From positions 3,482,623 through 3,546,622 of the forward strand of contig NZ_JPON01000001.1 of NCBI RefSeq assembly GCF_000733935.1: 64,000 nucleotides of DNA. The letters are read 5' to 3'. The stretch's first letter is position 1. Every line of letters begins with the position of its first letter. This DNA comes from Methylomarinum vadi (lineage in GTDB: Bacteria > Pseudomonadota > Gammaproteobacteria > Methylococcales > Methylomonadaceae). The notes beneath the pieces are model-generated. The model was not told the origin of the DNA and did no database searches. It saw only the letters and a program-made list of their open reading frames with translations. A program made the position numbers and the translations under genes. Shown one piece after another: positions 1-64,000 of the stretch.

Positions 1-518
1 CCGAGTTTTGGAATGGGCAAATTCCTTGGGTTAGTCCTAAAGATATGAAAGTTGATGTAATTGAGGACGCTCAGGACCATATCTCGGAAGTAGCAATCGA
101 AAACTCTGCTACTCGACTTATCCCCATCAGCTCACTTCTGATAGTGGTGCGTGGAATGATCCTCGCTCATTCATTTCCGACAGCGATCAGTAGCGTTCCT
201 CTAGCTATTAATCAAGACATGAAAGCTGTTACGCCATTTCGGTCGGATTTGATCAATATGTTACTGCTGTTAACAAAAGGAATGAAATCAGAGATTCTTC
301 GACTTGTACAGCGTTCAACACATGGCACATGTAAGTTATTGACTGAAGAGCTTCTTGCATTACCTATTCCAATTCCTCCACTTGACGAACAACACCGCAT
401 CGTCGCCAAAGTCGATGAACTGATGGCGCTGTGCGATCAGTTACAAACCCAAATCAACAAAGGTCAAACCACTCAAATCCATTTGGCCGACGCCATTGTC
501 GAACAAGCGATAGCCTAG
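1..518 (+). CDS. hsdS: Type I restriction-modification specificity subunit HsdS, C-terminal part (gene starts upstream of the window)
   Basis: The frame is open from nt 3. The motif FWNGQIPWVSPKDM is typical of HsdS target-recognition domain borders. The C-terminal conserved helix LPIPIPPLDEQHRIVAKVDELMALCDQLQ is the HsdS distal conserved region. Confidence 0.75.
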   Translation, partial: EFWNGQIPWVSPKDMKVDVIEDAQDHISEVAIENSATRLIPISSLLIVVRGMILAHSFPTAISSVPLAINQDMKAVTPFRSDLINMLLLLTKGMKSEILRLVQRSTHGTCKLLTEELLALPIPIPPLDEQHRIVAKVDELMALCDQLQTQINKGQTTQIHLADAIVEQAIA

Positions 519-543
519 TTGGTTTCATACGTCATACTCGCAT

Positions 544-690
544 CACTGCCATTAAGTTAAGTCGTCATGTCGGCAGGGATTGCCGACATCCAGACTACAA
601 GGATGTATTCAGTGCCAGCCATCCCTGGTTTCTGGATTCCGGCAATCCATGCCGGAATGACGGTCAGGTTAGTGTGGACGGTTTTTTTCA
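544..690. repeat. Degenerate second copy of the MITE-like element (same 17-bp left end cactgccattaagttaa, related internal sequence, right end not recognisable)
   Basis: Shares its left terminus and internal cggcagggattgccg / cggcaatcc-tgccg palindromic blocks with the element at 1456..1599. Confidence 0.4.
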
Positions 691-707
691 TAGAATAGAA
701 TAATGAT

Positions 708-1472
708 ATGTTCGGTTTATCTGACATAAATGCTGTCTTATCCATTTGGGATCGAATCAAAAAAGGGACGGCTGATGATCAAGCGATACAGGCTTCAGAC
801 ACGGTCGCCAGCCGCTTTGTCCGTCTGTTTGAAAAACACGACATCCACCGCAACCAGATTCCGCGCTTTTTCGGTCACGGCTTGACCCTGGATTCCGTTT
901 CCAGCAATGAAAAACTAATCGCGCAATTAAGCCCTGAAATTTTGCACGCGGCGGCGGAACTATTCGCCATTCGCCTGGAATGGTTGGAAGGGGCCGACGA
1001 TCAGCTTTATGACACGCAAAATTTTTACAAGTATCCTGAAGGTTATGGCGAGTTCTTAAAAGAATTGAAATCCAAGGGCGATCACCGGCTAATGATCAAG
1101 CTGGTATTAACCGATTACGGTTATCGTGATGAAAATGCGCTGTTAGTGATCGAGGAAGAAATCGCTAACCTGGGTGATGAGACCATCGTTCGCTATTACC
1201 TCTGCAGTGGTTGGTCGCATAAATACTATAAATGCCGTGCAGACCTCGCCGCTTGCATTGCTATGACCTTAAATCAACAGGGTGGTATTCGAAGTACCTG
1301 GAAACAAGGCCCGATTAACACCTTTTGCGAAGGCAAGGGCTTTATCAGCGATCTTTATTCTTTGCCCTATGCCTGCCGGCGGGACTGGTTACTGCGTAAA
1401 CGCTATGCCAAAGCCGGCTGGCATCCGGAGCACTGGATCTATGATCCCGAAGCCTCACTGCCATTAAGTTAA
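708..1472 (+). CDS. Hypothetical protein, C-terminally truncated by MITE insertion; the stop codon lies inside the MITE TIR and the displaced original 3' end continues at 1600..1744
   Basis: ORF ends YDPEA-SLPLS*. Removing the MITE restores YDPEA-YLDGVDEGDWGKKCALQRWLHYFDKGFLETGCHYRKNAYDDFRQ* in frame. Confidence 0.5.
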   Translation: MFGLSDINAVLSIWDRIKKGTADDQAIQASDTVASRFVRLFEKHDIHRNQIPRFFGHGLTLDSVSSNEKLIAQLSPEILHAAAELFAIRLEWLEGADDQLYDTQNFYKYPEGYGEFLKELKSKGDHRLMIKLVLTDYGYRDENALLVIEEEIANLGDETIVRYYLCSGWSHKYYKCRADLAACIAMTLNQQGGIRSTWKQGPINTFCEGKGFISDLYSLPYACRRDWLLRKRYAKAGWHPEHWIYDPEASLPLS

Positions 1473-1599
1473 CGAAAAGTTTGTCATTCCGGCAGGGAAT
1501 GCCGGAATCCAGTTGCCAAGGATGGCAAGCCGAATCACGTCCCTGTATCCTGGATATCGGCAATCCCTGCCGATATGACGGCTTAACTTAATGGCAGTG
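1456..1599. mobile_element. MITE-like non-autonomous element, 144 bp, with perfect 17-bp terminal inverted repeats (cactgccattaagttaa / ttaacttaatggcagtg) and flanking 11-bp direct duplication tcccgaagcct
   Basis: TIRs and TSD read directly; internal long inverted repeat (ccggcagggaatgccgg ... cggcaatccctgccg) predicts a hairpin. Confidence 0.6.
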
Positions 1600-1814
1600 T
1601 CCCGAAGCCTACCTGGATGGCGTCGATGAAGGCGACTGGGGCAAAAAATGCGCACTGCAAAGATGGTTGCACTATTTCGACAAAGGCTTCCTGGAAACCG
1701 GTTGTCACTATCGTAAAAATGCTTATGACGACTTTAGGCAATGACTACTAAAGTACAAATAATGGGATTAACGCAAGAACATTTTATATTTATGAAAATT
1801 TCACGAGGATATAT

Positions 1815-4022
1815 ATGAATGCTTTAACAGAAGGAACTGGCTCAAAAGTCTGTTGGTTCGTTGGCGCCAGTTATGGCGGTACTAAAGATCAAACCGATCG
1901 CTTTGTTGATAAGGGTGTTTGGGAAAATGGTTATGGCAACAAGTACCTCGATCTGGTGCAAAGCATCAAGCCGGGTGAACGAATCGCTATAAAGTCAACT
2001 TATACCCGTAAGCATAATTTGCCGTTTGATAACCGTGGCCATGTGGCGTCTGTGATGGCCATTAAGGCGATAGGTATTGTCACCAAGAATCATGGTGATG
2101 GCAGAGTTGTTGAGGTTGACTGGACAAAATTCGAGGAACCACGGGAATGGTATTTTTATACCTATAGAAGCACGGTTTGGCGAGTATTGCCTGATGATTG
2201 GTGCGCCGCTGGTTTGATCAGCTTTACCTTTGATGGGCAGCCGCAAGATATCGACCGGTTTAGGAATGATCCGTATTGGTACGAGCGCTTTGGCGATGCG
2301 CCTGATGAGAAAAAGCGCTTTCTGTGGACCAAGTTTTATATGGAAGTGGCCGATAAGTTATTGGATTATCGTGACCGAAGATCAGAATTGGTAGCGGCGT
2401 TAAGGAAAATTGCCGGGCGGGTAGAAGGATTAACAAATTTGCATGATCGTTATAAAAATGGAAATGTCGCTTCTTTACAAGATATTTGTCCATTCACTAC
2501 GATGGGGATTTTCAATAGAGGGATCACCGAAGCCAACCGTAAGGTCATTGCCAGCGAGTTGGCGAAATTTCTAAAAGTGGAAGAGCCTGTGCCAGAGAGT
2601 TTTGAAGGTATTCCTGTCCTCAATAATCTGAAATCCTGGTTCTTTGGTTTTGAAAAGAACCGGGAGCCGGATGACATTGATTCGCTATGGAGAATTTTTG
2701 CAGAGGCTTTAAGGTTTAGCGATTCAGAACACAGCGGTGATGGGTCAGCATTTATCGACGCTTACGATAATGTGACTGATAGATATGGCATTGGCTCAAA
2801 TATTACCATGGGGCTTTATTGGATTCGGCCATGGAGCTTCCCAACCCTCGATAGTCGCTCAAAAAACTATATTGAAAAAAACCTGGGCATAAAAATCGAT
2901 TTGAATGGACCAAAGGGAAATTGTAATGCCTTGGACTATTTATCGTTATTAAATAAATTGGAAGTCCATTTTCAAGAGCCCACTTATCCCGTCCATTCGT
3001 TCCCTGAATTGTCTTTGGCTGCTTGGTCATATCAGGACGCTGAAAAACTCGATGAAAAGCAGGAGGATCTCCCGGATCAAATCAATGAGTCTGACAATAT
3101 AGCCGATTATGAGCCTGTTCCCGTTGTCGTTGAGCCTTACGGTATTGATGACATTTTATCCGATGGTTGTTTCCTTGAAAGGTTACAACTTGAAACAATT
3201 CTGGAGCGGTTAAGAACGAAAAAGAACTTGGTTCTCCAAGGACCGCCTGGTACCGGGAAAACCTGGCTGGCAAAGCGCTTGGCCTATGCTTTGATGACTC
3301 AGAAAAATGTTGGAAACAGACTTCGTGTCGTGCAGTTTCATCCCAATTTATGCTATGAGGATTTTGTTCGGGGTTGGCGCCCCTCGGGCGAAGGTCGTTT
3401 GTCTTTGATCGACGGACCGTTTATGGAAATGGTTCAAGCTGCAGCAAAAGCCCCCAAAGTTAAACACGTTATCGTGATCGAGGAAATCAACCGCGGCAAT
3501 CCTGCGCAAATATTCGGTGAGATGCTTACTTTGTTGGAAGCGGATAAACGTACACCAACCGAAGGCCTGGAATTGTGCTATCGCAGGGAGGATGATGAGC
3601 GCGTTTTTGTACCCGATAATTTATATGTTATCGGCACGATGAATATTGCCGACCGCTCGCTTGCCTTGGTCGATTTAGCGTTAAGACGACGTTTTGCATT
3701 CGTGGATTTGCAGCCAACCCTCGGTCAGCCTTGGCGCGAATGGGTGCATCAGAAATTTGCGATAGCCCTTGAAGTCTTGGACGAAATTGAAAGCCGTATG
3801 GCGGCTTTGAACGAAGACATCGCCAGCGATGCCAGTTTGGGTAAGCAATTTCAAGTGGGGCACAGTTATGTAACGCCGCCAACCGGGGCGAGAATCAATG
3901 ATGCGCGGGAATGGTTTAAACAGATTGTACAGACTGAAATCGGACCTTTACTGGAGGAATATTGGTTCGATGCGAACGATAAGGCGGATAACGCCAAGCA
4001 GCGTTTGTTGGACGGTTTTTAG
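1815..4022 (+). CDS. mcrB: McrB-family AAA+ GTPase subunit of a McrBC modification-dependent restriction system. The N-terminal ~150 aa is a PUA-like (EVE/ASCH-type) putative modified-base reader, followed by ~300 aa of unassigned sequence.
   Basis: GTPase motifs LVLQGPPGTGKTW, VVQFHPNLCYEDFVRGWRP, VIEEINRGNPAQIFGEMLTLLE, LYVIGTMNIADRSLALVDLALRRRFAF; N-terminus resembles the EVE beta-barrel (WFVGASYGG...IKPGERIAIKS...VASVMAIKAIGIVTK). Confidence 0.85.
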   Translation: MNALTEGTGSKVCWFVGASYGGTKDQTDRFVDKGVWENGYGNKYLDLVQSIKPGERIAIKSTYTRKHNLPFDNRGHVASVMAIKAIGIVTKNHGDGRVVEVDWTKFEEPREWYFYTYRSTVWRVLPDDWCAAGLISFTFDGQPQDIDRFRNDPYWYERFGDAPDEKKRFLWTKFYMEVADKLLDYRDRRSELVAALRKIAGRVEGLTNLHDRYKNGNVASLQDICPFTTMGIFNRGITEANRKVIASELAKFLKVEEPVPESFEGIPVLNNLKSWFFGFEKNREPDDIDSLWRIFAEALRFSDSEHSGDGSAFIDAYDNVTDRYGIGSNITMGLYWIRPWSFPTLDSRSKNYIEKNLGIKIDLNGPKGNCNALDYLSLLNKLEVHFQEPTYPVHSFPELSLAAWSYQDAEKLDEKQEDLPDQINESDNIADYEPVPVVVEPYGIDDILSDGCFLERLQLETILERLRTKKNLVLQGPPGTGKTWLAKRLAYALMTQKNVGNRLRVVQFHPNLCYEDFVRGWRPSGEGRLSLIDGPFMEMVQAAAKAPKVKHVIVIEEINRGNPAQIFGEMLTLLEADKRTPTEGLELCYRREDDERVFVPDNLYVIGTMNIADRSLALVDLALRRRFAFVDLQPTLGQPWREWVHQKFAIALEVLDEIESRMAALNEDIASDASLGKQFQVGHSYVTPPTGARINDAREWFKQIVQTEIGPLLEEYWFDANDKADNAKQRLLDGF

Positions 4023-4024
4023 CA

Positions 4025-5143
4025 GTGGTTGCCGTGCCTTCACAAGCTATTCAGGGTGATGAATATTCTGGCGGCTATATCGGAAGAATTCCGGTCAGAA
4101 ATCTGTGGTTGCTGATGTTTTATGCCTCTGACTTGTTTAAGCATCAAGGCGCCGGAAAAATTGAGTTGAAGGATGCGCCCGATGATATTCCTGATTTAGT
4201 CGCGGAGTTATTGATTCGGATCGTTGAAAGACGATTGATGCGCAACTTGAGCTTTGGCTATCGAAATAGGCAAGAAGATCTAAGTCGAGTAAGGGGGCGT
4301 ATTGACCATTTCAGGACAGAACGGCAACAGTTGCTTTTACGGGGAAGGGTGGCCTGTCAATTTGAAGAGTTAACCGTTAATACCCCACGAAACCGATATG
4401 TCCGTGCTGCATTAAACGTTCTGTCGGGGTTGGTGACGCGTCAAGTTCTTGCGCATAAGTGTAGGGCTTTAGCAGGCAATTTATTCCAGATGGGCGTAAC
4501 TGGTGAGAAGCCGAGTCGTGTGCAGGTTTCCACCGATCGATTTGGACGGCATGACAGCGATGACCAGCAAATGGTCGCTGCGGCTCATTTGGCGTTTGAA
4601 TTGGCTTTGCCGACTGAACAGAGTGGAACAAGCCATTTGACGTTACCCGATAAAGAAATTGCTTGGGTAAGGCGTTTGTTTGAAAAGGCTGTCGCCGGGT
4701 TTTATGACGTGGTGTTATCCGAAGCAGGCTGGCGAGTGGATGCGGGTAAGAAGATCAACTGGCAGATCGAGGCAAAGACCGACGGCATAGACCGAATCTT
4801 GCCGTCGATGGTGACCGATATCCAGCTTGAACACAAAGGCACGTCTCAACGGATTGTTATCGATACCAAGTTCAATGCGATAGTTACTTCCGGTTGGTAC
4901 AGGGCGGAAATATTGCGTAGCGGCTATCTTTACCAGGTCTATACCTATCTGAGATCCCAAGAGCGGAGCTGCGATCCAATGTCATTAAATGCATCAGGAA
5001 TTTTGTTACACCCTGCAATTGATAAAATGGCTGATGAATCAGTCGTCATTCAAGGGCATAAGATCCGTTTCGCGACGGTTGATTTAAGTCAGTCGACTCA
5101 CGAGATTCGGGAGCGTTTGTTACAAATTATCGATAGTAAATGA
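4025..5143 (+). CDS. mcrC: McrC nuclease subunit (PD-(D/E)xK) of McrBC, GTG start, translationally coupled to mcrB
   Basis: Lies immediately downstream of mcrB and matches McrC in size; IVIDTKFN matches the McrC D-x-K catalytic block. Confidence 0.8.
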   Translation: MVAVPSQAIQGDEYSGGYIGRIPVRNLWLLMFYASDLFKHQGAGKIELKDAPDDIPDLVAELLIRIVERRLMRNLSFGYRNRQEDLSRVRGRIDHFRTERQQLLLRGRVACQFEELTVNTPRNRYVRAALNVLSGLVTRQVLAHKCRALAGNLFQMGVTGEKPSRVQVSTDRFGRHDSDDQQMVAAAHLAFELALPTEQSGTSHLTLPDKEIAWVRRLFEKAVAGFYDVVLSEAGWRVDAGKKINWQIEAKTDGIDRILPSMVTDIQLEHKGTSQRIVIDTKFNAIVTSGWYRAEILRSGYLYQVYTYLRSQERSCDPMSLNASGILLHPAIDKMADESVVIQGHKIRFATVDLSQSTHEIRERLLQIIDSK

Positions 5144-5316
5144 ATCCATTTCGAGGAAATTAGATGGCATTTAAGGTTACTGAAGATGCGCATAAGCACC
5201 AGCCAAAAGAGCGACTGAAAATCGAACAAAGTACCGGAGCGTTAGCTGATTTCATCGCAAGGAATAAAAGGAAATTTGATTGATCGATCAGTTGTCTTTT
5301 TTCACGGTTTGAAGTC

Positions 5317-6040
5317 ATGTTGGAAATAGTTGAAATCATAAAACCAGCCGATCAAGGACGAACAACTCCTTTTTTATGTAAGGCTTCAGATGATCAACTT
5401 TACTTCGTTAAAGGCTATGCTGCGGCGGTTTCCGGGTTGATTAAGGAATGGATGGGAGCGCATTTGGCACAGGGGTTGGTTTGCCGGTGCCTGGTTTTCA
5501 AATAGCTTATCTTGATCACAGTTTGGTCAACGCTTTTGGGGGAAAGGCGATCACTGAGCTCAAAGGGGGCTATGTTTTTGCCTCAAAGAAGGTCGCTTCG
5601 GTCACCGAGCTGAAATTCGAAACCATTAAAATGCTTTCTGATGATTTGAAAAAGATGTGTTGTTGTTCGATCTATGGACGGAAAATGAAGACCGGACGCT
5701 TTCCGAAAAAGGTGGAAATCCGAATTTGCTATGGAAAAGCGACACATCGGAGTTGTACGTTATCGATCATAATTTGATTTTTGACAGTCATTTCAATCAA
5801 TCCAATTTTTGGGACACGCATGTTTTTCTTCATGCTTTCGAGCAACAAGACGATATTGTAGAAAAATTGGCATTTGAAAATCGGATGAAAAAAGCACTTG
5901 CCTGTTGGCGAGCAGCGTGGGATAAAATGCCCGAAGAATGGGTCGAACTCAATGACGATTTGCAAGCGTTCGATCCTGATTTTCACCTGCAACGTCTAAA
6001 AAATGAAGCTCACGGAGATATTTGGTTAAAGCTGCCATGA
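5317..6040 (+). pseudogene. HipA-like (HipA_C fold) Ser/Thr kinase gene split over three reading frames (5317..5505, 5448..5777, 5657..6040), so two frameshifts
   Basis: LFDLWTENEDRTLSE...LYVIDHNLIFD aligns with the HipA_C catalytic block lfnlliGNtDaHlkN...LaPaYDl. Three consecutive overlapping ORFs run in three frames. Confidence 0.5.
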
Positions 6041-6846
6041 AAAAACAAGTGTGTAAGTACAGCATTATTCGCTTTCAGCCTTATGCTGAAACAGAAGAGT
6101 TCGCCAATATTGGCATCGTGCTGTATGCCACGGCTTCTAAGCGTCTTGAATTTAGACTGCTGGATAGCAAGCAACACGCAAGGATTACGCATTTTTTCGA
6201 TCCTTTGTGTAAAGATGTTTTTGTCCAAACTAATAAAGTCATACGTTGTGAAATTGAGCGGATTAAAAAATTTATGGACAACGCAACAGGCGAAGATATT
6301 GATTTGTATGCCGAGTTAGTTCGTTGTCGTGAAGATATTATTCGTTTTAGCGATAACCGAGTTTTATTCTGCAGTGACCCGGTAAAAACTGTTGATGAAT
6401 TATTTGAGCATTACGTGCATCGTAGCTTTCTTCATGAACCCAGTTATGAGGAAAAAATGAAAAAACAGATGCGCGATTTGCTTGATCGATATGATTTGGG
6501 AGCTAAATACAAAGAAGGCGCTGTCGGAGAACGTGATAAATATGAAGTTCGATTTCCTTTTGTCCGTCAAAATAAAAAGTTAAAGATCATTAAACCTATT
6601 CATTTCACACATGACAAACCCAGCCAGTTAATTGATCATGGTCTTACCTGGCTTGCAAAAGTTCAGCAGCTTGAAAGGCTTCGTTTTGTCAGGCCGGACG
6701 AAATTTTATTTGCTTATGATGGGCCAGAAAAAAGTGAGGGCAATTTGAGTGATGCTTTTTATGAAATCAAAGAGCAAATCGAGCGTGAAGGCATAACCAT
6801 GGCCGATATGGACAGTCAAAATGAGATTATAAGTTTTGCCAGATAA
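6022..6846 (+). CDS. DUF3037-family protein (true start probably Met at ~6037)
   Basis: N-terminal CKYSIIRFQPYAETEEFANIGIVLY matches the DUF3037 signature (YsvvRfvP..EfvNvGvvl). Confidence 0.55.
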   Translation: MVKAAMKKQVCKYSIIRFQPYAETEEFANIGIVLYATASKRLEFRLLDSKQHARITHFFDPLCKDVFVQTNKVIRCEIERIKKFMDNATGEDIDLYAELVRCREDIIRFSDNRVLFCSDPVKTVDELFEHYVHRSFLHEPSYEEKMKKQMRDLLDRYDLGAKYKEGAVGERDKYEVRFPFVRQNKKLKIIKPIHFTHDKPSQLIDHGLTWLAKVQQLERLRFVRPDEILFAYDGPEKSEGNLSDAFYEIKEQIEREGITMADMDSQNEIISFAR

Positions 6847-6910
6847 GCTGTAGAAATGATCATAGCTCCCGGTCAACTCGCTTTGTGTTTTACGATATTT
6901 GATCGATCCA

Positions 6911-7140
6911 TTAGTTATCAGCAAGTGCGTAGCCCAGTCCCTTATAACCAGTCAGGCGTTTGTCTCTCATCCGGTTTAGCATGGGCACATCATCCGCATA
7001 GTCATAAATGAGGACTTCGGTTTTGGCATGATGTAGCCGGTGTAGCCTTCCGACGTACTGGGCTAATGTGCCTTTCCAGGATACCGGTAAGACTAATAAC
7101 AAAGTATCCAGGCGAGCGTCATCAAATCCTTCGCCCAAGT
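6911..7140 (-). pseudogene. 3' fragment (C-terminal ~75 aa, helicase motif VI region) of the IS-disrupted AEP-primase/SF2-helicase gene
   Basis: GEGFDDARLDTLLLVLPVSWKGTLAQYVGRLHRLHH continues the helicase ORF, which ends ...ATGRYL at the other IS junction. Joining across the IS restores GRYLGEGFD. Confidence 0.7.
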
Positions 7141-8885
7141 GAGGCTGTCGTAAAAGCCCCCCAACCAGCTACATACGGTAAAATAACCCTATCCAAACCT
7201 ATTAGAAATAGATCAATGGCAGCCGAAGTAAACATTAGACCCGTCAGGACATTGTATAGCGCCAAGCAATATTCGCTATTCGATGAATGCGAGGTTGAAC
7301 CGTTACCTGAGTTGATCGCTCAATCGATCTCGAGCGAACCGATGGCCCATTTTGAAGCGCCCGACCCGCGCGGCTTATCGATCAACGGTAAACCGCTCGG
7401 CGAACATCTGGAGCACGCCGGCTTAACCATCCCGTTGAAATTGCGCCCCTTCCTGCAATCGCTATCCTTCGCCGAGTTCGAAGCCCGTTATCGGCCCGGC
7501 GGGCGTCCGCCGTATGCGCCACGTGCGATGGTGGGGATTATTCTCTACGGCCTGTTACAAGGCATCAGCAGCCTGCGCGACTTGGAGCGTTTAGCTCGAG
7601 CCGATGTGGGGTGTTGGTGGCTAAGTGGCGGTATCATGCCGGATCACTCAGTCATTGGCCGTTTCGTCCATCAGCATGCCGAATCATTGACGACCGAATT
7701 TTTCGATCAACTGGCGCGTCGTACTTTGAAAGTCACAGGCTCAGGCACGACGACGTTGGCGGGCGACGGTACCGTGATCGAAGCCATGTCCTCCCGGTTT
7801 CAATTGATGAAGGAAGAAGCGCTCAAGCAAGCCTTGGCGCAAGCGCAGGAAGCCGCGCAAGCCAAACCCGACGATGCAGCGGCAAGCAAGCGGTTGAACC
7901 TATTGGAACAAGCCCAAGCCGAGCTAAAGTCTCGCCAGCAAAAACAAGCCGCCAAAGGCAAAGATCCGGCCAAGACCCAAGTACAAAGCAACGAGCCGGA
8001 GGCGGTATTACAGCCGCAAAAGAACTCCAAAGACTTTCGCGGCAGTTATAAACCGTCGGTATTGGCGAACGACAATCGAGTGATCGTGGCTTGCGACGTT
8101 CATCCTTCCAGCGAAACCGAGGTGGTGCCGGGCTTACTGGATCGCGCCCAAGCCATGGGAGGCGTCGAAACAGCTCTGTTCGATGCTGGCTATTTCAGCA
8201 ATGGCGTCTTGGATACTGCTGAGCAACACAACATCGAATTGCTTTGTCCGGAAGGCCAAAGTGAAGGAGACGATTGGAACAAACAATCCAACAAACAAAT
8301 CCCCAAAAGCCGCTTTATTTATCAGGCCGACGACGACACCTATCGCTGTCCGGGGCAACAACGCTTGACTCGCCGTCACACCTGCAAAGGCGGTAAAAGT
8401 GGCCGCGCTTATACCGTCTACGCCTGCGATGCCTGTTCAGACTGCCCGCTGAAATCCCAATGCACGCGTAGCGAGAGTGGTCGCACCCTCAAACGCTATG
8501 ACAGCGATACACAAAAAGAAGCCCTGCGCCTGAAAATGGACCAGCCCGAACCTCGGCAACGCTATCGACAGCGGCAGGCCATGGTGGAGCCCGTCTTCAG
8601 TCAGCTACGCGGTCGCCAAGGTTTGAATCGCTTTCGCCGTAAAGGTTTGGCGGGTGTCAAAGTAGAGTTCGCCTTGCACGCCATGGCTTACAATCTGAGC
8701 CGCGCCTTAGTGGCAGCTCTTTTTCGTGCTTTATATCATTGGCTTAGCCGGTTTATGAGCTCGTTTGACCGAATGGTCGACATTTGGCTGAGTTACACTA
8801 CTGACTTGCCAACTTCGCCGACCGTGGAAAATACGGCCGGTTTCCAGTGGTAAATCAAAGAAATTGGGGTTTTACGACGCCCTCC
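7141..8885 (+). mobile_element. IS1182-family (IS5 superfamily) insertion sequence, copy 1, 1745 bp, imperfect ~20-bp TIRs (gaggctgtcgtaaaagcccc / ggggttttacgacgccctcc), 4-bp TSD AAGT
   Basis: Ends were defined by comparison with copy 2 at 40166..41910. The TSD aagt is read on both flanks. Confidence 0.8.
7216..8853 (+). CDS. IS1182-family DDE transposase (545 aa); the ORF-track start 7066 is an artefactual extension into the flank
   Basis: Has an InsH-like N-terminal domain (APRAMVGIILYGLLQGISSLRDLERLARADVGCWWLSGG) and a C-terminal zinc-ribbon (CPGQQ...CKGG...CDACSDCPLKSQC) before the last catalytic block. Copy 2 starts at the equivalent MAAE. Confidence 0.85.
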   Translation: MAAEVNIRPVRTLYSAKQYSLFDECEVEPLPELIAQSISSEPMAHFEAPDPRGLSINGKPLGEHLEHAGLTIPLKLRPFLQSLSFAEFEARYRPGGRPPYAPRAMVGIILYGLLQGISSLRDLERLARADVGCWWLSGGIMPDHSVIGRFVHQHAESLTTEFFDQLARRTLKVTGSGTTTLAGDGTVIEAMSSRFQLMKEEALKQALAQAQEAAQAKPDDAAASKRLNLLEQAQAELKSRQQKQAAKGKDPAKTQVQSNEPEAVLQPQKNSKDFRGSYKPSVLANDNRVIVACDVHPSSETEVVPGLLDRAQAMGGVETALFDAGYFSNGVLDTAEQHNIELLCPEGQSEGDDWNKQSNKQIPKSRFIYQADDDTYRCPGQQRLTRRHTCKGGKSGRAYTVYACDACSDCPLKSQCTRSESGRTLKRYDSDTQKEALRLKMDQPEPRQRYRQRQAMVEPVFSQLRGRQGLNRFRRKGLAGVKVEFALHAMAYNLSRALVAALFRALYHWLSRFMSSFDRMVDIWLSYTTDLPTSPTVENTAGFQW

Positions 8886-11080
8886 AAGTAGCGACCGGTT
8901 GCAATTAAAACCCGTTCTTCTTGTTCGGGGATATTATCGAGTGTTGACTGGATGCTTTTTCGTTGTTTGGTTGTTTCGCCACCTTGCAGCACGACAACAT
9001 GTTTGACAAATGTTCGGATTCTTTCGGCCAATACAGAAACATGCTGTTTACGCTCGGTCAGTACTAGCGGTGATCGTCCTTCCTGCAACAATTTTTCTAC
9101 ATCATCAATGATCAGCTGATTGCGTTTTTCATCCTGGATCAACGCTTGGTATATTTGATGAATCGCTAAATGTGAATCAACATCTTCTGTTGAAGGTAAT
9201 ATAAACTCGGTATCCCTGAATACCAACCTGTGCTCAAATGGCCTGGCTATCGCTTGTTTTTTCGCATCGACTTTATAGCGTACTGGGCCGCATTGCATGG
9301 TAACGATCGGATGATGCCCATCTTTACGAACCAATGTTGCCGACAAGCCGAGAACGTATTTCGCTTTACAGGCTTTAGCTACATTTTCAAAATTCACTGC
9401 GGACAAATGATGACACTCATCAAAAATGACCTGACCATAATTTGCGACGACGTCATCGATTTGTTGTTGCCGGAACAAGCTTTGCATAACCGCTACATCG
9501 ATAATACCCGTCGGTTTGCGCTTGCCCCCGCCAATCCGTCCTACCTTTTTTTGGTCTATCGTTAAAAACTGTGCAATTCGTTCAAGCCATTGATCAAGTA
9601 ATTGTCGCCGGTGAACAATGATTAAGGTATTCACCTGTCTTCGTGCTAAAAGATATAAAGCGATGACCGTTTTGCCGAACGCCGTTGTTGCCGATAATGT
9701 ACCGGTATCGTGCTGCAATAAACAATCCACTACGGTTTGTTGTTCAGGCAACAACTCTCCCTGAAAATGTAGATCTTCGATTTTGTTACCGGCAAAACGT
9801 TCATCCTGTAGATCCACCTGCACGTTCAATTCCTTACATAACGACAGCAGCTCTTCAAGGCAACCTCTTGGTATGGCAATATGCTGCGAATAGTTTTCTG
9901 CACAGGCAATGATTCTGGGTTTATCAAACGTCGGCAATCTCATCGCCTGGGCTTTATAAAACTCCGGGTTCTGAAATGCCGCCAAACGAATAATTTTATT
10001 TTGCAGGCTTGGCGGTAAGTTTTGTTTTTCGATGAATAATTGGCTAGCCTGAGTGACATGCAATGATGCCGGTAACTTATCTGACTGAATTGTAATCTGG
10101 GTTTTACGTGAAGGGGGTAACGTCCAAGGTTCGCCATCATCTTCTGCAACCGGCATACGAACGCCAAGCAAGTCACCATTGCTCTCCGCTTGTTCAATCA
10201 GTTGTCTCGTCTCAATGGGAGATAAACGTTTCAGTGTGGATAAAAACGCCCATTGATCTTCATAAGGCTTGAAATGTTCATCGACAAATACGCTATTCTT
10301 TTGATCACGCGCTTTTTTCTGTAATGGCAAAGCAATCAGGTTCCCAAACCCTCCTTTTGGCAGAGTATCCTGATTTGGAAAAAAGCGATCATACGAATCG
10401 AACCCGATTTCCGGGTATTCCGCCATCGCTTGTGTTAATAACAACGCGGCTAATTTCCGAGCTTCAACCGCAAAAATCGCTTGGGTAAAAAACACCCAAA
10501 TATGTGCGCCCTGTCCGGAGCGGGAAATTTCAATGGCATGCGGAACTTGTTTTTGTTGGCAGATGCGTGAGAAGGCCTGAACATCGGATTGCCATTGTGC
10601 TTTGTCAAAATCCACCGCGACAAACCAACAACGCTCATCCGGCAACATGGGATATACTCCCATCACAAAATCAGTATTTGAGTGATAGTCAGTTCCTGAA
10701 AGATGGCTCTGAATGACCAGGTCCGTTACCGGCAGAAATGCCTTGTGTTGACACGCGCTGCATTTGACTCTGGGTTTGTCACAGATGCCTTTTTTCCATT
10801 CATTACCACAAACAGGCGAATAACCTGACTTTCCGGTTTTGCTGTTTTCCCAGCGTCGTGGATAGACATCTTCCCGGCCTTTAAACAGCTCGCGAAATAA
10901 ACGAATTTTCTCGGCGTTAGAAGATAATTGGGTGACTGGGGCTGAAGAAGTAGGTGATTTTAATGATTTGAGATCGTTGAGTTGTCGCTGTAACGATGCT
11001 CTTTTGGTATCTAAAGCATGAATCTCTTTTTCTAAAGCGGCAATTTTTTGGTTAAGGTCATTATTCATACTTTCTTTCAT
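8886..11080 (-). pseudogene. 5' part of a gene for an N-terminal coiled-coil + archaeo-eukaryotic primase (AEP) domain + SF2 (DEAD/DEAH-like) helicase fusion. It is interrupted by the IS1182 copy and resembles proteins annotated as TOTE conflict-system primase/helicase or as island primase-helicases.
   Basis: AEP motifs WFVAVDFD (DxD) and SRSGQGAHIWVFF (SGxGxH); helicase motifs TTAFGKT (Walker A), DECHHLSA (motif II), LGLSATL (III); and motif VI QYVGRLHR on the other side of the IS. Confidence 0.7.
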
Positions 11081-11164
11081 CCGAAAGAATATTATTCGAC
11101 AATAACCTACCAGGTCGGATTACGGCTAATCTATCCAATGAGCTGTGAACAAAATTGATTGCAT

Positions 11165-11584
11165 TCATTCTGAAAGCGGGTTTATCAATTGTACTCCGGT
11201 ATTTTCAAAGTCTTTGGTATTTCGCGTAACAACGGTTAAATCATAGATTATCCCGGTAGCAGCAATCAATTTATCTAAAGAGTGCTCGTGGTTAGGGACG
11301 CGTAATTTTCCCCAAAGTAAAGCAATTTCGCTATCAATGGACAGGATGTTGTCTTGATATTGATCGAGAATAGTATTGAGCCAGTTTTCCAACCGTTTAC
11401 CTTGAGCTATGTCGCCACGGTGGAAAATCAGATCGACGCCTCTGCGCAATTCCCCTATCGTAATGGACGAGATATAAACAGGTATATTCTCCTGAATGAC
11501 TTGATCGAAAAATTCTCGCACACCGGAATCGGCTTTATCACCTTTCCTAAGTTCGCTGATGATGTTGGTGTCAATCAAATACAT
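11165..11584 (-). CDS. vapC: VapC/FitB-like PIN-domain toxin (start at MYLIDTNII; ORF-track start 11635 is an upstream extension)
   Basis: PIN N-terminal signature YLIDTNIISE; 14-nt overlap with the upstream antitoxin gene. Confidence 0.8.
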   Translation of the reverse strand: MYLIDTNIISELRKGDKADSGVREFFDQVIQENIPVYISSITIGELRRGVDLIFHRGDIAQGKRLENWLNTILDQYQDNILSIDSEIALLWGKLRVPNHEHSLDKLIAATGIIYDLTVVTRNTKDFENTGVQLINPLSE

Positions 11585-11807
11585 TGGATTCGCTGGTGTC
11601 GTCATCGACACGCTGAAAATCCGTATCCATGCCAACGGCAGGAATGCTGGCTAACGCTTCAGCAAAGCTTTTACGTTGCGGTTTCATCAGAACTTCAGCC
11701 AAAATGGCTCGGTGTTCGGCTTCGGTCGAGCGGTGGTGTTTAACGGCTCGTTCCTTTAGCGCAGTAACGATCGATTCATCCAGGTTTCTAACAACTAGGC
11801 TTGGCAT
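11571..11807 (-). CDS. vapB: VapB/FitA-like antitoxin (Arc/MetJ or StbC-type)
   Basis: MPSLVVRNLDESIVTALKERAVKHHRSTEAEHRAIL is the classic plasmid-stability antitoxin N-terminus. Lies upstream of the PIN gene and overlaps it. Confidence 0.7.
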   Translation of the reverse strand: MPSLVVRNLDESIVTALKERAVKHHRSTEAEHRAILAEVLMKPQRKSFAEALASIPAVGMDTDFQRVDDDTSESNVFD

Positions 11808-12391
11808 GACGGGCTCCTAGAACTTGATTGCTATCAATGCTATCATTTTTTTATGTGTATTCAAACTCGGTCGAATGAGATAGTCCAAAGAATAAGATAT
11901 TGCTGAGCTATTCATATGCTGATTTCATGTAATTCAAGTGCTTAACTCGAATCTGGCGTGTGTAATTTTTGTGTAATTGTGCAAAGAAAAGTAGCAATTT
12001 TGAAGGAACTTCAAGGATAGCAGAGGTATAAAAAATTTATAGTATATTTTTTAAAATCAATGAATTAAGAATATTAAAGAACATCCGTGAATTCGAGTGA
12101 AATGCAGGGCACCCGTGTTCAATAAATGTAAGTCCGTTTCGATAATTGCTTGTGGAAATTATAAGTCATCATAGCAAAGGAAGCTCTAGATGGAGCATGT
12201 TGTAATTCTTTATGTCTCAATTCATCGCATGCGTATTTCAGATATTCTGGATCTAACTCCGACGCTGTTGCTTGCGTGAATTTGCATTAACATAAATTAG
12301 GCGTGAATATCCGAAATTCACCACTGGCGAAAAATTGGAATCCGCCTTTATTCAACACGTTGCTAGCGAAAAGTGCGGATAAGTTCAACGG

Positions 12392-12913
12392 CTAATCCGG
12401 TTCAGCTAAAATCGACCGAATGGTTTCGAGAGTCATCATCAGCGTCATCGGCTGGATCGTAGATTCGACAAACCCGCGCGAGAGATAAAATTGTTTGGCG
12501 GGTTCTGAAAGCGCGTGAACTAAAATCGCAAACACCCCAGTATCTTTCGAGACGTTTACAGCACGCAGCAGGGCATCACGCAGCAGTTCCTGGCCGATGC
12601 CTTGATTGTGATAGCGTTGATCGACAGCAAGTCTGCCCAACAAGATAACGGGTAGCGGGTCAGGCATATTTCGCCGCATCGACTTGGGTGATGCTTCGTG
12701 ACTGATTGCGCCTGCCGACAGACAATAATAACCGATCACCTTGTTGTCATTGCAAACGACAAAACAGCGAGAAGCGCCTGCCGCTTGGTTTTTCAACGCG
12801 CGTTTTTGCAGCCAGTTGTTTAACGATATCTCACCGCTATCAAAATCCGTTATGTCATGATCTTCGGTGATAGGCGCTGGTGCGGAAAGAAGGAGATCTG
12901 CCATCAATCCCAA
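12392..12913 (-). CDS. GNAT-family acetyltransferase toxin (TacT/KacT-like)
   Basis: GNAT motif (RLAVDQRYHNQGIGQELLRDAL); overlaps the upstream DUF1778 gene by 10 nt. Confidence 0.75.
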   Translation of the reverse strand: MGLMADLLLSAPAPITEDHDITDFDSGEISLNNWLQKRALKNQAAGASRCFVVCNDNKVIGYYCLSAGAISHEASPKSMRRNMPDPLPVILLGRLAVDQRYHNQGIGQELLRDALLRAVNVSKDTGVFAILVHALSEPAKQFYLSRGFVESTIQPMTLMMTLETIRSILAEPD

Positions 12914-13182
12914 GGTGCTTTTTTCTTCAGTAAACGACGTAATTTATCCGTGGGCGGCAGTGGTTTATCCAACAATGCTTGAAATTGCGCGAACGTGCCC
13001 GCATCGACAGCAAAAAAAGCTTGGTCGAGCAAAACATCTTCAGCTTCTCGGCACGCGGCTTCAAGCATGAATTCTGAGCGACTACGGCCTAAACGGCTGG
13101 CGGCTTGATCAATCAAGTCGCGTTGTTTAGCTTTAGCCCGGATATTGATCGAGACAGCTTCATTGGAATGACTATGTTGCAT
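12904..13182 (-). CDS. DUF1778 (RHH) antitoxin partner of the GNAT toxin (TacA/KacA-like)
   Basis: SINIRAKAKQRDLIDQAASRLGRSRSEFMLEAA is the DUF1778 ribbon-helix-helix signature. Confidence 0.75.
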   Translation of the reverse strand: MQHSHSNEAVSINIRAKAKQRDLIDQAASRLGRSRSEFMLEAACREAEDVLLDQAFFAVDAGTFAQFQALLDKPLPPTDKLRRLLKKKAPWD

Positions 13183-13797
13183 TGTTATACCTCAATATGT
13201 ATAGATATATGCTATACAATATAACAATGAAAATACAACACAGTCAATATGTAGATCATACGGTAACGTCTTAAATCTAATCAGGCGGCCTGTTGCATAT
13301 CCACATACCACCCACCAGGAACACCGGCATCAAATTTCAAACCAATACTCTTGAAATTGATGTACTCGAGGGGTGAGATCACAAAAAAGCCTTGTCATTA
13401 TCGTTTGTCACCTACCTGAAAATGATGTACCGCGCACTAACATCTAAAATTAGCTTCATGCCGATTTATCTTGGTAACTTTCGCTTTGAAATTGGCCGAA
13501 CTGAGATCGTCATTGTGAAATTCAAGAAGGCCAATTTTTTAAGCTGAGAGAGTAAGTTCGGAGTTTATCACCGTTCAAAAACTACAGTAGTTTATTCAGT
13601 TTCATACTGCTTTTAACGACTTTACACATTTTTAAAACTACATATCCTTTTGATGATAGAGAGCTATAAGTAGTATGTAGTCTTATGGCGCATTATTAGT
13701 TCGGGCTTACAATGTATTAGGTGGTTGTTAGAATCATTCCCGACCCACCATGAATACTGAAAAAGCCAGTTATCCAGCCAATAATGATTCATGTGGG

Positions 13798-14238
13798 TCA
13801 TTTCTTTCGGTAGTGCAAAGTCTGGGTAAATGTACCGTCGCCATTGTTGCTCGATTCCATATGGCCGGTGATGCCGATGTAGCGGCCCGTACCTCCGACA
13901 ATCGTCAGTTCCGATCTTCCTTGGTCAAATTCCCGCCCACTGACCTGTATAGTGCCGCTCTTCAGGGTTAAAGTCCATTGGCATTGAAAGCTGTGGTTCA
14001 CCCTGGTACGTATGCAGATACCGCTGTTATTGCCGATAGGTCGACGTTGCTGATCGAGCAACGGCTGATCGAACGTCAGGACGTCGCCCAGCGAGTCGCC
14101 GGGTTCACCGAGATCCGTTACGGTCGCCGGGTGATTTCTGGCGTCGGCAACGGTTTCGAGTGTTTGAAAGGTAGGTTGTATGCAGGAAGTCAGCCCCAGG
14201 AGGCTTGCGCAGAACAAGCGGTATAATCGGTTACACAT
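13798..14238 (-). CDS. Hypothetical lipoprotein (lipobox LLGLTSC)
   Basis: Signal peptide plus Cys lipobox; no recognisable catalytic motifs. Confidence 0.4.
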   Translation of the reverse strand: MCNRLYRLFCASLLGLTSCIQPTFQTLETVADARNHPATVTDLGEPGDSLGDVLTFDQPLLDQQRRPIGNNSGICIRTRVNHSFQCQWTLTLKSGTIQVSGREFDQGRSELTIVGGTGRYIGITGHMESSNNGDGTFTQTLHYRKK

Positions 14239-14434
14239 TCAATTAACCTCATTAACGGTTTTTAAAGCGGCGCATTGTTTTTGCCGGCATATATATTCAT
14301 AGTTGGAAATAAGATTCATCGTAATCAGTGCGCCAGTTCGATTCAACTTAGACAAAGGCAAACTTTTCGACATCGTCGTCGGCGAACAGCGATAGGGCTA
14401 GTTTTACGGCCCCCAGTCGAGTAAGGGGCATGGC

Positions 14435-14956
14435 TTACTCATTGTCGAGGTAATCTTTTTTACCGAGTTCGACTCCTTGATGGCGGAGTATGGCGTAGGC
14501 CGTCGTGACATGAAAATAGAAATGGGGAATGATGTTAGCCAACAAATAATCTCGCCCCGTATAAACGACTTCTTTGTCCGCTAACTTGAATGTAATCAGT
14601 CGATCATGGCTATGGTCGATCAATTCGCTATCGATTCCTCGCAAAAAATCAGTGGTCTTGCGTATTTTCTTCTTGAAGGCGTCGAATGTGATTTCATCGA
14701 ATTCGTATTGGGGTGAGTTAATCCCAGCCAAGCGCGCAGCGCACGTTTTCGCCATGTCGGCGGCGATTTGAATTTGTTGGCTGAGCGGATACATATCCGG
14801 CGCCAAACGGGCGTCGAGAAGAACGGATTCATCGATACCTTCGGCTTCGGCATAAGATCTGGCCTTGTCGATGATCGACGATAAATTACCAAGCATACGA
14901 ATAAAATGGGGAATAGAGGCTTGGTACATGGAAATAGACATAGTTCGTTCGACCAT
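14435..14956 (-). CDS. DUF1993-like (DinB/YfiT-fold) protein
   Basis: The N-terminus MSISMYQASIPHFIRMLGNLSSIIDKA resembles DUF1993 family starts, recalled from memory and not searched. Confidence 0.4.
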   Translation of the reverse strand: MVERTMSISMYQASIPHFIRMLGNLSSIIDKARSYAEAEGIDESVLLDARLAPDMYPLSQQIQIAADMAKTCAARLAGINSPQYEFDEITFDAFKKKIRKTTDFLRGIDSELIDHSHDRLITFKLADKEVVYTGRDYLLANIIPHFYFHVTTAYAILRHQGVELGKKDYLDNE

Positions 14957-15363
14957 TAACGGTTAGCGTTGTAGCGACAATATGGATTGAACGTCCATTT
15001 GAAGGATTTCGGCTCGACTAAATAAAGCCGAAAGTCGCTATAGACAAACTTCGATTTTGAGGCTGTTCGAACAGCAAATCCTGCGATTGTTTTGATTAGC
15101 CATGAACTCATGTCCGGTCGAATTTTTAGTCGACATTCATTCGGCCTCATCGAAAAAGAAAAGCCTCGAGGACCATCGTCGCCGGCCCAGTCTTTTCGTA
15201 TCCCAAGCAGTTTATGCAGATCAATCTGCACCAGATTGCCCAGGACCGGCATGTCCTTGGGCCCGGTAGCTGAGATAAGCTTCGAGGCGGTTGGACTTCG
15301 GACGTAAGGCAGCGTTATCGTTTTTGGGAGACCGTTAAGCCATACCGATATCGGCACAAACAC
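14956..15363 (-). CDS. Hypothetical protein (start uncertain)
   Basis: ORF only; abuts the downstream gene. Confidence 0.25.
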   Translation of the reverse strand: MFVPISVWLNGLPKTITLPYVRSPTASKLISATGPKDMPVLGNLVQIDLHKLLGIRKDWAGDDGPRGFSFSMRPNECRLKIRPDMSSWLIKTIAGFAVRTASKSKFVYSDFRLYLVEPKSFKWTFNPYCRYNANR

Positions 15364-15421
15364 AACGCAGTCGGTAGTTCTTATCGGCCGGATAAGAATT
15401 CTATATCATAAAATGGTATGA

Positions 15422-16885
15422 ATGACAGCTTCGACATTAATATCACTTATGAATCTTAAAAAAACCATCGTTTTCTTCCTGCCTATAGTTTTGTTGTTAA
15501 TGACAGCCGTTATCGGAATGCCCCAAGGTGATCGCAATGCCTATCTTTGTTTGTTGCTAATGGGCTGGATGGTTGTGTGGTGGGTCTTCGAAGTGTTACC
15601 GCTTGGCATTACGGCCCTGATTCCGCTTTGTTTTTTGCCATTATTGCAGGTCATGCCCATCAAACAGGTCAGTCCTTTTTACGCGAATCCTGTCATTTAT
15701 TTGTTTTTGGGTGGTTTTATGATTGCGCGCGCGTTGGAGAAAACGAAACTCGACGAGCGTATTGCCTTGAAGATCTTACTGGTTACAGGGCGATCGGATG
15801 TGGGCATCATCACCGGGTTTATTATCGCGACGGCTTTTTTAAGCATGTGGATCAGCAACACGGCGACGACCGTCATGATGGTGCCGATTGCCCTGTCGGT
15901 GGTCCAGTTTTTAAAGCAGAATTTGCCTGAAAATTCCCGTCGAACCCTGCAATCGATGACGGTCGTGTTGTTTTTGTCGATTGCCTACTCCGCCAATATC
16001 GGCGGCATCATGACGCCTATCGGGACGCCGCCGAATGTCGTGTTCATGGGGTATTTGGATGAGCTTTACGCACGCAAAGTTGATTTTTGGCAATGGTTCG
16101 TCGTTACAACGCCGGTGGCTATCGGGTTATTGGTTATTATGCTTTATACGTTAAAACGCATGTATCGTTTTGCCGTGCCGATTCCTCCGGGGTTTAAAGA
16201 CTTTATACTGGAAAGAATCGCGGCGCTTGGACGTATCGATAATCCACAAAAAGTCACGATCGGCGTTTTTATATTGGCAGCCTTTTTATGGATAGCGAAG
16301 GGCATGATCCATTATTTGCTAGGCTTCGAATTCCTCAATGATACCTCGATAGCCATCTTTGCCGGCATCTTATTGTTTTTAGTGCCGACTAATTTTGAGG
16401 AAATGGCCCCGGTTTTAGACCGTAAGGATATCGCCCATTTGCCGTGGGATATCGTGTTGCTTTTCGGGGGAGGAATGGCTTTGGCGGGTTCTTTAAAAGA
16501 AGTCGGTCTTATTCAGCTGACCACGGAGTATTTCGCCTCGATCGATTTTGCTAGTCCTTACTGGTTAATCGTGACGCTGGCGGCTATTTCCTTGTTTCTT
16601 ACCGAAGTCATGAGCAATGTCGCTCTATGCGTGGTGGCGTTGCCAATGATTATGAAGCTGGGAGAGGCGCAAGGCCTCGATCCCGTCCTCGTAGCGCTAC
16701 CGGCGGCGCTTTGCGCCAGTTTTGCCTTTAGCATGCCGATTTCGACGCCCCCCAATGCGATCGTATTTGGGACTCAAACCATTACTGTCAAGCAAATGTT
16801 GAAAGCGGGAATGTTGCTGAACCTGATTGCCTTAGCTATCACCATGACGCTGGGATTCGCATTGTTGAAAGCGATGATTGAATAA
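15422..16885 (+). CDS. DASS/SLC13-family anion (di/tricarboxylate or sulfate):Na+ symporter
   Basis: Polytopic membrane protein of ~487 aa with duplicated SNTAT/TPPN hairpin-like motifs (WISNTATTVMM ... ISTPPNAIVF). Confidence 0.7.
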   Translation: MTASTLISLMNLKKTIVFFLPIVLLLMTAVIGMPQGDRNAYLCLLLMGWMVVWWVFEVLPLGITALIPLCFLPLLQVMPIKQVSPFYANPVIYLFLGGFMIARALEKTKLDERIALKILLVTGRSDVGIITGFIIATAFLSMWISNTATTVMMVPIALSVVQFLKQNLPENSRRTLQSMTVVLFLSIAYSANIGGIMTPIGTPPNVVFMGYLDELYARKVDFWQWFVVTTPVAIGLLVIMLYTLKRMYRFAVPIPPGFKDFILERIAALGRIDNPQKVTIGVFILAAFLWIAKGMIHYLLGFEFLNDTSIAIFAGILLFLVPTNFEEMAPVLDRKDIAHLPWDIVLLFGGGMALAGSLKEVGLIQLTTEYFASIDFASPYWLIVTLAAISLFLTEVMSNVALCVVALPMIMKLGEAQGLDPVLVALPAALCASFAFSMPISTPPNAIVFGTQTITVKQMLKAGMLLNLIALAITMTLGFALLKAMIE

Positions 16886-17193
16886 CATGCCGAATTATGT
16901 TTAATGCCGGGTATTAGCAAGATGTGAGAAGCCGGAAAGAATTGGAGGCAATTATAGAGTTTTTCGCATCGACTTTTGTTTTAACGGTTTCGGGTATTTC
17001 CTTTTTTAGCGGTCTCGAGGCCTGTTGAATAATTTAACAGCTAAGGCTTCGGCTAGATAAGGTTCATCCTCAAGGCAGAGCTCCATGAGGCGACGCGAAT
17101 ATTAACGTGTTGTCGTGCGAAAATGCCAGTTCCGAAGCTTTGCAGAGCAAGCCTGCATCTGATAGAGCGCAGATGCAGGCGGTAACAGATGCG

Positions 17194-18237
17194 TTAATTG
17201 TCTTTATAGACCACTTTATTCCGCCCCGACTTTTTGGCGGTATACAGGGCATTGTCGGCCCGGGCGATAAAGCTTTCCGGGCTATCGTCGATTTTCAACG
17301 ATGTCGCGCCTATCGATACGGTAACTTTACCGATGGAACGGCCATTGTCCTTTTGCTTAAGTTGGTTGCTGGCCAAGGCTATTCTGATTTGTTCCGCTAT
17401 TGCCAATGCCTCTTCAAGGTGCGTGTTAGGCATGACGACGGCCATTTCTTCGCCGCCGTAACGGGCGGCTAAATGATGTTCGGCGACATGGTTTTTTATC
17501 AGGCCCGCGGTAAAGCGTAATACTTTGTCGCCAATCAAGTGGCCGAAAGTGTCGTTGACTTTTTTGAAGTGGTCCAGGTCGAGGATCAATAAACAATGGG
17601 CCGAATCAATCGAGTTGGCCACCAGTTCATGCAAAACGTTATCGAAAGCTCGCCGATTTATTAGGCCGGTCAAGGCATCTGTCGTTGCCATTTCCCGGAC
17701 CTTGGTCAGCTCGTCACGTAACGAAGCCAGTTCCTGGTTGGCTTCGTAGAGTCTTGATTTCAAGGTATTACTAATTTCGAGTAACTGTTGTGTTTCGGCG
17801 ACGATGCCGGAAAGTACTGTTTTAACTTGGGAGAGATCGTCTATTTCCTCTAATTTCAAGGAGTCGACTTGGACATTTTCGCTAAAACTAGCAACTTGGT
17901 TGCCGGAATTCTGGACGGTTGATGTAGTTTTGTCGATCAGCGCTTGTAAATCGAAATTGATTTTTTCGAATGACTCTACCGATGCGTTGCAAATATAGGT
18001 TTTATAAAGATTCAGACTGATTTTGTCGTCTAAAGGAATATGTTGGTTTATCAGGTCGTCGATGGCCGCATTCAGTTTCCTATTATTTCCGGCTACATAT
18101 TCATACCAGATCGCATAATTAATGGGATGGGCGGAAACCCTGTGTTTCATCATTAACGGCACGCTTTGCCTGAGCAATTGTGCGTTATATTCGGGACAGG
18201 GATCGTAACTGGGCAGAAAGGTAGTGATTTCGGTCAT
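17194..18237 (-). CDS. GGDEF-domain diguanylate cyclase with N-terminal sensory region
   Basis: RYGGEEMAVVMP (GGEEF active site), DHFKKVND. Confidence 0.85.
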   Translation of the reverse strand: MTEITTFLPSYDPCPEYNAQLLRQSVPLMMKHRVSAHPINYAIWYEYVAGNNRKLNAAIDDLINQHIPLDDKISLNLYKTYICNASVESFEKINFDLQALIDKTTSTVQNSGNQVASFSENVQVDSLKLEEIDDLSQVKTVLSGIVAETQQLLEISNTLKSRLYEANQELASLRDELTKVREMATTDALTGLINRRAFDNVLHELVANSIDSAHCLLILDLDHFKKVNDTFGHLIGDKVLRFTAGLIKNHVAEHHLAARYGGEEMAVVMPNTHLEEALAIAEQIRIALASNQLKQKDNGRSIGKVTVSIGATSLKIDDSPESFIARADNALYTAKKSGRNKVVYKDN

Positions 18238-18411
18238 CTTTGTCAGTTAAAAAATAAGTCCGAATGTAAGAATAGACCGACGAAGGTAATTTGCAATCTT
18301 TGATGAAAAAAATTATGCAACCGCTTAGTTTGCGAATTTTGAAGTGTTTCTCTTTCTATTTGATCAAGGCGCTTGATGGCGCCCACATCGGCAAGGCGAT
18401 GGGGACCATGG

Positions 18412-19536
18412 CTAATAATTTTTTGAATTTCTGCTGTTACGAAATATCAATGGTTTTTCATCGCTTGACAAGGCCGTCGCTCTGGCCGAATCGATCGCCT
18501 CCTGAATCACATGGTGCTGCGGCGATTTGCTGCAGACGGGGTCGGTCGCGTACATATCGCCGGTCATCAGGTAAGCTTGGCAGCGGCAACCGCCGAAATC
18601 TTTTTCCTTCTCGTCGCAACTGCGGCAAGGTTCTTTCATCCAGTCATAGCCACGGAAGAAATTGAACGCCTTCGAGTCGTTCCAGATTTCCTCGATGCTG
18701 TAGTCTTTGACGTTGGGGCAGTCCAGTCCCGGCAGTTCGCGCGCCGAGTGGCAGGGCAGGGCGACGCCGTCTGGGGCAATGGTCAAAAATGTCGTGCCCC
18801 AGCCGTTCATGCAGGCTTTCGGCCGGTCTTCGTAATAGTCCGGGATGACGTAATAGATTTTCATCTTGCCGGCGACTTTTTCCTTGTATGCCTGGGCGAT
18901 CCGTTCCGCCTCCTCGAACTGTTCCTTGGTGGGCAGCAGCAGATCGCGGTTGGCGTGGGCCCAGCCGTAATACTGGGTATTGGCCAATTCCAGATAATCG
19001 GCGCCCAGGTTTTCGGCCATTTCCAGAATCTGCGGCATTTGATGGATGTTTTCGCGGTGGATCACGACGCATAGCACCATCGGGTAGCCGTGTTTCTTGA
19101 CCAGGCGGGCGACTTCCTGTTTATGCTGGTAGGATTCGGTGCCGGCGATATGATCGTTCAGTTCCTGGGTGCTGGCTTGGATGCTGACCTGGATATGATC
19201 CAGTCCCGCTTGTTTCAACTCGATGATCTTGTCTTCGTTCAGGCCGTAACCCGAAGTGATCAGGTTGGAATAATAGCCGAGTTCGCGGGCATGCTTGACC
19301 AATTCGGGCAGATCCCGGCGCGTTAACGGTTCGCCGCCGGAAAATCCCAATTGCACCGCGCCCATTTTGCGCGCCTGCGTCAGCACCCGTTTCCAATCGT
19401 CGGTGCTTAGTTCATCCGGATAGTTGGCATAGTCCAGCGGATTGGAGCAATAAGGGCATTGCAGCGGGCATTTATAGCTTAGCTCCGCCAGCAGCCAGCG
19501 CGGCGGCGTGATATTAGGGTTGTTGGATCCAGCCAT
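18412..19536 (-). CDS. pqqE: PqqE, radical-SAM PQQ biosynthesis enzyme
   Basis: [10 protein letters not shown] radical SAM cluster motif; SPASM Cys-rich C-terminus; operon context. Confidence 0.9.
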
Positions 19537-19786
19537 TTTTTATAGCGACGTTAAGAAAGTTACTGATATCGTTGGTCAGACCGCTGGTGGAAAATTTTTG
19601 TTCCAGTTCGGTCACGATTTCGTCTAGTTTACGGGTGCCGTCGCACAGCTTGAGGATTTCGGCGGAGCTTTGATTCAGTTCCACCATGCCTTCCGGATAG
19701 AGGATGACGTCTTTTTGCTGCGCTTCCTCCCATTGCAGGCGGTGCAGGGGGGAGAAGCTGATGGTTTGGTTCGGATCGATGCTCAT
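19514..19786 (-). CDS. pqqD: PqqD peptide chaperone
   Basis: 90 aa; lies between pqqC and pqqE and overlaps pqqE. Confidence 0.85.
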
Positions 19787-20027
19787 TTTTCAATTTGCCT
19801 CGGGCAAAGGCGCGTTAGCCGTTAAATTTCATCGCACTAGTAGGTTGGGCAAAGGCGAAGCCGTGCCCAACGGAACAAAATCCTGTCGTACATGTTAGTG
19901 CTTAGTACGACCGAAAAACTGTCAGAACGATGTATGTTGGGCTTCATGAGATGAAGTCCAACGAGTTAGGTGTTCAGGAACTAATGGGCTGCGCTATCGC
20001 TGGACCCAACCTGCCAAATGCTTAATG

Positions 20028-20759
20028 TTAATTCTCGATATTAAAATACGGCGGCATGCCGTTGACATAGGCCAGGTACATGGCATCGGCCATGGTCCAT
20101 AGCACGTCCAGCTTGAACTTCAGGATGTCCAGCATGCGTTCCTGCTGCTCGCGGGTCTTGTACCAGTCCAGCGTCAGTTGCAGGCCGTGTTCGACATCGC
20201 GGCGCGCTTCCGACAAGCGCTTGCGGAAATAGATATAGCCTTCCTGCTCCACCCACGGGTACATTTCCGGCCAGTTGTCCAGGCGTTGTTGGTGGATTTT
20301 CGGCGCGAACAGTTCGGTCAGCGAAGAGCTGGCCGCTTCGTGCCATTCGGAGCGGCGGGCGAAATTGACATAAGCGTCGACGGCGAAGCGCACGCCCGGC
20401 AACACATGTTTCAGCGAGGTGATTTCCTCGCGGGTCATGCCGACCGCCATGCCCAGTTGTATCCAGGCCTCGATGCCGCCGGGATCGCCGGGGTGGCCGT
20501 CGTGGTCCAAAATGCGTTGCACCCAGATCGCACGGGTTTCCCGGTCGGGACAGTTGGCCATGATGTTGGCGTCCTTGATCGGGATCATGATCTGGTAATA
20601 AAAACGGTTGGCGACCCAGCCTTGCAGCTGGGCTTTGTTCAGTTTGCCTTCATTCATCAGCGTATGCATCGGGTGATGAATGTGATAATACTTTTCCATG
20701 CCGCGCAGCTTGGCTTCGAATTCCTCGCGGCTCCAGGGTTTGTTATCGCAACAGCTCAT
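20028..20759 (-). CDS. pqqC: PqqC, pyrroloquinoline-quinone synthase
   Basis: 243 aa TenA-like fold; operon position. Confidence 0.9.
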
Positions 20760-20768
20760 GTGACTCCC

Positions 20769-21680
20769 TTATAAATCGATTTCTAAACCATCGTAAGACA
20801 CTTCGATGCCGGCGGCGTCGAGTATTTTACGCTCCGCCGAATCTTCGTCCAGAATCGGGTTGGTGTTATTGATATGAATCAATATTTTTCGGGTATTTTC
20901 AACCTGGTTCAGCACTTCGATCATACCGCCCGGGCCTGATTGCGGCAGATGGCCGATTTCGCGCGCTCGTTTATGACTGATGTGTTGGGTGACCATTTCG
21001 TCGTCGGTCCAGAAGGTGCCGTCGACCATTAGGCAGTCCACTTCCTGCATCGCCGCCATGACATGCGGTTCGATCTCGCCCAGGCCCGGAGAATAATACA
21101 GTTTCTTGCCGGTGGATATTTGCTCGATGATGACGCCGACATTGTCGCCTTCGTGCGGGTCGTGGCGATGCGGCGAGTAGGGCGGCGCCTTGCTTTTCAG
21201 CGCATGAGTATAGAAACGCAGGTCGTCGATGGCGGGGATCGTGAAACTGCTGCCGTCGCAGGGAATCGGGTGATGGTTGACGGTGCAATAGTCCTTTAGC
21301 ATCGTGAATAGCGGAAAGCCGGTCGTCAGGTCTTGTTTGACCATCTCGGTGCAATAAACATCCAACGGTTTGCCTTCGCGCAACATCAACATGCCGGTAG
21401 TATGGTCGATTTGGCTGTCGATCAACATAATGGCCTTGATGCAGGTATCGCGCACGCCTTCCTGCGGCTGGATGGCGGGAAACGCTTCCAGTTGCGCGCG
21501 GATATCGGGCGAGGTATTGAACAGCAGCCAATTTCTGTTGTCCGTGCTGACCGCGATCGAGGATTGGGTACGCGCCTTGCCGTTCATTTCGTTATGGCGC
21601 AAACGATGACAATTATGGCAATTGCAGTTCCACTGGGGAAATCCGCCCCCCGCACCAGAACCGAGAACTCTTATCTTCAT
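20769..21680 (-). CDS. pqqB: PqqB (metallo-beta-lactamase fold)
   Basis: 303 aa, MBL-like HxHxDH-type region; operon position. Confidence 0.9.
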
Positions 21681-21791
21681 GATGGATGTGTTGCTTTGAT
21701 TGTAAACAAGGGCAGAATGATACGGGAATCAAAAGCGACAGGCAAAAAAAAGGGGCCTATCCGGCCCCTTTTTTCCTTTCAACCGTTTAAA

Positions 21792-21866
21792 TTAACGGTT
21801 GTAGATGTACATAGTGACTTCAAAACCGAAACGCAGGTCAGTGTAAGCTGGTGTTTCCCATTTCAT
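21792..21866 (-). CDS. pqqA: PqqA precursor peptide (24 aa: MKWETPAYTDLRFGFEVTMYIYNR)
   Basis: Hand-translated; carries the conserved Glu-x-x-x-Tyr (EVTMY). A GGAGG Shine-Dalgarno sits 7 nt upstream. Below the ORF-track length cutoff. Confidence 0.85.
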   Translation of the reverse strand: MKWETPAYTDLRFGFEVTMYIYNR

Positions 21867-22112
21867 TGTAAATACCTCCAGAAGTTTTTTAGTTGTATGC
21901 TAGCTTGATCAAGTAAGCTGACTCAGAGTATACGATGAAGTTTTTTGTTTGGCAACATCGAGCGAAGTTTATAAACGCCATAGGCGGAAAAAAGGTTCAT
22001 TTTATACTTGTCCCTTACCGAATACAGGGTTATATTTAACGGGCACACCATTTTTACCGGTCGCTAGCTGATAAGCGATTTTTATAACTAAAATAATTAC
22101 TTGGAGGGAAAT

Positions 22113-22319
22113 ATGGGGAGTGTCGTCGAGATTGTATTCTTTATGCTGCTGATTGGCTTTATCGCATTCGCGCCGTTGGGATACTTTATTTATATGTATA
22201 CCATGAGAAACGGCGAGCCGTTCGGCGATATCGAGCCGCACGGCGATAGCGAATCGCCCTTACTGAATATGGTGGCTAAAGTCATCAATTCGGTGAAAGG
22301 TGCCGCCGTCAAAAAATAA
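22113..22319 (+). CDS. Small hydrophobic (single TM) protein
   Basis: ORF followed by an intrinsic terminator. Confidence 0.3.
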   Translation: MGSVVEIVFFMLLIGFIAFAPLGYFIYMYTMRNGEPFGDIEPHGDSESPLLNMVAKVINSVKGAAVKK

Positions 22320-22341
22320 CTAATCATTGCATCACCAGCAA

Positions 22342-22367
22342 AGCCGGAGTTGATCCGGCTTTTTTAT
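22342..22367 (+). terminator. Rho-independent terminator (agccgga-gttga-tccggct + T6)
   Basis: GC stem-loop followed by ttttttat. Confidence 0.5.
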
Positions 22368-22413
22368 GTGCGATAAAACGGTGTTACGACGAAATTAAGT
22401 TATCATCGTTGGG

Positions 22414-22941
22414 TCAATGTTTGCCCGGTTCCAGTTTGACGCCACGCCGCTCATGAGTGATATAGGCCTGTAACGCGATCATTTTGGGGTCGTCGGCCGC
22501 CAAGGGTTGTCCTTCCAGCGGATTTTTCAAGCACCAATTGACCATCTCCCACAATGGTACGACCTTGCCGATTTGTTTTTGGAACTTGGGATAGGTTTCC
22601 GGATGGGTATTGGCGGCGTTCGGATGGCATTGGGCGCAGGCGACGCCGTTGCTGCCCAAGTCGCCGCTGGTCCATAGCTCACGGCCTTGTTTGACCGTGT
22701 CCATGAACTGCTGCTGCCAGCGTTCCAGGTCGGCTTCGGTAAATTCGTCGGCCTGCGCCAAGGAAGACGAAAGCAGGGCGAAAACACCCAGTATAAGCAA
22801 CATTTTTTTGCCAGATGAGCCTATTGTAGGACGCGCTGAGGCACGAAGCGCATCGTTTATCAACGCCCCGCCTTCCCTATCCGTTTCATTTCGATCGTTT
22901 ATTACCAGGCTTTCATGAGCTTTAGGATTAGAAATTGCCAT
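22414..22941 (-). CDS. Monohaem c-type cytochrome, secreted
   Basis: Single CAQCH haem-binding motif and an N-terminal signal peptide. Confidence 0.7.
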   Translation of the reverse strand: MAISNPKAHESLVINDRNETDREGGALINDALRASARPTIGSSGKKMLLILGVFALLSSSLAQADEFTEADLERWQQQFMDTVKQGRELWTSGDLGSNGVACAQCHPNAANTHPETYPKFQKQIGKVVPLWEMVNWCLKNPLEGQPLAADDPKMIALQAYITHERRGVKLEPGKH

Positions 22942-22961
22942 GTCAAAGTTCCTCGCTATGA

Positions 22962-24038
22962 TTAATAATGGTGTTGCGGCGGAATGCGCGCGTCTTCTTC
23001 CTGATACTGGGTATCAAGCGGTTTTTTCTCGTCAGGGTTGAAGTGGACGCTGCGGTCTTTGTTGCTATAGAGGGTAAAGTTCAAGTCGACATGGCCGTTG
23101 TCCATGTTAATGAACTGCCAGCCGGTGGCGTCCCGCTCGAAGAAGGGGTCGGCGCGGTTCATCGGCACGGTTAGCTTGGGCAGATATTGTTCGGCCTGAG
23201 CGTAGGCCTGCGGATAAGGCCACGGCCAGGCAGTCGCCATGACCGAATGGAAGCTGATGTTGCCGATTTGGTTGTATTGAATTTGGTGGACATGGCCGTA
23301 GATTACCGACACCTTGGCGAACGGTTGCAGCAAGGCCTGGATTTGTTCGGCATCCTCGGTCCAGAAATTCCAGCCCTTGTAGATTTTCTGCAGCGGTGAA
23401 TGGGAGAAAACCACGATCGGGGTGGTTTTGGCGACTTTGGCAAGATCCTGTTGCAACCATTTTCGTTGTTCGTCGCCGACCATGAACGGCGAACCGTTCG
23501 GGTTGTCGAGCCCGGCCATCTCCATCATGCGTTGTTCGTCGCTGGGCCAGCGGTTAAAGGTCCAGTCGTCGTAGGTACGGATGCTGTTGAGGACGATGAA
23601 ATGCACCCCCTTATGGTCGAAACTGTAATACTGCGGGCCGAACAGTTTTTCCCAATACGCCCCCAGATCCAGATAATAATCGTGCTCGCCCATGACATAT
23701 TTGACGTCGTGTTTCAGGGCCGACATTATCTCGGCGCCATGATCGAGTTCGGCCGGCTTGCCCAGTTGCGCCAGATCGCCGCCGAACATGACGAAATCCG
23801 GTTTCGGCGCCAGCAGGTTGGTTTCGGCCACGGCGCGAATCAGGCCGCGGTCCCAGTTTCTGACGAAGCGGCTGCCCTTGATCTGCTGGATATGCGCGTC
23901 GGAAATATAAGCGAAGGTGAAGTTCTGCCCGTCATCGGCGAAAGCCAGTTCCACTAGGCTGATCGGCAGGGTACCGGCCACGGCCAGGGCGCCGCTGTTT
24001 TTCAAGAAATTGCGTCGGCTTTTGTTGAATGTCTTCAT
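22962..24038 (-). CDS. Tat-secreted calcineurin-like metallophosphoesterase
   Basis: Twin-arginine signal SRRNFLKNSGALAVAG; MPE motifs DAH...GGDL...GEHDY. Confidence 0.75.
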   Translation of the reverse strand: MKTFNKSRRNFLKNSGALAVAGTLPISLVELAFADDGQNFTFAYISDAHIQQIKGSRFVRNWDRGLIRAVAETNLLAPKPDFVMFGGDLAQLGKPAELDHGAEIMSALKHDVKYVMGEHDYYLDLGAYWEKLFGPQYYSFDHKGVHFIVLNSIRTYDDWTFNRWPSDEQRMMEMAGLDNPNGSPFMVGDEQRKWLQQDLAKVAKTTPIVVFSHSPLQKIYKGWNFWTEDAEQIQALLQPFAKVSVIYGHVHQIQYNQIGNISFHSVMATAWPWPYPQAYAQAEQYLPKLTVPMNRADPFFERDATGWQFINMDNGHVDLNFTLYSNKDRSVHFNPDEKKPLDTQYQEEDARIPPQHHY

Positions 24039-24052
24039 GAGTCCGGTCTCCG

Positions 24053-25300
24053 TTAGTTGGATGGCGTGGCGGCTGTTTGTTGAGCGATCTGGGGACTGGT
24101 CAATGCCTCAAGAAACGAGACCAAATCGTCGATTTGCGCCTCGGTCAGGTTCAAGGGGCGAATGCCGCCGCTGAGAAAATCGTTTACCTTAGCCGAGGCC
24201 GGCGTCACGCCGCCGTTGTTATAATGAATAATGACATCTCTCAGCGTCTTTAGACTGCCGTCGTGCATGTAAGGAGCGGTCAACGCGATATTGCGCAGTG
24301 TCGGCGTCTTGAAGGCGCCGATTTCGGTAATATTGTCGGTGACGGCGAAGCGTCCCAGTTCGGAGGATTTTTTGTCGGTCAAGACCAGGGTGTCGACTTC
24401 GCCGCCCTGATTCTTGGCTTGCAGAAAGGCTGTCGCCAGCTGCGGCACATCCTCTTGTATGGCATTGATGCCGATACCGATATTGTGGAAACGGTTATCG
24501 GTGAACAGGGCGTGATCTTGTTCGATCGTATGGCAGGAGATACAACGCCCTTGGCCCAGAAATAGCTTGAAACCGCGCACTTGCGCTTCGGTTAGCGCGC
24601 TGGTGTCGTGGTTGAAATAATATCGGTCGAACGGCGAATCGCCCGAGATTAGCGTGCGCTCGAAACTGGCGATGGCCTTGGCGACATGGTCCATCGTCAA
24701 TTGCTCGGCCGAGACGCCGAAGACATCGGTGAAAGCCGCTCGATAGTCGGGATCGCTACGAACGATTTCGAGAATCGGCTCGTGATTGGGCAGACCGCCC
24801 TCGACCGGATTGATGAACGGTTGTTTGGATTGTCCTTCCAGTTCGGGTTCCCGGCCGTCCCAGAACTGAGACGTGTAAAAAGCGGCGTTCAGTACGGTGG
24901 GGGCATTACGGGTGCCGGTCAAGCCGTTATTGCCGACGGACACGGCCAGATGGTCGGTGAAGGCCTTTTGTTCGTTATGGCAAGTGGCGCAACTCACTTT
25001 GCCGTCGATGGAAAAGCGGCTGTCGTGATAAAGTCTGTCGCCCAGGGCGATTTTGGCCGCTGTTTGCGGGTTGTCGGTCGGTACCGGTAGCGGAGGCAGG
25101 CCAAGCAAAGGGGTGTCGCTCGGTTCGATGGCCGTCGCCGTGGCGGTCGGCGCAGGACTGGTCGTCTTCGATTCCGCCGGGGCTGTCGATTCGGGCTGCT
25201 GATTGCAGGCCAGCAGGCCGACGCTCAGCATCAAGGTCAAGATAAAGCGCATGGAAACCTCCTTCGGTTTCTTGCCGAGAATAAGTTGGAGTCGTTGCAA
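24053..25300 (-). CDS. ccp: Di-haem cytochrome c peroxidase (CCP/MauG family) lipoprotein. Probable true start is at the internal Met (MRFILTLMLSVGLLAC...).
   Basis: Two CxxCH motifs (CATCH, CISCH) with CCP spacing; lipobox LLAC. Confidence 0.85.
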   Translation of the reverse strand: MQRLQLILGKKPKEVSMRFILTLMLSVGLLACNQQPESTAPAESKTTSPAPTATATAIEPSDTPLLGLPPLPVPTDNPQTAAKIALGDRLYHDSRFSIDGKVSCATCHNEQKAFTDHLAVSVGNNGLTGTRNAPTVLNAAFYTSQFWDGREPELEGQSKQPFINPVEGGLPNHEPILEIVRSDPDYRAAFTDVFGVSAEQLTMDHVAKAIASFERTLISGDSPFDRYYFNHDTSALTEAQVRGFKLFLGQGRCISCHTIEQDHALFTDNRFHNIGIGINAIQEDVPQLATAFLQAKNQGGEVDTLVLTDKKSSELGRFAVTDNITEIGAFKTPTLRNIALTAPYMHDGSLKTLRDVIIHYNNGGVTPASAKVNDFLSGGIRPLNLTEAQIDDLVSFLEALTSPQIAQQTAATPSN

Positions 25301-25327
25301 TGTAGTTCCTTTTGCTTGTTTGAGACT

Positions 25328-25346
25328 ATAGCGGTGCTTCGGCTAT
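25328..25346. promoter_or_regulatory. Putative LysR/OxyR operator: dyad ATAGC-N9-GCTAT (T-N11-A box) in the ccp–oxyR divergent intergenic region
   Basis: Palindrome read directly. An ATTGAT-rich repeat block lies next to it at ~25350-25385. Confidence 0.35.
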
Positions 25347-25428
25347 AAGTAAAATTGATTGAATCAATTGATTCGATTGATTTTTTTGTCGAACCCGTAT
25401 CACAACTATTTTAAATGGATGTCTAACG

Positions 25429-26334
25429 ATGAAATTACCTACCGTCAAGCAGTTGCGCTACCTGATCGCATTGGACGAACATCGGCATTTCGGTAAAGCG
25501 GCCAGGGCCTGTCATATTTCCCAGTCGGGTTTCAGTATCGCCATCAAGGATCTGGAGGCTTTGTTAGGAATCCGCTTGGTCGATCGCACCAATAAATCGG
25601 TGACCATTACAGCTTTGGGCAAGCAGGTGGTCGCCAAGGCCAGAGTATGCTTGCTGGAACTGGAAAATCTGGTTGAGATTCAGGTTGATGGTCAGACCCC
25701 TTTGGCCGGCAAATTTACCTTGGGAGTGATTCCCACCGTCGCGCCTTATCTATTACCTCTGATGTTGCAAGGGTTGCGAGAGAAATTCCCCGAACTGAAG
25801 TTGTTTTTGAAAGAAAAGATCACGCCGTTGCTTTATGATGAATTGCTGGCCGGACAAGTCGATCTGATGCTGGTGGCATTGCCTTACGAATTCAAGCATG
25901 TCGAAATCATGCCCTTGTTCAAAGACCGTTTTTTTCTGGCGCACCATAAACAGACGCGTTGGCTAAAGAAAGGCAACGAGTTGCTCGACCAGTTACGGGA
26001 GGACAGCGTTTTGCTGTTGGAAGATGGGCATTGCCTGCGCGATCATGCCTTGTCGGCCTGTCATTTGCTCCACACCGACAAAATCAATCGCTTTTCCGGC
26101 ACCAGCATTCATACCTTATTGCAGATGGTCGGCAATGATCTGGGCGTCACCTTCATCCCGGAAATGGCGCGACGTTCGCTGGCGTTGCTGAATGCCGAAG
26201 TTGAACTGCAAGCTATGGATGAAGACAGTTACCGGGAAATCGGCCTGGTTTGGCGTAAGAACAGCAGCCACGACGCCGAGTTTCGTTTGTTGGGCGAATA
26301 CATCGCAAGCTGCGCCGCCAACGCGCCTCAATAA
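25429..26334 (+). CDS. oxyR: OxyR (LysR-family peroxide-sensing regulator)
   Basis: LTTR HTH N-terminus; redox cysteine pair in GHCLRDHALSAC with the 9-residue spacing of OxyR C199/C208; divergent from ccp. Confidence 0.8.
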   Translation: MKLPTVKQLRYLIALDEHRHFGKAARACHISQSGFSIAIKDLEALLGIRLVDRTNKSVTITALGKQVVAKARVCLLELENLVEIQVDGQTPLAGKFTLGVIPTVAPYLLPLMLQGLREKFPELKLFLKEKITPLLYDELLAGQVDLMLVALPYEFKHVEIMPLFKDRFFLAHHKQTRWLKKGNELLDQLREDSVLLLEDGHCLRDHALSACHLLHTDKINRFSGTSIHTLLQMVGNDLGVTFIPEMARRSLALLNAEVELQAMDEDSYREIGLVWRKNSSHDAEFRLLGEYIASCAANAPQ

Positions 26335-26361
26335 AAAAAGGTTCGAGTTACCGCATTCGGT

Positions 26362-26676
26362 TCAATACATGAAGGGAGGAACCGGCCGGACATCATGAAG
26401 CTTAATCTCGGCGTCTTCTAGCAATTCCTTGAAATGTTGAAGGGCTTGACGGGCGGAACGCAAATAGTAGGCTTTTTCCTCATGCTCGGCCTGTTTTAAT
26501 TCATGCAGATAATGCGAGACGCTGTCTTTACTCTCCCGCAATGAGACTTGGCATTGTTCGAAGACCGCCAGGGCGCTGCTATTGTCGTGCGAAACGGTGC
26601 TTGCCAATTGTTCCAGCCGTCGACAGTTGGCTTGATATTCTTCGTTCAAGCTGGAATAGGTGTCGTTCTCATACAT
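26362..26676 (-). CDS. Hypothetical ~104-aa protein (start at MYEND; the longer ORF-track version overlaps trkH)
   Basis: ORF only. Confidence 0.3.
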   Translation of the reverse strand: MYENDTYSSLNEEYQANCRRLEQLASTVSHDNSSALAVFEQCQVSLRESKDSVSHYLHELKQAEHEEKAYYLRSARQALQHFKELLEDAEIKLHDVRPVPPFMY

Positions 26677-26701
26677 ACGGTTTCCCTTTTCGGTTAATGT
26701 G

Positions 26702-28156
26702 TTAATAACGCCAGTAACTGGGCGACAATAGCACCAGAATCGTGAAAATTTCCAGGCGTCCCAGCAGCATCGCGAAACACCCGAGCCATTTGACCGAATC
26801 ATCGACCGTTCTGAAGCTCGAAGCCACTTCGCCCAGCCCCGGGCCGACATTATTGATGCAGGCGGCGACCGCCGAAAAGGCGGACATATAATCGAGACCG
26901 GCTTCCATCATCAATAGCATGATGAGAATGAAGGCCACGACATACAGCGCGAAAAACCCCCAAACGGCATCGAGGATGTTTTCCGGCTGGACGATCTTGC
27001 CGACCTTGACCGGAATGCTGGCGTTGGGGTGGATCAGGCGTTGTATTTCGCGTTCCCCCTGTTTATACAGCAACATGACCCTGATGACTTTCAGCCCTCC
27101 CGCCGTCGAACCGGCGCAACCGCCGATGAACCCGGCGAAAACCAACAATATCGGTACCACGCCGGGCCACAGGAAAAAATCGGTGGTGACGAAGCCCGAG
27201 GTCGACATGAAGGAAACGGTTTGAAACATGCCGTGGCGCATCGCGTCCAGCAGCGTGTAGCCCGACGTGCCCTTATAAAACAGGTGCGAGCCGACCAACA
27301 GGCCGCAGGTCAGCATGACTAGCATATAACAACGCGCCTCGCTGTCGATGAAGTAAGTCTTGATGGAATTTTTTTGCAAGGCGGCAAAATGAAGGGCGAA
27401 ATTCAGCCCCGACACCGCCATGAAAAAAATCGCCACCATTTCGATTCGGGGGTTGTTGAAGTAGCTGAAACTGGCGTCATGGGTCGAATAGCCGCCGTTG
27501 GCGACGGTCGAGAACGAGTGGCCGATGGCGTCGAACCAGCTCATGCCGGCCAGCCGATAACAGAGAGCGCAGATCAGGGTGATTCCCAAGTAAATGATCC
27601 ACAGCGCTTTCGCCGTCTCGGCGATGCGCGGGGTCAGTTTGCTGTCTTTCACAGGCCCCGGCACTTCGGCGCGGAACAGCTGCATGCCGCCGATACCGAG
27701 GATAGGGAGTACCGCCAAGGCCAGGACGACGATACCCATGCCGCCCAGCCATTGCAATTGTTGCCGGTAAAACAGGATCGACGGGGGCAGGCGGTCGAGC
27801 CCCTGTAAAACCGTCGCCCCGGTGGTCGTGAAGCCGGAGACCGATTCGAACACGGCATCGGTAAACGACATGGCCGGGTTGTCGGCCAACAGAAAAGGAA
27901 CCGCGCCGATAGTGCCCAAAATCATCCAGAAGAAGGCGACGATCAAGAAACCGTCTCGATGGCACAATGGACGTTTTTCGCCGCGTAACGGAAACCATAA
28001 CAGGAAGCCAAGCATCTGAATGATTAGGAAGCTTTGCCAAAACAGATGGTCGTTACCGTCCTGGTAGATAAAGGAAACCAGCAGCGGTAGGAACATCGTC
28101 ATGCTGAATAGCATCGTTAACAGGCCGATACTTCTGAGGACTACTTTGGTTTGCAT
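26702..28156 (-). CDS. trkH: TrkH potassium uptake membrane subunit
   Basis: 484-aa polytopic protein with repeated M1PM2 selectivity-type GxG motifs; adjacent trkA. Confidence 0.9.
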   Translation of the reverse strand: MQTKVVLRSIGLLTMLFSMTMFLPLLVSFIYQDGNDHLFWQSFLIIQMLGFLLWFPLRGEKRPLCHRDGFLIVAFFWMILGTIGAVPFLLADNPAMSFTDAVFESVSGFTTTGATVLQGLDRLPPSILFYRQQLQWLGGMGIVVLALAVLPILGIGGMQLFRAEVPGPVKDSKLTPRIAETAKALWIIYLGITLICALCYRLAGMSWFDAIGHSFSTVANGGYSTHDASFSYFNNPRIEMVAIFFMAVSGLNFALHFAALQKNSIKTYFIDSEARCYMLVMLTCGLLVGSHLFYKGTSGYTLLDAMRHGMFQTVSFMSTSGFVTTDFFLWPGVVPILLVFAGFIGGCAGSTAGGLKVIRVMLLYKQGEREIQRLIHPNASIPVKVGKIVQPENILDAVWGFFALYVVAFILIMLLMMEAGLDYMSAFSAVAACINNVGPGLGEVASSFRTVDDSVKWLGCFAMLLGRLEIFTILVLLSPSYWRY

Positions 28157-28173
28157 GGTGGTCGAGTAATCCG

Positions 28174-29535
28174 TTAAATGCGTTGAAAGTAGCTTTCGAT
28201 ATTTTTGATATATTTCTTATCGAGAGCGAACATGACGATATGATCGTCTTCCTCGAAAATAGTATGGTGATGAATGGGCATGATTTCGCGGTTGCGGATC
28301 AGAGCGCCCAACACCACTCCCTCGGGCAATTCGATTTGGTCGACCCTAAGCCCGACCACCGACAAGGATTGTTCGTCCTTATGGGCGACCGCTTCGATGG
28401 CTTCCGCGCTGCCGCCGCATAACGAGCTGACCCTGGCCACGTCGCCTTTTCTGACGTGTTTGAGAATACTGCCCAGGGTATCCTGGTTGGGCAGCACGAC
28501 CAAATCGATATCGGTTTGTTTCAACAGCTTAATATAGGTACTGTTGTTGAGCAGGCAAATCGATTTTTTGGCGCCCAGTTGTTTGGCCAGCGCCGCGGCG
28601 ATGATATTGGCGCTGTCGTTATCGGTGATCGCGCAAAAAAAGTCGGTCTTGTCGATGACTTCGTCGATCAATAGCGACTCGTCGGTACAATCTCCGTGCA
28701 GGACCACGGTTTTTTCCAGTTCATTGGCGATTTTTCTGACCCGTTCGATATTTTTCTCGATGATCTTGATATGGTGGGTATTTTCCAGCGCCATGGCCAA
28801 TCGCTTGCCGACATGGCCGCCCCCGGCGATCATGACGCGCTTGATCGGCGCCTCCAGAATGCAAAGTTCGGTCAATATCTTGCGAATTTTGTCTCTGGGG
28901 GAGACGAAAAACACTTCGTCCCCTTCTTTGATGATCGCTTCGCCATTGACCGCAACCGCATGGCCTTTTCTGAAAATAGCGACCACTCGGGTTTTCTCGC
29001 TCAACAGGTGTTGCTTTAGGGTTTTTATTTTTCTTCCGGTCAAAAATCCCTTGGCCGCGGCTTTGACCGAGAACAAACGCACCAGGTCATCCGCGAATGA
29101 AGAAATATGCAATACGCCAGGGTATTTGATCAGATTGCGGATGCCTTCCATCACGATCTGTTCCGGACTGATCACGATGTCGATGGCAATGCCGTTGGGC
29201 TGAAACAATTGCGGATGGGTCAGATAATCCATCGCTCGGATTCTGGCGATGGTTTTAGGCTTTTTATACAGCGTCTTGATGATATGGCAAGCCAGCATAT
29301 TGGTGCTATCGCGATCCGTCGCGGCAATGACAATATCGGTGTTTTCTATGCCGGCTTGTTCCAGGATGTTAGGATGAGCGGCATTACCCACAACCGTGCC
29401 GATGTCCAGGCGTTCCTTTAGCGCGGCCAGTAAATGGGCTTTGATATCGATTACAACGATATCGTTTTCTTCGCTCGCTAGGGCGGAGGCAACCGATGAG
29501 CCGGTAACTCCCGCGCCGAGAATGAGTATTTTCAT
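28174..29535 (-). CDS. trkA: TrkA, NAD-binding regulatory subunit (two RCK modules)
   Basis: MKILILGAGVTGSSVA and MIAGGGHVGKRLA Rossmann motifs; 453 aa. Confidence 0.9.
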   Translation of the reverse strand: MKILILGAGVTGSSVASALASEENDIVVIDIKAHLLAALKERLDIGTVVGNAAHPNILEQAGIENTDIVIAATDRDSTNMLACHIIKTLYKKPKTIARIRAMDYLTHPQLFQPNGIAIDIVISPEQIVMEGIRNLIKYPGVLHISSFADDLVRLFSVKAAAKGFLTGRKIKTLKQHLLSEKTRVVAIFRKGHAVAVNGEAIIKEGDEVFFVSPRDKIRKILTELCILEAPIKRVMIAGGGHVGKRLAMALENTHHIKIIEKNIERVRKIANELEKTVVLHGDCTDESLLIDEVIDKTDFFCAITDNDSANIIAAALAKQLGAKKSICLLNNSTYIKLLKQTDIDLVVLPNQDTLGSILKHVRKGDVARVSSLCGGSAEAIEAVAHKDEQSLSVVGLRVDQIELPEGVVLGALIRNREIMPIHHHTIFEEDDHIVMFALDKKYIKNIESYFQRI

Positions 29536-29780
29536 TGCGAATGAATGTAGTGGAAAAAATTTTCTATTAACGGCCGTGGAAGCAACGAGACTTATCGTTA
29601 TTTTATAGAATTTTAATCGCGGCTACGAGAACTGGCTCGGTTTTCCACTATGCTTGTTATAGTCGGTTTGTCGGAATAGGGGCGCAAGGATTGCATGTTG
29701 CCGGATTATAGATTCCTGTCAGACTGTCCGTTGAATGCTCGGTCAGTGAAACATTTGTAGCAAATAAAGGAAATTCAACC

Positions 29781-30170
29781 ATGGCGATATTAGAAAACAA
29801 CCAGGCAGTAAAGACCGGATATGAACCGATCGATACGGATCACGAGGAATTTATCCAATTGCTAAGCCTGTTGGCCAGCGCCGACGATGACGCTTTTCCC
29901 GACTTGTTTCGACAGTTACAGCAGCATGTCGAGGCGCATTTCGAACGGGAAAATCAGTTAATGGAGCAATTTGCCTTTCCGGCAATCGCCGAACATCGAG
30001 CCGAGCATGCCAGGGTGTTGAATGAAATAAAACAATTCAGTCAACGCGTCGAGAAAGGTTTGGTCGCTTTTGGCCGGGCCTTCGTCGAGGAAAGCTTGCC
30101 GCAATGGTTCGAATTGCATGCGGCAACGATGGATAGGGTGCTGGCCTTGCATATCAAGGCTAACAGTTAG
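29781..30170 (+). CDS. Bacteriohemerythrin-like protein
   Basis: His/Glu iron-ligand pattern across four helices (DTDHEEF, HVEAHFERE, AEHRAEH). Confidence 0.7.
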   Translation: MAILENNQAVKTGYEPIDTDHEEFIQLLSLLASADDDAFPDLFRQLQQHVEAHFERENQLMEQFAFPAIAEHRAEHARVLNEIKQFSQRVEKGLVAFGRAFVEESLPQWFELHAATMDRVLALHIKANS

Positions 30171-30301
30171 ATACGAGGTCATTGTCGGCAACGGGGCAAG
30201 TAAGGGTAAGGGTGACAAGCAAATTAGCGCAACGGTTAAAGCGCTACGCGCAGCGCCTGGGACTGGTAGCGAAGGATTGCCGCAGTAGACGTATCGTCGT
30301 G

Positions 30302-30799
30302 ATGATCGAATGTTTGCTCAATCAGAATGCGCGCGACGATGGCGCCGCGGTCTCGCCGGCCATGACCGAGGCAGTGCTTGAACTGTGTCGACGCTATGCG
30401 GCGGGCATCGTGCAAATTCCCTGTCCCGAAATGCGGGCCCTTGGCTTTGAGCGTTCCCGTCCGCCGGGCGTTTCCATCAGGCAAGCTCTGGATACCGAGC
30501 CGGGCCGGGCATGCTGCCGCCAAATCGGCCGGGAAATCGCCGAACGACTGCAGGATTACCGGCGCCAGGGATATGACATCGTCGCGGTGCTGGGAGGCAA
30601 CCCGGAAAGTCCGGGCTGCGCCGTTCATATTAAGGAGAACGGCTTAACGGAGCAATCGGGGGTGATGATGCAGGAGTTATTCAGCGAATTACACAATAAG
30701 GGCATAGTCGTTTCTTTCAGGGGAATGCGCGATGCCGATCCGGCTTGGTTGGCGGAGGACCTGGCCTGGCTGGAAGCGTTATTGAGAAAGGCAGGTTGA
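30302..30799 (+). CDS. DUF523-like (TudS-like Fe-S) protein; start at MIECLL inferred
   Basis: ECLLNQNARDDG and IPCPEM resemble the DUF523 CLLGxxVRYDG / CPE motifs. Confidence 0.35.
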   Translation: MIECLLNQNARDDGAAVSPAMTEAVLELCRRYAAGIVQIPCPEMRALGFERSRPPGVSIRQALDTEPGRACCRQIGREIAERLQDYRRQGYDIVAVLGGNPESPGCAVHIKENGLTEQSGVMMQELFSELHNKGIVVSFRGMRDADPAWLAEDLAWLEALLRKAG

Positions 30800-30831
30800 T
30801 TGCGCAGCAAACCCCCGGGGGCCAGGCCTTA

Positions 30832-31491
30832 TTACTTGAATAGCTTGAACACCAAGTCGGAGACCGCCTGGATCAAATCGGGCTCGGATTCAACGCTGCT
30901 GTTTAAAACATGCACGGGGTCGCGCTCCCGGCCTGTATCTACCGCTTTCCGGCGTACTTGCGCCTTTTTCTCGCTATTGCGGCTGTGTAAAATTTGCCCG
31001 CCGGCCTTTTTCCATTCCATTAAATGGGTGATTTCGCCGCTTTCCAGCCAGACGCCGTGCTTTTTGCACTGGTCGATCACGACGCCGCTGCGGTGGCCGA
31101 AATTGACCCGGTTCATCAACACGCCGCAAACCGGGCATTTGATATATTTGATCTGTTTGCGTTGGTAACGGTCTTTGTTGATATTGCGCAGCAATTGTTG
31201 ATTGATCGCGAAGACATTGGAAACCGAACTCTCCAACAGCATTTCGATTTCGCCGGGATCGAAGAACAGGCCGAAGCATTGCTCGCAGCGCTCGATCAGA
31301 AACGGCCCGTTCAGATTCAAGTCTATGGTTTGCAAGGGTTCATGGCATTCCGGGCACATGCGGTCCGATTGCTGGCTATGGATGCTGAATTGGTGCTTGC
31401 CGTGCAAATCGACATCGTTGCGCACGCCGCAATAGCGGCACAGGTTGGTGTTGGCCAGTAACGGCGCCGAACAGCTTTTACAACGGGCCAT
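30832..31491 (-). CDS. Tandem TFIIB-type zinc-ribbon protein
   Basis: Two repeats of CxxC...CPxC...CxxC...F(D/G)xGE (CKSCSA..CRYCG..CPEC; CPVCG..CKKHG). Confidence 0.6.
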   Translation of the reverse strand: MARCKSCSAPLLANTNLCRYCGVRNDVDLHGKHQFSIHSQQSDRMCPECHEPLQTIDLNLNGPFLIERCEQCFGLFFDPGEIEMLLESSVSNVFAINQQLLRNINKDRYQRKQIKYIKCPVCGVLMNRVNFGHRSGVVIDQCKKHGVWLESGEITHLMEWKKAGGQILHSRNSEKKAQVRRKAVDTGRERDPVHVLNSSVESEPDLIQAVSDLVFKLFK

Positions 31492-31493
31492 GA

Positions 31494-32507
31494 TTAAAAA
31501 CGTTCCAGTATGTCCTGTTTTTTCGCGGCGTATTCCGATTCCGAAATCAGTTCCGCCTCGAACATTTTTTTCAATTGCGCCAGTTTCGCCATCGGGTCAT
31601 CGTTGCCAGCCGGCTGCGCGCTGGTCGCGTTTTCCGCCATCGAGTGCGCCATGCTCTGGCCCAAGCCGATGCCGGCCCCCAGGCCCATGCCTACGCCGGC
31701 GCCGCCGCTTTCGTTGCGGGCCGCTTCCCGCATCGCCTCCAAATGCTGGACCTTGGCGTAATCCAGGCCTACGGCTTGGGCGGCCTGCGCTTCCGCAGTC
31801 AGATCGGCGATGCGGTTGATGCGCTTGATCGTGTCTTCATCGAAGTCGGTGCCCTCGATGCGGAAATCGGTGATATCGAAGCCTAGCTTGCGGAAGGCGA
31901 TCGACAGTTTGATGGAAATGCCGCGGCCGATTTCTTCGCGATTGGCGTCGATTTCCGCGTAACTGTATTTGCTTTCGGCCAGGTAATCCGAAATCGGGTC
32001 GATGATACGCGCCGACATCACCCTGCGGAAATCGTCGGCGTAAAACGCGTTATGGCTGCCGACGACATGGACGAAGAATGCCTTTGGGTCTTCGATGCGG
32101 TAGCTATAATTGCCGTAGGCTTTCAGGCCGACCGGAAATTTGTATTTGGGGTCGTCGTATTTGATCGGCGAGGTGGTTCCCCATTTCTGGTCGAGAATTT
32201 TGCTTTTGCGGTAAAAATAAATTCCGACCTTGTGCTCGCTCTCGAAAAACTGCATGAATTTCTTGATCGTGGTCCAGAACGGAATGTTGGCGGTTTTCAG
32301 GTCGATCAAGCATTCCTCTTCGATGACCGATTTAACCTGTCCTTCATAGACGAAAATGCAGCCTTGGCCGGGGCCGACGATCAGCTTGGAAGCGTTCTTG
32401 ATTTCGTCGCCGTTTTCCGTCCATTGCACCAGCAGTGCATCGGGTTGCGGGTTTTTCCACTCGATGACCGAGCGGAGTTGTCGTTTGATGCCGTCGATTA
32501 TAGCCAT
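31494..32507 (-). CDS. SPFH/Band-7 domain protein with C-terminal SHOCT domain
   Basis: SPFH region; C-terminal DDPMAKLAQLKKMFEAELISESEYAAKKQDILERF is a SHOCT motif. Confidence 0.7.
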   Translation of the reverse strand: MAIIDGIKRQLRSVIEWKNPQPDALLVQWTENGDEIKNASKLIVGPGQGCIFVYEGQVKSVIEEECLIDLKTANIPFWTTIKKFMQFFESEHKVGIYFYRKSKILDQKWGTTSPIKYDDPKYKFPVGLKAYGNYSYRIEDPKAFFVHVVGSHNAFYADDFRRVMSARIIDPISDYLAESKYSYAEIDANREEIGRGISIKLSIAFRKLGFDITDFRIEGTDFDEDTIKRINRIADLTAEAQAAQAVGLDYAKVQHLEAMREAARNESGGAGVGMGLGAGIGLGQSMAHSMAENATSAQPAGNDDPMAKLAQLKKMFEAELISESEYAAKKQDILERF

Positions 32508-32881
32508 GTTAACCTCGGTTACGTACTGGGAAAAATTTACGTCGATTCCCTCGGACTTTTTTCGCAGGCTGTCAGCGGAACTACGTCTTTGCCACGAAAA
32601 GACATGTAACGCTTAAGGATTGCGAAGCGCTTTTGCCGGTTTAATGTAAAATTTACAACCTAGGCAACGCCGTGTTTCCGTTTTTATCAGAATGCCGTTT
32701 CATTTAAGCTTGCAACGAGAAACCGGTTCAGTCGGGCGAATCCACTGCGCTATTATGTTGCAAAGTGACCGGGCTATTTATGGATTACGGTCACAGTTAT
32801 GAAAACACGCCGAAAACGGCAGTAACACTGCGTTGCTAAATCCTTTAATTTAACCAAGTATAGTGAAAATTCGGAGAGATT

Positions 32882-33427
32882 GTGGCGATCAGAAAATTCA
32901 AAGGCAGATATCCCTTATTGGGCAACAATGTTTACATCGACGACAGCGCCGTCGTGATCGGCGACGTCACGCTGGGCGACGATGTTTCGATCTGGCCGAT
33001 GGCCGTGGTAAGGGGCGATGTCGAAAGCATCAGCATCGGCGACCAAACCAATGTGCAGGACGGCTCGGTGTTGCATGTTTCGCACGCCGGCGACTATTCC
33101 CCGCAAGGCTATCCGTTGAAAATAGGCAAGGGCGTCACCATCGGCCACAAAGCCGTGGTGCATGCCTGTACCGTTGGCGATTACTGCCTGGTCGGCATCG
33201 GCGCGATCATCATGGACGGCGCGGTGCTGGAAGATTACATCATGCTGGGCGCCGGAGCCCTGGTTCCCCCTGGCAAGAAACTGGAAAGCGGTTATCTCTA
33301 CGTCGGCGTCCCGGCCAAACAAGCCCGTCCGTTATCGGAGGAAGAAAAAGGCTTTTTGGAATATTCGGCGCGCCATTACGCTCAATTGAAAGACGAACAT
33401 AGGGAAGAGTTAGGAGATAAAGGTTAA
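32882..33427 (+). CDS. Gamma-class carbonic anhydrase family protein (left-handed beta-helix, YrdA/PaaY-like)
   Basis: Hexapeptide repeats; His ligands in the pattern typical of gamma-CA. Confidence 0.85.
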   Translation: MAIRKFKGRYPLLGNNVYIDDSAVVIGDVTLGDDVSIWPMAVVRGDVESISIGDQTNVQDGSVLHVSHAGDYSPQGYPLKIGKGVTIGHKAVVHACTVGDYCLVGIGAIIMDGAVLEDYIMLGAGALVPPGKKLESGYLYVGVPAKQARPLSEEEKGFLEYSARHYAQLKDEHREELGDKG

Positions 33428-33606
33428 GGGCTCGGGCAAGCCTGGACGCTTATTGCCGAGTGGGCTGAATAAGATACGAGATTTTCTGTCTCGTGTGGTT
33501 TCGCCTTGGTCTGTAGTTAGCTGGAAACGGGATAGCATCGAGTTTTGCATGTTATCCCGTTTAGAGAAACTGACGTTGGGGGGTAAAGGTTGTCAACTGA
33601 GGTTGA

Positions 33607-34368
33607 ATGAAGTTAAGATCGCTGGGTCGGGATAATAACTTGTTAGAGCCAATTAAGAGAAAAATGAAGCGAATATTCGTACCAACAATTTCAGGTTCCG
33701 ACTGGCAGCGCCTTTTAGGGAAGCCAAAGCTTCACTGGAAAAAGGGATATTCCGCAATGTCTGCTGCGGCATGCTGGGAAGATAATCACCCAAATTTGCC
33801 ATCTGAAATAGTTGAGACTCTCCATTCAACTGATGAGCTAAGCTTAAAAAGCTTAGAGTTATTGGCTGCCATTCCTGAATGGGAAGTTGATCTACCAGGC
33901 GGTGATAGACCATCACAAACCGATATTCTAGCAATTACCCGAAATGAAAATGACTTAGTAATTTTAGCTGTAGAGGCAAAAGTTGAAGAACCTTTTGGAC
34001 CAACTCTTGAAGAAAAGAAAAATGGTGCATCGGAGGGTCAATTAAGTCGAATCAGCTACCTTGAAGATATGCTTGGCCGTACAACTCCATTTCCCAGTCA
34101 TATTCGGTATCAACTCTTGCACCGCTCGGTGTCAGCATTGTTAACTGCCAAATCGTTCCACTCTTCAATTGCTGTCATGCTAGTTCATTCGTTTAGCCAA
34201 TCTTCAAAATGGCGCAATGAGTTTGAAGCGTTTTGCTCCGAATTAAAATGTACATCTTTATCGAATGATGTTTGGGAAGTGCCAAACATCAAAGACGGAA
34301 GGCTTTTGCTGGGTTGGTGTAAAGGAAATCCTGCATATTTGGCGATGGAGTTACCAAGTGGGCTCTAA
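33607..34368 (+). CDS. Hypothetical protein with a candidate PD-(D/E)xK nuclease-fold motif (TDILAI ... LVILAVEAKVEE); AT-rich
   Basis: GAGG SD 4 nt before the ATG; D...E-A-K spacing of ~17 residues in a predicted beta-strand context; no other recognisable domain. Confidence 0.4.
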   Translation: MKLRSLGRDNNLLEPIKRKMKRIFVPTISGSDWQRLLGKPKLHWKKGYSAMSAAACWEDNHPNLPSEIVETLHSTDELSLKSLELLAAIPEWEVDLPGGDRPSQTDILAITRNENDLVILAVEAKVEEPFGPTLEEKKNGASEGQLSRISYLEDMLGRTTPFPSHIRYQLLHRSVSALLTAKSFHSSIAVMLVHSFSQSSKWRNEFEAFCSELKCTSLSNDVWEVPNIKDGRLLLGWCKGNPAYLAMELPSGL

Positions 34369-34455
34369 CAAGGCAATTCACACGGATGCCAAAACCGCCG
34401 CTTCGCTCTGGTTTTGGCCCCGGTGATTGCGGCGTTATGTGCATGAGGGTACGAG

Positions 34456-35106
34456 ATGAACGATAGTCTTGTGACAATATTGGGAAGTTCGTATTTTGAA
34501 CCAATTAGTGCATTGCTTGAAAAGCTGGAGAAACACGAGAGCAATATCTCTAACCAAGTTCAATCTGGCTATTACGAAAAAGGGTTTGCTGCATCGATCT
34601 GTATTCTGAGTGTGGTCTGCCTGGAGTCATACGTAATGAGAGTTAGGTATATTAATTCTGCCAACCAAGATCATATTGATAGAACGCCTGTTGTTAGTTA
34701 CTTAAAGTCACTATATCCAGATTTTCCGTTTGAAAACGAATTACTGGAATTACATATATTGAGAGACCTCCTGGCCCACAATCACCTATGGGAAATATCA
34801 TATTCATTTAACGAAGATGATGAAATGGAAATTAGTGAGGTAGAAAAAAGAAGTTCTGGTGATAAAAAATATCGGCAACGTGTAGATACGGAAAATCACG
34901 TAACAAAAACTCTAGGCCTGAACGTGAACCCAATTAAGGTAGGGGCTTCAGACGTTAAGTTGGTCCTTCAGACGATGTGGAAAATTCTACTTTTTCTTGA
35001 GAGCAAGAATAGAAATCAATGCTACGTATCTCATCTGCGCGCGGTATATAAGGGCACACTAAGGCAGTTTGGTGAAATCATTGGTATGCCAGAAACATGC
35101 ACATAA
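34456..35106 (+). CDS. Hypothetical protein (216 aa), AT-rich, partner of the preceding gene; its TAA stop coincides with the first bases of the IS91-family element
   Basis: ORF with an SD; no recognisable motif. Confidence 0.4.
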   Translation: MNDSLVTILGSSYFEPISALLEKLEKHESNISNQVQSGYYEKGFAASICILSVVCLESYVMRVRYINSANQDHIDRTPVVSYLKSLYPDFPFENELLELHILRDLLAHNHLWEISYSFNEDDEMEISEVEKRSSGDKKYRQRVDTENHVTKTLGLNVNPIKVGASDVKLVLQTMWKILLFLESKNRNQCYVSHLRAVYKGTLRQFGEIIGMPETCT

Positions 35107-35415
35107 CGAATAAGGTTAGATTGTAATCGCGGAGCGAGCCACAATCTGAACCGTTTGTTGGACAAGCCCGGTATTCGGAGGGAGCGTTATATAAGAAAAT
35201 AGCTTTTCGAAGGATTGGGGGATGTGTTGGCCCATTTCAAGCGTTGACGTCGATAAACGGGCTGAAATGGGCGTGATGCTGATCATCACACCCGGAATTT
35301 CGGATTTTAGCGGCATTTTGCCCTGAATTCAGACCGAACGAAAGCCTCGGTGCTAAAATGCCCGATGATCGGTTTGGGTCAGTGAGAAATGCCGCTTACA
35401 TAACCGGTTTTGCCT

Positions 35416-36513
35416 CTACGCTTTGGTCGAATTCAATGCCATGACAGCCGAAGAACCGAGAATGCGCGTTTTGATAATCTGCAGGGTTCCACCACAACAT
35501 GGGCATTGGAGTTTCGGGCGGGGCCTGAGCCAAGCGATAGCACGATTGGGATTGACGCCGAGCAAGACTTGCAGCAGACGAATCAGCCGTTTGCTGTTGG
35601 GGTGCAAAAAGCCGAAGTTGCGAGTCCGCCTAAAGCCTTTGGGCAGAACATGGCGGAGCATCAGCCACAGAAACTTCACGCCGGGTAGTGTTCGAGTCTG
35701 CCACTTTTTGGTTTTGCTGTCCTGGTAACGGAAGGTTACTTGGCCATCTCGGCAGGCAATAATGTCCTTTTCCTGGATAACGCCCTTATAGAGATAACGT
35801 CCCAGATAAACCAAGGCTTTATCGCCGCGTCCGACCGACTTGACGTCAACGACCCATTGTTGCGGATAGTAGTCAGGCAATGTCAAACCGGCCTGCGAGA
35901 TCGCTTCAAGCAATTTGGCCCGAAACACTTTGGCCACTGCCTTGTGATTGAACAAATAGCCTTTCCGGCCCTTTTTACCCTGTTTGGTGCGCCACAGTCG
36001 TTTATCAGGATCGATGGCGGCCGCCGGCATCACCAAGTGTACATGCGGATGGTAATCCAATCGGCGGGAATGGGTATGCAACACAGCAATAGCACCGGCA
36101 TTGCCCTGAAGCTGTTGATCGTTGCGGGTGAAGGTGTTGACGGTATCCCAACTACAGCGGATCAGCAGATCATACAACGTACGTTGCTGTTGCCAGGCCA
36201 ACGGCCTGAGTTCTTTGGGCAAAGTAAACGTCAGCAAAAAATATTCGGCCGGCACCTGCTTCTGCAACTGCCTTTCCAGCCATTGTTGCGATTCGTGCGA
36301 CTGGCAATGCGGGCAGCTGCGATGGCCGCAGGAATGCGGCACCAAGCGTTGCCGATCGCAATCATCGCATTGCGCCAACATCACAGGGCCTTGCGACGTG
36401 CGGCAGTGTTTCATCGCGGCCAGCGCCTGACGCTGACTGGGTGACAAGCGACCCTGGTAAGCGACCAGAAACTCGGCTTCGAAGGTTTGGATGATGGCGG
36501 AAAGCAAGATCAT
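35416..36513 (-). CDS. IS91-family HUH/Y2 transposase
   Basis: HUH motif [18 protein letters not shown]; Y2 motif YLGRYLYKG; N-terminal Cys/His zinc-binding cluster. Confidence 0.85.
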
Positions 36514-37417
36514 TTGACCGCCCCCCAGTCGATGTCGAAGCCATTCATTAAGGCATTAATCAACTGGCCGGTATTTTGATTCGTGCCGTCGGTCAGGTGA
36601 GTATAGCGGGCAGTGGTGAGGATACTGTGGTGACCGAGGATTTTCTGCACTTCCAGTAGATCGACGCCCGCTTCAATCAAATGTGTGGCATAGCTATGCC
36701 GCAGACAGTGCGGGGTAATCTTTTTTTTAAACCGCAGTCTTGCGCGACTTGGCGCAGAGCCTTTTGCACGCCACCGCGATCCAAAGGGCTCTGCGCGCGC
36801 TGCGCGCCCTTCAAACCGCCATGGCGATTGGGAAACAACATGACCGGATGCCGGTGAACTTGCCAGAAGCGGCGTAGCAAATCCAGGGTGGCAGCCGGCA
36901 ACGGCACCAGTCTATCCTTATTGCCCTTGGCATCTCGGATATGCACGCGTTGGCGACCGGCATCGATATCCCCAACCTCAAGACGCAATCCCTCGCCGAG
37001 GCGCAAACCTAGACTGTAGAGCGTGAAAAAGAACACCCGGTAACTGAGAATACGCGTGGACTGGAAGATACACCGCGCCTCGTCGACAGTGACGATATCC
37101 GGCAAACGTTGCGCCTTCGGCGGCTTGACCAACTGCGGCGCGACCCAAGGCTTGCGCAGTACATGGGTGTAATAAAACTTGAGACCGTACAGGTCCAACT
37201 TGACCGCACTCCAAGAATGCGACTCCAGCAAATCGGTGAAATAATCGGTCAGTTGCTGTTCGGTCAACGCATTGATGTCTTCGTTGAAATACTGGCCGAT
37301 ACGTCGAATCGCACGGGCATAGGCCTCGATCGTCTTGGGCTGCAACCCTTTAAGTTTGAGGTGTTTCAGATGGCTTTGATAGTTTTGCTTGAAATGGGGT
37401 TCGAATGATGTTGTCAT
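36510..37417 (-). CDS. Tyrosine recombinase (phage-integrase family) of the IS91-family element. Full length requires a -1 frameshift in an A8 run at ~36721-36728. The zero-frame product (36677..37417) stops 14 codons after the run.
   Basis: The -1 frame after the A-run reads [46 protein letters not shown], which are integrase box II and the catalytic Tyr. Its TGA overlaps the transposase ATG (ATGA). Confidence 0.65.
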
Positions 37418-37621
37418 TGTCGCGTAACCTCATGATTCGTCATGGAATAATCCCTCTTAAAAGAGGGCGTGAGATTACATTTTATAAATTACCGGCTACT
37501 GCCGCTTTTCTCCGCGTTAGCGGCTTCGTCCAACACGGCATTCCACCCGACCAAAAACCGCTACGCGGTTTTCCTCGGGTGAGCTTGGCGTTAGCTTTGA
37601 AATTACGAATTTGAGGCGTCA

Positions 37622-37963
37622 ATGAGCAGAAAAAAACACCGAAGCACACGCGCTGCCCGTAAAGGCCCAATTATGTCCGCGGAAATGAGTGCAAAAATCT
37701 TCGAGGCATTAAATGATCGTCGCTATGTCGCACGAACCATAAAAGGCATAGCAACATCAACACATTTGAGAGAGCCGCAGGTGGTGGAAGTGTTGCGTAA
37801 CGATCAGAATTTGCGCGGTGCGGTGAAGATTTACCCGCGTAAGTCGAAAAATGGCAAATTACTAATTACCACCAAAGAAAAATTTGAAAAAACCGCCACA
37901 ACACTCGATAGGTTTATCGATTATTTCGCTACGAAAAAGGAGAGTTTTGATGACTTCTCCTGA
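37622..37963 (+). CDS. Hypothetical small basic protein (possible winged-helix)
   Basis: ORF with a GAGG SD; AT-rich. Confidence 0.3.
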   Translation: MSRKKHRSTRAARKGPIMSAEMSAKIFEALNDRRYVARTIKGIATSTHLREPQVVEVLRNDQNLRGAVKIYPRKSKNGKLLITTKEKFEKTATTLDRFIDYFATKKESFDDFS

Positions 37964-38309
37964 TGGGGTTTCAATTACGCAACTAATTAGCTCGAATCAA
38001 CTTCTGATTTTTATCGCCTTTTTTGGTGGAGTAGTTCTTTTTGGAATGAAAATGGCCGAGCATTTTTCTCGGAAGCCAGAAAATAAATTCTCGAACGGTC
38101 GATATTTCTTGTACTTTGTCTTTTTGCTTGTCTCACTTCCAATACTTGGCTCGGCAGTTGTAATAATATACTTAGCAAACGGCGACAAAATAAGTCCTGT
38201 ATTGGCATTTCAAATAGGATTGACGTCACCTGCGATAGTCCAAAGCTTAATAATTGCCGCAGCAAACAAATTCAAAGAAGGTGGTCTAGAAACCACAAGT
38301 GGACAGTGA
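37950..38309 (+). CDS. Hypothetical small 3-TM membrane protein (start at MTSPDGV with an AAGGAG SD; overlaps the upstream gene by 14 nt)
   Basis: Hydrophobic helices; translational coupling. Confidence 0.3.
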   Translation: MTSPDGVSITQLISSNQLLIFIAFFGGVVLFGMKMAEHFSRKPENKFSNGRYFLYFVFLLVSLPILGSAVVIIYLANGDKISPVLAFQIGLTSPAIVQSLIIAAANKFKEGGLETTSGQ

Positions 38310-38385
38310 AAGCTAACAATGCCGTAAACTCGGGCGCATTTTTCGTTCGCTGCGCTCACTACAAACGCACTGGTTACGGCTGGCG

Positions 38386-38688
38386 TTATGGCTCATTTAG
38401 GTGAGGTATCGCATCCATTCTTTTATGGAGAGCTCGAACAATTTCAATTTTGTTTTCTGAGAGAGTTCGGTAAAAAACGATGTGGCCAGTAACAGGAAGT
38501 TTTCGGTAGCCTATTTTTATGTAGTCACAAGCAATGCCAATATCTGGGGTATCAGCAAGCAAATGGAAAGCATCGTCAAATTGTTTCAAGTAAATTCGTC
38601 GTTGTTCTTTGCCCCATTTCCTTTGGGTGTATGCAGCAATGGACTTTAGGTCAGATTTGGCTTGGTTGGTAAGTTGAAATGTACCCAT
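38386..38688 (-). CDS. parE: ParE/RelE-family toxin
   Basis: ~100 aa; C-terminal RelE/ParE fold motifs; overlaps the upstream parD by 1 nt. Confidence 0.8.
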   Translation of the reverse strand: MGTFQLTNQAKSDLKSIAAYTQRKWGKEQRRIYLKQFDDAFHLLADTPDIGIACDYIKIGYRKLPVTGHIVFYRTLSENKIEIVRALHKRMDAIPHLNEP

Positions 38689-38927
38689 TAACCAAACTCA
38701 TCATCCAGATCGTTCATGAGGCCTTCATAGCTGTACTCAGCTGTGCCACTGTTTTCGCCCTCTTCAAGCAAGCGTCGGAGAGTGGCAATCTTGTGTTCGT
38801 AGTCTTCAAGCATTCTAAGGCCTGCACGTACAACTTCGCTGGCAGAGGCATAGCGTCCCTCTGCTATTTGTTGGGCTATAAAACCATCAAAGTGGTCACC
38901 AAGGGTCATACTGGTGTTTTTGGGCAT
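38688..38927 (-). CDS. parD: ParD-family (RHH) antitoxin
   Basis: MSMTLGDHFDGFIAQQIAEGRYASASEVVRAGLRMLE is a ParD signature. Confidence 0.75.
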   Translation of the reverse strand: MPKNTSMTLGDHFDGFIAQQIAEGRYASASEVVRAGLRMLEDYEHKIATLRRLLEEGENSGTAEYSYEGLMNDLDDEFG

Positions 38928-39251
38928 GTCAGGGTGCCTCCAATATCAAATATGGGTATTTGATGGTACAAAACCATAACCAACGGGTCAACTTGACCGT
39001 CAAACGCCACGCTCCTATCGTCGTGCTACACATTCGGATATAGGGGGCGTGTCGTCGGTTCGGACGAAATTGTTGGTGTCTGATACGCGAAAATAAATGT
39101 ATTACGCCAAGATTCATAATTTATTGTAGCGACATGATTCGTTGTGCAATAACATCAATATGCTAAGCCCGGTTCAACTTGGCCAGTCACAAGAGGCGGG
39201 TAATCCGTAAGGTTTTCAAGAACCATAGTCGTTGTTGCGGGTATCGATAGC

Positions 39252-39743
39252 GTGAAAACCAACAAACCTAATCAAAATAACAAAGTTAAATCGAAGGGGT
39301 CTCGTCTTGACGCGTCCAACAAGAAAGTGTTGGTGGATTGCCAAATATCAACGCGACTCGAAGAAATCGAGACGCTGGCCGATACCGTCGACAACGTACT
39401 GACCGACAGCGATCTGGCGTTCTCCGTCAACTTGTGCCTGGAAGAATTGATTACCAACACAATCAATTACGGTCTAGGCGGTGCCTCGGACCGGTTAATT
39501 CACGTGCAAATAAACAGTACGGCGGAATGGTTGGAGATCGTTCTCGAAGACGACGCGCCTCAATTTGACCCGTTCGTACAAGTCCCGGAACCCAAGTTGG
39601 ACCAGGATATTAACGATCGCCCGATCGGCGGCCTCGGCGTGCACTTGGTTAAGAAAATTATGGACGATGTCCATGCCTATTATGACGGTACTGGAAATAT
39701 GATCGTGCTGCGTAAGCGCTTATCTCATCAAAATAAGGAATAA
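39252..39743 (+). CDS. RsbW-like anti-sigma factor / Ser-protein kinase (HATPase_c_2)
   Basis: LCLEELITNTINYG (N-box) ... GLGVHLVKKIMDDV (G2 box). Confidence 0.7.
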   Translation: MKTNKPNQNNKVKSKGSRLDASNKKVLVDCQISTRLEEIETLADTVDNVLTDSDLAFSVNLCLEELITNTINYGLGGASDRLIHVQINSTAEWLEIVLEDDAPQFDPFVQVPEPKLDQDINDRPIGGLGVHLVKKIMDDVHAYYDGTGNMIVLRKRLSHQNKE

Positions 39744-39762
39744 AGCGCAAAAAGACCGTGAA

Positions 39763-40098
39763 TTAGGTGAGTGTCGCCAGCGCTTCGGCGACGGAGTTTT
39801 CCATCTTGAACAGGGACGCGAAGCCTGACATCTCGAAGACCGAGCGGACGTTGCCGTTGACGTTGGCAAAGCAGACATTGCCGTTTTTCTCCTTCAGCAG
39901 CTTGGCCATCAACAGCAGAGCCCGAAGTCCAGCGCTGCTGATGTAATCGAGTTGTGCAAAGTCCACGACAAAGTCGTTAGTGCCGCCGGCAATCATTTCC
40001 CGGATTCTTTTTTCATACTCCGGGGCGGTTACCGCATCTAGCCTGCCACTGATCGTTACGATGGTGGCGTTATTTTCTATGGTGGTCTGCAAATCCAT
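39763..40098 (-). CDS. STAS-domain anti-sigma-factor antagonist (SpoIIAA/RsbV-like)
   Basis: 110 aa with a phosphorylatable Ser in DYISSAGLRALL. Confidence 0.8.
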   Translation of the reverse strand: MDLQTTIENNATIVTISGRLDAVTAPEYEKRIREMIAGGTNDFVVDFAQLDYISSAGLRALLLMAKLLKEKNGNVCFANVNGNVRSVFEMSGFASLFKMENSVAEALATLT

Positions 40099-40165
40099 GG
40101 ACGTTGTTCTTTATGCGTATTTACTATGAAAGTCGCGACGCGGGCCTTAATCCCCCTCGTCCTCT

Positions 40166-41910
40166 GGAGGGCGTCGTAAAACCCCAATTTCTTTGATTTA
40201 CCACTGGAAACCGGCCGTATTTTCCACGGTCGGCGAAGTTGGCAAGTCAGTAGTGTAACTCAGCCAAATGTCGACCATTCGGTCAAACGAGCTCATAAAC
40301 CGGCTAAGCCAATGATATAAAGCACGAAAAAGAGCTGCCACTAAGGCGCGGCTCAGATTGTAAGCCATGGCGTGCAAGGCGAACTCTACTTTGACACCCG
40401 CCAAACCTTTACGGCGAAAGCGATTCAAGCCTTGGCGACCGCGTAGCTGACTGAAGACTGGCTCCACCATGGCCTGCCGCTGCCGATAGCGTTGCCGAGG
40501 TTCGGGCTGGGCCATTTTCAGGCGCAGGGCTTCTTTTTGGGTATCGCTGTCATAGCGTTTGAGGGTGCGACCGCTTTCGCTACGCGTGCATTGGGATTTC
40601 AGCGGACAGTCTGAACAGGCATCGCAGGCGTAGACGGTATAAGCATGGCCACTTTTACCGCCTTTGCAGGTGTGACGGCGAGTCAAGCGTTGTTGCCCCG
40701 GACAGCGATAAGTGTCGTCGTCGGCCTGATAAATAAAGCGGCTTTTGGGGATTTGTTTGTTGGATTGTTTGTTCCAATCGTCTCCTTCACTTTGGCCTTC
40801 CGGACAAAGCAATTCGATGTTGTGTTGCTCAGCAGTATCCAAGACGCCATTGCTGAAATAGCCAGCATCGAACAGAGCTGTTTCGACGCCTCCCAGGGCT
40901 TGGGCGCGATCCAGTAAGCCCGGCACCACCTCGGTTTCACTGGAAGGATGAACGTCGCAAGCCACGATCACTCGATTGTCGTTCGCCAATACCGACGGTT
41001 TATAACTGCTGCGAAAGTCTTTGGAGTTCTTTTGCGGCTGTAATACCGCCTCCGGCTCGTTGCTTTGTACTTGGGTCTTGGCCGGATCTTTGCCTTTGGC
41101 GGCTTGTTTTTGCTGGCGAGACTTTAGCTCGGCTTGGGCTTGTTCCAGACCGTTCATACGCTTAGTCGCAGCCGCATCGTTTGGGTTGGCTTGCGCGGCT
41201 TCCTTCGCTTGCGCCAAGGCTTGGTTGAGCGCTTCTTCCTTCATCAATCGAAACCGGGAGGACATGGCTTCGATCACGGTACCGTCACCCGCCAACGCCG
41301 TCGTGCCGGAGCCGGTGACTTTCAAAGTACGACGCGTTAGTTGATCGAAAAATTCGGTCGTCAATGAGTCGGCATGCTGATGGACGAAACGGCCAATGAC
41401 GGAGTGATCCGGCATGATACCGCCACTTAGCCACCAACACCCCACATCGGCTCGAGCTAAACGCTCCAAGTCGCGCAGGCTGCTGATGCCTTGTAACAGG
41501 CCGTAGAGAATGATCCCCACCATCGCACATGGCGCATACGGCGGACGCCCGCCGGGCCGATAACGGGCTTCGAACTCGGCGAAGGATAGCGATTGCAAGA
41601 AGGGGCGCAATTTCAACGGGATGGTTAAGCCGGCGTGCTCCAGATGTTCGCCGAGCGGTTTACCGTTGATCGATAAGCCGCGCGGGTCGGGCGCTTCAAA
41701 ACGGGCCATCGGTTCGCTTGAGATCGATTGAGCGATCAACTCAGGTAACGGTTCAACCTCGCATTCATCGAATAGCGAATATTGCTTGGCGCTATACAAT
41801 GTCTTGACGGGTCTAATGTTCGCTTCGGCTGCCATTGATCTATTTCTAATAGGTTTGGACAGGGTTATTTTACCGTATGTAGCTGGTTGGGGGGCTTTTA
41901 CGACAGCCTC
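40166..41910 (-). mobile_element. IS1182-family insertion sequence, copy 2, 1745 bp, 4-bp TSD CTCT, inverted relative to copy 1
   Basis: Same TIRs as copy 1; ctct on both flanks; inserted between the STAS gene and the ABC ATPase gene. Confidence 0.8.
40198..41835 (-). CDS. IS1182-family DDE transposase (copy 2). It has scattered substitutions relative to copy 1, so the copies are not identical.
   Basis: 545-aa protein collinear with 7216..8853; differences include MARFEAPD vs MAHFEAPD and PCAMVG vs PRAMVG. Confidence 0.85.
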   Translation of the reverse strand: MAAEANIRPVKTLYSAKQYSLFDECEVEPLPELIAQSISSEPMARFEAPDPRGLSINGKPLGEHLEHAGLTIPLKLRPFLQSLSFAEFEARYRPGGRPPYAPCAMVGIILYGLLQGISSLRDLERLARADVGCWWLSGGIMPDHSVIGRFVHQHADSLTTEFFDQLTRRTLKVTGSGTTALAGDGTVIEAMSSRFRLMKEEALNQALAQAKEAAQANPNDAAATKRMNGLEQAQAELKSRQQKQAAKGKDPAKTQVQSNEPEAVLQPQKNSKDFRSSYKPSVLANDNRVIVACDVHPSSETEVVPGLLDRAQALGGVETALFDAGYFSNGVLDTAEQHNIELLCPEGQSEGDDWNKQSNKQIPKSRFIYQADDDTYRCPGQQRLTRRHTCKGGKSGHAYTVYACDACSDCPLKSQCTRSESGRTLKRYDSDTQKEALRLKMAQPEPRQRYRQRQAMVEPVFSQLRGRQGLNRFRRKGLAGVKVEFALHAMAYNLSRALVAALFRALYHWLSRFMSSFDRMVDIWLSYTTDLPTSPTVENTAGFQW

Positions 41911-41956
41911 CTCTGGGAGAGGGCCGGGGAGAGGGAACGATCAAGCGCCATGATCG

Positions 41957-43045
41957 TTAGGCCTTAAGCAGCAATTGTAATCGGTTTTTGCCGTCGATCC
42001 ACCGATATTCGATGCTTTCGGTCAAATTCTTAATAATCATCAAGCCCAGGTCATCGCTTATACTCGGACTTTCGAGCGGATTGCCTTCCTCTCCGTTACT
42101 TTCGCAGATGATTTCGAGGCGTTCGTTCTTTTCCGAATAGGCGATGGTCATATCCAGAACGATCGTGCGCAGATAAGGGTTATAGATTTGCAGTAATTCC
42201 TCGACCAATAGCAGCAAATTGTATCGGGTTTTCTTGGGCAGGATCTGCTTTTCACAAAAGGCCTCGATTTCCGCATTCATCGCATACAAATCGTAATCTG
42301 GAGAATTGATGCGGCAGGTGTAGCTGCGCACCCGGTTGATGAAAGCCCGGGTCTTTTCCTTGAGCGGATTCTCGAAAAGCTGTTCCGGGGGCCCCTCTTC
42401 GTAGATGATCCCCTCGTCCATATACAATATTCGGTTCGATACATCGCGGGCGAAATCCATTTCATGGGTGACGATCGCCATCGTCATGCCTTCCTTGGCG
42501 AGGCGGCGGATGACCGAGAGCACCTCCCTGACCATGGTCGGGTCCAGCGCCGACGTCGGCTCGTCGAACAGAATGATTTCCGGGTCCATGGCGAGACAAC
42601 GAGCAATGGCCACGCGTTGTTGCTGGCCGCCGGAAAGTTCATCCGGATAACTGCCGGCCTTTTCCGCCAGCCCCACCAAACGCAACAATTCAAGCGCCTT
42701 GATCTTGGCGTTTTGCTCGCCGATGCCTTTAAGCCTGATCGGTGCGATGGTGAGGTTTTCCAGCACCGACAGGTGGGAAAACAGATTGAATGATTGAAAT
42801 ACCATGTTCATCTTTTGGCGTATTTCGGCGACATTGGTCTTCTTATCCAGAATATCCACGCCGTTTATTCGGATAGAGCCGCCGCTCGGAAGTTCGAGCA
42901 GGTTCAGGCAGCGCAGCAGGGTGCTCTTGCCGGTGCCGGAAGGTCCGATGATCGAGACGACTTCCCCGGTTTTTATTTCGGTGGTAATGTCCTTCAGCAC
43001 GACCAGGTCGCCGAATTTCTTGGACAGATGGTCGATTTTGATCAT
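41957..43045 (-). CDS. Polar amino-acid ABC transporter ATP-binding protein (GlnQ-like) with a ~110-aa C-terminal RsbW-like (degenerate HATPase_c_2) extension
   Basis: Walker A GPSGTGKST, signature LSGGQQQR, Walker B ILFDEPTSALD. The C-terminal segment (LLLLVEELLQIY...RLEIICESNGEEGNP...DLGLMIIKNLTESIEYR) aligns with the RsbW N- and G-boxes. Confidence 0.75.
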   Translation of the reverse strand: MIKIDHLSKKFGDLVVLKDITTEIKTGEVVSIIGPSGTGKSTLLRCLNLLELPSGGSIRINGVDILDKKTNVAEIRQKMNMVFQSFNLFSHLSVLENLTIAPIRLKGIGEQNAKIKALELLRLVGLAEKAGSYPDELSGGQQQRVAIARCLAMDPEIILFDEPTSALDPTMVREVLSVIRRLAKEGMTMAIVTHEMDFARDVSNRILYMDEGIIYEEGPPEQLFENPLKEKTRAFINRVRSYTCRINSPDYDLYAMNAEIEAFCEKQILPKKTRYNLLLLVEELLQIYNPYLRTIVLDMTIAYSEKNERLEIICESNGEEGNPLESPSISDDLGLMIIKNLTESIEYRWIDGKNRLQLLLKA

Positions 43046-46026
43046 GACTGGGCTCCTTTACGCCGTTTGTATTTCGGATCGGTAATTCGTTCCAGGTATT
43101 CCAATGACAGCATCAGCACCCAGGCGATCACGAAGTACAGAATCGCCACCATGATCAACGGAAAAAAGGCGTCGAAGGTGCGGGCGCGGATGATATCGCT
43201 GGCCTTGGTCAAATCCTGCACCGCGATGTAGCCGACGATAGACGTCATCTTGACCAAGGAAATGAATTCGCCCTTGTACACCGGCAAGATGCGCTGCACG
43301 GCCTGCGGCAGCACGATGAAGATAAAGGTTTGTAGCTTCGTGAAGCCCATCGCGATACCGGCTTCGGTCTGGCCCTTGTCGATGCTTTCGATGCCGGTGC
43401 GGAACATTTCCGAAACATAGGCGCCGAAATTCAGGCCGAAGGCGATGATGGCGACCAGCACCGGACTGATATTGACCGACGCGAACACGACATAGAAGAT
43501 CAGCATCAACAGCACCAGTACCGGCATGCCGCGCAGGAGGTTGATATAGATTTTGGCGGGCAAGTTCAAAACCGGGCGTTTCGACATCCTCATGAAACAG
43601 ACCAAGGCGCCGGTCAGCGTCCCGAACAGCGTCGCAAAGATCGAAATGACGACGGTGGTCTTCAGTCCGTCCCAGATCAATAAGTAGCGTTGCTCATGGA
43701 TGATGTTGCTGTAAAAACTGTTGGCGATGCGGGTAAGGAAGGATGAGGATGCCGTCGTGCTATCGGATGGGCTGTCGTAGGCCGCCAGATTTTTTTTCAA
43801 CGCGAAGACGCTGGCCTTCAATTCGAAGTAAGGCTCGGAAAAATCGATCCGGGTCTTGCGTTCGTCGGTGATCATCAGCGTGCTGTCGATCATGTCGATC
43901 TTGCCGGCTGAGACGGCGGCGATCAGGTTGCCGAATTCCATGTCGGCGTATTTGACTTTTTTACCGATATAGGCTCCGAAGCGCTCGGCCAATTCGATAT
44001 CGAAACCGATCAGTTCGTTGTTTTGAATGACGGCGAAAGGCAGTCCCTTATCGCTGACGATGCCGACTATCAGCACGCCATTGCTACCCGCATTGGCGAT
44101 CTCGGGCATTATGCTGTTACCTTGTTCGATCCAGCGATCCACGACATCATTCAACACGCCGTTCGCTTGAATTTGTTTCAGGAAGGCGTTGAATTGTTCG
44201 CGCAAGACGTCGTTGTTTTGGTTGAAACCCATGCCGACCGGAATGGACAGCACCGGCTCGCCCAATAAGGCTAATTCCTGGTCTTCGCGCAAGATCTGAA
44301 TCAAGTTCGCCCGGTTGTAAATGCCGGCATCGATCTTACCGGATCGGACCGCCAATACCAGGTCGGACGGCGATTTGTACTGCAGAATCTGGGCGTTCGG
44401 ATAATGTTCGGTCGCATAGGTATCATAGACCGACCCCAGCAGCACACCGATACGCTTGTCGCTTAAATCGGCGACCGTCATGAGTTTGTCGGTGACGACG
44501 TTTTTCTTCAGCGCGAAAACCCGCGTGCCCATCTTGAAGTAGGGATTGGAGAAGTCGATCTGTTTCTTTCTTTCCTCGGTGACATAGATAGAGCTGATAA
44601 TGATGTCGGCCTTGCTGGTGGACACCGCGGCGATCAAGCTGCCGAAATCCATATTATCGAATTTGATTTTTTTGCCGAGATAGGCCGCGAATCGCTCCGA
44701 CAATTCGATATCGAAGCCCACCCATTGGTTGTCTCGAAGCGCGACAAAAGGCATCCCCGCGTCACTGACGCCGACGACCAGAACGCCGTTGTTTTGGCTG
44801 TTTGCGATGACGGGCAATTGGATATCGCGTCTTTCCATCCAACGCCGCAGCATGTCGGCGTAGATGCCGTTTTGCTTGATTTGCGCCAGAAATTCATTGA
44901 AACGATTCCTGAGCTGTTGATTATCTTTCTTGAAACCGGCGGCTACATCGAAGTCGAATAGAGAGCCGCCCAACAGCGCGAAACTATCGTCATCACGCAT
45001 GATTTCGCGTAGCGGTTCGGCATCGTACAAAGCGACGTCTACCTTGCCGGTCTTGACCGCCAACGCGACATCCGCCGGCGACTTGTATTGCAGAATCGTC
45101 GCATCGGGGTAGTGTTTCGTCGCATAGGTGTCGTGCGCCGAACCCAGCAGCACGCCGATGCGCTTGTTTTCCAGGTCCGCGACCGAGGAAAGTTTTAGCG
45201 TTTGCATGATCAGTTTTTCCGGGTCGCCGGCGGAGCCGGTCGAGGGCGCTCGTTTAACCAGCATCACCTGCGCATTGGCGTAATACGGCTGGGTAAAATC
45301 GACGAATTGACTGCGTTCCTTGGTCGCCGTCATGCCGGTGACGATGATATCGACCTTGCCGGATTGCAGGGCGGGGATCAGCGCCATGAATTTCATGTTG
45401 TAAAATTCGACCGGCCGGTGAAGTTTGGCGCCGATAATTCGGGCGAACTCGCCGTCATGACCGCTGACCCTGCCGTTTTTGTCGACAAAACTGAACGGTT
45501 CCCGTGTCGCGCTGACCCCTATTTTGAGCGGCGTCCCCTCACTCGGGAGGGTGATGTTCAATTCTTCATAAGGGCTTAAATCCGGTTTGAACCAACGCTT
45601 TTTCATCGAGGCCAGGGTGCCGTCATTTTTCAGTTCGGTGATGATCCGGTTCAATGTCGCGAGCAACTCGTCATTGCCTTTTCTGACAGCGATCGCGGTA
45701 TTTTCGTGGTCGAGTGGTTCGGACAGCACGGTGAATTCCGGGTTCTTTTTCGACACCTGAAGCGCGGCGGGAAATGCCGTGACGATGGCATCCAATTGGC
45801 CGGATTTCAGCGCGGCGACGGCGTCCATGATATCGTCGAAACTTTTGACCTGAGCCTGTGGAAACCTGGCGAGCGTGATGGCTTCACCGGTCGACCCGGT
45901 CATGACCCCGATGCTTGCCTGTTTGGCATCATCGAGACGGGTGATGACGATGTCGTTTTTTCTGCAGCCGCTGACAAACGCAACGGTTGCCAGCAAGAAC
46001 AGCAAGATGGGTATTGCCTTTTTCAT
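43042..46026 (-). CDS. Fusion of three tandem periplasmic amino-acid-binding domains (SBP_bac_3) with a C-terminal ABC permease (GlnP-like SBD-SBD-SBD-TMD), lipoprotein signal
   Basis: 994 aa with three repeated ~230-aa SBD units and a C-terminal EAA-loop permease. The N-terminus LLATVAFVSGC is a lipobox. Overlaps the ATPase gene by 4 nt. Confidence 0.8.
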   Translation of the reverse strand: MKKAIPILLFLLATVAFVSGCRKNDIVITRLDDAKQASIGVMTGSTGEAITLARFPQAQVKSFDDIMDAVAALKSGQLDAIVTAFPAALQVSKKNPEFTVLSEPLDHENTAIAVRKGNDELLATLNRIITELKNDGTLASMKKRWFKPDLSPYEELNITLPSEGTPLKIGVSATREPFSFVDKNGRVSGHDGEFARIIGAKLHRPVEFYNMKFMALIPALQSGKVDIIVTGMTATKERSQFVDFTQPYYANAQVMLVKRAPSTGSAGDPEKLIMQTLKLSSVADLENKRIGVLLGSAHDTYATKHYPDATILQYKSPADVALAVKTGKVDVALYDAEPLREIMRDDDSFALLGGSLFDFDVAAGFKKDNQQLRNRFNEFLAQIKQNGIYADMLRRWMERRDIQLPVIANSQNNGVLVVGVSDAGMPFVALRDNQWVGFDIELSERFAAYLGKKIKFDNMDFGSLIAAVSTSKADIIISSIYVTEERKKQIDFSNPYFKMGTRVFALKKNVVTDKLMTVADLSDKRIGVLLGSVYDTYATEHYPNAQILQYKSPSDLVLAVRSGKIDAGIYNRANLIQILREDQELALLGEPVLSIPVGMGFNQNNDVLREQFNAFLKQIQANGVLNDVVDRWIEQGNSIMPEIANAGSNGVLIVGIVSDKGLPFAVIQNNELIGFDIELAERFGAYIGKKVKYADMEFGNLIAAVSAGKIDMIDSTLMITDERKTRIDFSEPYFELKASVFALKKNLAAYDSPSDSTTASSSFLTRIANSFYSNIIHEQRYLLIWDGLKTTVVISIFATLFGTLTGALVCFMRMSKRPVLNLPAKIYINLLRGMPVLVLLMLIFYVVFASVNISPVLVAIIAFGLNFGAYVSEMFRTGIESIDKGQTEAGIAMGFTKLQTFIFIVLPQAVQRILPVYKGEFISLVKMTSIVGYIAVQDLTKASDIIRARTFDAFFPLIMVAILYFVIAWVLMLSLEYLERITDPKYKRRKGAQS

Positions 46027-47744
46027 CTTTTCTCCTTGCCCATAGTGGCCGGCCGTTTCTTAGACATTTTTAGCGCCAACATCGTGATGTCGTCCGACTG
46101 GGAAGCCCCGTCGGCATGACGCGCCACTTCCAAACCGATGTTATGGACCATGTTCGTCACGTTTGTATCAGGGGCGGATTGCAACGCAGTCAGCAAGCGC
46201 TGTTCGCCAAAAAGTTCTTCCGATGGATTTTTTGCCTCGGTCACGCCATCGGTATAGAGAAACAGGATGCCTTCCTGTTCCAATTGGAGGTGCTCGGTCA
46301 CGAAGACGGTATCGTCCATCGCCCCCAGCATCAAGCCCGGCTTCGGCTTCAGGTATCGCGCGCGCCGCGAATCGATAATCAGCGGCGGGTTATGGCCGGC
46401 ATTTGAGAAGCGAACGTGTCCGCTGGTTATGTCGAGGATAGCGCAGAATACCGTCGTGAACATGCAGCTTTCGTTGTCCGCCGCGAGTATGGTGTTGACG
46501 GAAGAGAGGATCTTGGCCGGCTCCTTCAGCCGCTGGCCTTCGGTCTTCAGCAGGGTTTTTGCCACCATCATATACAAGGCCGCGGGAACGCCCTTGTCGG
46601 AAACGTCGGCAATCAGGAAGCAGAGATTGTTCTCGTCGATGAAAAAGAAGTCGTAGAAATCGCCGCCGACTTCTTTGGCGGGAACCATCGATGCGTAGAT
46701 TTCAAATTCGGGATGTTCGGGGAAGGGCGGAAAGATGCGAGGCAGCAGGCTTGCCTGAATATCGGTCGCGACCTTGAGCTCGCTCTGAATGCGTTCCTTC
46801 GCCGCGGTAGTTTCGGTCAGATTTTTGATGTACTCCTTCAAAGACTGTTCCATGACCTGGAAATCGTGGGTCAAAACGCTCACTTCGTCGTTCGTTTGCG
46901 GCATTGGCAAGGCCACGTCGAAGTTTCCTGTCGCGATTTCATCGGTCGCCGCAGTCAATCTTTGCAATGGTTTGATGATCGCCTTGGCAATGGAAATGAC
47001 CGCCAGAATTAGCAGTAAGATGCCGACGCCCCCCATCGTCGCCATGGTCATGCTCATTTTGCGGACATTTTCCAGTAGTTCTGTTTCGGGAAAGACGACG
47101 GCCAACGACCAGCCGGTAGAAGGGATCGGCGTGTAATACATCCAGCCGTTGATGCCGACCAAGCTGGTGTAATGGACGAAACCGGATTCGCCCCTGACCA
47201 TTTTCTTGCCGAGTTCCCGCAGCGAAGGGTCGTGGCGTTCCTCCGCAATGCTGAAAAAAGTTTCGTTCATGATGGCCTCCTGCAACGGGTGGGCCAGCAC
47301 CATGCCGTTGCGGGAAAACAGGGCCGCATAACCGGTCCTAAGGATTTTGACCGAGCTGATGTATTCGGTCAGAGCTTCGAGAGAAATGTCCGCGGTCACA
47401 ATACCCTGAAGTCGCTTTTCGCCATCGCCGTGCTTATAAAACGGCACCGAACAGGTCGACATCAGAATGTTGCCGGCGCCTTCGTCGAAATAGGGTTCGC
47501 TCCATTCGAGTTCGCCCAGCTCACGCGGAATTTGATACCAGTCCCAATACAGGTAAGGCAAGTGCTGGTAGGAAACTTCCAACCGTTCAAAGGCAATTAT
47601 CCCGTTCTTCCGGTAATAATAGGGCGCATAGAGACGCTCATCGGAGCTGAAGGCATAGGGCTCGAAGGCGACGGCCGAGCCGTATATCTCGGGATTGTCT
47701 GCGACGGTGGTTTCGATCAGAGACAGAAGCTGTCGTTCCTTCAA
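46023..47744 (-). CDS. Sensor Ser/Thr phosphatase: double-Cache-like periplasmic domain + TM + HAMP + PP2C/SpoIIE (RsbU-like)
   Basis: PP2C motifs GGDFYDFF, LIADVSDKGVPAALYM, TDGVTEA; a HAMP coil after the TM helix. Confidence 0.8.
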   Translation of the reverse strand: MKERQLLSLIETTVADNPEIYGSAVAFEPYAFSSDERLYAPYYYRKNGIIAFERLEVSYQHLPYLYWDWYQIPRELGELEWSEPYFDEGAGNILMSTCSVPFYKHGDGEKRLQGIVTADISLEALTEYISSVKILRTGYAALFSRNGMVLAHPLQEAIMNETFFSIAEERHDPSLRELGKKMVRGESGFVHYTSLVGINGWMYYTPIPSTGWSLAVVFPETELLENVRKMSMTMATMGGVGILLLILAVISIAKAIIKPLQRLTAATDEIATGNFDVALPMPQTNDEVSVLTHDFQVMEQSLKEYIKNLTETTAAKERIQSELKVATDIQASLLPRIFPPFPEHPEFEIYASMVPAKEVGGDFYDFFFIDENNLCFLIADVSDKGVPAALYMMVAKTLLKTEGQRLKEPAKILSSVNTILAADNESCMFTTVFCAILDITSGHVRFSNAGHNPPLIIDSRRARYLKPKPGLMLGAMDDTVFVTEHLQLEQEGILFLYTDGVTEAKNPSEELFGEQRLLTALQSAPDTNVTNMVHNIGLEVARHADGASQSDDITMLALKMSKKRPATMGKEKR

Positions 47745-47995
47745 GTTGACGATTTCAAGGGAACGCGCGACGTTTGAGGCACCTTGGCAACCGCCGTCAG
47801 CAGAGTCTCTATCCGATAGACTATCGACATGGCGAGGTTGCGCGCATTGCTTTCCAGTTCGTTTTGCAAAAGGGAACGCGACTGGTAATAGTTATAGCCG
47901 AGCGTCACAGAAAAAATCACGCTGCTGAACAGCGTGATGACCAGAACGAGCCGGACGACAATGCTACTTTTCCTCGCCATCGGCTCTCCAGGCAA
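47741..47995 (-). other. 84-aa ORF encoding a TM helix plus the start of a periplasmic domain. It overlaps the phosphatase gene start by ATGA and is probably the N-terminal segment of the same sensor, either frameshifted or genuinely split.
   Basis: A hydrophobic helix VVRLVLVITLFSSVIFSV is followed by Cache-like sequence. The phosphatase ORF lacks an N-terminal TM of its own. Confidence 0.35.
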
Positions 47996-48992
47996 AGTCG
48001 TTGTAATCCGGATAGTCGTCGATTAGACCCTGTTCTTGCATGGTCCGGCCTACGGCCACGTAATCCTGCTCCCGCAATTCGCCGAGTTTAGTCTGTGTGT
48101 CGGCGGGCATCATCAGGTCCCGCATCCGTTCCAGCATCCATCGCTGGTGAACACGGTTGGCGGGTAAATGAGCCTCATGCATGTAGTTGATGACGATATC
48201 CAGCGCTTCGTCGGGGTGAGCGAAGGCGTAGCGCCAGCCTTGCAACGAGGCTTCGACGAATGCCGCCGCCAGCTCCGGGTCGTGGGAAACGGTGTTTTGC
48301 AGCGCGTAGATGCCGTCTTCCAGAAGATTCATGCCCCGGTCTCTGAGGAAAAAGACGTTTAATTCCTCGGGATCGATGCCGGAATTGATAATCGTATGGT
48401 ACTCGTTGAACCACATCGCGGATGTCACGTCGATGCCTCCGCGCAGAAACAGATTGACGGTATGCGACTGACGCACCGCGTGAATCTTGATGTGGTGTCT
48501 GGCGAACAAGGCGCGAGGCGGAATGGAGACGTCTCCTTCCCATAAGCCTACCTTTTTGCCGTCCATGTCGGCAATGGTGTCGATTCCGGATGTCTTTTTC
48601 GCAATCAGCAGCATCGACGAGCGCTGATTGGTTTGAGCCAGGTTGACAAGCGGAATCCCGGCGGCACGATGCCGCAGGGCGGAAGTCAACCACAAAATGG
48701 CAAAGTCGGCGGCGCCTTTCTTCAGCGCGTCGACGGGAGAATGGCCGGGACCGGCCCGGAGAATCGTTAAATCGATGCCGTGCTTGGCATAGAGGCCTTT
48801 GTCGAACGCCACGTAATAGCCGGCGAACTGCGCCTGCGGCTCCCACAGCGGCATCAGGGTGGCTTTTTTGAGTGGACGCTCGGTCGAATAAATCGGTAGC
48901 GCAATAACCCACCATAGCAACAAACACATCACGGCGGTGAGTGAATATTTTCTTAATGGAGGGTGGCACTTAGGTGACATCGTATTCATCAC
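47964..48992 (-). CDS. Periplasmic NMT1/SsuA-like (nitrate/sulfonate/bicarbonate-type) substrate-binding-fold protein
   Basis: Signal/TM helix followed by the SsuA/THI5-like fold motif GYYVAFDKGLYAKHGIDL. Confidence 0.6.
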   Translation of the reverse strand: MMNTMSPKCHPPLRKYSLTAVMCLLLWWVIALPIYSTERPLKKATLMPLWEPQAQFAGYYVAFDKGLYAKHGIDLTILRAGPGHSPVDALKKGAADFAILWLTSALRHRAAGIPLVNLAQTNQRSSMLLIAKKTSGIDTIADMDGKKVGLWEGDVSIPPRALFARHHIKIHAVRQSHTVNLFLRGGIDVTSAMWFNEYHTIINSGIDPEELNVFFLRDRGMNLLEDGIYALQNTVSHDPELAAAFVEASLQGWRYAFAHPDEALDIVINYMHEAHLPANRVHQRWMLERMRDLMMPADTQTKLGELREQDYVAVGRTMQEQGLIDDYPDYNDFAWRADGEEK

Positions 48993-49289
48993 CGCTTAGG
49001 GTTGTCTTTTCGGGTAAGGGCGTCTCATTCACGATCCTCTTTACGATCAGCCACGCTAGTGGATTATAGTAATTTCTGTTGTATCAGGTTGGCAATCAAG
49101 ACGAGGAAGAAATAGCTGGCCCAATCTGAATGTTAATTGTCAGCTAGCTTTTTAAATTACATCGGTTTCGACTCTAACAGTAAATTGTTTTAATGAGCCA
49201 TAATGAACTGAGGAATGAAGATTACCGATTTAACAGAGGATAGATCTCTTCAGCTTTTTTGTTATGCTTAACCCCAAAAAATTACGATC

Positions 49290-50480
49290 ATGAACACATT
49301 CCATCGATTGGACAACCTGGTTTCTGAAAACACCGCAGGAATTAAGATCTCCGCCATCAAAGAAATGGCGATGTTAAGCGCCAAGGTCGAAGACGCGGCC
49401 TCCCTGGCTTGGGGGCTGCCCTCATTTAGAACGCCGGAATACATCAGGCAGGGTGTTATCGAAGGCCTACAACACGATATCGATATCGGCAAATACGCCT
49501 TGCCGGACGGTTTACCGGAACTGCGTCGGCTGGTCGCCGAAAAGCACGAATTGGAAAACGCGGTCTCGGTCGACCCGGACCGGAATGTCATGATCACGGC
49601 TGGAAACATGCAGGGACTCAGTACGATTTTTCATGTCCTAACCGATCCCGGCGACGAAATCATTTTGACCGATCCTTGTTTCGCCTCGCATATTCAGCAA
49701 ATTAAACAATGCGGCGGCAAGCCCGTGTATTGGCCGCTGAATGAAGAAGACGGCTGGCGTTTGAATTTGGCAACATTGCCAAGCTTGATCACCGATAAAA
49801 CTAAGGCGATCGTGATTGTGTCGCCGTCCAATCCGACCGGAAAAATTTTCAGTAAAAGCGAACTGCTCGGGATCGGCCGCATTGCAAAACAAAAAGGCCT
49901 AATGATTCTGATCGACGATCCGTATTGTCATTTCACCTATGATCAGCGCGCTAAATATTTCAACCTGGCTGCCGAAAAAGAATTGACCGACCACATCGTC
50001 TATTGCTTTACCTTCTCTAAAGCCTATGCGATGAGCGGTTGGCGTCTCGGTTATATGATTTTGCCGGAACCTTTAAAAAAAGAGGCCGTTAAGGTTCACG
50101 ACCTGAACATGATCTGTACACCGAGGATATCCCAGGTTGCCGGCATCGTGGCCTTGCGCGGCAAACCGTTACATCTGCTCGAATTCGAAGCGATATTAGC
50201 TAAGCGCCGGGAATTGATCTGTGAACGCCTCGATGTAATGCCTCAGGTTTTTACATACAACAAGCCGGAAGGGGCGTATTACGTGTTCCCCAAAATTGTG
50301 GCCCAACATCGAGATTCCTATGAGTTCTCGCTACGTTTGTTAAACGAGGCCAAGGTTACCGTTACGCCGGGCAGTGCTTTCGGTCCTTCCGGAGAACATC
50401 ACGTCAGGATGGCTTATTGTGTTTCGGACGACATGATCAATCGTGCTTTCGACAGAATCGAAGTCTTATTCGGAATTTAA
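49290..50480 (+). CDS. PLP-dependent aminotransferase, class I/II
   Basis: FSKAYAMSGWRLGY (Schiff-base Lys); SPSNPTG; 396 aa. Confidence 0.85.
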   Translation: MNTFHRLDNLVSENTAGIKISAIKEMAMLSAKVEDAASLAWGLPSFRTPEYIRQGVIEGLQHDIDIGKYALPDGLPELRRLVAEKHELENAVSVDPDRNVMITAGNMQGLSTIFHVLTDPGDEIILTDPCFASHIQQIKQCGGKPVYWPLNEEDGWRLNLATLPSLITDKTKAIVIVSPSNPTGKIFSKSELLGIGRIAKQKGLMILIDDPYCHFTYDQRAKYFNLAAEKELTDHIVYCFTFSKAYAMSGWRLGYMILPEPLKKEAVKVHDLNMICTPRISQVAGIVALRGKPLHLLEFEAILAKRRELICERLDVMPQVFTYNKPEGAYYVFPKIVAQHRDSYEFSLRLLNEAKVTVTPGSAFGPSGEHHVRMAYCVSDDMINRAFDRIEVLFGI

Positions 50481-50581
50481 GAAAGCGTTCCAGTGCCAGA
50501 TCGAATACCTAATTTTGTCGCCTTTCGTGTTTCCACCAGATAAATCTCCTGTATGGCCGATTTAACCCTTTAATCGCCAGT

Positions 50582-50959
50582 TCAGCCTCTCGTTTGCAAA
50601 TATTTGTCGACAACGCCTTTTACCTTCGCAATGGTATAGGGCTTAGCGATAAAGCCTTTGCCGCCTAGTGCGACCGTGGTTTTGACATTGTCTATAGTGG
50701 CATTCGCACTGACGATGACGACGAATTGGTCCGGAATTTCCACTAAAATTTCCTTCATGACCTCGAAGCCGTTCATATCGGGCATTTCGACGTCCAGAAA
50801 AATAATGTCATAAAGCCCCAAATTGATTTGACGAATGGCATCATGGCCGCCGCCTGCTTCAAAGGTAATAATTCGCCGGCCCAGCCCCATTAACACGGAT
50901 CTGAGCAGTTTCCGCGCGGCCATATTGTCATCCACGATCAATGCCGAAATTGAATTCAT
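50582..50959 (-). CDS. Single-domain response regulator (CheY-like receiver)
   Basis: Acidic pocket plus phospho-acceptor Asp (IIFLDVEMPDMNG). Confidence 0.8.
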   Translation of the reverse strand: MNSISALIVDDNMAARKLLRSVLMGLGRRIITFEAGGGHDAIRQINLGLYDIIFLDVEMPDMNGFEVMKEILVEIPDQFVVIVSANATIDNVKTTVALGGKGFIAKPYTIAKVKGVVDKYLQTRG

Positions 50960-53003
50960 TTGTTATCTTTGTTGAATATTCTTGTAAGTCGGTTAATTTC
51001 GAGGCTATTTGTTGGAAATTTTCTTGTTCGAGATCGGATTCGATCGAGGCGGCGATTTTCCCCAAATCGGGGTGGCCATATCCGCCGGCGATTCCTTTCA
51101 ATTGATGGGACTGGGATTTTAGCTCTTGCCAGTTTTGGCCTCGATATTCGCGTTCCATGGTTGCGATTGTAGCGGGGAGGGCGCGTAAAAATTCCTGCAA
51201 AATTGCCTGAAAATCCGGGTCATTAAGATTGATCTCATTATTTATCGATGGCGGCGTTTTCAAGAAACGGTTGAGCGTGGTGAAAAATGCATCCAGTTCA
51301 ATCGGTTTGCTCAAAAAATCGTCGAAGCCAGCGTCGTGGCATTGCTGTTTGATGGTTACGGTCGCATTTGCGGTGAGAGCGATAATAGCGCCACCATAGC
51401 CCACGTTGCGCAGTAATTGGGTTGCTTCCAGCCCTCCCATGCCGGGCATCTGCATATCCATCAGAATCAGGTCGTAATTATTTTGCAGGGCTTTTTCCAC
51501 GGCATTATTGCCATTATCGACAATTTCGACGGAAATCCCGGCCTTAGTCAGGAACAGGGAAATCAATTGTTGATTGTTGAGGTTATCTTCTACCAGCAAG
51601 ACACTTCCCATCAGTCTTTCCGAACTGGTCCAGGGGTTGGTCTCCTTTTCCTGTTTGGGTAATTGCTCGAGATTGTATATCAAGGCATCATCCAACGCAT
51701 GAGACTTCAGGGTCAGCGTAAACTGACTGCCTTTTCCCGGAACGCTGTGCATGCTAATCGTTCCGCCCAACATTTCCGCCAGTTGTTTGGAGATGGCGAG
51801 TCCCAAGCCCGAACCGCCGTAATGACGGGTTGTCGAAGTATCCGCTTGCACGAATTTTTGAAAAAGTTTGGCCTGTTCTTGCAAGGGTATGCCAATACCA
51901 TTGTCGGTCACGATAAATTGGGTTTGGAGATCATCAATGGAATGGCGGATGGTGATCGTGATTTCGCCACGCTCGCTGAATTTGACGGCGTTGTAGCATA
52001 AATTCAATAATATTTGTTTTAGCCGCGTCGGGTCTGTTGTCAGTGTTTGCGGTAATGGAAAGCGGTAATAAATTTTAAAGTCCAATCCCTTTTCCTTGGC
52101 TTTTCCATGAATAATGGCGCCGATTTCATTCAATAAATGAAACGGGTCGGTGGCAAGCATTTCCAGTTCGAGCTTTCCGGCTTCGATTTTGGAGATGTCC
52201 AGGATATCTTTGATTATTCCAGAAAGGTGGTTCGAAGACTCCAGAATATCCTTAACGGCTTTATCTTGTTCTGTGTCGGACAGCTGGCCGTAACGAATAA
52301 GGTCGGCATAACCCAGAATAGCGGTCAGTGGTGTCCTGATTTCATGGCTGATATTGGCCAGAAATTGGCTCTTGGCCTGGTTGGCTTGCTCCGCGTCATT
52401 TCGGGCCTTTTCCAGTTCGGCCGTTCGTTGTTCGATAATTTCTTCCAGCTGTTTGTTATGCGCGCGTATGCAGCGATACAGCTCGAAATTTTCCAACATA
52501 TTAGTGGTGCTGAGGAGAATGACGTTAAGCAGGTTCAATGCATCGCCTTGTTCGATAGCGTGAAAAGGGTCGACGACTGCGACGAACATGCCCCTAATAC
52601 GAGAACGTGTCGATAACGGGTGCAGCAGGAGCGTTTTGTGATTTTGGCTGGATTCGAAGACAGCCTTTGTCTGGCTCAGGGCCCAGGCAAAAATGCCTTG
52701 TTCGATAAGATGATCGACTTCGTCCTGGATAAGAGCGGCAAGGCTGGATGGTTCGCAATAGCTTAAATTAAAACTGTGGTCTTGCTCGTCGATCAAGAAA
52801 AATGCCATGGCTTCGAACGTAAACAGTTCATTGAGTTGTTCACTGCATTCCCGCAAAATATGGTCGATGCCCATTTTCTGCTTGTCTGTTGGCTCGGCAG
52901 GGGGGGCATTGTAAGCCGATGGTGTCTTCATTCGATCTCTTAGTGTTTCAATGATCGGTTTTAGCGGTGATAATGCCGACGGCGTCTTGAAATTGTTGCT
53001 CAA
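50928..53003 (-). CDS. Hybrid sensor histidine kinase/response regulator with C-terminal Hpt domain
   Basis: H-box HEIRTPL, HATPase G-boxes, receiver [13 protein letters not shown], Hpt [11 protein letters not shown]. Confidence 0.85.
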
Positions 53004-53805
53004 AATCGCTTAACAACGCATCGAGAATCGAAACGGAAAGTCCCAGTTCTTTCCAGGCCGCATTATTCAGTGGTGGTACTAAATGTTCTCCGCTACTGTT
53101 GCAATCGAGGGCCGTAATGATTAAATCGGCAACATGGATAAGGGCAACATCGACCTTGAATCTGTCGGCCGTGTTAGGAGTATGATGGTAGTTGACCGCA
53201 TAAATGATTTGCTCGGGCAGTTTCCACCGTTTAAGCAGTTGGCTGCCAACATGGGCATGGGTGAAACCCAAGATTTGTTTTTCCGTGCGATAAACTAATT
53301 GCTGTTGTGACCGGGCTGTTGCAAAAACGGTATTGATCTCCTCGGGCATCAGCATGAACATGATCAGGCTTCCGATATCGTGTAGTAGTCCCGAAACGAA
53401 AGCCCGTTCGATATTGAAGTCGCGGCGATAATTAGCCAGGATTCGAGCCACCACGCCGCAAGCGATACTGTGTTTCCAAAAAGACTCCATTGAGACGTAG
53501 GCATTGGGAATATTTTGGAACATTTCGAAAATAGATGTCGCTAGTGCGAGATCCTGCAACTGCTTTATTCCGACGACCGTCACCGCCCGGTTGAGCGAAT
53601 CGATCTTGGAAGGGTAACCGAAAAAAGCGCTATTGACCAATTTCAGTAGTCTGACAGAAAGACCGACATCCTCGCTGATAATGGTGACAAAATCTTGATT
53701 GGAACTGGCCGGGTTATTGGCTGTTTCAACCAGTTTTAAATAAATAGTAGGCAATGAAGTGATCGTCAGAACCTTGTCGGCCAGTTTTTCGGGAGTCCAA
53801 TTCAT
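52948..53805 (-). CDS. HDOD-domain signalling protein
   Basis: Degenerate HD-like fold typical of HDOD (AFVSGLLHDIG). Confidence 0.65.
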   Translation of the reverse strand: MNWTPEKLADKVLTITSLPTIYLKLVETANNPASSNQDFVTIISEDVGLSVRLLKLVNSAFFGYPSKIDSLNRAVTVVGIKQLQDLALATSIFEMFQNIPNAYVSMESFWKHSIACGVVARILANYRRDFNIERAFVSGLLHDIGSLIMFMLMPEEINTVFATARSQQQLVYRTEKQILGFTHAHVGSQLLKRWKLPEQIIYAVNYHHTPNTADRFKVDVALIHVADLIITALDCNSSGEHLVPPLNNAAWKELGLSVSILDALLSDFEQQFQDAVGIITAKTDH

Positions 53806-54140
53806 CGATTGTTTGTCCCCCGGTTTTTCAGGTTGTTTTTGGCGCTGATACGAAACAATTCATTGATCAATGGCTGTTTCATATCGCAGTGTTGAAATTT
53901 TACCCGGGATTTATCGAGGGCCCGTTTGATCTCATCGGCTGAATAATCCTGCTTGGGTTGGACGGAGTTATCCTCGCCGGTTGTAATTTCGACGTTATTG
54001 ATTCCCCAGGTCTTAAAAACTTTAATGTGGTTCTCGTTGAGTTGGGCTCCGGCCTTCAAGAGAACACGACCGTTGGCATGTTCGGCATCTTTCGCCAAGA
54101 CCATGCCTGGAACCAGGTCTTTGGTATTGATTTTAGCCAT
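53802..54140 (-). CDS. Stand-alone DUF3391-like domain protein (the N-terminal domain type of HD-GYP proteins)
   Basis: DLVPGMVLAKD... resembles the N-terminus of the adjacent HD-GYP protein (LRIGMFVCELD). Confidence 0.4.
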   Translation of the reverse strand: MAKINTKDLVPGMVLAKDAEHANGRVLLKAGAQLNENHIKVFKTWGINNVEITTGEDNSVQPKQDYSADEIKRALDKSRVKFQHCDMKQPLINELFRISAKNNLKNRGTNNR

Positions 54141-54301
54141 TGTGATTTAACCGTCGTTTTGGTTTTGCATCTTGATATGGTTCCACCCTGAAGGAGCGTT
54201 GCAAAGGTTGGGCGTTCAATGTCACCATAACGGACAAACTGGCTGGCCAAGGCCGTATATGGATTGAATGACCCGGCAATTACTTATTTTCGGATCTCGA
54301 T

Positions 54302-55519
54302 TCAGGCCGAAAGATGTTGAACCAGTATGCCTTCCTCATGGTACTCGAGTAAATTCAGGTCGTAGGCGTCATGTTTAATCACTTTGAACAATTTATATGG
54401 CTTGCCGTGCTGGTCCAGTGCCCCAGGGGAAGCCAGATCGATCAGTTTTGGCATCACGGGTTGTTTCTGTTCATCCAGCAATAACAGGACTTTAGGTTTG
54501 GTTTTTTGGTGCGGATTGCTTTCGATGACCAAGGCGATCTCGCCGTTCGTCATTTCGACCGGGCAGCCGACCGGATAAATGCCGATACATTCGATAAATT
54601 GCATGACCAGTTTGCTATCGAAATGTGTTCCGCGTCCTTTGATCAAGATTTCGATGGCGTCCAAATGAAGCTTGCCTTTTTGATAAACCCTGTCGCTGGT
54701 GACGGCGTCATAAGTATCGACAATCGAAACGATTCGGGTAAAAGCGGTAAGCTCGGTGCTGACCAAGCCTCTGGGATAACCGCTGCCGTTGAGGCGTTCA
54801 TGATGGGAATAAGCCACTTCAATTGCATCCTGCTCGACTCCTGGTGTGTTAAGCAGGATATCCCGGCCTAATTGTGCATGGCTTTTCATGACTTCCATTT
54901 CCCCAGCGTTTAGTGCGCTTTCCTTATTGAGGATTGCCAAGGGGATTTTGGATTTTCCCATGTCATGCAGCAGGCCGCACATTCCCAGTTTATTTAACTT
55001 GTCCTCGGATAGTTTAAGCTGCTTGCCTAACAGAATCGATAAGATACACACATTCAGACTGTGCTGAGTCGTGTATTCGTCCATGCATTTCAACTGGGTT
55101 AACAATTGCATCGTGTCGGAATTGTCCAACACTTTATTGACGCAATCGGAAACCGCTTCCTTGGCTACCCGTGTGTTAAGTTGATTGCCGAACCGCAAGT
55201 CGTCCATGACATTTTTGACCAAGTTATTGGTCGAACGGTAGGTGTCGGAAGCTTGTGAAAACGCCTTGTAAAAAGCAACGCGGTCGGATTCCTTCGTTAT
55301 GCGGGTAGGAATGGCGCCGTATTGCTGTTTCTGCTTTTGCACATCGATCGAAACATAGGTACAACAATTACGCAGCTGTGCGATTTGTTCGCGCGAATGA
55401 ATGATAAAGCCTTGCTTATATGCGCTAAAAGGAGACTGTTCCCAAGGAATATCCAATTCGCAGACGAACATGCCGATGCGCAGTTCTTGTACGTTGATTC
55501 TGGTCGCGTTGTCTTTCAT
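54302..55519 (-). CDS. HD-GYP c-di-GMP phosphodiesterase
   Basis: HD motif LLHDMGK and HHERLNGSGYP (GYP). Confidence 0.85.
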   Translation of the reverse strand: MKDNATRINVQELRIGMFVCELDIPWEQSPFSAYKQGFIIHSREQIAQLRNCCTYVSIDVQKQKQQYGAIPTRITKESDRVAFYKAFSQASDTYRSTNNLVKNVMDDLRFGNQLNTRVAKEAVSDCVNKVLDNSDTMQLLTQLKCMDEYTTQHSLNVCILSILLGKQLKLSEDKLNKLGMCGLLHDMGKSKIPLAILNKESALNAGEMEVMKSHAQLGRDILLNTPGVEQDAIEVAYSHHERLNGSGYPRGLVSTELTAFTRIVSIVDTYDAVTSDRVYQKGKLHLDAIEILIKGRGTHFDSKLVMQFIECIGIYPVGCPVEMTNGEIALVIESNPHQKTKPKVLLLLDEQKQPVMPKLIDLASPGALDQHGKPYKLFKVIKHDAYDLNLLEYHEEGILVQHLSA

Positions 55520-55948
55520 TTCGGTTTGCAGGCGGTAATTGTTCGGTCTGAGAAGCCGTTATGGTTCAAAATTTAGTCTGGCGCCTTGATGACATCTCTT
55601 TCATTGCCGAACAGGAGTCTCTCGACACAATAAATATAGACCAAAAACGATCGCGACAGTGGTATCAGCTAGAGACTTTTAACCCCAAGAATAAACGATG
55701 GTTAGCCAGGCAACGTGATTATCCCTAATCGTAGCTCAAAATTTGGCGCCGAGATGCCTGTCAAAGGACGCCGTGAATAAGTCCATTTAGGCTCTATGCC
55801 AGCATTCATGCTGGCAAAGCCTTTGCCGAACACCCCGGCGCCTCTTTAGATATTGCCGAAAATTGAAGTGCGATAAGTATAACCAGGATTCTCGCGGCTA
55901 TGATGATCGGCGCGAGAATCTGTTGGGATGAGCCGCGGTCTGCGTGAC

Positions 55949-56593
55949 TTAAAGTTTTGCCTTCACCAGTTGATATATTTCTTCGCTGGCAATGTCGGCA
56001 CCGTTGAGGATTTTTTCCAGCTCCGTAATTTTGGCATCGGCGAATTCCCGATCTTTCATGCTGCCGGCATTGATATAGACATTCAGGGCGGCGCTTTTCA
56101 GGGCTGCATAGCCGGCCATGACCGCTACGCCGGCGTCGCTGATGACTCCGAGATTGCCCTTGTCGGCGGCAATGCGGCTCAGTTCGATGGCTTCTGCGCA
56201 CGCTTTGGCGCATTCCAACGGCACGTCCGTCGCTTCCTTCAGAACGGCTTGAATCCGCGCGCTTCTGGTGGTTTTTTCCTCTTCGCTGTCTTTTGGCAGG
56301 CCGTAGCAGGCCATCAATTTATTGAAGACATCGACGTCTGCCTTGATCATGTCGGTAAGTTTGGCGCGTAGCGCTTCCGATTTTGCCAATAGCGAGCGCA
56401 TTTCGTTTTCCACTTCGGCATATTTCGGCTTGCCAATGGTCAGGTTACAGACCATGCCGGTCAAGGCGGCCGATTGCGCGCCCATCACGGCCGCGGCGCT
56501 GCCGCCGCCAGGCGTTGCCGCCTTGCTGGCCAAGGCATCGAGAAAAAGGGCTATCGATTGATCTTTGATTTCGCTCATGGTCGAATTATCCAA
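55949..56593 (-). CDS. fchA: Cyclodeaminase/cyclohydrolase-family protein, likely methenyl-H4F cyclohydrolase FchA
   Basis: ~210-aa all-helical protein; the N-terminus LASKAATPGGGSAAAVMGAQSAAL matches FTCD_C/FchA. Confidence 0.6.
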   Translation of the reverse strand: MDNSTMSEIKDQSIALFLDALASKAATPGGGSAAAVMGAQSAALTGMVCNLTIGKPKYAEVENEMRSLLAKSEALRAKLTDMIKADVDVFNKLMACYGLPKDSEEEKTTRSARIQAVLKEATDVPLECAKACAEAIELSRIAADKGNLGVISDAGVAVMAGYAALKSAALNVYINAGSMKDREFADAKITELEKILNGADIASEEIYQLVKAKL

Positions 56594-56602
56594 TAGTTGA
56601 AA

Positions 56603-57988
56603 TTAACTTTCCCGGCGCCAAGTGGTTTTACCTCCAGGCGCATCCTCAAGCACGATGCCTTGAGCTTTTAGCTGGTCGCGGATTTGGTCTGCCTGGCTCC
56701 AGTCCTTGTTTTGCTTGGCTGTGGCGCGTTCCTCGATCAGGGACTTGATTTCGTCTTCCGTCAAGCCGGCTTCATGGCTGCCGCCTTGCAGGAATGTATC
56801 GGGGGCCTCCTGCAAAATCCCCAGGATGGAACCTAGCGACTTTAAGGTGAAAGCCAGGTTTCGGACTCTTTCCGGATCGTCTTTCGATTTGTTCAGTTCG
56901 CGGGCGAGGTCGAACAACACGGCTATCGCTTCCGGCGTGTTGAAGTCGTCGTTCATGGCTTGCTCGAAATCGGCCTTATAGGCCTTGTCGATTTTGCCGT
57001 CGGCGCTTTCTATGCCGCGCAATGCCGTATACAGGCGGGTCAATGCCGCATTGGCCTCGTCCAGGTGTTCATCGGAATAGTTCAGCGGGCTGCGATAATG
57101 GCTGGTGAGAATAAAGAAACGGATGATTTCCGGACGGTACTGTTTCAATACCTCGCGAACAGTAAAAAAATTGCCCAACGATTTGGACATTTTTTCCTCG
57201 TTGACCCGCACGAAACCGTTATGCATCCACAAGTTGACGAATTTCTCGCCGGTCGCTCCCTCGGATTGGGCGATTTCGTTTTCATGGTGCGGAAACTGCA
57301 GATCCATGCCGCCGCCGTGAATGTCGAAATGGTTGCCCAGGCAGCAGGTCGACATCGCGGAACATTCGATATGCCAACCGGGCCGGCCGTTGCCCCACGG
57401 CGACTCCCAATATGGTTCGCCGGGCTTGGCCATTTTCCACAAAGCGAAGTCCAATGGGTCGCGTTTGGCCGAATCCACCTCGACGCGTTCGCCGGCCTGC
57501 AATTCCGCGATATTCTTGCCGGACAGACGGCCGTAGTTGTCGAATTTGGCGACCGAATAAAACACGTCGCCGTTGCTGCCGACATAGGCGAGGTCGTTAG
57601 CGATCAGTTTTTCGATCATGGCGATGATGCTGTCCATCGATTGCGTGGCTTTCGGCTCGATGTCCGGCGGCAATACCGACAGTGCGCGTTCGTCCTCATG
57701 CATCGCATCGATGAAACGTTCGGTTAATCGGCTGAAATCCTCGCCATTCTCGTTGGCCCGTTGGATGATTTTATCGTCGATGTCGGTGACATTGCGAACA
57801 TAGGTCAGGTCGTAACCTAAATATCTGAAATAGCGCGCCACCGTGTCGAAAACGACCATGACGCGGGCGTGGCCGATATGGCAATAATCGTAAACCGTCA
57901 TGCCGCAAACATACATACCCACTTTGCCGGGCACTCTGGGAGTAAAGGTTTCTTTGCTTCGAGTTAAGGTGTTATAAATTTTCAGCAT
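56603..57988 (-). CDS. cysS: Cysteine--tRNA ligase
   Basis: HIGH (HIGHARV) and KMSKS (KMSKSLGN) motifs; zinc-binding Cys residues; 461 aa. Confidence 0.95.
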
Positions 57989-58116
57989 GGTCGCGACAAA
58001 ATTTTGATGGATTTAGCCAAAACGGTAAAAAACCGAGCAATTTACCAAGTTTTTGACTTCTCTTTCAAGGAAAAAACCAATAGAATCGTTCTTTTGCATC
58101 GTAACTAGGAAAAACT

Positions 58117-58698
58117 ATGACCAGGATCCTTTTTTCCCTGATGCTACTTATCTTACCAACTCTTTCATTCGCTACGGAAAATAAAATGTCGGATAGTCAA
58201 ACAAAAGTAAAACTAACCACCACGATGGGTGACATTGTCATCGAGTTGAATGCCGAAAAAGCGCCGATTTCCTCGGAAAACTTTTTGGCCTATGTTCGCG
58301 ACGGATTTTACGACGGCACCATATTCCATCGCGTCATTCCCGGTTTCATGGCGCAAGGCGGCGGCTTCGATACCGATTTCCAACAGAAGGAAACCCGTGC
58401 CGCCATTAAAAATGAAGCGGACAACGGCTTGAAAAACGAGCGCGGGACCATTGCCATGGCGCGTACGCCCGACCCGGATTCGGCCACCGCCCAGTTCTTC
58501 ATCAATTACAAAGACAACAGCTTTTTGAACTACACCAGCCCAACGCCAAACGGCTGGGGCTACGCGGTATTCGGTGAAGTGGTCGAAGGTATGGATGTGG
58601 TCGATGAAATGGCCGGCGTGCCGACCGGAAACAATGGCATGCACCAAGATGTGCCGAAAACCAATATCGTGATCGAAAAGGCCGTCGTGCTGGAATAA
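58117..58698 (+). CDS. ppiA: Periplasmic cyclophilin-type peptidyl-prolyl isomerase
   Basis: Signal peptide plus cyclophilin motifs [13 protein letters not shown] and SQFFI-type. Confidence 0.9.
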
Positions 58699-58851
58699 GG
58701 TCTCCACCCATAGGCAGCGTTCTTCAAAATTCGGCCCCTCAATATCTTCGTCTTCCGGGAGAAGGCCGGATGAGAGGAGCTCAAGAAAAACTTTGAAGCA
58801 CGAACAGTTTAACCCGCGGAAGGGCGGCTGCGATGCTGCTCTTTCGCCTCG

Positions 58852-59595
58852 ATGATAGCGACGCCCTTGCAACAGGAAATCATCTTCATCTCCGATTTAC
58901 ATATCTCGCTGGAAAAAAAGGAAATCACCCGCCGCTTCCTCTCGTTTCTCGAGCACCGAGCCGGTCGGGCCAAGGCGCTTTACATTCTCGGCGATCTGTT
59001 CGACGCCTGGATTGGCGACGATGACAACACACCGCCGAACAAAGCGATTAAACGGCGGCTGCAACACTTGAGCGCCAACGGAACGCGGGTTTTTTTACAG
59101 CTGGGAAACCGGGATTTTCTCTTGGGCCAGCGCTTTGCCGAGGAAACCGGGGTCGTTCTGTTGGAGGATTATCATGTCATCGATTTATTCGGCAGCAAGA
59201 CCTTGCTAACTCATGGCGACTTGTTATGCACGGATGATATCGCCTATCAGGCATTTCGGGCCAAGTCGCGCACCCCCGAATGGATCGGCAATGTATTGTC
59301 CAAGCCGTTGTTGCTGAGATTGCTGGCGGCGCGCTGGTATCGCTTCCGCAGCCATTTTCACAAGCGCAAGAAATCGCAGGAGATCATGGACGTCAATCAA
59401 CAGACGGTCGTCGAAGCGATGCGGCATCACGGCTGCAATCGCTTGATTCACGGCCATACCCACCGGCCAGCGGTGCATGAATTTCTGATCGATGGCCAGC
59501 GGGCGCAACGCTTCGTCCTGGCCGATTGGAGGAAAAAGTCGGCCGAAATCCTCTGCTGGACCCCCGACGGGTTCACTCGCGAAAAGCTGGTTTAA
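58852..59595 (+). CDS. lpxH: UDP-2,3-diacylglucosamine diphosphatase LpxH
   Basis: Metallophosphoesterase motifs FISDLHIS, GDLFDAW, GNRD, THGD; synteny cysS–ppi–lpxH. Confidence 0.85.
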   Translation: MIATPLQQEIIFISDLHISLEKKEITRRFLSFLEHRAGRAKALYILGDLFDAWIGDDDNTPPNKAIKRRLQHLSANGTRVFLQLGNRDFLLGQRFAEETGVVLLEDYHVIDLFGSKTLLTHGDLLCTDDIAYQAFRAKSRTPEWIGNVLSKPLLLRLLAARWYRFRSHFHKRKKSQEIMDVNQQTVVEAMRHHGCNRLIHGHTHRPAVHEFLIDGQRAQRFVLADWRKKSAEILCWTPDGFTREKLV

Positions 59596-59951
59596 CGTTA
59601 TCCGGCGGATGAACGTGTATCATCGGGATAATTGAGTCCTAACGAATAAGGTTAGATTGTAATCGCGGAGCGAGCCACAATCTGAACCGTTTGTTGGACA
59701 AGCCCGGTATTCGGAGGGAGCGTTATATAAGAAAATAGCTTTTCGAAGGATTGGGGGATGTGTTGGCCCATTTCAAGCGTTGACGTCGATAAACGGGCTG
59801 AAATGGGCGTGATGCTGATCATCACACCCGGAATTTCGGATTTTAGCGGCATTTTGCCCTGAATTCAGACCGAACGAAAGCCTCGGTGCTAAAATGCCCG
59901 ATGATCGGTTTGGGTCAGTGAGAAATGCCGCTTACATAACCGGTTTTGCCT

Positions 59952-61049
59952 CTACGCTTTGGTCGAATTCAATGCCATGACAGCCGAAGAACCGAGAATG
60001 CGCGTTTTGATAATCTGCAGGGTTCCACCACAACATGGGCATTGGAGTTTCGGGCGGGGCCTGAGCCAAGCGATAGCACGATTGGGATTGACGCCGAGCA
60101 AGACTTGCAGCAGACGAATCAGCCGTTTGCTGTTGGGGTGCAAAAAGCCGAAGTTGCGAGTCCGCCTAAAGCCTTTGGGCAGAACATGGCGGAGCATCAG
60201 CCACAGAAACTTCACGCCGGGTAGTGTTCGAGTCTGCCACTTTTTGGTTTTGCTGTCCTGGTAACGGAAGGTTACTTGGCCATCTCGGCAGGCAATAATG
60301 TCCTTTTCCTGGATAACGCCCTTATAGAGATAACGTCCCAGATAAACCAAGGCTTTATCGCCGCGTCCGACCGACTTGACGTCAACGACCCATTGTTGCG
60401 GATAGTAGTCAGGCAATGTCAAACCGGCCTGCGAGATCGCTTCAAGCAATTTGGCCCGAAACACTTTGGCCACTGCCTTGTGATTGAACAAATAGCCTTT
60501 CCGGCCCTTTTTACCCTGTTTGGTGCGCCACAGTCGTTTATCAGGATCGATGGCGGCCGCCGGCATCACCAAGTGTACATGCGGATGGTAATCCAATCGG
60601 CGGGAATGGGTATGCAACACAGCAATAGCACCGGCATTGCCCTGAAGCTGTTGATCGTTGCGGGTGAAGGTGTTGACGGTATCCCAACTACAGCGGATCA
60701 GCAGATCATACAACGTACGTTGCTGTTGCCAGGCCAACGGCCTGAGTTCTTTGGGCAAAGTAAACGTCAGCAAAAAATATTCGGCCGGCACCTGCTTCTG
60801 CAACTGCCTTTCCAGCCATTGTTGCGATTCGTGCGACTGGCAATGCGGGCAGCTGCGATGGCCGCAGGAATGCGGCACCAAGCGTTGCCGATCGCAATCA
60901 TCGCATTGCGCCAACATCACAGGGCCTTGCGACGTGCGGCAGTGTTTCATCGCGGCCAGCGCCTGACGCTGACTGGGTGACAAGCGACCCTGGTAAGCGA
61001 CCAGAAACTCGGCTTCGAAGGTTTGGATGATGGCGGAAAGCAAGATCAT
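59952..61049 (-). CDS. IS91-family HUH/Y2 transposase (copy 2)
   Basis: Identical to 35416..36513. Confidence 0.85.
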
Positions 61050-61953
61050 TTGACCGCCCCCCAGTCGATGTCGAAGCCATTCATTAAGGCATTAATCAAC
61101 TGGCCGGTATTTTGATTCGTGCCGTCGGTCAGGTGAGTATAGCGGGCAGTGGTGAGGATACTGTGGTGACCGAGGATTTTCTGCACTTCCAGTAGATCGA
61201 CGCCCGCTTCAATCAAATGTGTGGCATAGCTATGCCGCAGACAGTGCGGGGTAATCTTTTTTTTAAACCGCAGTCTTGCGCGACTTGGCGCAGAGCCTTT
61301 TGCACGCCACCGCGATCCAAAGGGCTCTGCGCGCGCTGCGCGCCCTTCAAACCGCCATGGCGATTGGGAAACAACATGACCGGATGCCGGTGAACTTGCC
61401 AGAAGCGGCGTAGCAAATCCAGGGTGGCAGCCGGCAACGGCACCAGTCTATCCTTATTGCCCTTGGCATCTCGGATATGCACGCGTTGGCGACCGGCATC
61501 GATATCCCCAACCTCAAGACGCAATCCCTCGCCGAGGCGCAAACCTAGACTGTAGAGCGTGAAAAAGAACACCCGGTAACTGAGAATACGCGTGGACTGG
61601 AAGATACACCGCGCCTCGTCGACAGTGACGATATCCGGCAAACGTTGCGCCTTCGGCGGCTTGACCAACTGCGGCGCGACCCAAGGCTTGCGCAGTACAT
61701 GGGTGTAATAAAACTTGAGACCGTACAGGTCCAACTTGACCGCACTCCAAGAATGCGACTCCAGCAAATCGGTGAAATAATCGGTCAGTTGCTGTTCGGT
61801 CAACGCATTGATGTCTTCGTTGAAATACTGGCCGATACGTCGAATCGCACGGGCATAGGCCTCGATCGTCTTGGGCTGCAACCCTTTAAGTTTGAGGTGT
61901 TTCAGATGGCTTTGATAGTTTTGCTTGAAATGGGGTTCGAATGATGTTGTCAT
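61046..61953 (-). CDS. Tyrosine recombinase of IS91-family element copy 2 (same A8 frameshift site at ~61257-61264)
   Basis: Identical to copy 1. Confidence 0.65.
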
Positions 61954-62069
61954 TGTCGCGTAACCTCATGATTCGTCATGGAATAATCCCTCTTAAAAGA
62001 GGGCGTGAGATTACATTTTATAAATTACCGGCTACTGCCGCTTTTCTCCGCGTTAGCGGCTTCGTCCAA

Positions 62070-63038
62070 CTATTCGTTCTCGTCCTCGTCGGATACCTTG
62101 ATCACGATATTGACGCGGCGGTTTTTTTGCCGGCCTTGTTCGCTGGCGTTGTCGGCCACCGGTTTGGTATCGGCATAGGTGACCGCTCGCATGCGCGCGG
62201 CGTCGATTTGCTGCGAGGCCAGAAAATGCAGCACGCTGGTGGCCCTGGCCGCCCCCAGTTCCCAATTGGAGGGAAATTGGGCCGTCTTTATCGGACGGTT
62301 ATCGGTATGCCCCTCTATATAAATCAATCCCTTAGCTTGTTTCAGCAGCGGAGTCAATTTGCTCAAGACGGCGCGGCCCGATTCGGTCAGGGCTGCTTCC
62401 GATGATTGGTAGAGAATATTGTCTTGTATTTCCAGTTGGGCGTAACCCTGAGTGACGGTCATGTTGATGCTGTTGTTCAGCCCTAACTGTTCCAGCTGTT
62501 GTTGCAATTGCTGTTGGCTTGCTTGTTCAGGCGGGGGCTCTGTCGGTTGCATTTGTTCGACGGATTCCGTTACTTCCTGACTCGGTAGCGCCCGTTCCTC
62601 GGTGACTGCGGGTTCTTCTACCGGTTCGACAACGGATGGCGCTACCTCTATGGCTGCGTTTTCTGCCGGCTCGACGGGAATCGGTGCAACGGGTTCGATT
62701 TCGGCGGTGGAATCTTCGGTTTCCGGCGCAGCCGTTTCGGACTCGGGCGCGGCTGGTTCGACTGGCGCTTGCTCGGGCGTTGTTTCCCTTTCGGCCTTTG
62801 CGGAGGCGGCCGCCTCGGGAGGGGCGGGGGCAGTCACGGTCGCAAGGGCGTCGCGTGCCTGACTCGGGACCGGCTCGAAACTGCTCAGGGCAACCAGCGT
62901 GACCACCAGCATCACGACCAAGACGAAGACATCGATATAGGTCAGCAACCAATTCGGTGGATGGCGTCTGTCGCTCAGGCTAAGCAATTCGTCGATGCTC
63001 TGCGATGATTCGAGGCGGGAAAAGGATGGCCGGGGCAT
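62070..63038 (-). CDS. MotB/OmpA-family peptidoglycan-anchoring protein with a long acidic Pro/Ala/Glu-rich linker
   Basis: N-terminal TM; C-terminal OmpA-like IEGHTDNRPI...NWELGAARA; its stop codon abuts the IS91 boundary. Confidence 0.75.
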   Translation of the reverse strand: MPRPSFSRLESSQSIDELLSLSDRRHPPNWLLTYIDVFVLVVMLVVTLVALSSFEPVPSQARDALATVTAPAPPEAAASAKAERETTPEQAPVEPAAPESETAAPETEDSTAEIEPVAPIPVEPAENAAIEVAPSVVEPVEEPAVTEERALPSQEVTESVEQMQPTEPPPEQASQQQLQQQLEQLGLNNSINMTVTQGYAQLEIQDNILYQSSEAALTESGRAVLSKLTPLLKQAKGLIYIEGHTDNRPIKTAQFPSNWELGAARATSVLHFLASQQIDAARMRAVTYADTKPVADNASEQGRQKNRRVNIVIKVSDEDENE

Positions 63039-63045
63039 GGTTTGG

Positions 63046-63903
63046 TTATCTTTTGGTATTTTCCTTCAATTCATCGTCATAATGGGCGATGAAGGAACTG
63101 AGGGTTTCACGAACGAAAGACGGGGCGCGGCGTTCGGCGATCAAGGTAATGCCTTCCATGATCATACTCATGATCATGATGCGCTGTTCCGTTCGGCGTT
63201 CCAGTTTGATGGCGATGGGGTTGAATACCAGGTTGGCTAGCATCAAACCGTAAAAGGTCGTGGTCAGGGCAATCGCCATGTTGGCGGTGAGTGAACTGAT
63301 GTCCTTGATTTCGATGATTTGCAACATGTTGATCAGGCCGACCAAGGTTCCCAGCATGCCGAAGGCGGGGGCAAAGGCGGCCATGCTGTGGAAAATGCTG
63401 GATTCTGCTCTTTCCTTGGCGCGCAGGCGCGAAATGCGCCATTTCAACAAGGCCAGGATATCGTCGAGCGGAGTGTTGTCGACGATTAATTGGAAACTGG
63501 TTTTTAAGTAAGGATTGTTGATGGAATCGATGACATTCTCTATCGCGATGGTGTCGCGGTTGAACCACATCCTGGCGACGGCGGCGATTTCATCGGCTTC
63601 CCGTTGCGGATTCAGGCTTTCGTATAAAAATACCAGCTTGATCGATTTGATGGCGCGTTTGACATCGTGTAGCGGATAGCTGAGCAAGGCGGCGGCGATG
63701 GTTCCAACAAGGACAATCGTTAGACCTGGCCAGTTGATGAAGGTGTCGGGGTCATTGGCGGCAAAGTAAATAATGAAAAAGAGTAGGGCCAGGCTTAACA
63801 ATAAGCCCAGTACCGTCGAATAATTTAGCGCCGGTTGTTGGTTCAAGGAGGCAAACAGCCAGTTACGATTTTTCATGAAAAAATCATAGCATAACTTTTG
63901 CAC
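63046..63903 (-). CDS. MotA/TolQ/ExbB-family proton-channel protein
   Basis: Polytopic; conserved C-terminal TM3/TM4 motif (AFAPAFGMLGTLVGLINM). Confidence 0.8.
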   Translation of the reverse strand: MQKLCYDFFMKNRNWLFASLNQQPALNYSTVLGLLLSLALLFFIIYFAANDPDTFINWPGLTIVLVGTIAAALLSYPLHDVKRAIKSIKLVFLYESLNPQREADEIAAVARMWFNRDTIAIENVIDSINNPYLKTSFQLIVDNTPLDDILALLKWRISRLRAKERAESSIFHSMAAFAPAFGMLGTLVGLINMLQIIEIKDISSLTANMAIALTTTFYGLMLANLVFNPIAIKLERRTEQRIMIMSMIMEGITLIAERRAPSFVRETLSSFIAHYDDELKENTKR

Positions 63904-64000
63904 GAAAATAGGCTATGATTAGGTTTCAAGAGTAATATGGATAAATCCGTAAAGAAATCGGTAAATACTTGATTTGCCATGCAGGGGATCCATGGGATGG

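What the first reader, a model, noticed from the sequence alone, without database searches (positions are those of the whole stretch)
5164..6846. Decayed HipA-like kinase gene next to an intact DUF3037 gene, preceded by a 39-codon ORF, directly downstream of mcrBC
5317..6040 encodes a HipA_C-like kinase core (LFDLWTENEDRT...LYVIDHNLIFD) that needs two frameshifts to read through. The DUF3037 partner (6022..6846) is intact. HipA-like/DUF3037 pairs recur as a conserved two-gene unit of unknown function and may be toxin–antitoxin or defence-like. A short ORF (5164..5283, MAFKVTEDAHKHQPKERLKIEQSTGALADFIARNKRKFD) with a good SD sits where a HipB-like regulator would sit. Two frameshifts in 720 nt point to either a genuine pseudogene, with the kinase inactivated while its partner is retained, or a sequencing problem. 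Location beside McrBC in a defence island argues for a conflict-related role.
Basis: partly seen in the sequence, partly recalled or inferred. Interest (0 to 1): 0.6.

Follow-up and report, generated by a model that had tools for sequence, protein, structure and literature searches.

The report
Broken HipAD phage-defence toxin gene
This is a copy of the recently validated two-gene HipA-like kinase/DUF3037 ("HipAD") anti-phage toxin–antitoxin system in a Methylomarinum vadi defence island, in which two one-base deletions have killed the toxin kinase while the antitoxin gene stays intact; it is a decayed member of a known system rather than something new.

Summary
Three ORF pieces (5317-5505, 5448-5777, 5657-6040) hit consecutive parts of Pfam HipA_2 (PF20613, not HipA_C). 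The next gene is an intact DUF3037 gene, whose true start is ATG 6037, overlapping the kinase stop as ATGA.

The pair is homologous end to end with the annotated "HipA toxin/HipD antitoxin" of E. coli phage PhiR5_1. It also matches PADLOC PDC-M66A/B. This family is the experimentally validated defence system DS-6/HipAD.

Two near-identical metagenome contigs (96-98.7% nt identity) carry the same mcrB-mcrC-39aa ORF-kinase-DUF3037 locus with an intact 241-aa kinase. Against them the window lacks one T (TTT>TT, 5476-5477) and one A (A6>A5, 5649-5653).

These are probably real mutations. I found no other frameshift among the suspect gene pairs I tested in the window. The genome was sequenced with Illumina plus PacBio at 272x. 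A real IS insertion also splits the neighbouring TOTE gene.

Kinase loss with DUF3037 kept recurs: in Methylomarinum sp. Ch1-1, in a Nitrotoga MAG, and in about 9 of 67 metagenome loci.

The 39-codon ORF is not a HipB-like regulator. It is the relic 3' end of a DUF932-family gene.

Novelty is low and interest modest.

The parts
5317..6040 (+). Pseudogene of the HipA_2-family Ser/Thr kinase, the toxin HipA of a HipAD/DS-6/PDC-M66 system. It is split into three frames: 5317-5505, 5448-5777 and 5657-6040.
   Evidence: Pfam HipA_2 hits to consecutive profile segments. The repaired reading gives 241 aa, 98% identical to the intact P0001. All family-invariant residues (K32, E44, D119, D126, R127, N135, N137, D151, N153) are still encoded.
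5474..5477 (+). Frameshift site 1. The window reads GGTT where intact relatives read AGTTT, so one T is lost and an adjacent A has changed to G.
   Evidence: Alignment with L001 and L086.
5649..5653 (+). Frameshift site 2. The window has an A5 run where intact relatives have A6.
   Evidence: Alignment with L001 and L086.
6037..6846 (+). Intact DUF3037 gene (269 aa), the HipD-type antitoxin partner. Its ATG overlaps the kinase TGA as ATGA.
   Evidence: Pfam DUF3037 and PADLOC PDC-M66B at 2.7e-20. It is 27% identical over 264 aa to the annotated HipD of phage PhiR5_1, E 6e-33. It is an exact match to WP_031435061.1 of Methylomarinum vadi.
5149..5283 (+). Relic of the 3' end of a DUF932-family gene. 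It contains the 39-codon ORF 5164-5283, with an in-frame TAG at 5161-5163 just before that ORF's ATG.
   Evidence: A search of 1.84 billion proteins found that the ORF matches only C-terminal tails of longer proteins (P0243-P0245), plus a 41-aa ORF. P0243 hits DUF932. tblastn with P0244 residues 350-398 matches 5149-5277 across the stop.
1815..4022 (+). mcrB-like GTPase (735 aa), intact.
   Evidence: Pfam AAA_5; NCBIfam McrB.
4025..5143 (+). mcrC (372 aa), intact and full length.
   Evidence: NCBIfam McrC, profile 4-350 of 353, E 5e-122.
7141..8884 (+). IS1182-like insertion sequence (1744 bp). Its terminal inverted repeats are GAGGC(T)GTCGTAAAA, and the 5-bp target duplication CAAGT lies at 7136-7140 and 8885-8889.
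   Evidence: Uninterrupted target sequence in L086. Pfam DDE_Tnp_1_6 and DUF772.
6911..11080 (-). AEP-TOTE primase-helicase conflict-system gene, convergent with the DUF3037 gene. The IS splits it into 8885-11080 and 6911-7140.
   Evidence: Pfam AEP-TOTE, ResIII and DEAD. L086 shows the continuous gene.

Best explanation
The locus is a HipAD-type (DS-6, PADLOC PDC-M66) toxin-antitoxin anti-phage system in a defence island of Methylomarinum vadi.

In intact systems, a ~240-aa HipA_2-family protein kinase is the toxin. The DUF3037 protein encoded by the overlapping downstream gene neutralises it. Phage infection is thought to free the kinase, which stops growth and aborts the infection. That mechanism comes from published work on homologues, not from anything shown here.

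In this genome two independent one-base deletions have inactivated the kinase. The first stop comes after 62 codons. The N-lobe (K32, E44) and the catalytic core (D126, N137, D151) now lie in different frames. The system is therefore dead as a defence (inference). The DUF3037 antitoxin gene survives intact as an orphan.

This is the expected direction of decay for a toxin-antitoxin pair. Losing the toxin is harmless, while losing the antitoxin first would be lethal.

The 39-codon ORF upstream is not part of the system. It is the leftover 3' end of a DUF932-family gene, cut off where the mcrBC segment ends.
For: - Family identity: HipA_2 and DUF3037 Pfam hits. PDC-M66A at 1.2e-11 for the intact allele and PDC-M66B at 2.7e-20.
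- Homology to a named system: end-to-end with the annotated HipA toxin (33% id, E 1e-40) and HipD antitoxin (27% id, E 6e-33) of phage PhiR5_1. That pair has the same gene order and the same 4-nt overlap.
- Experiments on homologues: a kinase catalytic mutant abolishes defence in DS-6 (PMC13092281). Kinase deletion abolishes defence and DUF3037 deletion is toxic (PMC12548924).
- Conserved pair: 74 of 75 downstream ORFs are DUF3037.
- Derived state: L001 and L086 carry the same locus with an intact 241-aa kinase. The only 2 indels in 5660 aligned nt both fall inside the kinase. By chance that would happen with p ~0.016.
- Sequence quality: every suspect adjacent-ORF pair tested gave full-length domain matches. 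There are 45 homopolymers of 6 or more bases in 32 kb of intact long ORFs, none frameshifted. The genome was sequenced with Illumina plus PacBio at 272x (PMC4722281).
- Real decay next door: an IS with a target-site duplication splits the TOTE gene.
- Recurrent kinase loss with DUF3037 kept: Methylomarinum sp. Ch1-1 retains only the last ~22 kinase codons; Nitrotoga locus L027 has a nonsense mutation; 9-10 of 67 metagenome loci have a disrupted kinase.
Against: - No reads were available, so assembly error is not excluded. One of the two sites is a homopolymer (A6>A5).
- Kinase dN/dS against L086 is 0.20 on only 7 substitutions. That shows no sign of long neutral decay, so the frameshifts are either very recent or artefactual.
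- Defence and toxicity were never tested for this orthologue, which is only 27-33% identical to the validated E. coli system.
- Pfam finds no DUF1829 domain, which DS-6B is reported to carry.
- The excess of kinase disruptions over DUF3037 disruptions is significant only if short DUF3037 forms are not counted as disrupted: p 0.006 versus 0.09-0.14. It also compares two different collections.
Confidence: 0.75

Rival explanations
1. Sequencing or assembly artefact. The real M. vadi gene would be an intact 241-aa kinase, and the two missing bases would be consensus errors.
For: One site is an A-run (A6>A5). PacBio RS data were part of the assembly. Substitution divergence of the kinase from intact relatives is tiny, with no excess of non-synonymous change.
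Against: The other site is only TTT>TT and comes with an adjacent substitution. Illumina data and 272x coverage were used. No frameshift was found in any other gene tested in 64 kb, despite 45 runs of 6 or more bases in intact long ORFs. Two errors falling in one 724-nt gene is improbable (p ~0.016).
Confidence: 0.15
2. Regulated expression. The kinase would be made by programmed ribosomal frameshifting or slipped-strand phase variation at the two sites, keeping a dangerous toxin at very low dose.
For: One site is a short A-run, and toxins are sometimes kept under tight translational control.
Against: The closest relatives have a plain single ORF at both sites, so the shifts are not conserved. 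Two separate +1 events would be needed. A5 and TT are far too short for efficient slippage (established knowledge). Disruptions in other loci lie at different positions and include nonsense codons and deletions.
Confidence: 0.03
3. The 39-codon ORF is a functional third component, either a small regulator or antitoxin in the HipB position or a mini-protein co-opted from a DUF932 tail.
For: It has an ATG and a GAGGA Shine-Dalgarno sequence. It is kept open in L001 and L086 with one amino-acid change. A separate 41-aa ORF of the same tail exists elsewhere (P0242).
Against: It was not found upstream of any other kinase/DUF3037 pair inspected. The validated HipAD of PhiR5_1 has no such gene. It has no Pfam domain. 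Its homology is to the extreme C-terminus of ~400-aa proteins and appears to run across a stop codon, though that upstream extension is only four codons. Conservation in relatives that are 96-99% identical carries no information.
Confidence: 0.1

Closest known systems
HipAD (HipA toxin / HipD antitoxin) of E. coli prophage PhiR5_1, GenBank PV340545.1. This equals DS-6 of DefensePredictor (Science 2026, PMC13092281) and was first reported by Brenes & Laub 2025 (cited there; that paper was not held in the library).
   Same: The Pfam architecture is the same: a HipA_2 kinase of ~240-250 aa followed by a DUF3037 protein of ~270 aa. Gene order and the 4-nt overlap are the same. Homology runs end to end (E 1e-40 and 6e-33).
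   Different: Identity is only 27-33%. This copy is chromosomal, beside mcrBC, rather than next to cI in a lambdoid prophage. The kinase here is frameshifted twice. The DUF1829 domain reported for DS-6B was not detected by Pfam, either here or in the PhiR5_1 HipD.
PADLOC phage-defence candidate PDC-M66
   Same: Both HMMs hit: PDC-M66A at 1.2e-11 on the intact allele P0001, and PDC-M66B at 2.7e-20 on the window protein.
   Different: PADLOC would call only the B component in this window, because each kinase piece is weak or silent on its own.
HipA-like/DUF3037 pair linked to Retron-Sda1 (PMC12548924)
   Same: It is the same two-gene module. Experiments there show the kinase is required for defence and that deleting DUF3037 is toxic.
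   Different: No retron reverse transcriptase or ncRNA lies next to the pair in this window. None was looked for beyond the immediate neighbours.
Canonical HipBA (E. coli HipA/HipB)
   Same: The logic is the same: a protein-kinase-fold toxin neutralised by a cognate partner.

Membership tests
HipAD / DS-6 / PDC-M66 | Kinase gene of Pfam family HipA_2 (PF20613), ~240-250 aa | tested here: met
   The three pieces cover profile positions 1-237. The repaired product is 241 aa and 98% identical to the intact P0001. PDC-M66A scores 1.2e-11 on P0001.
HipAD / DS-6 / PDC-M66 | Kinase open reading frame intact, so a toxin can be made | tested here: not met
   Two 1-nt deletions are present and the first stop is at 5503-5505. 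The locus is therefore a decayed member, not a working one.
HipAD / DS-6 / PDC-M66 | DUF3037 gene immediately downstream on the same strand, overlapping the kinase gene | tested here: met
   The gene spans 6037-6846 with an ATGA overlap. Pfam DUF3037 and PDC-M66B hit it. The same arrangement is seen in 74 of 75 homologous loci.
HipAD / DS-6 / PDC-M66 | Homology to a named or validated HipA/HipD pair | tested here: met
   BLASTP against PhiR5_1 HipA gives E 1e-40 and against HipD gives E 6e-33, with near full-length alignments.
HipAD / DS-6 / PDC-M66 | Second domain DUF1829 in the partner, as reported for DS-6B | tested here: not met
   No DUF1829 hit at E<=1 in the window protein, nor at E<=0.01 in PhiR5_1 HipD. 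The C-terminal half is nevertheless conserved with HipD.
HipAD / DS-6 / PDC-M66 | Kinase-dependent phage defence, with kinase toxicity neutralised by the DUF3037 protein | not testable with these tools
   Known only from experiments on homologues (PMC13092281, PMC12548924).
Canonical HipBA | HipA_C / Couple_hipA kinase domains | tested here: not met
   Only HipA_2 is hit. A profile search of PDB sequences finds nothing. The fold search is led by PI4KII-alpha and CtkA, not HipA.
Canonical HipBA | Upstream HTH antitoxin/repressor HipB | tested here: not met
   The upstream ORF is 39 aa, has no Pfam domain, and is a DUF932-tail relic.
PD-(D/E)xK nuclease fold (DUF3037 protein) | Restriction-endonuclease-like alpha-beta-beta-beta-alpha-beta core | tested here: met
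PD-(D/E)xK nuclease fold (DUF3037 protein) | Catalytic D...(D/E)xK acidic residues conserved | tested here: inconclusive
   The residues conserved in the C-terminal half are E138 (nearly invariant) and P174, F175, K186 and P187 (invariant). A PF...IK pattern where PD...ExK would be expected suggests an inactive binding domain. No residue-level superposition was available, so this is not confirmed.
McrBC | AAA+ GTPase McrB plus McrC endonuclease subunit | tested here: met
   AAA_5 and NCBIfam McrB hit residues 439-732. NCBIfam McrC gives E 5e-122 at full length.

The most novel reading that the evidence does not exclude
The DUF3037/HipD protein may have a role of its own that keeps it under selection after its kinase is lost. 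It could act as an anti-addiction or cross-neutralising antitoxin against incoming HipA_2 kinases, including phage-borne HipAD. Alternatively it could act as a nucleic-acid-binding sensor through its degenerate PD-(D/E)xK-like domain.

The hints are as follows. Two Methylomarinum lineages lost the kinase independently but kept a full-length DUF3037 gene. dN/dS between the two is 0.10. About 13% of DUF3037-anchored metagenome loci have a broken kinase.
Probability: 0.15. Interest if true: 0.5.

Novelty: new member of a known kind. Interest (0 to 1): 0.27.

Why it matters
Taken alone, this is an annotation point: a dead HipAD system in a methanotroph defence island.

It has modest wider value in four ways:
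- It extends the validated E. coli HipAD/DS-6 family to Methylococcales, with a natural intact and broken allele pair (P0001 versus the window) that differ by two bases. That is a ready-made toxicity control.
- The surveys give comparative support for the toxin-antitoxin model. Toxin loss with antitoxin retention recurs through independent frameshifts, nonsense codons, deletions and IS insertions.
- The DUF3037 partner model resembles restriction-endonuclease-fold proteins that appear to have lost their catalytic acids. This gives a concrete hypothesis for how HipD might bind nucleic acid.
- It shows that PADLOC-style callers will miss such decayed systems and see only an orphan B component.

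Tried and rejected
- The first genome-contig scan, with the single DUF3037 protein, found nothing. The profile-based scan worked.
- In one search my DUF3037 query was translated one base out of frame. The 'duf' rows of that call are not valid evidence and were replaced. The kinase, McrB, McrC and small-ORF rows are unaffected.
It was redone with database proteins.
- PDB sequence searches with the kinase and DUF3037 profiles gave no meaningful hit.
- The promoter and terminator scan of 4800-7200 was no better than shuffles and placed no promoter upstream of the kinase. I therefore make no statement about transcription units.
- Idea rejected: the 39-aa ORF as a detached C-terminus of McrC. McrC matches its NCBIfam model at full length, and the ORF's relatives are DUF932-family proteins, not McrC.
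- Relaxed selection on the kinase was tested with dN/dS against L086. The result was uninformative, with only 7 substitutions.
- The primary HipAD paper (Brenes & Laub 2025) is not in the library. It is cited only through PMC13092281 and the GenBank annotation.
- The origin of runs SRR29270392 and SRR29270393 was not established.

Full report
**Observation**

Region 5317-6040 holds three overlapping ORF pieces in frames 1, 3 and 2. Each hits Pfam HipA_2 (PF20613) over consecutive parts of the 240-position profile:
- 5317-5505 matches profile 1-51 (E 3.8e-17).
- 5448-5777 matches profile 45-109 (E 2.1e-9).
- 5657-6040 matches profile 112-237 (E 9.1e-33).

Adding one base at each junction gives a 241-aa protein. 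It keeps every residue that is invariant in 40 homologues: K32, E44, D119, D126, R127, N135, N137, D151 and N153.

The following gene is an intact DUF3037 protein. Homologues start MxKxxCxYxIxRF, so the real start is ATG 6037. That ATG overlaps the kinase stop as ATGA. McrB and McrC lie directly upstream and both are full length.

**Source and sequence quality**

The DUF3037 protein is an exact match to WP_031435061.1 of Methylomarinum vadi, on a 4,335,162-nt contig. The IT-4 genome was assembled from Illumina plus PacBio RS data at 272x into one contig (PMC4722281).

In the window, every suspicious pair of adjacent or overlapping same-strand ORFs that I tested gave full-length domain matches. 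There are 32.4 kb of intact ORFs of at least 300 aa. They contain 45 homopolymers of 6 or more bases and 160 of 5 or more, with no frameshift.

**The intact allele**

Two Logan contigs carry the same locus:
- L001 (SRR29270392, 1917 nt) is 98.7% identical.
- L086 (SRR29270393, 5771 nt) is 96% identical.

Both have the order mcrB, mcrC, 39-codon ORF, kinase, DUF3037, and the 3' end of a convergent helicase gene. Both have an uninterrupted 241-aa kinase.

Over 5660 aligned bases there are 224 differences but only two indels, and both lie in the kinase. The relatives read GGAGTTTGG where the window reads GGGGTTGG (5472-5479). The relatives have A6 where the window has A5 (5649-5653). Two random indels would both land in this 724-nt gene with p ~0.016. 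Homologue consensus at these sites (AFGLP; KKD/E) shows that the window state is the derived one.

The same comparison shows a real structural mutation next door. A 1744-bp IS1182-like element (7141-8884) with a CAAGT target duplication splits an AEP-TOTE primase-helicase gene that is continuous in L086.

Taken together, I put a genuine, recent pseudogene at about 0.8 and an assembly artefact at about 0.15. Kinase dN/dS against L086 is 0.20, but it rests on only 7 substitutions and says only that the event is young.

**What the pair is**

- PADLOC models PDC-M66A and PDC-M66B hit the intact kinase allele (1.2e-11) and the window DUF3037 protein (2.7e-20).
- A tblastn search of phage records found E. 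coli phage PhiR5_1 (PV340545.1). Its depositors annotate adjacent genes as "HipA toxin" (249 aa) and "HipD antitoxin" (275 aa), with a 4-nt overlap, next to cI.
- Those two genes are HipA_2 and DUF3037 by Pfam. They align almost end to end with the Methylomarinum pair: 33% identity at E 1e-40, and 27% over 264 aa at E 6e-33.
- The literature describes the same architecture as DS-6, renamed HipAD. A catalytic kinase mutant loses defence, and AlphaFold3 predicts binding between the A and B proteins and between B and DNA (PMC13092281).
- The module next to Retron-Sda1 is the same pair. There, deleting the kinase abolishes defence and deleting DUF3037 is toxic (PMC12548924).

The mechanism I adopt is therefore taken from homologues. 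The kinase is the toxin, DUF3037 is the antitoxin, and phage infection releases the kinase to cause abortive infection. None of this was shown for this orthologue.

**Structure**

The intact kinase model is confident (pLDDT 91.8, pTM 0.90). It is a protein-kinase-like fold. The closest solved structures are PI4KII-alpha, H. pylori CtkA and actin-fragmin kinase (E 3e-5 to 2e-4). HipA itself is not in the top 50, and profile searches of PDB sequences find nothing. "HipA-like" is therefore a loose label.

**Surveys**

Anchored on the kinase, I took the 80 best loci from species-representative genomes. In 74 of 75 loci the ORF overlapping or following the kinase is DUF3037. The exceptions and disrupted cases were:
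- L027 (Candidatus Nitrotoga) has an in-frame stop in the kinase and an intact DUF3037.
- L021 has both genes decayed.
- L043 has a nonsense codon in DUF3037.
- L058 and L074 carry only the N-terminal DUF3037 domain.

Among the shorter kinase homologues:
- Methyloprofundus sedimenti has the kinase truncated where a transposase gene (HTH_38/rve) overlaps its 3' end, and no DUF3037 within 6 kb.
- One metagenome lineage has a kinase with an altered start plus a short DUF3037.

In the complete genome of Methylomarinum sp. Ch1-1 (CP157743.1) only the last ~22 codons of the kinase remain. They sit in front of an intact DUF3037 gene that is 89.5% identical at the nucleotide level to the window gene. 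dN/dS between the two is 0.10.

Anchored on DUF3037, I took 80 metagenome loci, of which 67 could be evaluated. Of these, 57 have an intact-looking kinase upstream. Nine or ten have a frameshifted, nonsense-bearing or truncated kinase in front of a full-length DUF3037, and the lesions lie at different positions.

Kinase decay with DUF3037 retention is thus recurrent and independent, as expected for a toxin-antitoxin pair. The excess over DUF3037 disruptions gives p = 0.006 if only clear DUF3037 lesions are counted, and 0.09-0.14 if short forms are also counted. It also mixes two collections, so I treat it as suggestive only.

**The 39-codon ORF**

It has no Pfam domain. It was not found upstream of any other kinase locus; the neighbours there are unrelated genes.

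An exhaustive HMMER search of 1.84 billion representative proteins gave five hits. These were the ORF itself, a 41-aa ORF, and the extreme C-termini of proteins of 112, 219 and 399 aa. The 219-aa protein hits DUF932 at E 4.9e-9, and the 399-aa protein hits it weakly.

tblastn with the 399-aa protein aligns its residues 350-398 to window 5149-5277. This begins 6 nt after the mcrC stop. It runs four codons upstream of the ATG, across the TAG at 5161-5163, and includes a 4-codon deletion. McrC itself is complete.

The ORF is best read as the eroded 3' end of a DUF932-family gene that was cut at the junction with the mcrBC segment. It is not a HipB-like regulator. The validated phage HipAD has no such gene either. 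I leave about 0.1 for a co-opted small protein.

**Context**

The island contains, in order:
- the end of a type I R-M S subunit (45-518);
- an unassigned 254-aa ORF;
- mcrBC;
- the dead HipAD pair;
- the IS-split TOTE gene;
- a PIN/FitA-like toxin-antitoxin pair;
- a TacT/TacA-like toxin-antitoxin pair.

McrBC adjacency is specific to this lineage. Other Methylococcales copies nevertheless also sit beside type I R-M genes, methylase/HNH genes and AAA_15 genes.

**Verdict**

This is a decayed new member of a known and recently validated system. Its defence and TA reading was right but is now established knowledge. Its suggestion about the small ORF is not supported.

Interest is low to modest. 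The useful by-products are the natural intact and broken allele pair, the recurrent toxin-first decay pattern, and the nuclease-like fold of the DUF3037 partner.

Noticed in passing
window 7141-8884 (flanks 7136-7140 and 8885-8889): An IS1182-like element (DDE_Tnp_1_6 plus DUF772) with a 5-bp CAAGT target duplication is inserted into an AEP-TOTE primase-helicase conflict-system gene. The gene is uninterrupted in metagenome contig L086.
   Followed up: yes
window 1483-7140 versus L086: Divergence along the locus is mosaic. Synonymous divergence is 0.21 in mcrB, 0.13 in mcrC (mostly in its 5' half), 0.03 in the kinase and 0.05 in DUF3037. This suggests recombination between related islands.
   Followed up: partly
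L088 (Methylomarinum sp. Ch1-1, CP157743.1) 7934-8810 and 10546-11996: An orphan DUF3037 gene is preceded by only the last ~70 nt of the kinase. It lies beside IS66 fragments and about 1.7 kb from a canonical hipBA pair (HTH_31 plus Couple_hipA/HipA_C).
   Followed up: partly
window 35104-37534 and 59640-62070: There are two 100% identical 2431-bp copies of a mobile element. Each encodes an IS91-type Y2 transposase (365 aa) and a tyrosine-recombinase-like protein (246 aa).
   Followed up: partly
window 11165-11807 and 12392-13182 (minus strand): Two further toxin-antitoxin pairs look intact: PIN/VapC with a FitA-like RHH antitoxin, and a GNAT TacT-like toxin with a TacA-like antitoxin.
   Followed up: no
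window 708-1472 (+): A 254-aa ORF between the type I S-subunit fragment and mcrB has no Pfam, NCBIfam or PADLOC family.
   Followed up: no
window ~431-703 and ~1464-1655: Spurious ORFs on both strands translate to similar peptides (…DSGIPCRND…, …PAGMT…). This suggests short interspersed REP-like repeats flanking the 708-1472 ORF. It was not analysed.
   Followed up: no
L058, L074, L084/L085: Some loci pair an apparently intact kinase with a DUF3037 protein of only ~133-147 aa, the N-terminal domain alone. The N-domain may therefore be enough for neutralisation.
   Followed up: partly
window 43790-44067 and 44501-44778: A 278-nt internal direct repeat (71% identity) lies inside the 994-aa ORF 43042-46026. 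It was not examined.
   Followed up: no

Follow-up and report, generated by a model that had tools for sequence, protein, structure and literature searches.

A Methylomarinum vadi primase-helicase gene split by an IS1182-family element, a member of a probable solo mobile conflict gene family

TOTE conflict systems were reportedly predicted by Aravind, Iyer and Burroughs in 2022. PMC12458937 defines TOTE as TPR, OB, TBP, Effector, and our comparison with these systems is based on that text together with Pfam and RefSeq names. Pairs of PrimPol and helicase are known replication modules on mobile elements, according to PMC11724360. In the Thermus element ICETh2, a PrimPol mutant showed a 100–1000-fold increase in foreign DNA uptake, as given in PMC7693054.

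Here, we analyzed a primase-helicase gene of Methylomarinum vadi (6911..11080, minus strand) that is split in two by a 1744-bp IS1182-family element. Positions refer to the window, the whole 64,000-nucleotide stretch of DNA under analysis. Taken as a whole, the locus is probably best explained as an IS-split PrimPol-helicase gene belonging to a solo, mobile conflict or defence family.

Reconstruction of the split gene

The region 6911..11080 is a single gene coding for one 806-aa chain, and it is interrupted as follows:

6911..7135, minus strand: 3' part of the gene (codons 733–806 and stop; 74 aa), from ORF mapping and alignment
7136..7140: left copy of the target duplication, CAAGT, from excision; present as a single copy in the intact allele
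7141..8884, plus strand: IS1182-family insertion sequence, 1744 bp, with ~19-bp imperfect terminal inverted repeats, from excision, profile and a second copy
7216..8853, plus strand: IS transposase, 545 aa, from NF033551 and Pfam DUF772, DDE_Tnp_1 and DDE_Tnp_1_6
8885..8889: right copy of the target duplication, CAAGT, from excision; overlaps the Y731 and L732 codons
8885..11080, minus strand: 5' part of the gene (codons 1–732), from ORF mapping and excision

The annotated N-terminal ORF (8855..11080, minus strand; 741 aa) contains 732 native and nine IS-derived codons, its tail EGVVKPQFL being read-through into the IS. In silico removal of 1749 bp gave in-frame ...ATGRYLGEGFDD... and an 806-aa protein with no internal stops; excisions one base longer or shorter led to early stops. 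The reconstruction is supported because this deletion alone restores the frame. It is independently proven by a natural, uninterrupted 803-aa allele in the Logan assembly of SRR29270395 (96% protein and 95.9% DNA identity to the rebuilt gene), since the empty site of this allele, ...TCCTTCGCCCAAGT/AGCGACCGG..., has one CAAGT. The rebuilt protein matches ~800-aa homologues along its full length and aligns without gaps to 34 homologues, with all invariant residues kept, ATGRYLGEGFDD across the joint included. The insertion point falls within helicase motif V (ATGRYL/GEGFD), and the C-terminal part carries the second half of this motif (GEGFD) and motif VI, QYVGRLHR (7037..7060).

These results agree with the initial annotation in that the two parts rejoin in frame across the IS, with motif VI on its far side. 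Two of the checks it had proposed, excision followed by translation and a search for an uninterrupted allele in relatives, returned an ORF free of additional stops and the SRR29270395 allele. Its placement of the split beyond motifs I–III and before motif VI stands, and can be narrowed to the interior of motif V; its length estimate of ~815 aa has to be replaced by 806 aa.

The transposase scored 285.8 bits against the NCBIfam IS1182 model NF033551, for which the equivalog cut-off is 270 bits, so the family assignment made at the outset is upheld. The mechanically called transposase ORF begins at 7066 in the flanking gene and therefore includes 50 spurious codons. Both IS ends, with the imperfect terminal inverted repeats GAGGCTGTCGTAAAAGCCCC and GAGGGCGTCGTAAAACCCC, were defined by comparison with a second, inverted copy elsewhere in the window (97.2% identity; 40167..41910; ORF of 545 aa), which is flanked by CAGAG, likewise 5 bp. 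If the ends are the symmetric GAGG...CCTC, the target duplication would most simply be the 5-bp CAAGT; lengths from 3 to 6 bp would also fit because CCA is common to both junctions. The 4-bp AAGT duplication originally claimed, combined with a 1745-bp IS, is arithmetically equal but less simple. The element resembles other IS1182-family members in its DDE transposase above the cut-off, single ORF, short imperfect repeats and short target duplication, and nothing about it is unusual for the family; there are two copies per 64 kb.

The rebuilt gene has no lesion other than the insertion, and its comparison with the intact allele gave dN/dS = 0.134 and dS = 0.139. Given this low ratio and the absence of further lesions, the insertion appears recent relative to divergence from the sister allele. 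With 2.8% divergence between them, the two IS copies are not products of one very recent transposition burst and yield no clock. The inactivation, put forward as datable, is so only loosely: it is recent relative to dS = 0.14 but is not dated by the IS pair.

The split is ordinary pseudogenisation within an already catalogued family. RefSeq holds the 741-aa product as WP_235185938.1, [quoted passage not shown]. This product retains the complete PrimPol domain and lobe 1 of the helicase, but the end of motif V and the entire motif VI are missing, so that it is expected to be incapable of ATP-driven translocation.

Domain architecture and genomic neighbourhood

From N- to C-terminus, the rebuilt protein comprises a probable coiled coil, an AEP/PrimPol domain that includes a Cys cluster, and a helicase of the XPB/Rad25-like SF2 type. 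The regions delineated are:

10961..11080, minus strand: N-terminal helix, residues 1–40, probably a coiled coil, from AF2 (helix 2–40)
10208..10912, minus strand: AEP/PrimPol domain, residues 57–291, from PF22548, PADLOC and Foldseek
9791..10066, minus strand: small alpha/beta domain, residues about 339–430, from AF2 secondary structure and pLDDT
9329..9757, minus strand: helicase lobe 1, residues 442–584, from ResIII, DEAD and PDB sequence matches

The N-terminal region has weak coiled-coil Pfam matches to DivIC and Spc24, and its helix is kept in the aligned homologues with variable sequence. The AEP domain covers the whole Pfam profile PF22548 "AEP-TOTE" (E=4.4e-102, 341 bits), matches the PADLOC PrimPol model, a CRISPR-associated profile, at 4e-94, and aligns in Foldseek with CAPP Prim-Pol 7nqe (TM 0.81, rmsd 3.0). 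It contains the cysteines C91, C100, C107 and C110, which probably bind zinc, the DxD motif (D157/D159) and SRSGQGAH (SRSGxGxH, residues 186–193). Helicase motif I, ATTAFGKT, lies at 9668..9691 and motif II, DECHH, at 9407..9421 (both minus strand). DxD, SRSGQGAH, GKT, DECHH and QYVGRLHR are all invariant in a 35-sequence alignment, which confirms the AEP and helicase motifs recognized in the initial annotation.

The AF2 model (pLDDT 77.7) has a low-confidence linker (305–327) ahead of the small alpha/beta domain. This domain may correspond to the XPB N-terminal domain; Foldseek alignments to XPB chains extend over ~430–520 columns, exceeding two RecA lobes. The helicase matched Pfam ResIII (5.8e-23), DEAD (8.8e-11) and Helicase_C. 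Sequence matches in the PDB were to XPBII, Rad25 and CAPP, and the best Foldseek matches of the model were XPB-Bax1, TFIIH XPB and CAPP.

The gene lies directly downstream of vapBC on the same strand, as first described, and McrBC, TacAT and a decayed HipA_2/DUF3037 pair (PDC-M66) are also found locally. The term "defence island" suits about 1–13.2 kb but not the rest of the window. A scan of the genes between 45 and 19536 revealed no TPR, CSD or TBP gene. When the ORFs lying up to 6 kb from the gene at 27 related loci were clustered all against all, no cluster was shared beyond close relatives, and TPR, CSD and TBP were absent from the 25 most frequent Pfam families of the 134 flanking ORFs. 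The commonest families were PIN, Fic and ABC_tran (4 each), followed by HipA_C, ParE and GNAT (2 each), and PADLOC reported SoFic, mad2/3, PDC-S04, TIR/Pycsar, DpdF and R-M matches among the same ORFs. A complete TOTE system was rejected, as no TPR-OB or TBP partner is nearby, here or at the 27 loci, and from these missing partners we read the gene as solo mobile cargo. The earlier view of a TOTE component thus holds at the domain level and fails for the operon.

Candidate functions of the gene family

A conflict or defence role appears to be the best-supported function of the family, because its members lack a conserved neighbour, are patchily distributed across phyla and are surrounded by toxin-antitoxin, restriction and mobile-element genes. 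We infer that the gene works as a unit of its own in conflict or defence and spreads horizontally, being neither a replicase nor a piece of a TOTE operon. More than 8000 close homologues occur. The family is found in Methylococcales, Planctomycetota, Acidobacteriota, Paenibacillus, Bifidobacterium, Treponema and CPR. Relatives with a C-terminal DUF559 or PLDc_2 (PLD) nuclease domain were found; such a domain is added in about half of the related sequence clusters, and of the first 71 representative clusters, 34 extend at the C-terminus by 120 aa or more. The Methylomarinum vadi copy has no nuclease domain. We hypothesize that the XPB-like motor would load on, open or track foreign or replicating DNA and that the PrimPol domain would prime or extend DNA on the strand exposed by the motor, which would corrupt or stall invader replication. 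The fused nuclease of long-form relatives would add cleavage, and the coiled coil would probably mediate oligomerisation. This scheme is drawn purely from domain chemistry. A literature search turned up no family member that had been tested experimentally, and PADLOC v2 has no dedicated model, the CRISPR-associated PrimPol profile being its sole strong match. Toxin-antitoxin neighbours mark variable regions and are no proof of defence.

Unlikely, although the foremost of the alternatives, is that the gene serves a mobile element as a module for replication or establishment, comparable to P4 alpha, pRN1 ORF904 and plasmid-borne primases. In that case, the AEP would prime and the helicase unwind integrative-element or incoming conjugative DNA, and the Methylomarinum vadi copy would be a relic of such an element. 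The gene is indeed carried by conjugative plasmids and integrative elements, at times directly beside integrases: it matched 121 of 72,556 plasmid records, mostly large plasmids (50 conjugative, 26 mobilizable), and has tyrosine recombinases as neighbours both on Dinoroseobacter pDSHI01 and in one IMG/VR element. IMG/VR "viral" contigs hold about 17 full-length copies. However, the two host plasmids examined bear replicon types of their own (IncFIB and rep_cluster_160), and 50,697 phage records yielded no full-length match, so the family does not behave as the plain plasmid replicase that had been named as a refuting outcome. The helicase is also an XPB-like SF2 motor, not the SF3/D5/DUF3987 or DnaB type of known replicases, PriCT is absent from the protein, and nuclease fusions are unexpected for a replicase. 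No integrase, relaxase, origin-like repeats or tRNA gene lies beside the split gene in the window, and the lack of a conserved neighbour at the 27 loci argues in the same direction.

The E. coli orthologue bears on both sides of this question. Of 5426 complete genomes, 876 carry it (684 with at least 80% of the length covered), with some copies broken by IS1 or cut at IS66, and is variable cargo of an int-alpA-yfjI island. Its position directly after alpA, yfjI (DUF3987) and a Gp2-like gene, the latter two putative replication genes, fits element replication or establishment equally well. The same backbone is nevertheless present in 1379 genomes, at least about 500 of which must therefore lack the gene, and its absence was seen directly in strain Seattle 1946. 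The orthologue on plasmid pCP127 has a DprA gene and a hypothetical gene as its immediate neighbours.

The conflict reading also has to be weighed against an accessory DNA-repair or damage-tolerance enzyme that mobile DNA would carry for a fitness benefit, a reading which we regard as similarly improbable. Here, PrimPol would re-prime or fill gaps and the XPB/RadD-like motor would remodel stalled forks or lesions. The closest solved helicases are the repair proteins XPB, Rad25, RadD and UvsW, but the NCBIfam matches to XPB and RadD are weak, with scores far under the equivalog cut-offs (67.8 versus 610 and 36.6 versus 720 bits). Published work describes translesion synthesis (TLS), end joining and increased post-damage survival for a pAgo-associated PrimPol (PMC11724360) and a contribution of E. 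coli PrimPol-RT to both the oxidative DNA-damage response and phage defence (PMC12439943); in the Thermus ICETh2 PrimPol mutant, by contrast, damage sensitivity was unchanged (PMC7693054). Unlike core repair genes, the family is patchy, strain-variable and repeatedly lost by IS insertion or frameshift, and it is found among restriction and toxin-antitoxin genes, not in repair operons.

That the gene is the orphaned effector of a TOTE system of several genes, with partners elsewhere or lost and unable to act alone, is very improbable: Pfam and RefSeq names link the AEP domain to TOTE, but partner genes are missing from the scanned part of the window and from the 25 most frequent families at the 27 loci, which share no neighbour cluster, and many genomes that lack such partners keep the gene whole under purifying selection.

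Comparison with known systems

As in TOTE systems, the AEP domain fits the TOTE-built model PF22548 over its entire length (E=4e-102, bearing out "TOTE-like" in the profile check of the rebuilt protein), is joined to an SF2 helicase in one protein and lies in a variable, conflict-gene-rich region. In contrast to TOTE, the TPR-OB (cold-shock domain) fusion and TBP genes are not adjacent, and the present gene would act as a one-gene module.

CRISPR-associated Prim-Pol (CAPP; PDB 7nqd, 7nqe, 7nqf, 7p9j) provides the closest solved AEP fold (TM 0.80–0.83, rmsd about 3 A, 23–24% identity), with the catalytic DxD and SxxGxGxH motifs conserved. Here, however, the fusion partner is an XPB-like helicase, and there is no link to Cas1/Cas2; no cas genes or CRISPR-like repeats were found nearby, and the CRISPR PrimPol equivalog score is 97.9 bits against a cut-off of 200.

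Residues about 340–806 have their best structure and sequence match in archaeal XPB-Bax1 and TFIIH XPB (6p4o, 6p4f, 5tnu and others), with motifs I, II and VI of equal kind. Long-form relatives pair the motor with a PLD or DUF559 nuclease, echoing XPB and Bax1. Identity to XPB is only 13–21%, with the equivalog score far under its cut-off; XPB has no N-terminal PrimPol, and Bax1 is missing here, as is a nuclease in the present copy.

According to PMC11724360 and PMC7693054, the pAgo-associated AgaPP and Thermus ICETh2 Ppol-Hel likewise combine AEP and helicase on mobile DNA, and the restriction of foreign DNA uptake by the ICETh2 PrimPol is compatible with the defence reading. These are two separate proteins, whereas the gene described here encodes one chain; the AgaPP partner is a 5'-3' PriCT-DUF3987 helicase, in contrast to the PriCT-less SF2 XPB-like motor.

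The AbpAB anti-phage genes (YfjK/YfjL) of K-12 CP4-57 occupy the slot of the E. coli orthologue in a related island, after alpA, yfjI and yfjJ, with abpB, abpA and rnlAB at the matching relative position. IntA, AlpA and YfjI share 34–52% identity between the two islands, with no detectable DNA similarity between the backbones. Both AbpAB and the present family include an SF2-type helicase, but AbpAB is a two-gene system, and the sequence relationship is confined to the Walker A region.

Reconstruction of the interrupted gene

The gene lies on the minus strand at 6911..11080 and is present in two pieces on either side of an insertion sequence (IS):

8855..11080, minus strand: ORF of 741 aa, ending ...IATGRYL followed by nine foreign residues
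7141..8884: element of 1744 bp separating the two pieces
7216..8853: IS transposase, 545 aa; the 595-aa mechanical ORF begins 75 bp outside the element
6911..7138, minus strand: ORF with a TTG start, reading GEGFDDARLD...QYVGRLHR...ADN

One end of the element is GAGGCTGTCGTAAAAGCCCC and the opposite end is its imperfect reverse complement GAGGGCGTCGTAAAACCCC, giving terminal inverted repeats of about 19 bp with 16 of 19 positions matching. CAAGT stands on either side. When the element and one CAAGT (1749 bp) are excised, 806 open codons result; excisions of 1747, 1748 or 1750 bp lead to early stops. The excision proposed in the initial annotation, 7141..8885 together with AAGT, amounts to the identical 1749 bp. 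A second, inverted copy at 40167..41910, 97.2% identical (48 of 1744 positions differ) and flanked by CAGAG, defines both element ends and again shows a 5-bp target duplication. The target-site duplication is most simply read as 5 bp; because CCA is common to the junctions, lengths of 3–6 bp are formally also compatible. The transposase scores 285.8 bits against the NCBIfam IS1182 model NF033551 (cut-off 270) and contains the Pfam domains DUF772, DDE_Tnp_1 and DDE_Tnp_1_6. The family model, the inverted repeats and the target duplication together assign the element to the IS1182 family. The second copy has an intact 545-aa transposase and lies between genes, close to the 3' end of an ABC-transporter ATPase gene (41957..43045). 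A type I restriction-modification locus broken by this copy at 40–47 kb was considered and rejected, as Pfam identifies an ABC transporter and a SpoIIE sensor there.

The insertion point falls inside helicase motif V, so the 741-aa RefSeq product retains the PrimPol domain and helicase lobe 1 but has lost the last part of motif V and motif VI entirely. The RefSeq annotation should be corrected: what it lists as a 741-aa "protein" is the first part of an 806-aa gene broken by the IS, with the remaining tail of 74 codons 1.75 kb away.

Two further lines of evidence independently confirm the repair. The rebuilt protein aligns end to end with 34 homologues (55–70% identity), without gaps at the joint, and in the 35-sequence alignment it keeps all invariant residues, including ATGRYLGEGFDD. 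Furthermore, the N-terminal fragment falls into a 90%-identity cluster that includes the M. vadi protein WP_235185938.1, named [quoted passage not shown] in RefSeq, and, from a Logan assembly of SRR29270395, an intact protein of 803 aa. This allele is 96% identical to the rebuilt gene in protein and 95.9% in DNA, has the same flanks, and reads through the uninterrupted site ...TCCTTCGCCCAAGT|AGCGACCGG... with a single CAAGT. A scan of GTDB species representatives returned no copy above 69% identity.

Between the rebuilt and intact alleles dN/dS is 0.134 and dS 0.139 (Nei-Gojobori), so purifying selection was in force while nearly all of the divergence built up, and the insertion is recent by comparison. 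The expectation that the inactivation could be dated is borne out to that extent but no finer, the IS copies being 2.8% apart. Dating by the two copies was rejected, since 48 differences are too many for one copy to have given rise directly to the other.

Domains, fold and family

Residues 57–291 of the rebuilt protein match the PF22548 (AEP-TOTE) profile with E=4.4e-102 and 341 bits against a 27-bit cut-off, covering profile positions 1–227 of 230. This full-length match and catalytic motifs I–III identify the domain as a member of PF22548. The AEP motifs are invariant in 35 sequences: D157 and D159, S186–H193, and D231 in motif III (SYDRFFPNQD). Invariance extends to GKT 469–471, DECHH 554–558 and Y759/G761–R765, and to C91, C107 and C110, which, with C100 (present in at least 90% of the sequences), form a cluster that probably binds zinc. 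The remaining Pfam matches are ResIII (442–584), DEAD and a weak Helicase_C (659–766). The rebuilt helicase carries GKT 469–471, DECHH 554–558, SAT 580–582, ATGRYLGEGFD 727–737 and QYVGRLHR 758–765. The two RecA lobes of the rebuilt protein between them contain motifs I, II, III, V and VI, which places the helicase in the SF2 XPB/Rad25-like class; without the repair, the genomic copy has a split motif V and a detached motif VI.

The only strong PADLOC match is the CRISPR-associated PrimPol profile (4e-94). Matches to the NCBIfam models for CRISPR PrimPol (NF040561; 97.9 vs 200 bits), XPB (NF045503; 67.8 vs 610 bits) and RadD are all sub-threshold, and sequence matches in the PDB are to archaeal XPBII/Rad25 and to the Prim-Pol domain of CAPP. 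According to the AlphaFold model, whose mean pLDDT is 77.7, a long helix at the N terminus (2–40) precedes the AEP fold, which is followed by a disordered linker (305–327), a small alpha/beta domain (about 339–430) and the two RecA lobes. Foldseek ranks XPB-Bax1 and TFIIH XPB at the top (E about 1e-19, 13–21% identity) and superimposes the CAPP Prim-Pol with TM 0.80–0.83 and an rmsd of about 3 A.

More than 8000 word-sharing homologues were retrieved at E<=1e-10. The family counts no fewer than 150 clusters at 50% identity whose match spans most or all of the protein, all 150 listed representatives having E <1e-195. Its members are scattered over Pseudomonadota, Planctomycetota, Acidobacteriota, Bacillota, Actinomycetota, Spirochaetota and CPR. 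Of the 71 cluster representatives listed first, 34 are extended at the C terminus by 120 aa or more; where Pfam detects a domain in the extension, it is PLDc_2 or DUF559 (a Vsr-like endonuclease). Among related loci with an extension, three have DUF559 (one of them Pfam-scanned) and three PLDc_2; nine long representatives comprise one with DUF559, five with PLDc_2 and three without a recognisable domain. The family consists of a short form, to which the M. vadi gene belongs, and a nuclease-fused long form. Many relatives, among them those at loci L016, L018, L022 and L028–L030 and proteins P0129, P0134, P0136, P0140, P0164 and P0183, are 925–1100 aa long, with a DUF559 or PLD-like domain at the end. 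Some PLD copies lack the catalytic His (e.g., SQKIAIID in L030), and a few relatives carry an N-terminal GNAT or FMN reductase domain that may reflect gene-calling fusions.

Full-length homologues were absent from all 50,697 isolated phage genomes. On plasmids there were 121 matches among 72,556 sequences, mostly on large plasmids, and the two plasmids examined have their own replicon types. Full-length copies were found on about 17 IMG/VR contigs, one of them beside two integrases typical of integrative elements.

Genomic neighbourhood and the TOTE operon

The initial annotation described the gene as TOTE-like and placed it downstream of vapBC in a defence island. A scan from 45 to 19536 gave the following neighbours:

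45..518: HsdS fragment
1815..5143: McrB and McrC
5317..6040: HipA_2 kinase gene (PF20613), in three frames
6022..6846: DUF3037 gene, intact
11165..11807: VapBC
12392..13182: TacT/TacA

Beyond TacAT lie metabolic and signalling genes (AOC-like, DUF1993, transporter, GGDEF, radical SAM). ORFs 708..1472 and 14956..15363 had no Pfam match. McrB is unusually long (735 aa), with an AAA_5 GTPase domain at 471–627 and an N-terminal region of about 450 aa without a Pfam match. The HipA_2 and DUF3037 pair matches the PADLOC candidate PDC-M66A/B. The three HipA_2 reading frames (5317–5505, 5448–5777 and 5657–6040) correspond to profile positions 1–51, 45–109 and 112–237 and thus imply two frameshifts; this is a second decayed gene, directly beside the IS-split one.

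TOTE stands for TPR, OB, TBP, Effector, and the components shared by these systems are a TPR-cold-shock-domain fusion gene and a TBP gene (PMC12458937). The effector part is present, in that the gene itself encodes AEP and helicase domains; no RNase H domain was found in its product. No TPR-OB (cold-shock domain) or TBP gene adjoins it in the 45 to 19536 scan. The TOTE-like label therefore holds at the level of the domain (PF22548 and the RefSeq name) but not of the operon. We examined 27 related loci drawn from genomes and metagenomes, with 134 flanking ORFs. TPR, CSD and TBP are absent from the 25 most frequent Pfam families of these ORFs, which are led by PIN, Fic and ABC_tran (4 each), with HipA_C, ParE and GNAT at 2 each; PADLOC matches among them include SoFic, mad2/3, PDC-S04, TIR/Pycsar, DpdF and restriction-modification enzymes. 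All-against-all clustering of ORFs within 6 kb revealed no neighbour that any of the 27 loci share, except between close relatives. The gene is a solo module, and members of its clade as a rule occur on their own, outside TOTE operons.

A conserved vapBC partner was also considered and rejected: the four closest intact relatives have an unrelated vapB-like/PIN pair, located downstream and not upstream, and their vapB-like gene does not cluster with that of the window. Between 6700 and 12100, promoter and terminator hits did not outnumber those in shuffled sequence. Neither an integrase gene nor a tRNA gene adjoins the gene in the window.

Other repeats were noted in the window. Two copies of another mobile element with an IS91-family Y2 transposase (365 aa), at about 35104..37417 and 59640..61953, lie in direct orientation 24.5 kb apart and share an identical 300-nt stretch and the same ORF-pair spacing, each also encoding a 246-aa tyrosine-recombinase-like protein. 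Between the HsdS fragment and McrB, 63-nt inverted repeats (544–606 and 1537–1599, 89% complementary) surround ORF 708..1472 (254 aa) and contain CACTGCCATTAAGTTAA plus a GGCAGGGAATGCCG-type hairpin; 544..1599 may represent a small cassette or an element of REP/MITE type.

The E. coli orthologue, possible function and known systems

An orthologue with 47% identity is present in 876 of 5426 complete E. coli genomes (16%), O157:H7 among them. Copies of at least 80% length number 684 of the 876, about 22% being truncated; in some, the gene is split by IS1 or breaks off at IS66. The orthologue of O157:H7, like that on plasmid pCP127, follows genes for an integrase, AlpA, YfjI (DUF3987) and an inovirus-Gp2-type protein. 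K-12 CP4-57 has a related backbone, whose IntA, AlpA and YfjI proteins are 34–52% identical to those of this island; in DNA, the E. coli islands and CP4-57 showed neither synteny nor similarity. In CP4-57 the same relative position holds abpB, abpA ("anti-bacteriophage protein") and rnlAB. AbpB (YfjK) itself was rejected as a homologue, the similarity being confined to the Walker A region. At >=80% coverage, 1379 genomes have the O157-type yfjI-Gp2 backbone, far exceeding the number with the helicase, and in strain Seattle 1946 the backbone is followed by other cargo. Since the backbone is often found without the helicase, the gene is variable cargo rather than part of the island core.

On pCP127 of strain EC93 (locus L042), a DprA gene and a 208-aa hypothetical gene on the opposite strand (10286..11802) adjoin the orthologue, with a contact-dependent inhibition (cdiA) locus beyond them; this pair may resemble the DprA-PPRT defence pair.

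From the domain chemistry and the genomic context, we lean, if only modestly, towards a self-contained conflict or defence protein. Its XPB-like motor would open or track invading DNA, on which the PrimPol domain would prime or extend; in the long forms, the nuclease would add cleavage. A bolder proposal, which we hold tentatively and as somewhat less than probable, is that the short form, with its coiled coil, PrimPol domain and XPB-like helicase, is a complete one-gene immune system that needs neither TPR-OB/TBP sensors nor a nuclease and might, for instance, unwind the DNA of an invader and start aberrant synthesis there; the repeated losses of the gene would then reflect a real fitness cost. 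A further loss is seen in the sister strain Methylomarinum sp. Ch1-1, whose orthologue (P0122; WP_305906721.1), annotated at 375 aa, has a frameshift near residue 320 (window position about 10100) and continues from about that residue in an alternative frame, the same as that of window ORF 9940..10197; this gene has thus been inactivated there independently. Repeated inactivation (IS1182 here, the Ch1-1 frameshift, IS1/IS66 and truncations in E. coli) is notable but no proof of cost. We found no report in the searchable literature of phage protection by family members or of experiments on them. Given the abundance in E. coli (16%, including O157:H7), the one-gene immune reading is directly testable.

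The protein could instead be a primase-helicase for replication or establishment of mobile elements, as its occurrence on plasmids and in islands, and the yfjI/Gp2 genes beside it, would suggest; against this stand an SF2 motor of XPB type, the missing PriCT domain, fusions to nucleases, a backbone that dispenses with the gene, and the lack of a constant integrase or origin linkage. A mobile enzyme of DNA repair or damage tolerance would account for the XPB/RadD similarity and has PrimPol precedents in published work (PMC11724360; PMC12439943), but fits poorly with the neighbourhood and the patchy, decay-prone distribution; the PrimPol of Thermus ICETh2 is reported to have lowered foreign-DNA uptake and not to have changed damage sensitivity (PMC7693054). 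That the gene is an orphaned TOTE effector is contradicted by the neighbour surveys.

It was already known that the family exists in Pfam, that the NCBI pipeline names it and that RefSeq holds the protein as a truncated product, and IS disruption of an accessory gene is routine. The present analysis adds an exact gene repair, confirmed by an empty site found in nature, the finding that the IS sits within motif V, the solo rather than TOTE-operon setting of the clade, its split into short and nuclease-fused forms, and a testable link to the anti-phage slot of E. coli islands. The rebuilt sequence and the natural intact allele are ready test constructs, and the orthologue, common in well-studied E. 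coli and located in a slot equivalent to an anti-phage one, is a cheap candidate for defence screens.

Compared with known systems, the protein is like XPB at the level of fold only, its sub-threshold score arguing against orthology. Its AEP fold is like that of CAPP, whose family cut-off it misses; no cas genes were seen near the gene and no short spaced repeats in 1–20 kb. Replicative primase-helicases (P4 alpha, pRN1 ORF904, PriCT) differ in that their SF3/D5-like, DUF3987 and PriCT domains are absent here, where a ResIII/DEAD SF2 helicase is found instead. The long forms, in which the motor is fused to one or another nuclease domain, recall helicase-nuclease defence proteins and the archaeal XPB-Bax1 pair.

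Follow-up and report, generated by a model that had tools for sequence, protein, structure and literature searches.

Two Nuclease-Like Genes of Methylomarinum vadi Are Very Likely Separate Cassettes of an Integron Array without Integrase

The neighbouring genes A and B of Methylomarinum vadi were found within a stretch of 64,000 nucleotides (GCF_000733935.1, NZ_JPON01000001.1, positions 3,482,623–3,546,622), which we refer to as the window. Our data make it very likely that the two genes open an integron array of four cassettes that lacks an integrase (CALIN), and each of them would act alone. Every cassette unit in this array is built in the order TTRRRY, short leader, ORF, attC and a terminal G, and each would be independently mobile. 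The adjacency of A and B is best explained by site-specific recombination alone. Gene A encodes a DUF6946 protein with a PD-(D/E)xK nuclease fold, and gene B a protein with a HEPN fold that belongs to an unnamed family.

Results

Layout of the Array

A first-pass annotation of the window had described two ORFs on the plus strand (33607..34368 and 34456..35106) as an AT-rich module composed of a nuclease and a partner. Both ORFs exist, and their AT-richness was borne out by GC values of 0.437 for cassette A and 0.389 for cassette B, versus 0.555 for the gamma-carbonic-anhydrase (gamma-CA) gene and 0.498 for the whole window. The proposed foreign or mobile origin also stands. As listed below, the two genes belong to an array of four consecutive cassettes: A, B, the two-ORF cassette C and the ParDE cassette D. 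The array is flanked by the gamma-CA gene on one side and by rsbW/STAS-like genes on the other. No defence island was seen around it; the immediate neighbours are housekeeping or regulatory genes.

33525..33562, no strand: hairpin with a 10-bp perfect stem and an 18-nt loop, between the gamma-CA gene and the array
33642..33648, plus: R'-type core site GTTAGAG, 5' limit of cassette A, exact reverse complement of CTCTAAC at the 3' end of gene A
33643..34434, plus: cassette A, 792 bp, GC 0.437, limits G/TTAGAG and the G of GTTATGT in attC_A
33664..34368, plus: gene A, 234-aa DUF6946 protein with PD-(D/E)xK nuclease fold (D87, E104, K106)
34363..34440, plus: attC_A, R'' CTCTAAC and R' GTTATGT, imperfect palindrome whose 5' arm has two bulged bases
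34435..35107, plus: portion of cassette B to the left of the IS, GC 0.389; the cassette resumes at 37535–37590
34456..35106, plus: gene B, 216-aa protein of an unnamed family with HEPN fold and R103-x4-H108, predicted metal-independent RNase
35101..35107, plus: R'' box of attC_B, ACATAAC, which holds the TAA stop of gene B
35104..37534, minus: IS91-family element that carries a split gene for an Xer/IntI-like tyrosine recombinase and interrupts attC_B directly after R''
37535..37596, plus: remainder of attC_B, terminating in R' GTTAGCT
37591..38385, plus: cassette C, GC 0.424, two ORFs
37622..37963 and about 37950..38309, plus: ORFs of cassette C, the second hydrophobic
38311..38391, plus: attC_C, R' GTTATGG
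38386..38980, minus: cassette D (ParDE), ending at R'' CCATAAC (38974–38980)
38386..38688, minus: ParE (Pfam ParE_toxin, 1e-19)
38688..38927, minus: ParD (Pfam ParD_antitoxin, 2e-30)

Recombination in integrons crosses over after the G of the core site. Where the 5' TTRRRY of a cassette complements its own R'' box, circularisation of the cassette would restore a single attC. In all four cassettes (4/4) the 7-mers at the two boundaries are exact reverse complements of each other: GTTAGAG and CTCTAAC for A, GTTATGT and ACATAAC for B, GTTAGCT and AGCTAAC for C, and GTTATGG and CCATAAC for D. The complementary ends of cassette C are its 5' TTAGCT and the R'' box at 38311–38317; its two ORFs matched nothing in Pfam or NCBIfam.

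attC Sites

Two covariance models were used for the detection of attC sites. Model R1 was made from seeds trimmed to 30+30 nt with a hand-written structure, and these seeds include three sites of the window. Model R2 was rebuilt from sites in other loci only, and descends indirectly from R1. The region between genes A and B (34369–34455) had been noted as an 87-bp spacer; the length is right, and what had been read as plain intergenic sequence is an integron attC site. This site, attC_A, was found by R2 with 37.7 bits (E 8.7e-7, hit 34361–34442) and by R1 with 19.9 bits. Its bottom strand folds with −18.3 kcal/mol (z = −2.9). R2 also returned the second part of attC_B (25.1 bits, E 8e-4, for 37526–37598) and attC_C (29.1 bits, E 9e-5, for 38309–38392; R1 18.8 bits), and gave no further convincing match on the plus strand of the window. 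Neither model matched after cassette D, where the site is degenerate or escaped detection.

An attC site is recognised by its R'' (RYYYAAC) and R' (GTTRRRY) boxes, an imperfect palindrome and extrahelical bases on one of the arms. The folds of the attC sites share the pairing of R'' with R', and their 5' arm has two bulged bases. Covariation supports this structure: over 12 attC sites, 65% of the cells pair versus 56% in shuffled alignments, none of 500 shuffles equalled the observed value, and 13 pairs carry changes on both sides. Two other approaches were dropped, namely the scoring of arm duplexes alone, which missed obvious sites, and MAFFT alignment of full-length sites, which misplaced the 3' arms.

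Classification of the Array

A CALIN has two or more attC sites that cluster on the same strand within 4 kb, with no intI nearby (PMC4889954). In our array, attC sites at 34363, 37528 and 38311 lie on one strand at distances of at most 4 kb, and no intI is nearby. Among the 38 ORFs of at least 200 aa that were scanned in the window no IntI was found; only the recombinases of the two IS copies touch the integron-integrase model TIGR02249, with 91 bits versus a cut-off of 265. We considered the IS recombinase as the missing IntI and rejected it, since its score is far below the cut-off and its gene is split. A complete integron has intI and, beside the first cassette, attI, and this combination is absent from the 64-kb window. 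The array was classed as a CALIN because the window holds no integron integrase.

No attI was recognised next to the first cassette (33428–33642), where the gamma-CA gene lies upstream instead. Neither R1 nor R2 detected a full attC or attI on the upstream side of cassette A; the sole feature at this end is the core site GTTAGAG. A candidate at 33591–33648 was discarded for its weak fold (−4.6 kcal/mol). The hairpin at 33525–33562, which had been reported with a 10-bp stem and a 17-nt loop, is real and has this stem, although the loop comprises 18 nt. It is unique in the window (DNA fold −11.4 kcal/mol, z = −5.1, matched by 0 of 100 shuffles). Neither attC model recognises it.

Insertion of an IS91-Family Element into attC_B

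The transposase downstream of gene B is of the IS91 family, as had been suggested (NF033538, 376 bits, together with Y2_Tnp and Zn_Tnp_IS91). The block 35104–37534 is 100% identical to a second copy at 59640–62070, and its left edge coincides with the TAA of gene B. The true ends of the element are ambiguous by 1–4 bases (35108–37534 or 35107–37533). When attC_B is rejoined across the element, its 5' arm is identical at 20 of 26 positions to the attC of a B homologue in another locus (L087), versus 11 of 26 for the sequence inside the IS.

It had been proposed that the IS supplied the stop codon of gene B. It did not, because many B homologues in loci free of any IS are closed by the same ACATAAC box; by comparison of these sequences, the TAA is most likely native and part of the R'' box. 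Cassette B has probably been immobilised by the IS. The 2.43-kb element, with its IntI-like recombinase, may move as a cassette mimic, inserting by its own attC-like end at GTT core sites, including attC boxes.

Protein A Has a PD-(D/E)xK Core with Conserved Putative Catalytic Residues

The core site GTTAGAG (33642–33648) falls within the longer ORF 33607..34368. Nearly all homologues of protein A have 234 aa and begin at the position that corresponds to 33664 (MKRIF...), and for this reason 33664 is most likely the start of gene A. The leader of gene A, GTTAGAGCGCA...ATG, recurs 14–18 nt upstream of many DUF6946 homologues.

The first reading had seen no family signature in protein A beyond the D...EAK block. 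This does not hold: the protein matches Pfam PF22187 (DUF6946) over profile positions 4–213 of 214, with 249.3 bits (cut-off 27) and E 3e-74. DUF6946 is component 6,732 in Durairaj et al. 2023 (PMC10584680), a family without a described function. The literature that we found naming DUF6946 mentions neither a PD-(D/E)xK fold nor a catalytic triad nor carriage on integron cassettes. A link to the TumE–TumA system was rejected; this system shares a paper with DUF6946, but TumE is DUF6516, a different family.

Protein A has a restriction-endonuclease-like core fold, in which D87 lies within strand 84–93 and E104-A-K106 within strand 98–106. The D...EAK block seen earlier is indeed conserved: among 66 DUF6946 members, down to 24% identity, D87 is present in 56, E104 in 58 (with D in 3 more) and K106 in 58. 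Protein A is predicted to be a Mg-dependent DNA endonuclease. Families A and B are both under strong purifying selection. dN/dS was 0.08 for gene A and its homologue in locus L163; in the other pairs synonymous sites were saturated, with dN of 0.2–0.3.

Protein A could otherwise be a housekeeping DNA-repair nuclease like NucS/EndoMS whose gene happens to lie beside mobile DNA. The alignment to NucS is limited to the nuclease core (103 residues, 12% identity), gene A is patchy across phyla at 65–88% identity with a different genomic context in every genome, attC sites flank it in several loci, and its GC content is unlike that of the host. All of this renders the repair function exceedingly improbable.

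Protein B Belongs to an Unnamed HEPN-Fold Family

Protein B matched nothing in Pfam, NCBIfam or PADLOC, and a Foldseek search against PDB gave nothing significant. Its core consists of four up-down helices, the second and third of which are separated by an insert, as expected for a HEPN protein. According to PMC3710099, HEPN proteins are marked by an Rx4-6H motif that closes helix 3, in which a polar residue follows the R, and by an acidic residue in helix 2. In protein B, R103-D-L-L-A-H108 forms the end of helix 93–107, and E57 in helix 39–66 is conserved to at least 90% in the family, a geometry that agrees with this description. Across 49 family members, no column other than R103 and H108 is invariant. 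The same 49 members gave sub-threshold matches to Pfam HEPN families (HepT-like 0.0075, HEPN_RiboL-PSP 0.012, pEK499_p136 0.025). Profile searches with families A and B against PDB sequences returned chance matches only; for B, with all PDB sequences and E up to 10, this was one unrelated match and no HEPN entry, 3jrt included. We infer that protein B is a metal-independent RNase working as a dimer. Its family comprises about 500 clusters of HEPN-fold proteins and has no name in any library.

Homologues of A and B Travel Separately

In the first reading, A and B form one operon, a nuclease plus a partner acquired as a single defence or abortive-infection module. The two genes lie on the same strand 87 bp apart, and both are AT-rich and nuclease-like, as this view would have it. 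Yet A and B occur together in none of 162 related loci (80 with DUF6946 and 82 with the B family). The closest homologues of A (88% identity) are followed by another gene, and the closest homologues of B in long contigs are without DUF6946. In M. vadi itself an attC site separates the genes, and each has its own complementary R' and R'' boundaries. No other gene takes the place of a partner: BLAST clustering of 1,733 neighbouring ORFs gave no cluster present in more than 4 loci, and no neighbour recurs in 78 B loci. These data strongly contradict the module proposed at first, and we regard a common operon as highly improbable.

A sample of 150 neighbours spans 137 Pfam families. The few PADLOC matches among these 150 were AbiLi, AriA, DolB and PDC candidates, which are given here with no baseline and no claim of enrichment.

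The two families are instead linked to attC sites of their own. The stop codon directly adjoins an attC in 20 of 74 loci of family B and in 6 of 79 of family A, and 94 of 97 attC matches lie on the strand of the gene. The A homologue with 88% identity also has an attC after it. Exact complements of R'' and R' surround 18 genes, 11 of 63 in family B and 7 of 50 in family A, versus about 0.3 expected by chance in total. Each family has thus spread on its own through many phyla, often flanked by attC sites of its own. For most homologues (about 90% of the genome loci of A and most B homologues) attC was undetected, so the two families occur outside integrons as well. In the plasmid collection, A was represented by distant "hypothetical proteins" on 7 plasmids, mostly alphaproteobacterial, and it was absent from the phage collection; B was absent from both.

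Discussion

Possible Functions of the Two Cassettes

A and B gave no match in PADLOC-DB v2 (E up to 1), a library of 2023 that predates the integron-cassette systems. Neither protein fell into a characterised non-defence family, and the nuclease residues are conserved. Single-gene cassettes with HEPN-like and restriction-type (Mrr/RecB-like) nuclease domains from the chromosomal integron of Vibrio cholerae confer phage resistance (bioRxiv 10.1101/2024.07.02.601686). By analogy, a role in defence or growth arrest is plausible for each gene singly. A and B would each be a latent solo nuclease that stress or phage infection switches on; once activated, the nuclease would stop growth or destroy the invading nucleic acid, on the model of the V. 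cholerae cassettes. Going further, DUF6946 and the unnamed HEPN family might represent two new single-protein anti-phage systems (abortive-infection or growth-arrest), spread across phyla as cassettes. We put this forward tentatively, as a possibility suggested by the V. cholerae example rather than the expected outcome.

In this host, where neither a Pc promoter nor an integrase lies near the array, A and B may be poorly expressed. They could even be silent cargo, unexpressed and without effect in M. vadi at present, and conserved through selection in other hosts or contexts. The number of promoter-like sites fits such a state, with 2 found and 3.2 expected by chance, as do the splitting of attC_B by the IS and the fact that the Pc promoter does not serve CALIN cassettes (PMC4889954). 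However, neither ORF is disrupted and the catalytic residues are all in place, each gene has a Shine-Dalgarno-like leader, and read-through from the gamma-CA gene on the same strand is possible. Silence of the cassettes is conceivable but somewhat doubtful; as it concerns the expression state, it is compatible with the predicted biochemistry of A and B.

HEPN domains are common as toxins of toxin-antitoxin (TA) systems (HepT), and integron-cassette HEPN proteins were proposed to induce dormancy (PMC3710099). Furthermore, chromosomal integrons are stabilised by TA cassettes (PMC13108822), and a ParDE cassette is present in the same array. B, and perhaps A, could then be a toxin that serves stabilisation of the array by TA-like addiction, or stress dormancy, and not phage defence. 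Such a toxin could not be maintained without neutralisation, but cassette B has one ORF, and no antitoxin (MNT or a small partner) occurs in it or recurs beside the homologues. We therefore consider an addiction or dormancy toxin unlikely, and favour separate cassettes that each act alone.

Adjacent nuclease-like genes beside an IS can mimic one defence operon, and here they are separate integron cassettes. DUF6946, a "dark" family of Pfam, gains a structure and a means of mobility: a PD-(D/E)xK fold, a conserved triad and carriage on integron cassettes in several loci. Since integron cassettes of unknown function recently proved rich in compact phage-defence genes, families A and B are cheap and well-defined candidates for a screen. 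If the anti-phage reading were true, DUF6946 would gain its first function and bacterial immunity a new HEPN clade. Activity of the two proteins would also extend the finding of integron-borne defence beyond Vibrio and clinical integrons to environmental methanotrophs, Planctomycetota, Desulfobacterota and others.

Comparison with Known Systems

Most CALINs are short (83% have fewer than 6 sites; PMC4889954). The M. vadi array resembles them in its small size, in cassettes of unknown function in place of resistance genes, and in the presence of an IS and of a TA cassette on the opposite strand (PMC4889954). It differs in that its 5' end consists of a core site only, without a recognisable attC or attI, that its last attC is degenerate or undetected, and that one attC is split by an IS91-family element.

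Protein A shares the alpha-beta-beta-beta-alpha-beta core fold with NucS, Can2, the cleavage domains of FokI and BspD6I, and McrC. As in these PD-(D/E)xK nucleases, strand 2 of the core sheet carries its D and strand 3 its ExK. Unlike these enzymes it has no DNA-recognition, CARF, methylase or GTPase partner domain, and its sequence identity to them is only 6–14%. Features peculiar to the DUF6946 family are the N-terminal 60 residues and the helices at the C-terminus.

Protein B is larger than HepT and the 3jrt family (216 aa with beta-hairpin insertions versus about 130 aa), and its family profile has no detectable sequence similarity to 3jrt (PDB sequences, E up to 10). In contrast to HEPN-MNT systems (HepT-MntA), B has no MNT neighbour; its cassette has a single ORF, and no neighbour recurs in 78 B loci. 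With HepT (for example SO_3166, PDB 5yep) and the "Integron cassette HEPN" family (PDB 3jrt, Anantharaman et al. 2013) it shares an Rx4H motif that closes helix 3, with the polar D following the R, and an acidic residue in helix 2. Carriage on integron cassettes is a further feature in common with the 3jrt family.

Among the V. cholerae cassettes, Esos is HEPN-like only and Taranis has an Abi_C HEPN domain, while Epona, Divona and Damona have restriction-type, PD-DExK-related nuclease domains (bioRxiv 10.1101/2024.07.02.601686); BRiCs are their counterparts in mobile integrons (10.1101/2024.07.02.601719). Unlike the V. cholerae cassettes, A and B, which gave no PADLOC match, reside in a methanotroph. 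As far as a likeness by description goes, A and B resemble the V. cholerae cassettes and BRiCs in being small single-ORF units without a partner, in which a nuclease domain is the sole recognisable feature.

A small array of integron cassettes

The first two cassettes of a small array encode two unrelated, uncharacterised nuclease-fold proteins, A (DUF6946) and B (HEPN fold). What the first-pass annotation had observed here was largely correct: the ORFs 33607..34368 and 34456..35106 are both present on the plus strand, 87 bp apart, and an IS91-family transposase gene follows downstream. The AT-richness was also seen, with a GC content of 0.437 in cassette A and 0.389 in cassette B versus 0.555 in the gamma-carbonic-anhydrase (gamma-CA) gene and 0.498 in the window. 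The hairpin described at 33525-33562 has a perfect 10-bp stem that is unique in the window (z = -5.1), with a loop of 18 nt, not 17 nt. Just 5′ of the hairpin stands GTTAGCT (33516-33522), which has the same sequence as R′ of attC_B (37590-37596) and complements R″ of cassette C. An earlier cassette boundary may have left it as a scar; no attC was detectable at this position.

The stretch 34363-34440, which had been taken for an 87-bp spacer, is an imperfect palindrome that starts with CTCTAAC, ends with GTTATGT and carries two bulged bases on the 5′ arm. Integron attC sites are built in this way, and similar sites are found at 37528-37596 and 38311-38391. A first covariance model combined the three window sites with nine from homologue loci (12 in all). 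Applied to the homologue loci it gave 97 matches, of which 94 share the strand of the gene. Series of 4-10 sites occurred on several contigs, which are thus cassette arrays; the metagenome contigs L108, L115, L087, L120 and L125, with 4-10 serial matches on one strand, are large environmental arrays to which the B family contributes one of many unknown cassettes. A second model (R2), derived solely from the 71 matches in B-family loci, recovered all three sites of the window with scores of 37.7, 29.1 and 25.1 bits (E 9e-7 to 8e-4), each on the plus strand. At 20 of 74 B loci and 6 of 79 A loci the stop codon directly adjoins an attC, and the closest A homologue also has an attC 3′ of the gene.

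Once a cassette is integrated, the final six bases of its attC (TTRRRY) stand at the cassette 5′ end, so that the R″ 7-mer must be the reverse complement of the 5′ GTTRRRY box. In this test, which requires no model, complementarity was exact for four consecutive cassettes.

Cassette boundaries in the window
Cassette A: 5′ box GTTAGAG, 33642-48; R″ CTCTAAC, 34363-69; DUF6946 gene
Cassette B: 5′ box GTTATGT, 34434-40; R″ ACATAAC, 35101-07; HEPN-fold gene
Cassette C: 5′ box GTTAGCT, 37590-96; R″ AGCTAAC, 38311-17; two family-less ORFs
Cassette D: 5′ box GTTATGG, 38385-91; R″ CCATAAC, 38974-80; ParE/ParD, opposite strand

With the box within 45 nt of the start codon, exact complementarity was also found among A loci (7 of 50) and B loci (11 of 63), versus a chance expectation of about 0.3 in total. 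The leader GTTAGAGCGCA or GTTATGT is kept by many further homologues, even where no full attC was detected. The two overlapping ORFs of cassette C (37622-38309) encode a 113-aa protein and a strongly hydrophobic one of about 119 aa, and neither matches Pfam or NCBIfam. On a Nitrospira sp. chromosome (CP126121, locus L001, 7950-8660) no array was detected around a B-family gene, whose neighbours are TraT genes, a Macro-domain gene and a DUF433 gene; the gene still retains the boundaries GTTATAT ... ACATAAC. This suggests cassettes fixed outside integrons.

No integron integrase was found among the 38 ORFs of at least 200 aa scanned from the window; just two IS-borne recombinases touched the models, scoring 91 bits on the integron-integrase model versus a cut-off of 265. 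With attC sites and no integrase, the array falls under CALIN as defined with IntegronFinder (PMC4889954). The stretch from the gamma-CA gene to GTTAGAG gave no recognisable attC or attI, and cassette D is followed by a degenerate attC or by none. Housekeeping or regulatory genes border the array. Two IS1182-family transposase genes, at 7066-8853 (plus) and 40198-41835 (minus), point in opposite directions and share at least one identical 61-nt stretch (7380-7440 / 41611-41671); the second copy is about 1 kb past the rsbW/STAS genes flanking the array. One window ORF of at least 200 aa matches NCBIfam McrC (5e-122); it is not beside the array, since the ORFs at 40-48 kb are IS, ABC transporter and SpoIIE phosphatase.

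A and B are separate cassettes

A and B had been proposed to form one nuclease-plus-partner module. The attC between the genes and their separate cassette boundaries speak against this view, as do their neighbourhoods. The 80 DUF6946 loci compared came from reference genomes and the 82 B-family loci mainly from metagenomes; 58 and 30 of them, respectively, had at least 1 kb on both sides when counted. The two genes never occurred together in this set. Clustering of 1,733 neighbour ORFs gave no recurrent neighbour of A or B in more than four loci, and 150 sampled neighbours matched 137 different Pfam families. The gene downstream of the 88%-identical A homologue, too, differs from the one here.

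Insertion of the IS91-family element

The segment 35104-37534 (2,431 bp) is 100% identical to 59640-62070 and begins at the TAA of gene B, which agrees with the proposed insertion at the 3′ end of this gene. The stop codon is not supplied by the IS: ACATAAC also terminates B homologues that lack the element, attC_B continues to its right (the rejoined 5′ arm is identical at 20/26 positions to the attC of a homologue, L087, versus 11/26 for IS-internal sequence), and TAAC precedes both copies. The IS thus inserted just past R″ of attC_B and the stop is native. As R″ is now 2.4 kb from the remainder of its site, cassette B has probably lost the ability to excise by itself.

The element itself is cassette-like on the minus strand, with a G/TTGGAC start, an attC-like hairpin end and an exactly complementary R″-like box, GTCCAAC.

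Cassette-like ends of the IS copies
First copy: 35099-35165 (minus strand) and 37528-37534
Second copy: 59636-59701 and 62064-62070

R2 scored the attC-like end at 19.0 bits (E 0.022) and that of the second copy at 15.1 bits. Both copies stand at a G/TTA site (GTTATGT and GTTAGGA), and the element also codes for an IntI/Xer-like recombinase. The insertion could reflect either IS91-type targeting, with GTTC-like tetranucleotides as the target, or recombination of the cassette kind. In both copies (36510-37417, minus, and 61046-61953) the tyrosine recombinase gene is broken into two ORFs, of 246 aa and 56 aa, which overlap by 4 nt and share out the Phage_integrase domain; a frameshift, a pseudogene or programmed recoding could account for the split.

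Protein families and selection

Neither protein had been assigned a family. This holds for B, for which Pfam, NCBIfam, PADLOC and PHROGs gave no match, and not for A, a full-length member of Pfam PF22187 (DUF6946, E 3e-74), an uncharacterised family derived from a "functionally dark" cluster of Durairaj et al. 2023 (PMC10584680). PADLOC gave nothing for A. Since its homologues, nearly all of 234 aa, begin with MKRIF, gene A most likely starts at 33664 and not at 33607. A is predicted to be a Mg-dependent DNA endonuclease that acts alone.

The B family comprises 519 clusters at 50% identity, almost all stand-alone and of about 215 aa. Across 49 aligned members, down to 25% identity, R103 and H108 are the sole invariant residues. 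They form an Rx4H motif at the end of helix 93-107 with the polar D104 after the arginine, and the nearly invariant E57 lies in the second helix. This arrangement (Rx4H, polar residue, helix-2 acid) is the geometry reported for HEPN RNases (PMC3710099). Foldseek against the PDB gave no significant match for B, Pfam HEPN models matched below threshold in one or two members, and the family profile recovered no HEPN entry from PDB sequences. B is predicted to be a HEPN RNase that likewise acts alone, probably as a dimer.

Purifying selection on both genes is strong. A and its 88% homologue give a dN/dS of 0.08; in all other pairs synonymous sites are saturated and dN is 0.2-0.3. At 60-88% identity, A and B occur in Gammaproteobacteria, Planctomycetota, Desulfobacterota, Nitrospirota, Saccharibacteria and others.

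Putative role and known cassette-borne systems

The best-supported role would be that of latent effectors, which stress or phage would set off. Both families offer clean candidates for compact defence genes, and one is a "dark" family already named in Pfam. Single-gene cassettes of the V. cholerae chromosomal integron give phage resistance via growth arrest or lysis; Esos has only a HEPN-like domain, while Epona, Divona and Damona carry a restriction-type nuclease domain (bioRxiv 10.1101/2024.07.02.601686). In mobile integrons about a third of unknown cassettes likewise give phage resistance (10.1101/2024.07.02.601719), and a HEPN family of integron cassettes was known earlier, with a proposed role in dormancy (Anantharaman et al., PMC3710099).

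Follow-up and report, generated by a model that had tools for sequence, protein, structure and literature searches.

A twin IS91-family element in Methylomarinum vadi: strong support for a programmed frameshift in its tyrosine recombinase gene, and signs of integron attC-like ends

The window analysed here is a stretch of 64,000 nucleotides from Methylomarinum vadi (NZ_JPON01000001.1:3482623-3546622). Comparing the window with itself reveals an exact direct repeat of 2,431 bp, 35104-37534 being the same as 59640-62070, with an offset of 24,536 and 0 mismatches. The identity of the two copies breaks off sharply at either side, and chance cannot account for a perfect repeat of this length. The initial annotation had the identity, the orientation and the offset right, but gave the length as 2,430 bp. 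The repeat, its genes and its surroundings are the following.

35104..37534, minus strand: copy 1 of the exact repeat, a conserved unit of 2,427 bp (35108-37534) and a 4-nt GTTA core (35104-35107)
59640..62070, minus strand: copy 2, the same as copy 1 at every base, with 0 mismatches and 0 gaps
37535..59639, no strand: chromosomal segment of 22.1 kb separating the direct copies
37417 to 36677, minus strand: int zero-frame ORF, 246 aa (copy 2: 61213-61953)
36728-36721, minus strand: A8 slip site, zero-frame TTA-AAA-AAA-AGA in ggtttAAAAAAAAgatt (copy 2: 61264-61257)
36510..36722, minus strand: int -1-frame segment, 70 codons and a stop, LGHHS...ARYTH (copy 2: 61046-61258)
36513 to 35416, minus strand: tnpA, IS91-family HUH/Y2 transposase, 365 aa (copy 2: 59952-61049)

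The mobile unit proper, whose ends are conserved across more than 90 related loci, consists of the 2,427 bp GTTGGAC...CCTTATTC and excludes GTTA. The final 4 nucleotides of the repeat (TAAC on the plus strand, GTTA on the element strand) are a shared core or target that lies outside the insertion sequence proper. Their plus strand provides the TAA stop of the ORF 34456-35106 (plus strand, stop codon at 35104-35106), and at the far side of copy 2 a MotB/OmpA-like ORF on the minus strand, 62070-63038, has its stop codon at 62072-62070: each copy does abut the stop codon of a host gene, as had been annotated. The segment 37535-59639 contains an IS1182-family element, ABC-transporter genes, two-component system genes, fchA and the three genes expected there, now located as cysS (56603-57988), a gene for a PpiA/B-type isomerase (58117-58698) and lpxH (58852-59595). 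The earlier argument that direct copies could mediate deletion or amplification of the segment between them is sound general reasoning.

The product of tnpA matches the Pfam domains Zn_Tnp_IS91 (PF14319, 2.8e-26) and Y2_Tnp (PF04986, 6.5e-43), and scores 375.6 bits against the NCBIfam model NF033538, ‘IS91 family transposase’, for which the cutoff is 125. By inspection, it carries an HUH motif, HPHVHLV, at residues 155-161, and a YxxxY motif, YLGRY, at residues 236-240. Apart from GTTA, the flanks of both copies are unrelated, and there is no target-site duplication. Head-to-tail junctions, present in four contigs of relatives (L039, L062, L093 and L116), are an indirect hint of rolling-circle, one-ended transposition. 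The element shares with IS91, IS801, IS1294 and the ISCR elements its domains, the HUH and YxxxY motifs, the lack of target duplication and, at the end downstream of tnpA, both a subterminal hairpin and a short conserved target abutting that end. The target tetranucleotide is GTTR in the group of the M. vadi element, and GTTC or CTTG in IS91. Unlike these systems, the window element has an extra gene, for a tyrosine recombinase, that overlaps tnpA. Some IS91-family members in ISfinder, such as ISShvi3, have an upstream integrase-like ORF as well, and share the gene order int then tnpA; we found no statement that the int gene of these members is recoded, or that attC is targeted by design. The best explanation of each repeat, on the whole a quite probable one, is an active element from a subgroup of the IS91 family in which int lies upstream of tnpA. 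Family membership and recent transposition, both proposed initially, are correct.

The zero frame of int covers a SAM-like domain at the N terminus and, of the catalytic domain, the first half, with Arg140 and Lys164/167; it lacks His237, Arg240, His263/264 and Tyr272. Databases annotate this 246-aa product as ‘site-specific integrase’ (P0005). Reading -1 at the A8 run, exactly as in the initial annotation, restores a frame that continues through ARYTH, 302 aa in all. The heptamer A_AAA_AAA, of type X_XXY_YYZ, is in phase with the zero frame (codons NTA-AAA-AAA). The catalytic HxxR motif falls after the run but ahead of the zero-frame stop; an ORF with a start of its own could not provide it. 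The stop of the -1 frame and the start codon of tnpA share the sequence ATGA, an overlap also noted before that is retained in 48 of 49 lineages.

How well is the slip site conserved? An A-run that requires a -1 shift is found at the same codon in 90 of 100 related sites (87 T-A8-G, two A8-C and one A10), in a sample biased toward elements with octapeptides common to the query. A8 itself is present in 89 of the 100 sites, and NTA-A7-AG is kept in 87. The hosts include Methylococcales, the betaproteobacterial groups Propionivibrio, Aromatoleum, Burkholderiales and Nitrosomonadales, a Geobacteraceae MAG, and Zetaproteobacteria/Mariprofundaceae. Loci missed by the scan hold further A8 sites, among them one in the isolate Aromatoleum toluclasticum. 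The codon ahead of the run is always NTA (ATA in 26 cases, CTA in 17, TTA in five and GTA in one), while nearby wobble positions are variable; elsewhere, only 33% of Lys codons are AAA. In distant relatives, whose Int is 52-55% identical, int is encoded in one frame without an A-run, and the first and third residues of the corresponding KKK are not conserved (HKT, HKA, TKS), which argues that the A-run is selected at the nucleotide level.

Selection on the -1 frame was evaluated on 49 non-redundant lineages, all below 97% identity, whose synonymous sites approach saturation (pS 0.53-0.59). The ratio dN/dS is 0.115 upstream of the run and 0.155 in the downstream segment read in the -1 frame, while pN/pS reaches 1.7-1.8 in the other two frames of that segment. 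In the 15 codons that follow the run, variation is restricted to the wobble positions of the -1 frame, the entropies of the three codon positions being 0.16, 0.09 and 1.04 bits. The 16-aa peptide read here in the -1 frame is the same in 33 of the 49 lineages, and the zero-frame tails differ in 47 of them. By these measures, purifying selection acts on the catalytic segment in the -1 frame as it does on the upstream part.

These comparisons strongly support a programmed frameshift, rather than decay or an assembly error. A different reading, improbable in our view, is that of DNA-level phase variation, with replication slippage switching between A8 (off) and A9 (on), so that only rare A9 copies would make the recombinase and move, A8 copies being silent passengers. 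Homopolymers are known mutation hot spots, and variants in run length do exist: in-frame A9 variants that keep the run (L047/48, L049, L050 and L133) branch within A8 lineages at 78-87% nucleotide identity, and there are A7 variants, L058 and L070. However, A9 occurs in only one of about 97 loci sampled regardless of reading frame, and the A8 state is stable over lineages in which synonymous sites are almost saturated. Moreover, recently moved pairs at different sites have A8 in both copies, with 0 mismatches in the window pair and in L098/L099, 6 in L067/L069 and 14 in L004/L006; phase variation would thus need a reversion after every move.

Much less probable, and contradicted by the data, is an inactivating frameshift, int being a pseudogene in an element moved by TnpA alone. 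The early zero-frame stop, the database annotation of a 246-aa integrase and the intact single-frame int of distant relatives would fit such a decay, but the same lesion recurs at the same codon in the 90 sites, over several bacterial classes, 72 of 82 A8 loci retain an uninterrupted -1 ORF, and the downstream -1 frame is under purifying selection equal to that of the upstream part, with a confinement of variation to wobble positions that is contrary to conservation for a non-coding reason. Least probable of all is an assembly or sequencing error hiding a true A9 run and a simply intact gene: homopolymers are error-prone on some long-read platforms and nanopore MAGs are the source of some related loci (L021/L022, with an odd A9T), but the two window copies agree, A8 appears in dozens of independent assemblies (isolates, MAGs and many metagenome projects), and a length of exactly 246 aa is found in 39 of the best 120 protein database clusters (JGI, ENA, NCBI, Logan).

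Programmed slippage, called plausible in the initial annotation, is therefore strongly supported by the conservation at 90 of 100 sites, the dN/dS values, the wobble pattern and the A8 runs of recent movers. Homologues with a single-frame int and no A-run, which that annotation would have counted against it, were indeed found; they are either distant or nested in the A8 clade, and recoding is not refuted by them. A neighbor-joining tree puts A8 at the base of a large clade as its ancestral state, with the in-frame forms dispersed as isolated lineages; one lineage nested in the A8 clade, L135, lost the run altogether (a protein cluster with 191 members). With in-frame A9 lineages and the run-less L135 lineage in view, recoding is dispensable in at least some lineages, and the in-frame homologues indicate where recoding arose, and that its loss can occur.

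The data show the anatomy of the element, the conservation of its slip site, selection acting on the -1 frame, and the attC-like character of ends and targets described below. Taken as a whole, the explanation that we favour, with good though not complete confidence, combines -1 recoding at the level of expression, limitation of tnpA, attC-like ends and integration by the recombinase. Standard decoding gives the 246-aa protein, in which the His/Arg/His/Tyr half of the active site is missing, and a change to the -1 frame at the A-run would give the 302-aa full recombinase. The change of frame would take place during expression and not in the DNA, either through an RNA polymerase that adds one A, or through a ribosome that slips on A_AAA_AAA. 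The ATGA overlap would be reached only by -1-frame ribosomes, so slippage probably also limits the coupled translation of the transposase. However, a GGGG stretch (encoding W-G), 8-12 nt ahead of the tnpA ATG, could permit independent initiation, which makes the translational coupling an inference; the same applies to slippage at the expression level and to the way in which Int and TnpA would share the work.

In IS1 and IS3, the amount of transposase is likewise limited by frameshifting. Our case resembles the programmed -1 frameshifting of IS1, IS3/IS911 and dnaX, as well as the transcriptional slippage on 8A/9A runs known from Thermus dnaX and from IS elements, in its in-phase slippery run A_AAA_AAA, its short upstream and longer trans-frame products, the conservation of the site among homologues, and a likely role of limiting active enzyme. 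It differs from them in that the recoded gene encodes a tyrosine recombinase accompanying an HUH transposase, and not a DDE transposase, in that the slip would occur inside one catalytic domain and fuses no two domains or ORFs, and in that no stimulatory structure was found at the int A8. Neither a conserved downstream structure nor an upstream SD-like stimulator was detected at the slip site (consensus fold -3.8 kcal/mol, mean MFE z +0.12), and the slip region has no Rfam match. Consequently, if the mechanism is ribosomal, its efficiency may be low. Stimulators are common, not obligatory, and IS1 has none established (PMC4066793). In E. coli reporters, poly-A cassettes give from 10% of frameshift product with 7 As to 40% with 9 As (PMC3711429); runs of 9A or 8A serve transcriptional slippage in IS elements, A8 being the reported lower bound (PMC1088944). 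The run in int is near the short limit of those known for productive polymerase slippage. We lean slightly to polymerase slippage; both mechanisms may contribute. We found no published description of int recoding.

We now turn to the ends of the element, whose attC-like nature, like that of the target, is absent from the initial annotation.

37528..37534, minus strand: 5' terminal GTTGGAC, which fits the attC R' core GTTRRRY (copy 2: 62064-62070)
37510..37527, minus strand: 5' subterminal short hairpin GAAGCCGC-TAA-CGCGGAG, conserved in all loci compared (copy 2: 62046-62063)
35108..35163, minus strand: 3' attC-like region (copy 2: 59644-59699)
35104..35107, minus strand: GTTA core after the conserved end (copy 2: 59640-59643)
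37535..37600, minus strand: rest of the copy-1 target hairpin, CTAAC...CACCCGA-GGAAAACCGC-GTA-GCGGTTTTT-GG-TCGGGTG..., then the junction and GTTA

The 3' region comprises an R'' motif, GTCCAAC (35163-35157), two stem arms (35148-35139 and 35126-35118) and the end CCTTATTC (35115-35108). The terminal GTTGGAC is the reverse complement of this subterminal GTCCAAC (35157-35163), and joining it to the 3' region completes a hairpin site of about 64 nt. The DNA of this junction folds at -17.0 kcal/mol (z = -5.7), with a consensus structure of 21 pairs, nine of them with compensatory changes, and one bulged base, C. The first bases at the 5' end are invariant in about 100 loci, and the pairing partner of GTTGGAC covaries, from C-G to U-A (alignment A1), a covariation of terminal inverted repeats that would also arise from protein recognition of double-stranded DNA. 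Judged by motif and fold, the joined ends form an integron attC-like site, and these ends, together with a target that extends beyond a tetranucleotide to a structured attC-like hairpin, also distinguish the element from IS91, IS801, IS1294 and ISCR.

On the side of the targets, GTT follows CCTTATTC in 66 of 67 ends, the next base being mostly A, with G in a minority. The reconstituted empty site of copy 1 folds at -17.4 kcal/mol (z = -3.1) into a hairpin of attC-like form, though it may instead be a terminator; the GTTAGGA site of copy 2 is unstructured. Many reconstituted targets fold as R''...R' hairpins, and a crude pairing statistic on targets did not exceed that of controls. One relative occupies precisely the attC of aadA1 in a class 1 integron. 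Junctions lie within 25 nt of the stop of a converging ORF in 17 of 36 cases, versus 7 of 167 controls. The family would insert at the G/TT core of attC-like hairpins (the solidus marking the junction), just past the stop codons of cassettes; it is because of these attC-like ends and target that copy 1 would adjoin a stop codon. Base-by-base reading of two cases, window copy 1 and L131, places both insertions at the R'' side, with the cassette gene on the other strand, and comparison of junctions with ORF stops is consistent with the same arrangement at about half of the other loci. Given attC-like ends and insertion at G/TT, the recombinase is probably the integration enzyme.

Integron cassettes with IntI, IS1111-attC elements and group IIC-attC introns share with this element the inverse cores GTCCAAC (R'') and GTTGGAC (R'), an imperfect hairpin with a bulged base, and junctions at G/TT. 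However, the element brings its own recombinase and a rolling-circle transposase, inserts at the R'' side, opposite the cassette gene (copy 1 and L131), and its Int fails the IntI family cutoffs, with 159.4 bits versus 265 for TIGR02249 and 92 versus 435 for NF011946. The models of XerA, XerC and XerD score Int similarly, all under their cutoffs. The best match among solved structures is VchIntIA (2A3V), in an alignment that splits in two: the IntI-specific additional domain is absent, 38 residues standing in place of 72, so that Int is without about 34 residues of the insert.

It is tempting to conjecture, though we hold this only tentatively, that the subgroup is a self-mobilising mimic of integron cassettes. 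In this scheme, the HUH transposase would either peel off or replicate the element as a single-stranded circle, whose joined ends would fold into an attC-like hairpin; and the IntI-like recombinase, full only after slippage at A8, would integrate this hairpin at the G/TT of an attC site, on the strand opposite that used by IntI. If true, rolling-circle transposition would be coupled to single-strand site-specific recombination, and such an element could invade cassette arrays, including those of clinical class 1 integrons.

The two IS91-family elements of the window form an exact direct repeat of 2,431 bp, at 35104-37534 (copy 1) and 59640-62070 (copy 2), both on the minus strand: the starts are 24,536 bp apart, there are 0 mismatches, and identity stops abruptly on both sides. 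The initial annotation had described identical direct copies at this spacing, both at host-gene stop codons and with cysS, a ppiase gene and lpxH in between, and ORF and domain searches agree.

Features of the element (coordinates of copy 1)
117 nt, 5' of int in each copy, minus strand: leader
37417 to 36677, minus strand: zero-frame ORF of int, the tyrosine recombinase gene; 246 aa, with Pfam domain Phage_int_SAM_4 and the first part of Phage_integrase
36728 to 36721, minus strand: A8 run, the slip site, within int
to 36510, minus strand: continuation of int in the -1 frame, carrying the remainder of the Phage_integrase domain
36513 to 35416, minus strand: tnpA, the HUH/Y2 transposase gene; 365 aa, its ATG overlapping the -1-frame int stop as ATGA

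Read in the zero frame, int terminates early, and reading in the -1 frame restores the catalytic part, for 302 aa in all, including ...LGHHS...ARYTH; both endings are as first described. The transposase, TnpA, has the domains Zn_Tnp_IS91 and Y2_Tnp, and reaches 375.6 bits with the NCBIfam IS91 transposase model (cutoff 125). In the databases, the 246-aa product is closest to a "site-specific integrase" of Methylomarinum vadi (99% identity), which makes this species, or one near it, the probable source of the window; a look-up of the exact sequence of this protein returned no record. A scan of the element for promoters and terminators gave no more sites than shuffled sequences.

A protein search with the conceptual 302-aa Int as query yields relatives of bimodal length: among the best 120 clusters, 39 are exactly 246 aa long, and most others are close to 302 aa. 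The 246-aa clusters are 80-88% identical to the query over the N-terminal 77%, and have a common end point, yet their last 14 residues differ between proteins. Many "site-specific integrase" entries of 246 aa probably represent recoded genes, and their annotation should say so. We then turn to DNA sampled irrespective of frame, with 46 loci from genomes and 80 from metagenomes; the hosts include Methylococcales, several betaproteobacterial groups, a Geobacteraceae MAG and Zetaproteobacteria. The tally covers the 100 sites in which both flanking motifs were found.

State of the slip site in 100 sites
A8 followed by G, needs -1: 87/100
A8 followed by C, needs -1: 2/100
A10, needs -1: 1/100
A9, in frame: 4/100, 3 of them fetched for being in frame
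A7, needs +1: 2/100
A9T, needs +1: 2/100, nanopore MAG
A8, in frame via other indels: 2/100

The A8 run is also present in six more loci that the tally scan missed, including the isolate Aromatoleum toluclasticum ATCC 700605. The codon preceding the run is always NTA (ATA 26, CTA 17, TTA 5, GTA 1), adjacent wobble positions vary freely, and AAA makes up only 33% of the Lys codons elsewhere in these genes; the A run itself is under selection. The A9T sites belong to two near-identical copies (L021 and L022, MAG CAVSVP01, 1 mismatch) with an apparent loss of the G after the run, so that +1 is required; the cause is either a homopolymer artefact of nanopore reads, or mobilisation in trans of a defective element.

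The initial annotation had set programmed slippage against the possible existence of homologues that encode the integrase in one frame without an A run. Such homologues do exist, but only as distant relatives or as escapes within the A8 clade. The distant ones, from Salinivibrio, an E. coli IncC plasmid and Photobacterium, have an Int 52-55% identical to ours and read ATT-CAC-AAG-ACC, ATT-CAT-AAA-GCC or CTC-ACG-AAA-TCT at the site. Within the A8 clade, lone scattered lineages are in frame via A9 (L047/48, L050, L133, L049); another is in frame by a run in another register (L134), and in another the run is eroded (L135, GTA-AAG-AAG-CAC). In a neighbour-joining tree, computed with no bootstrap, A8 is ancestral to the large clade and the in-frame forms are nested as single lineages, which on this topology are independent escapes. 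The A9 lineages leave room for an occasional mutation from A8 to A9, but switching of this kind in the DNA fits poorly as a routine mode of expression: A9 is seen in just one of about 97 loci sampled irrespective of frame, and recently moved pairs at different sites are all A8/A8, with 0 mismatches in the window pair, 0 in L098/L099, 6 in L067/L069 and 14 in L004/L006. We infer that the full-length recombinase is produced from A8 templates, through slippage during expression.

Selection on the -1 frame was estimated from 49 lineages of less than 97% nucleotide identity, with Int identities of 69-97% and synonymous sites near saturation (pS 0.53-0.59). Before the run, the ratio dN/dS is 0.115; the part downstream of it has 0.155 in the -1 frame, and a pN/pS of 1.7-1.8 when read in either of the remaining frames. 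The -1 ORF is intact across all 70 codons in 72 of 82 A8 loci. Over the 15 codons from the run to the zero-frame stop, the entropies by -1-frame codon position are 0.16, 0.09 and 1.04 bits; the 16-residue peptide of the -1 frame here is identical in 33 of the 49 lineages, and the zero-frame tails are different in 47. This stretch encodes the catalytic His-x-x-Arg and has no separately initiated ORF over it, thus only a frame change can bring it into the protein. With the site kept across relatives, and both the -1 frame and the run selected, the comparison strongly supports what the initial annotation had called plausible, a programmed frameshift at A8. Decay of int is ruled out for practical purposes by the conservation of the site and the purifying selection on the -1 frame, as is an assembly or sequencing error at A8 by the same data (site in 90/100, and selection).

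Which machinery slips is a finer question. The zero-frame phasing, NTA-AAA-AAA-AGA, is that of the canonical A_AAA_AAA heptamer, and since one A added to the mRNA yields the same protein as a ribosomal -1 shift, the two mechanisms are inseparable from sequence alone. RNAalifold applied to six windows around the run detects no conserved RNA stimulator (best consensus -3.8 kcal/mol), single-sequence MFE z-scores around the run average +0.12 over the 49 lineages, and Rfam has no match around the slip site at E <= 1. At the codon A7-A8-G, the distant in-frame relatives have Thr, Ala or Ser, yet ACN is never found in the A8 clade. All eight A's are kept although seven suffice for the heptamer, a point that leans towards RNA polymerase, whose slippage we favour slightly over that of the ribosome. 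In E. coli reporters, 7 A's give 10% of product and 9 A's give 40% (PMC3711429); slippage is documented for insertion sequences with runs of 9 or 8 A's, and for the A8 run in apoB (PMC1088944). By comparison with these published cases, a slip efficiency between roughly ten percent and a few tens of percent can reasonably be expected.

The ATGA overlap between int and tnpA is retained in 48 of the 49 lineages, and the stop of non-shifted ribosomes lies 164 nt before it, so that coupled translation of TnpA would also depend on the slip; independent initiation of tnpA could use the GGGG stretch ahead of its ATG. Slippage during expression would then supply a minority of full-length Int and, via coupling, a minority of TnpA. 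The slip site falls between the beta-hairpin Lys (K164/K167) and His237/Arg240: an abundant zero-frame product would keep the DNA-binding N-terminal domain and Arg140, and would be unable to cut DNA. By analogy with InsA of IS1 and OrfA of IS911, one may speculate that it acts as a regulator.

Over about 100 loci, the element has sharply defined ends: GTTGGACGAAGCCGC..GCGGAG on the 5' side, and on the 3' side ...GTCCAAC-AAACGGTTCAGATTGTGG-loop-CACAATCTAACCTTATTC, directly followed by GTT in 66 of 67 cases, and then mostly by A, with a minority of G. These ends resemble an integron attC site: GTCCAAC fits the inverse core RYYYAAC, and the first seven bases of the element, GTTGGAC, exact complement of GTCCAAC, fit the core GTTRRRY. 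Joined head to tail, the ends form an imperfect hairpin of about 64 nt with one bulged base (-17.0 kcal/mol, z = -5.7). The consensus of 28 junction sequences has 21 pairs, 9 of them with compensatory changes; one such change, C-G to U-A, pairs bases from opposite ends of the linear element. The head-to-tail junction CCTTATTC|GTTGGACG is found in four contigs (L039, L062, L093, L116), with 5' flanks reading ...CTAACCTTATTC|GTTGGACG...; these are either tandem copies, circular forms, or repeat contigs assembled as circles. An exact 13-nt match to the element terminus, core included (TAACGAATAAGGT), lies at 52291-52303 inside a hybrid histidine kinase gene (50928-53003). Chance expectation for that 13-mer is, by rough estimate, a few in a thousand, and there is no similarity around it beyond the 13 nt: the match is probably fortuitous, and could be a potential secondary site.

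Over 97 flanks, the 5' side carries a weak consensus, GTCnnSTnGAnCnnnTT|, right before the element; copy 1 matches it at 37535-37552 (GGTCGGGTGGAATGCCGT), and copy 2 only in part. Many reconstituted empty sites fold into hairpins of the attC inverse cores R'' and R', such as ACCTAAC...GTTAGGT (L111) or GCCCAAC...GTTGGGC (L113). On the E. coli IncC plasmid NZ_LT985243, a class 1 integron has its aadA1 attC interrupted exactly by an element at 2366-4702 (L131), which lies between aadA1 and qacEdelta1-sul1 and runs against the cassette genes; the empty site is GGCAAATAAT-GTCTAA|C-AATTCGTTCAAGCC, in which the aadA1 stop precedes R'' and L''. Its Int is 55% identical to that of the window, in one frame and without the A run, and its place in a resistance array connects the family with platforms of antibiotic resistance. 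A converging ORF (80 codons or more) has its stop at most 25 nt from the junction in 17 of 36 non-redundant 3' flanks, versus 7 of 167 control windows. A statistic on MFE folds (at least 5 of 7 core bases paired) is non-discriminating, with 13/33 sites, 19/47 other GTT sites and 46/165 shuffles; these controls probably include real attC sites. Comparison of the flanks shows that the family inserts at GTT cores; these often appear to lie in attC-like hairpins immediately past the stop codon of a cassette.

In the window, the ORF 34456-35106 ends with the TAA of the GTTA core at copy 1, and the rest of a hairpin, which could alternatively be a terminator, is at 37535-37600 (z = -3.1). Insertion at an attC-like hairpin just past a stop codon would explain why copy 1 abuts one. 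Copy 2 sits at an unstructured secondary site, GTTAGGA, at the stop codon of a motB-like gene, whose TAG is retained because the element also starts with G. There is no intI gene near copy 1, and a strict pattern-plus-fold scan of 31.9-39.4 kb found no attC array; consequently, we claim no integron in the window. On a Candidatus Accumulibacter contig (L049, SPMX01000105, 206-5319), two family elements in tandem orientation stand on either side of a BrnT/BrnA toxin-antitoxin pair, cargo typical of cassettes; the run of the downstream copy is A9C, in frame.

The best solved-structure match of Int is the Vibrio integron integrase 2A3V (E = 7e-27). Int stays below the IntI family cutoff (159 vs 265 bits) and, unlike IntI, is without about 34 residues of the IntI-specific insert: by these measures it is not a member of the IntI family, and it may work like IntI. 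In the mechanism that we propose, Int would perform the site-specific step at G|TT, and TnpA may supply a circular, perhaps single-stranded, intermediate, which is the least supported step. L047 also has, at 654-2690 on the minus strand, another int-tnpA pair of a different kind, back to back with the A9 element: a 280-aa Int in one frame, without the A run (...IDKRVCLHSLRH...), and a 394-aa TnpA. Several sublineages of this architecture thus coexist in one place.

Well-established cases of recoding on A runs are dnaX and the IS1, IS3 and IS630-type elements, and the genes expressed by conserved slippage are mostly DDE transposases, dnaX and phage tail genes; int would add a tyrosine recombinase, the partner of an HUH transposase. 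IS91-family members with an integrase ORF, ISShvi3 among them, are catalogued in ISfinder, and attC-invading elements are known in other families. We know of no explanation for the presence of an integrase gene in this IS91 subgroup; the attC-like ends, together with attC targets, would give it a concrete and testable job. Full-text searches of a literature library, in which absence is no proof of novelty, yielded no description of recoding in an IS91-linked integrase, and likewise none of the cassette-like architecture of int-carrying IS91 elements. ISShvi3 was found beside an attC site (PMC9229058). A DNA search with the whole element against plasmids gave short weak matches only; the search in protein mode was productive.

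As identical direct copies that bracket 22 kb, the two elements are in principle a substrate for amplification by homologous recombination; a deletion between them would take out cysS and lpxH. The segments 7128-8886 and 40165-41923 form an inverted repeat of 1,759 nt (97% complementary), and an IS1182-family transposase is encoded at 40198-41835 (283.7 bits vs cutoff 270). Since one IS1182 copy lies inside the segment between the IS91-type copies, inversion between the IS1182 copies is also possible. In the ORF at 43042-46026 (994 aa), several amino-acid ABC substrate-binding domains, matched in four stretches, are joined to a permease domain, and a 278-nt direct repeat (71%, 43790-44067 and 44501-44778) is an internal domain duplication of this ORF. 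Finally, two adjoining inverted-repeat pairs (63 nt, 89%, and 44 nt, 86%) at 544-661 and 1483-1599 surround about 0.9 kb, and may delimit a small mobile element.
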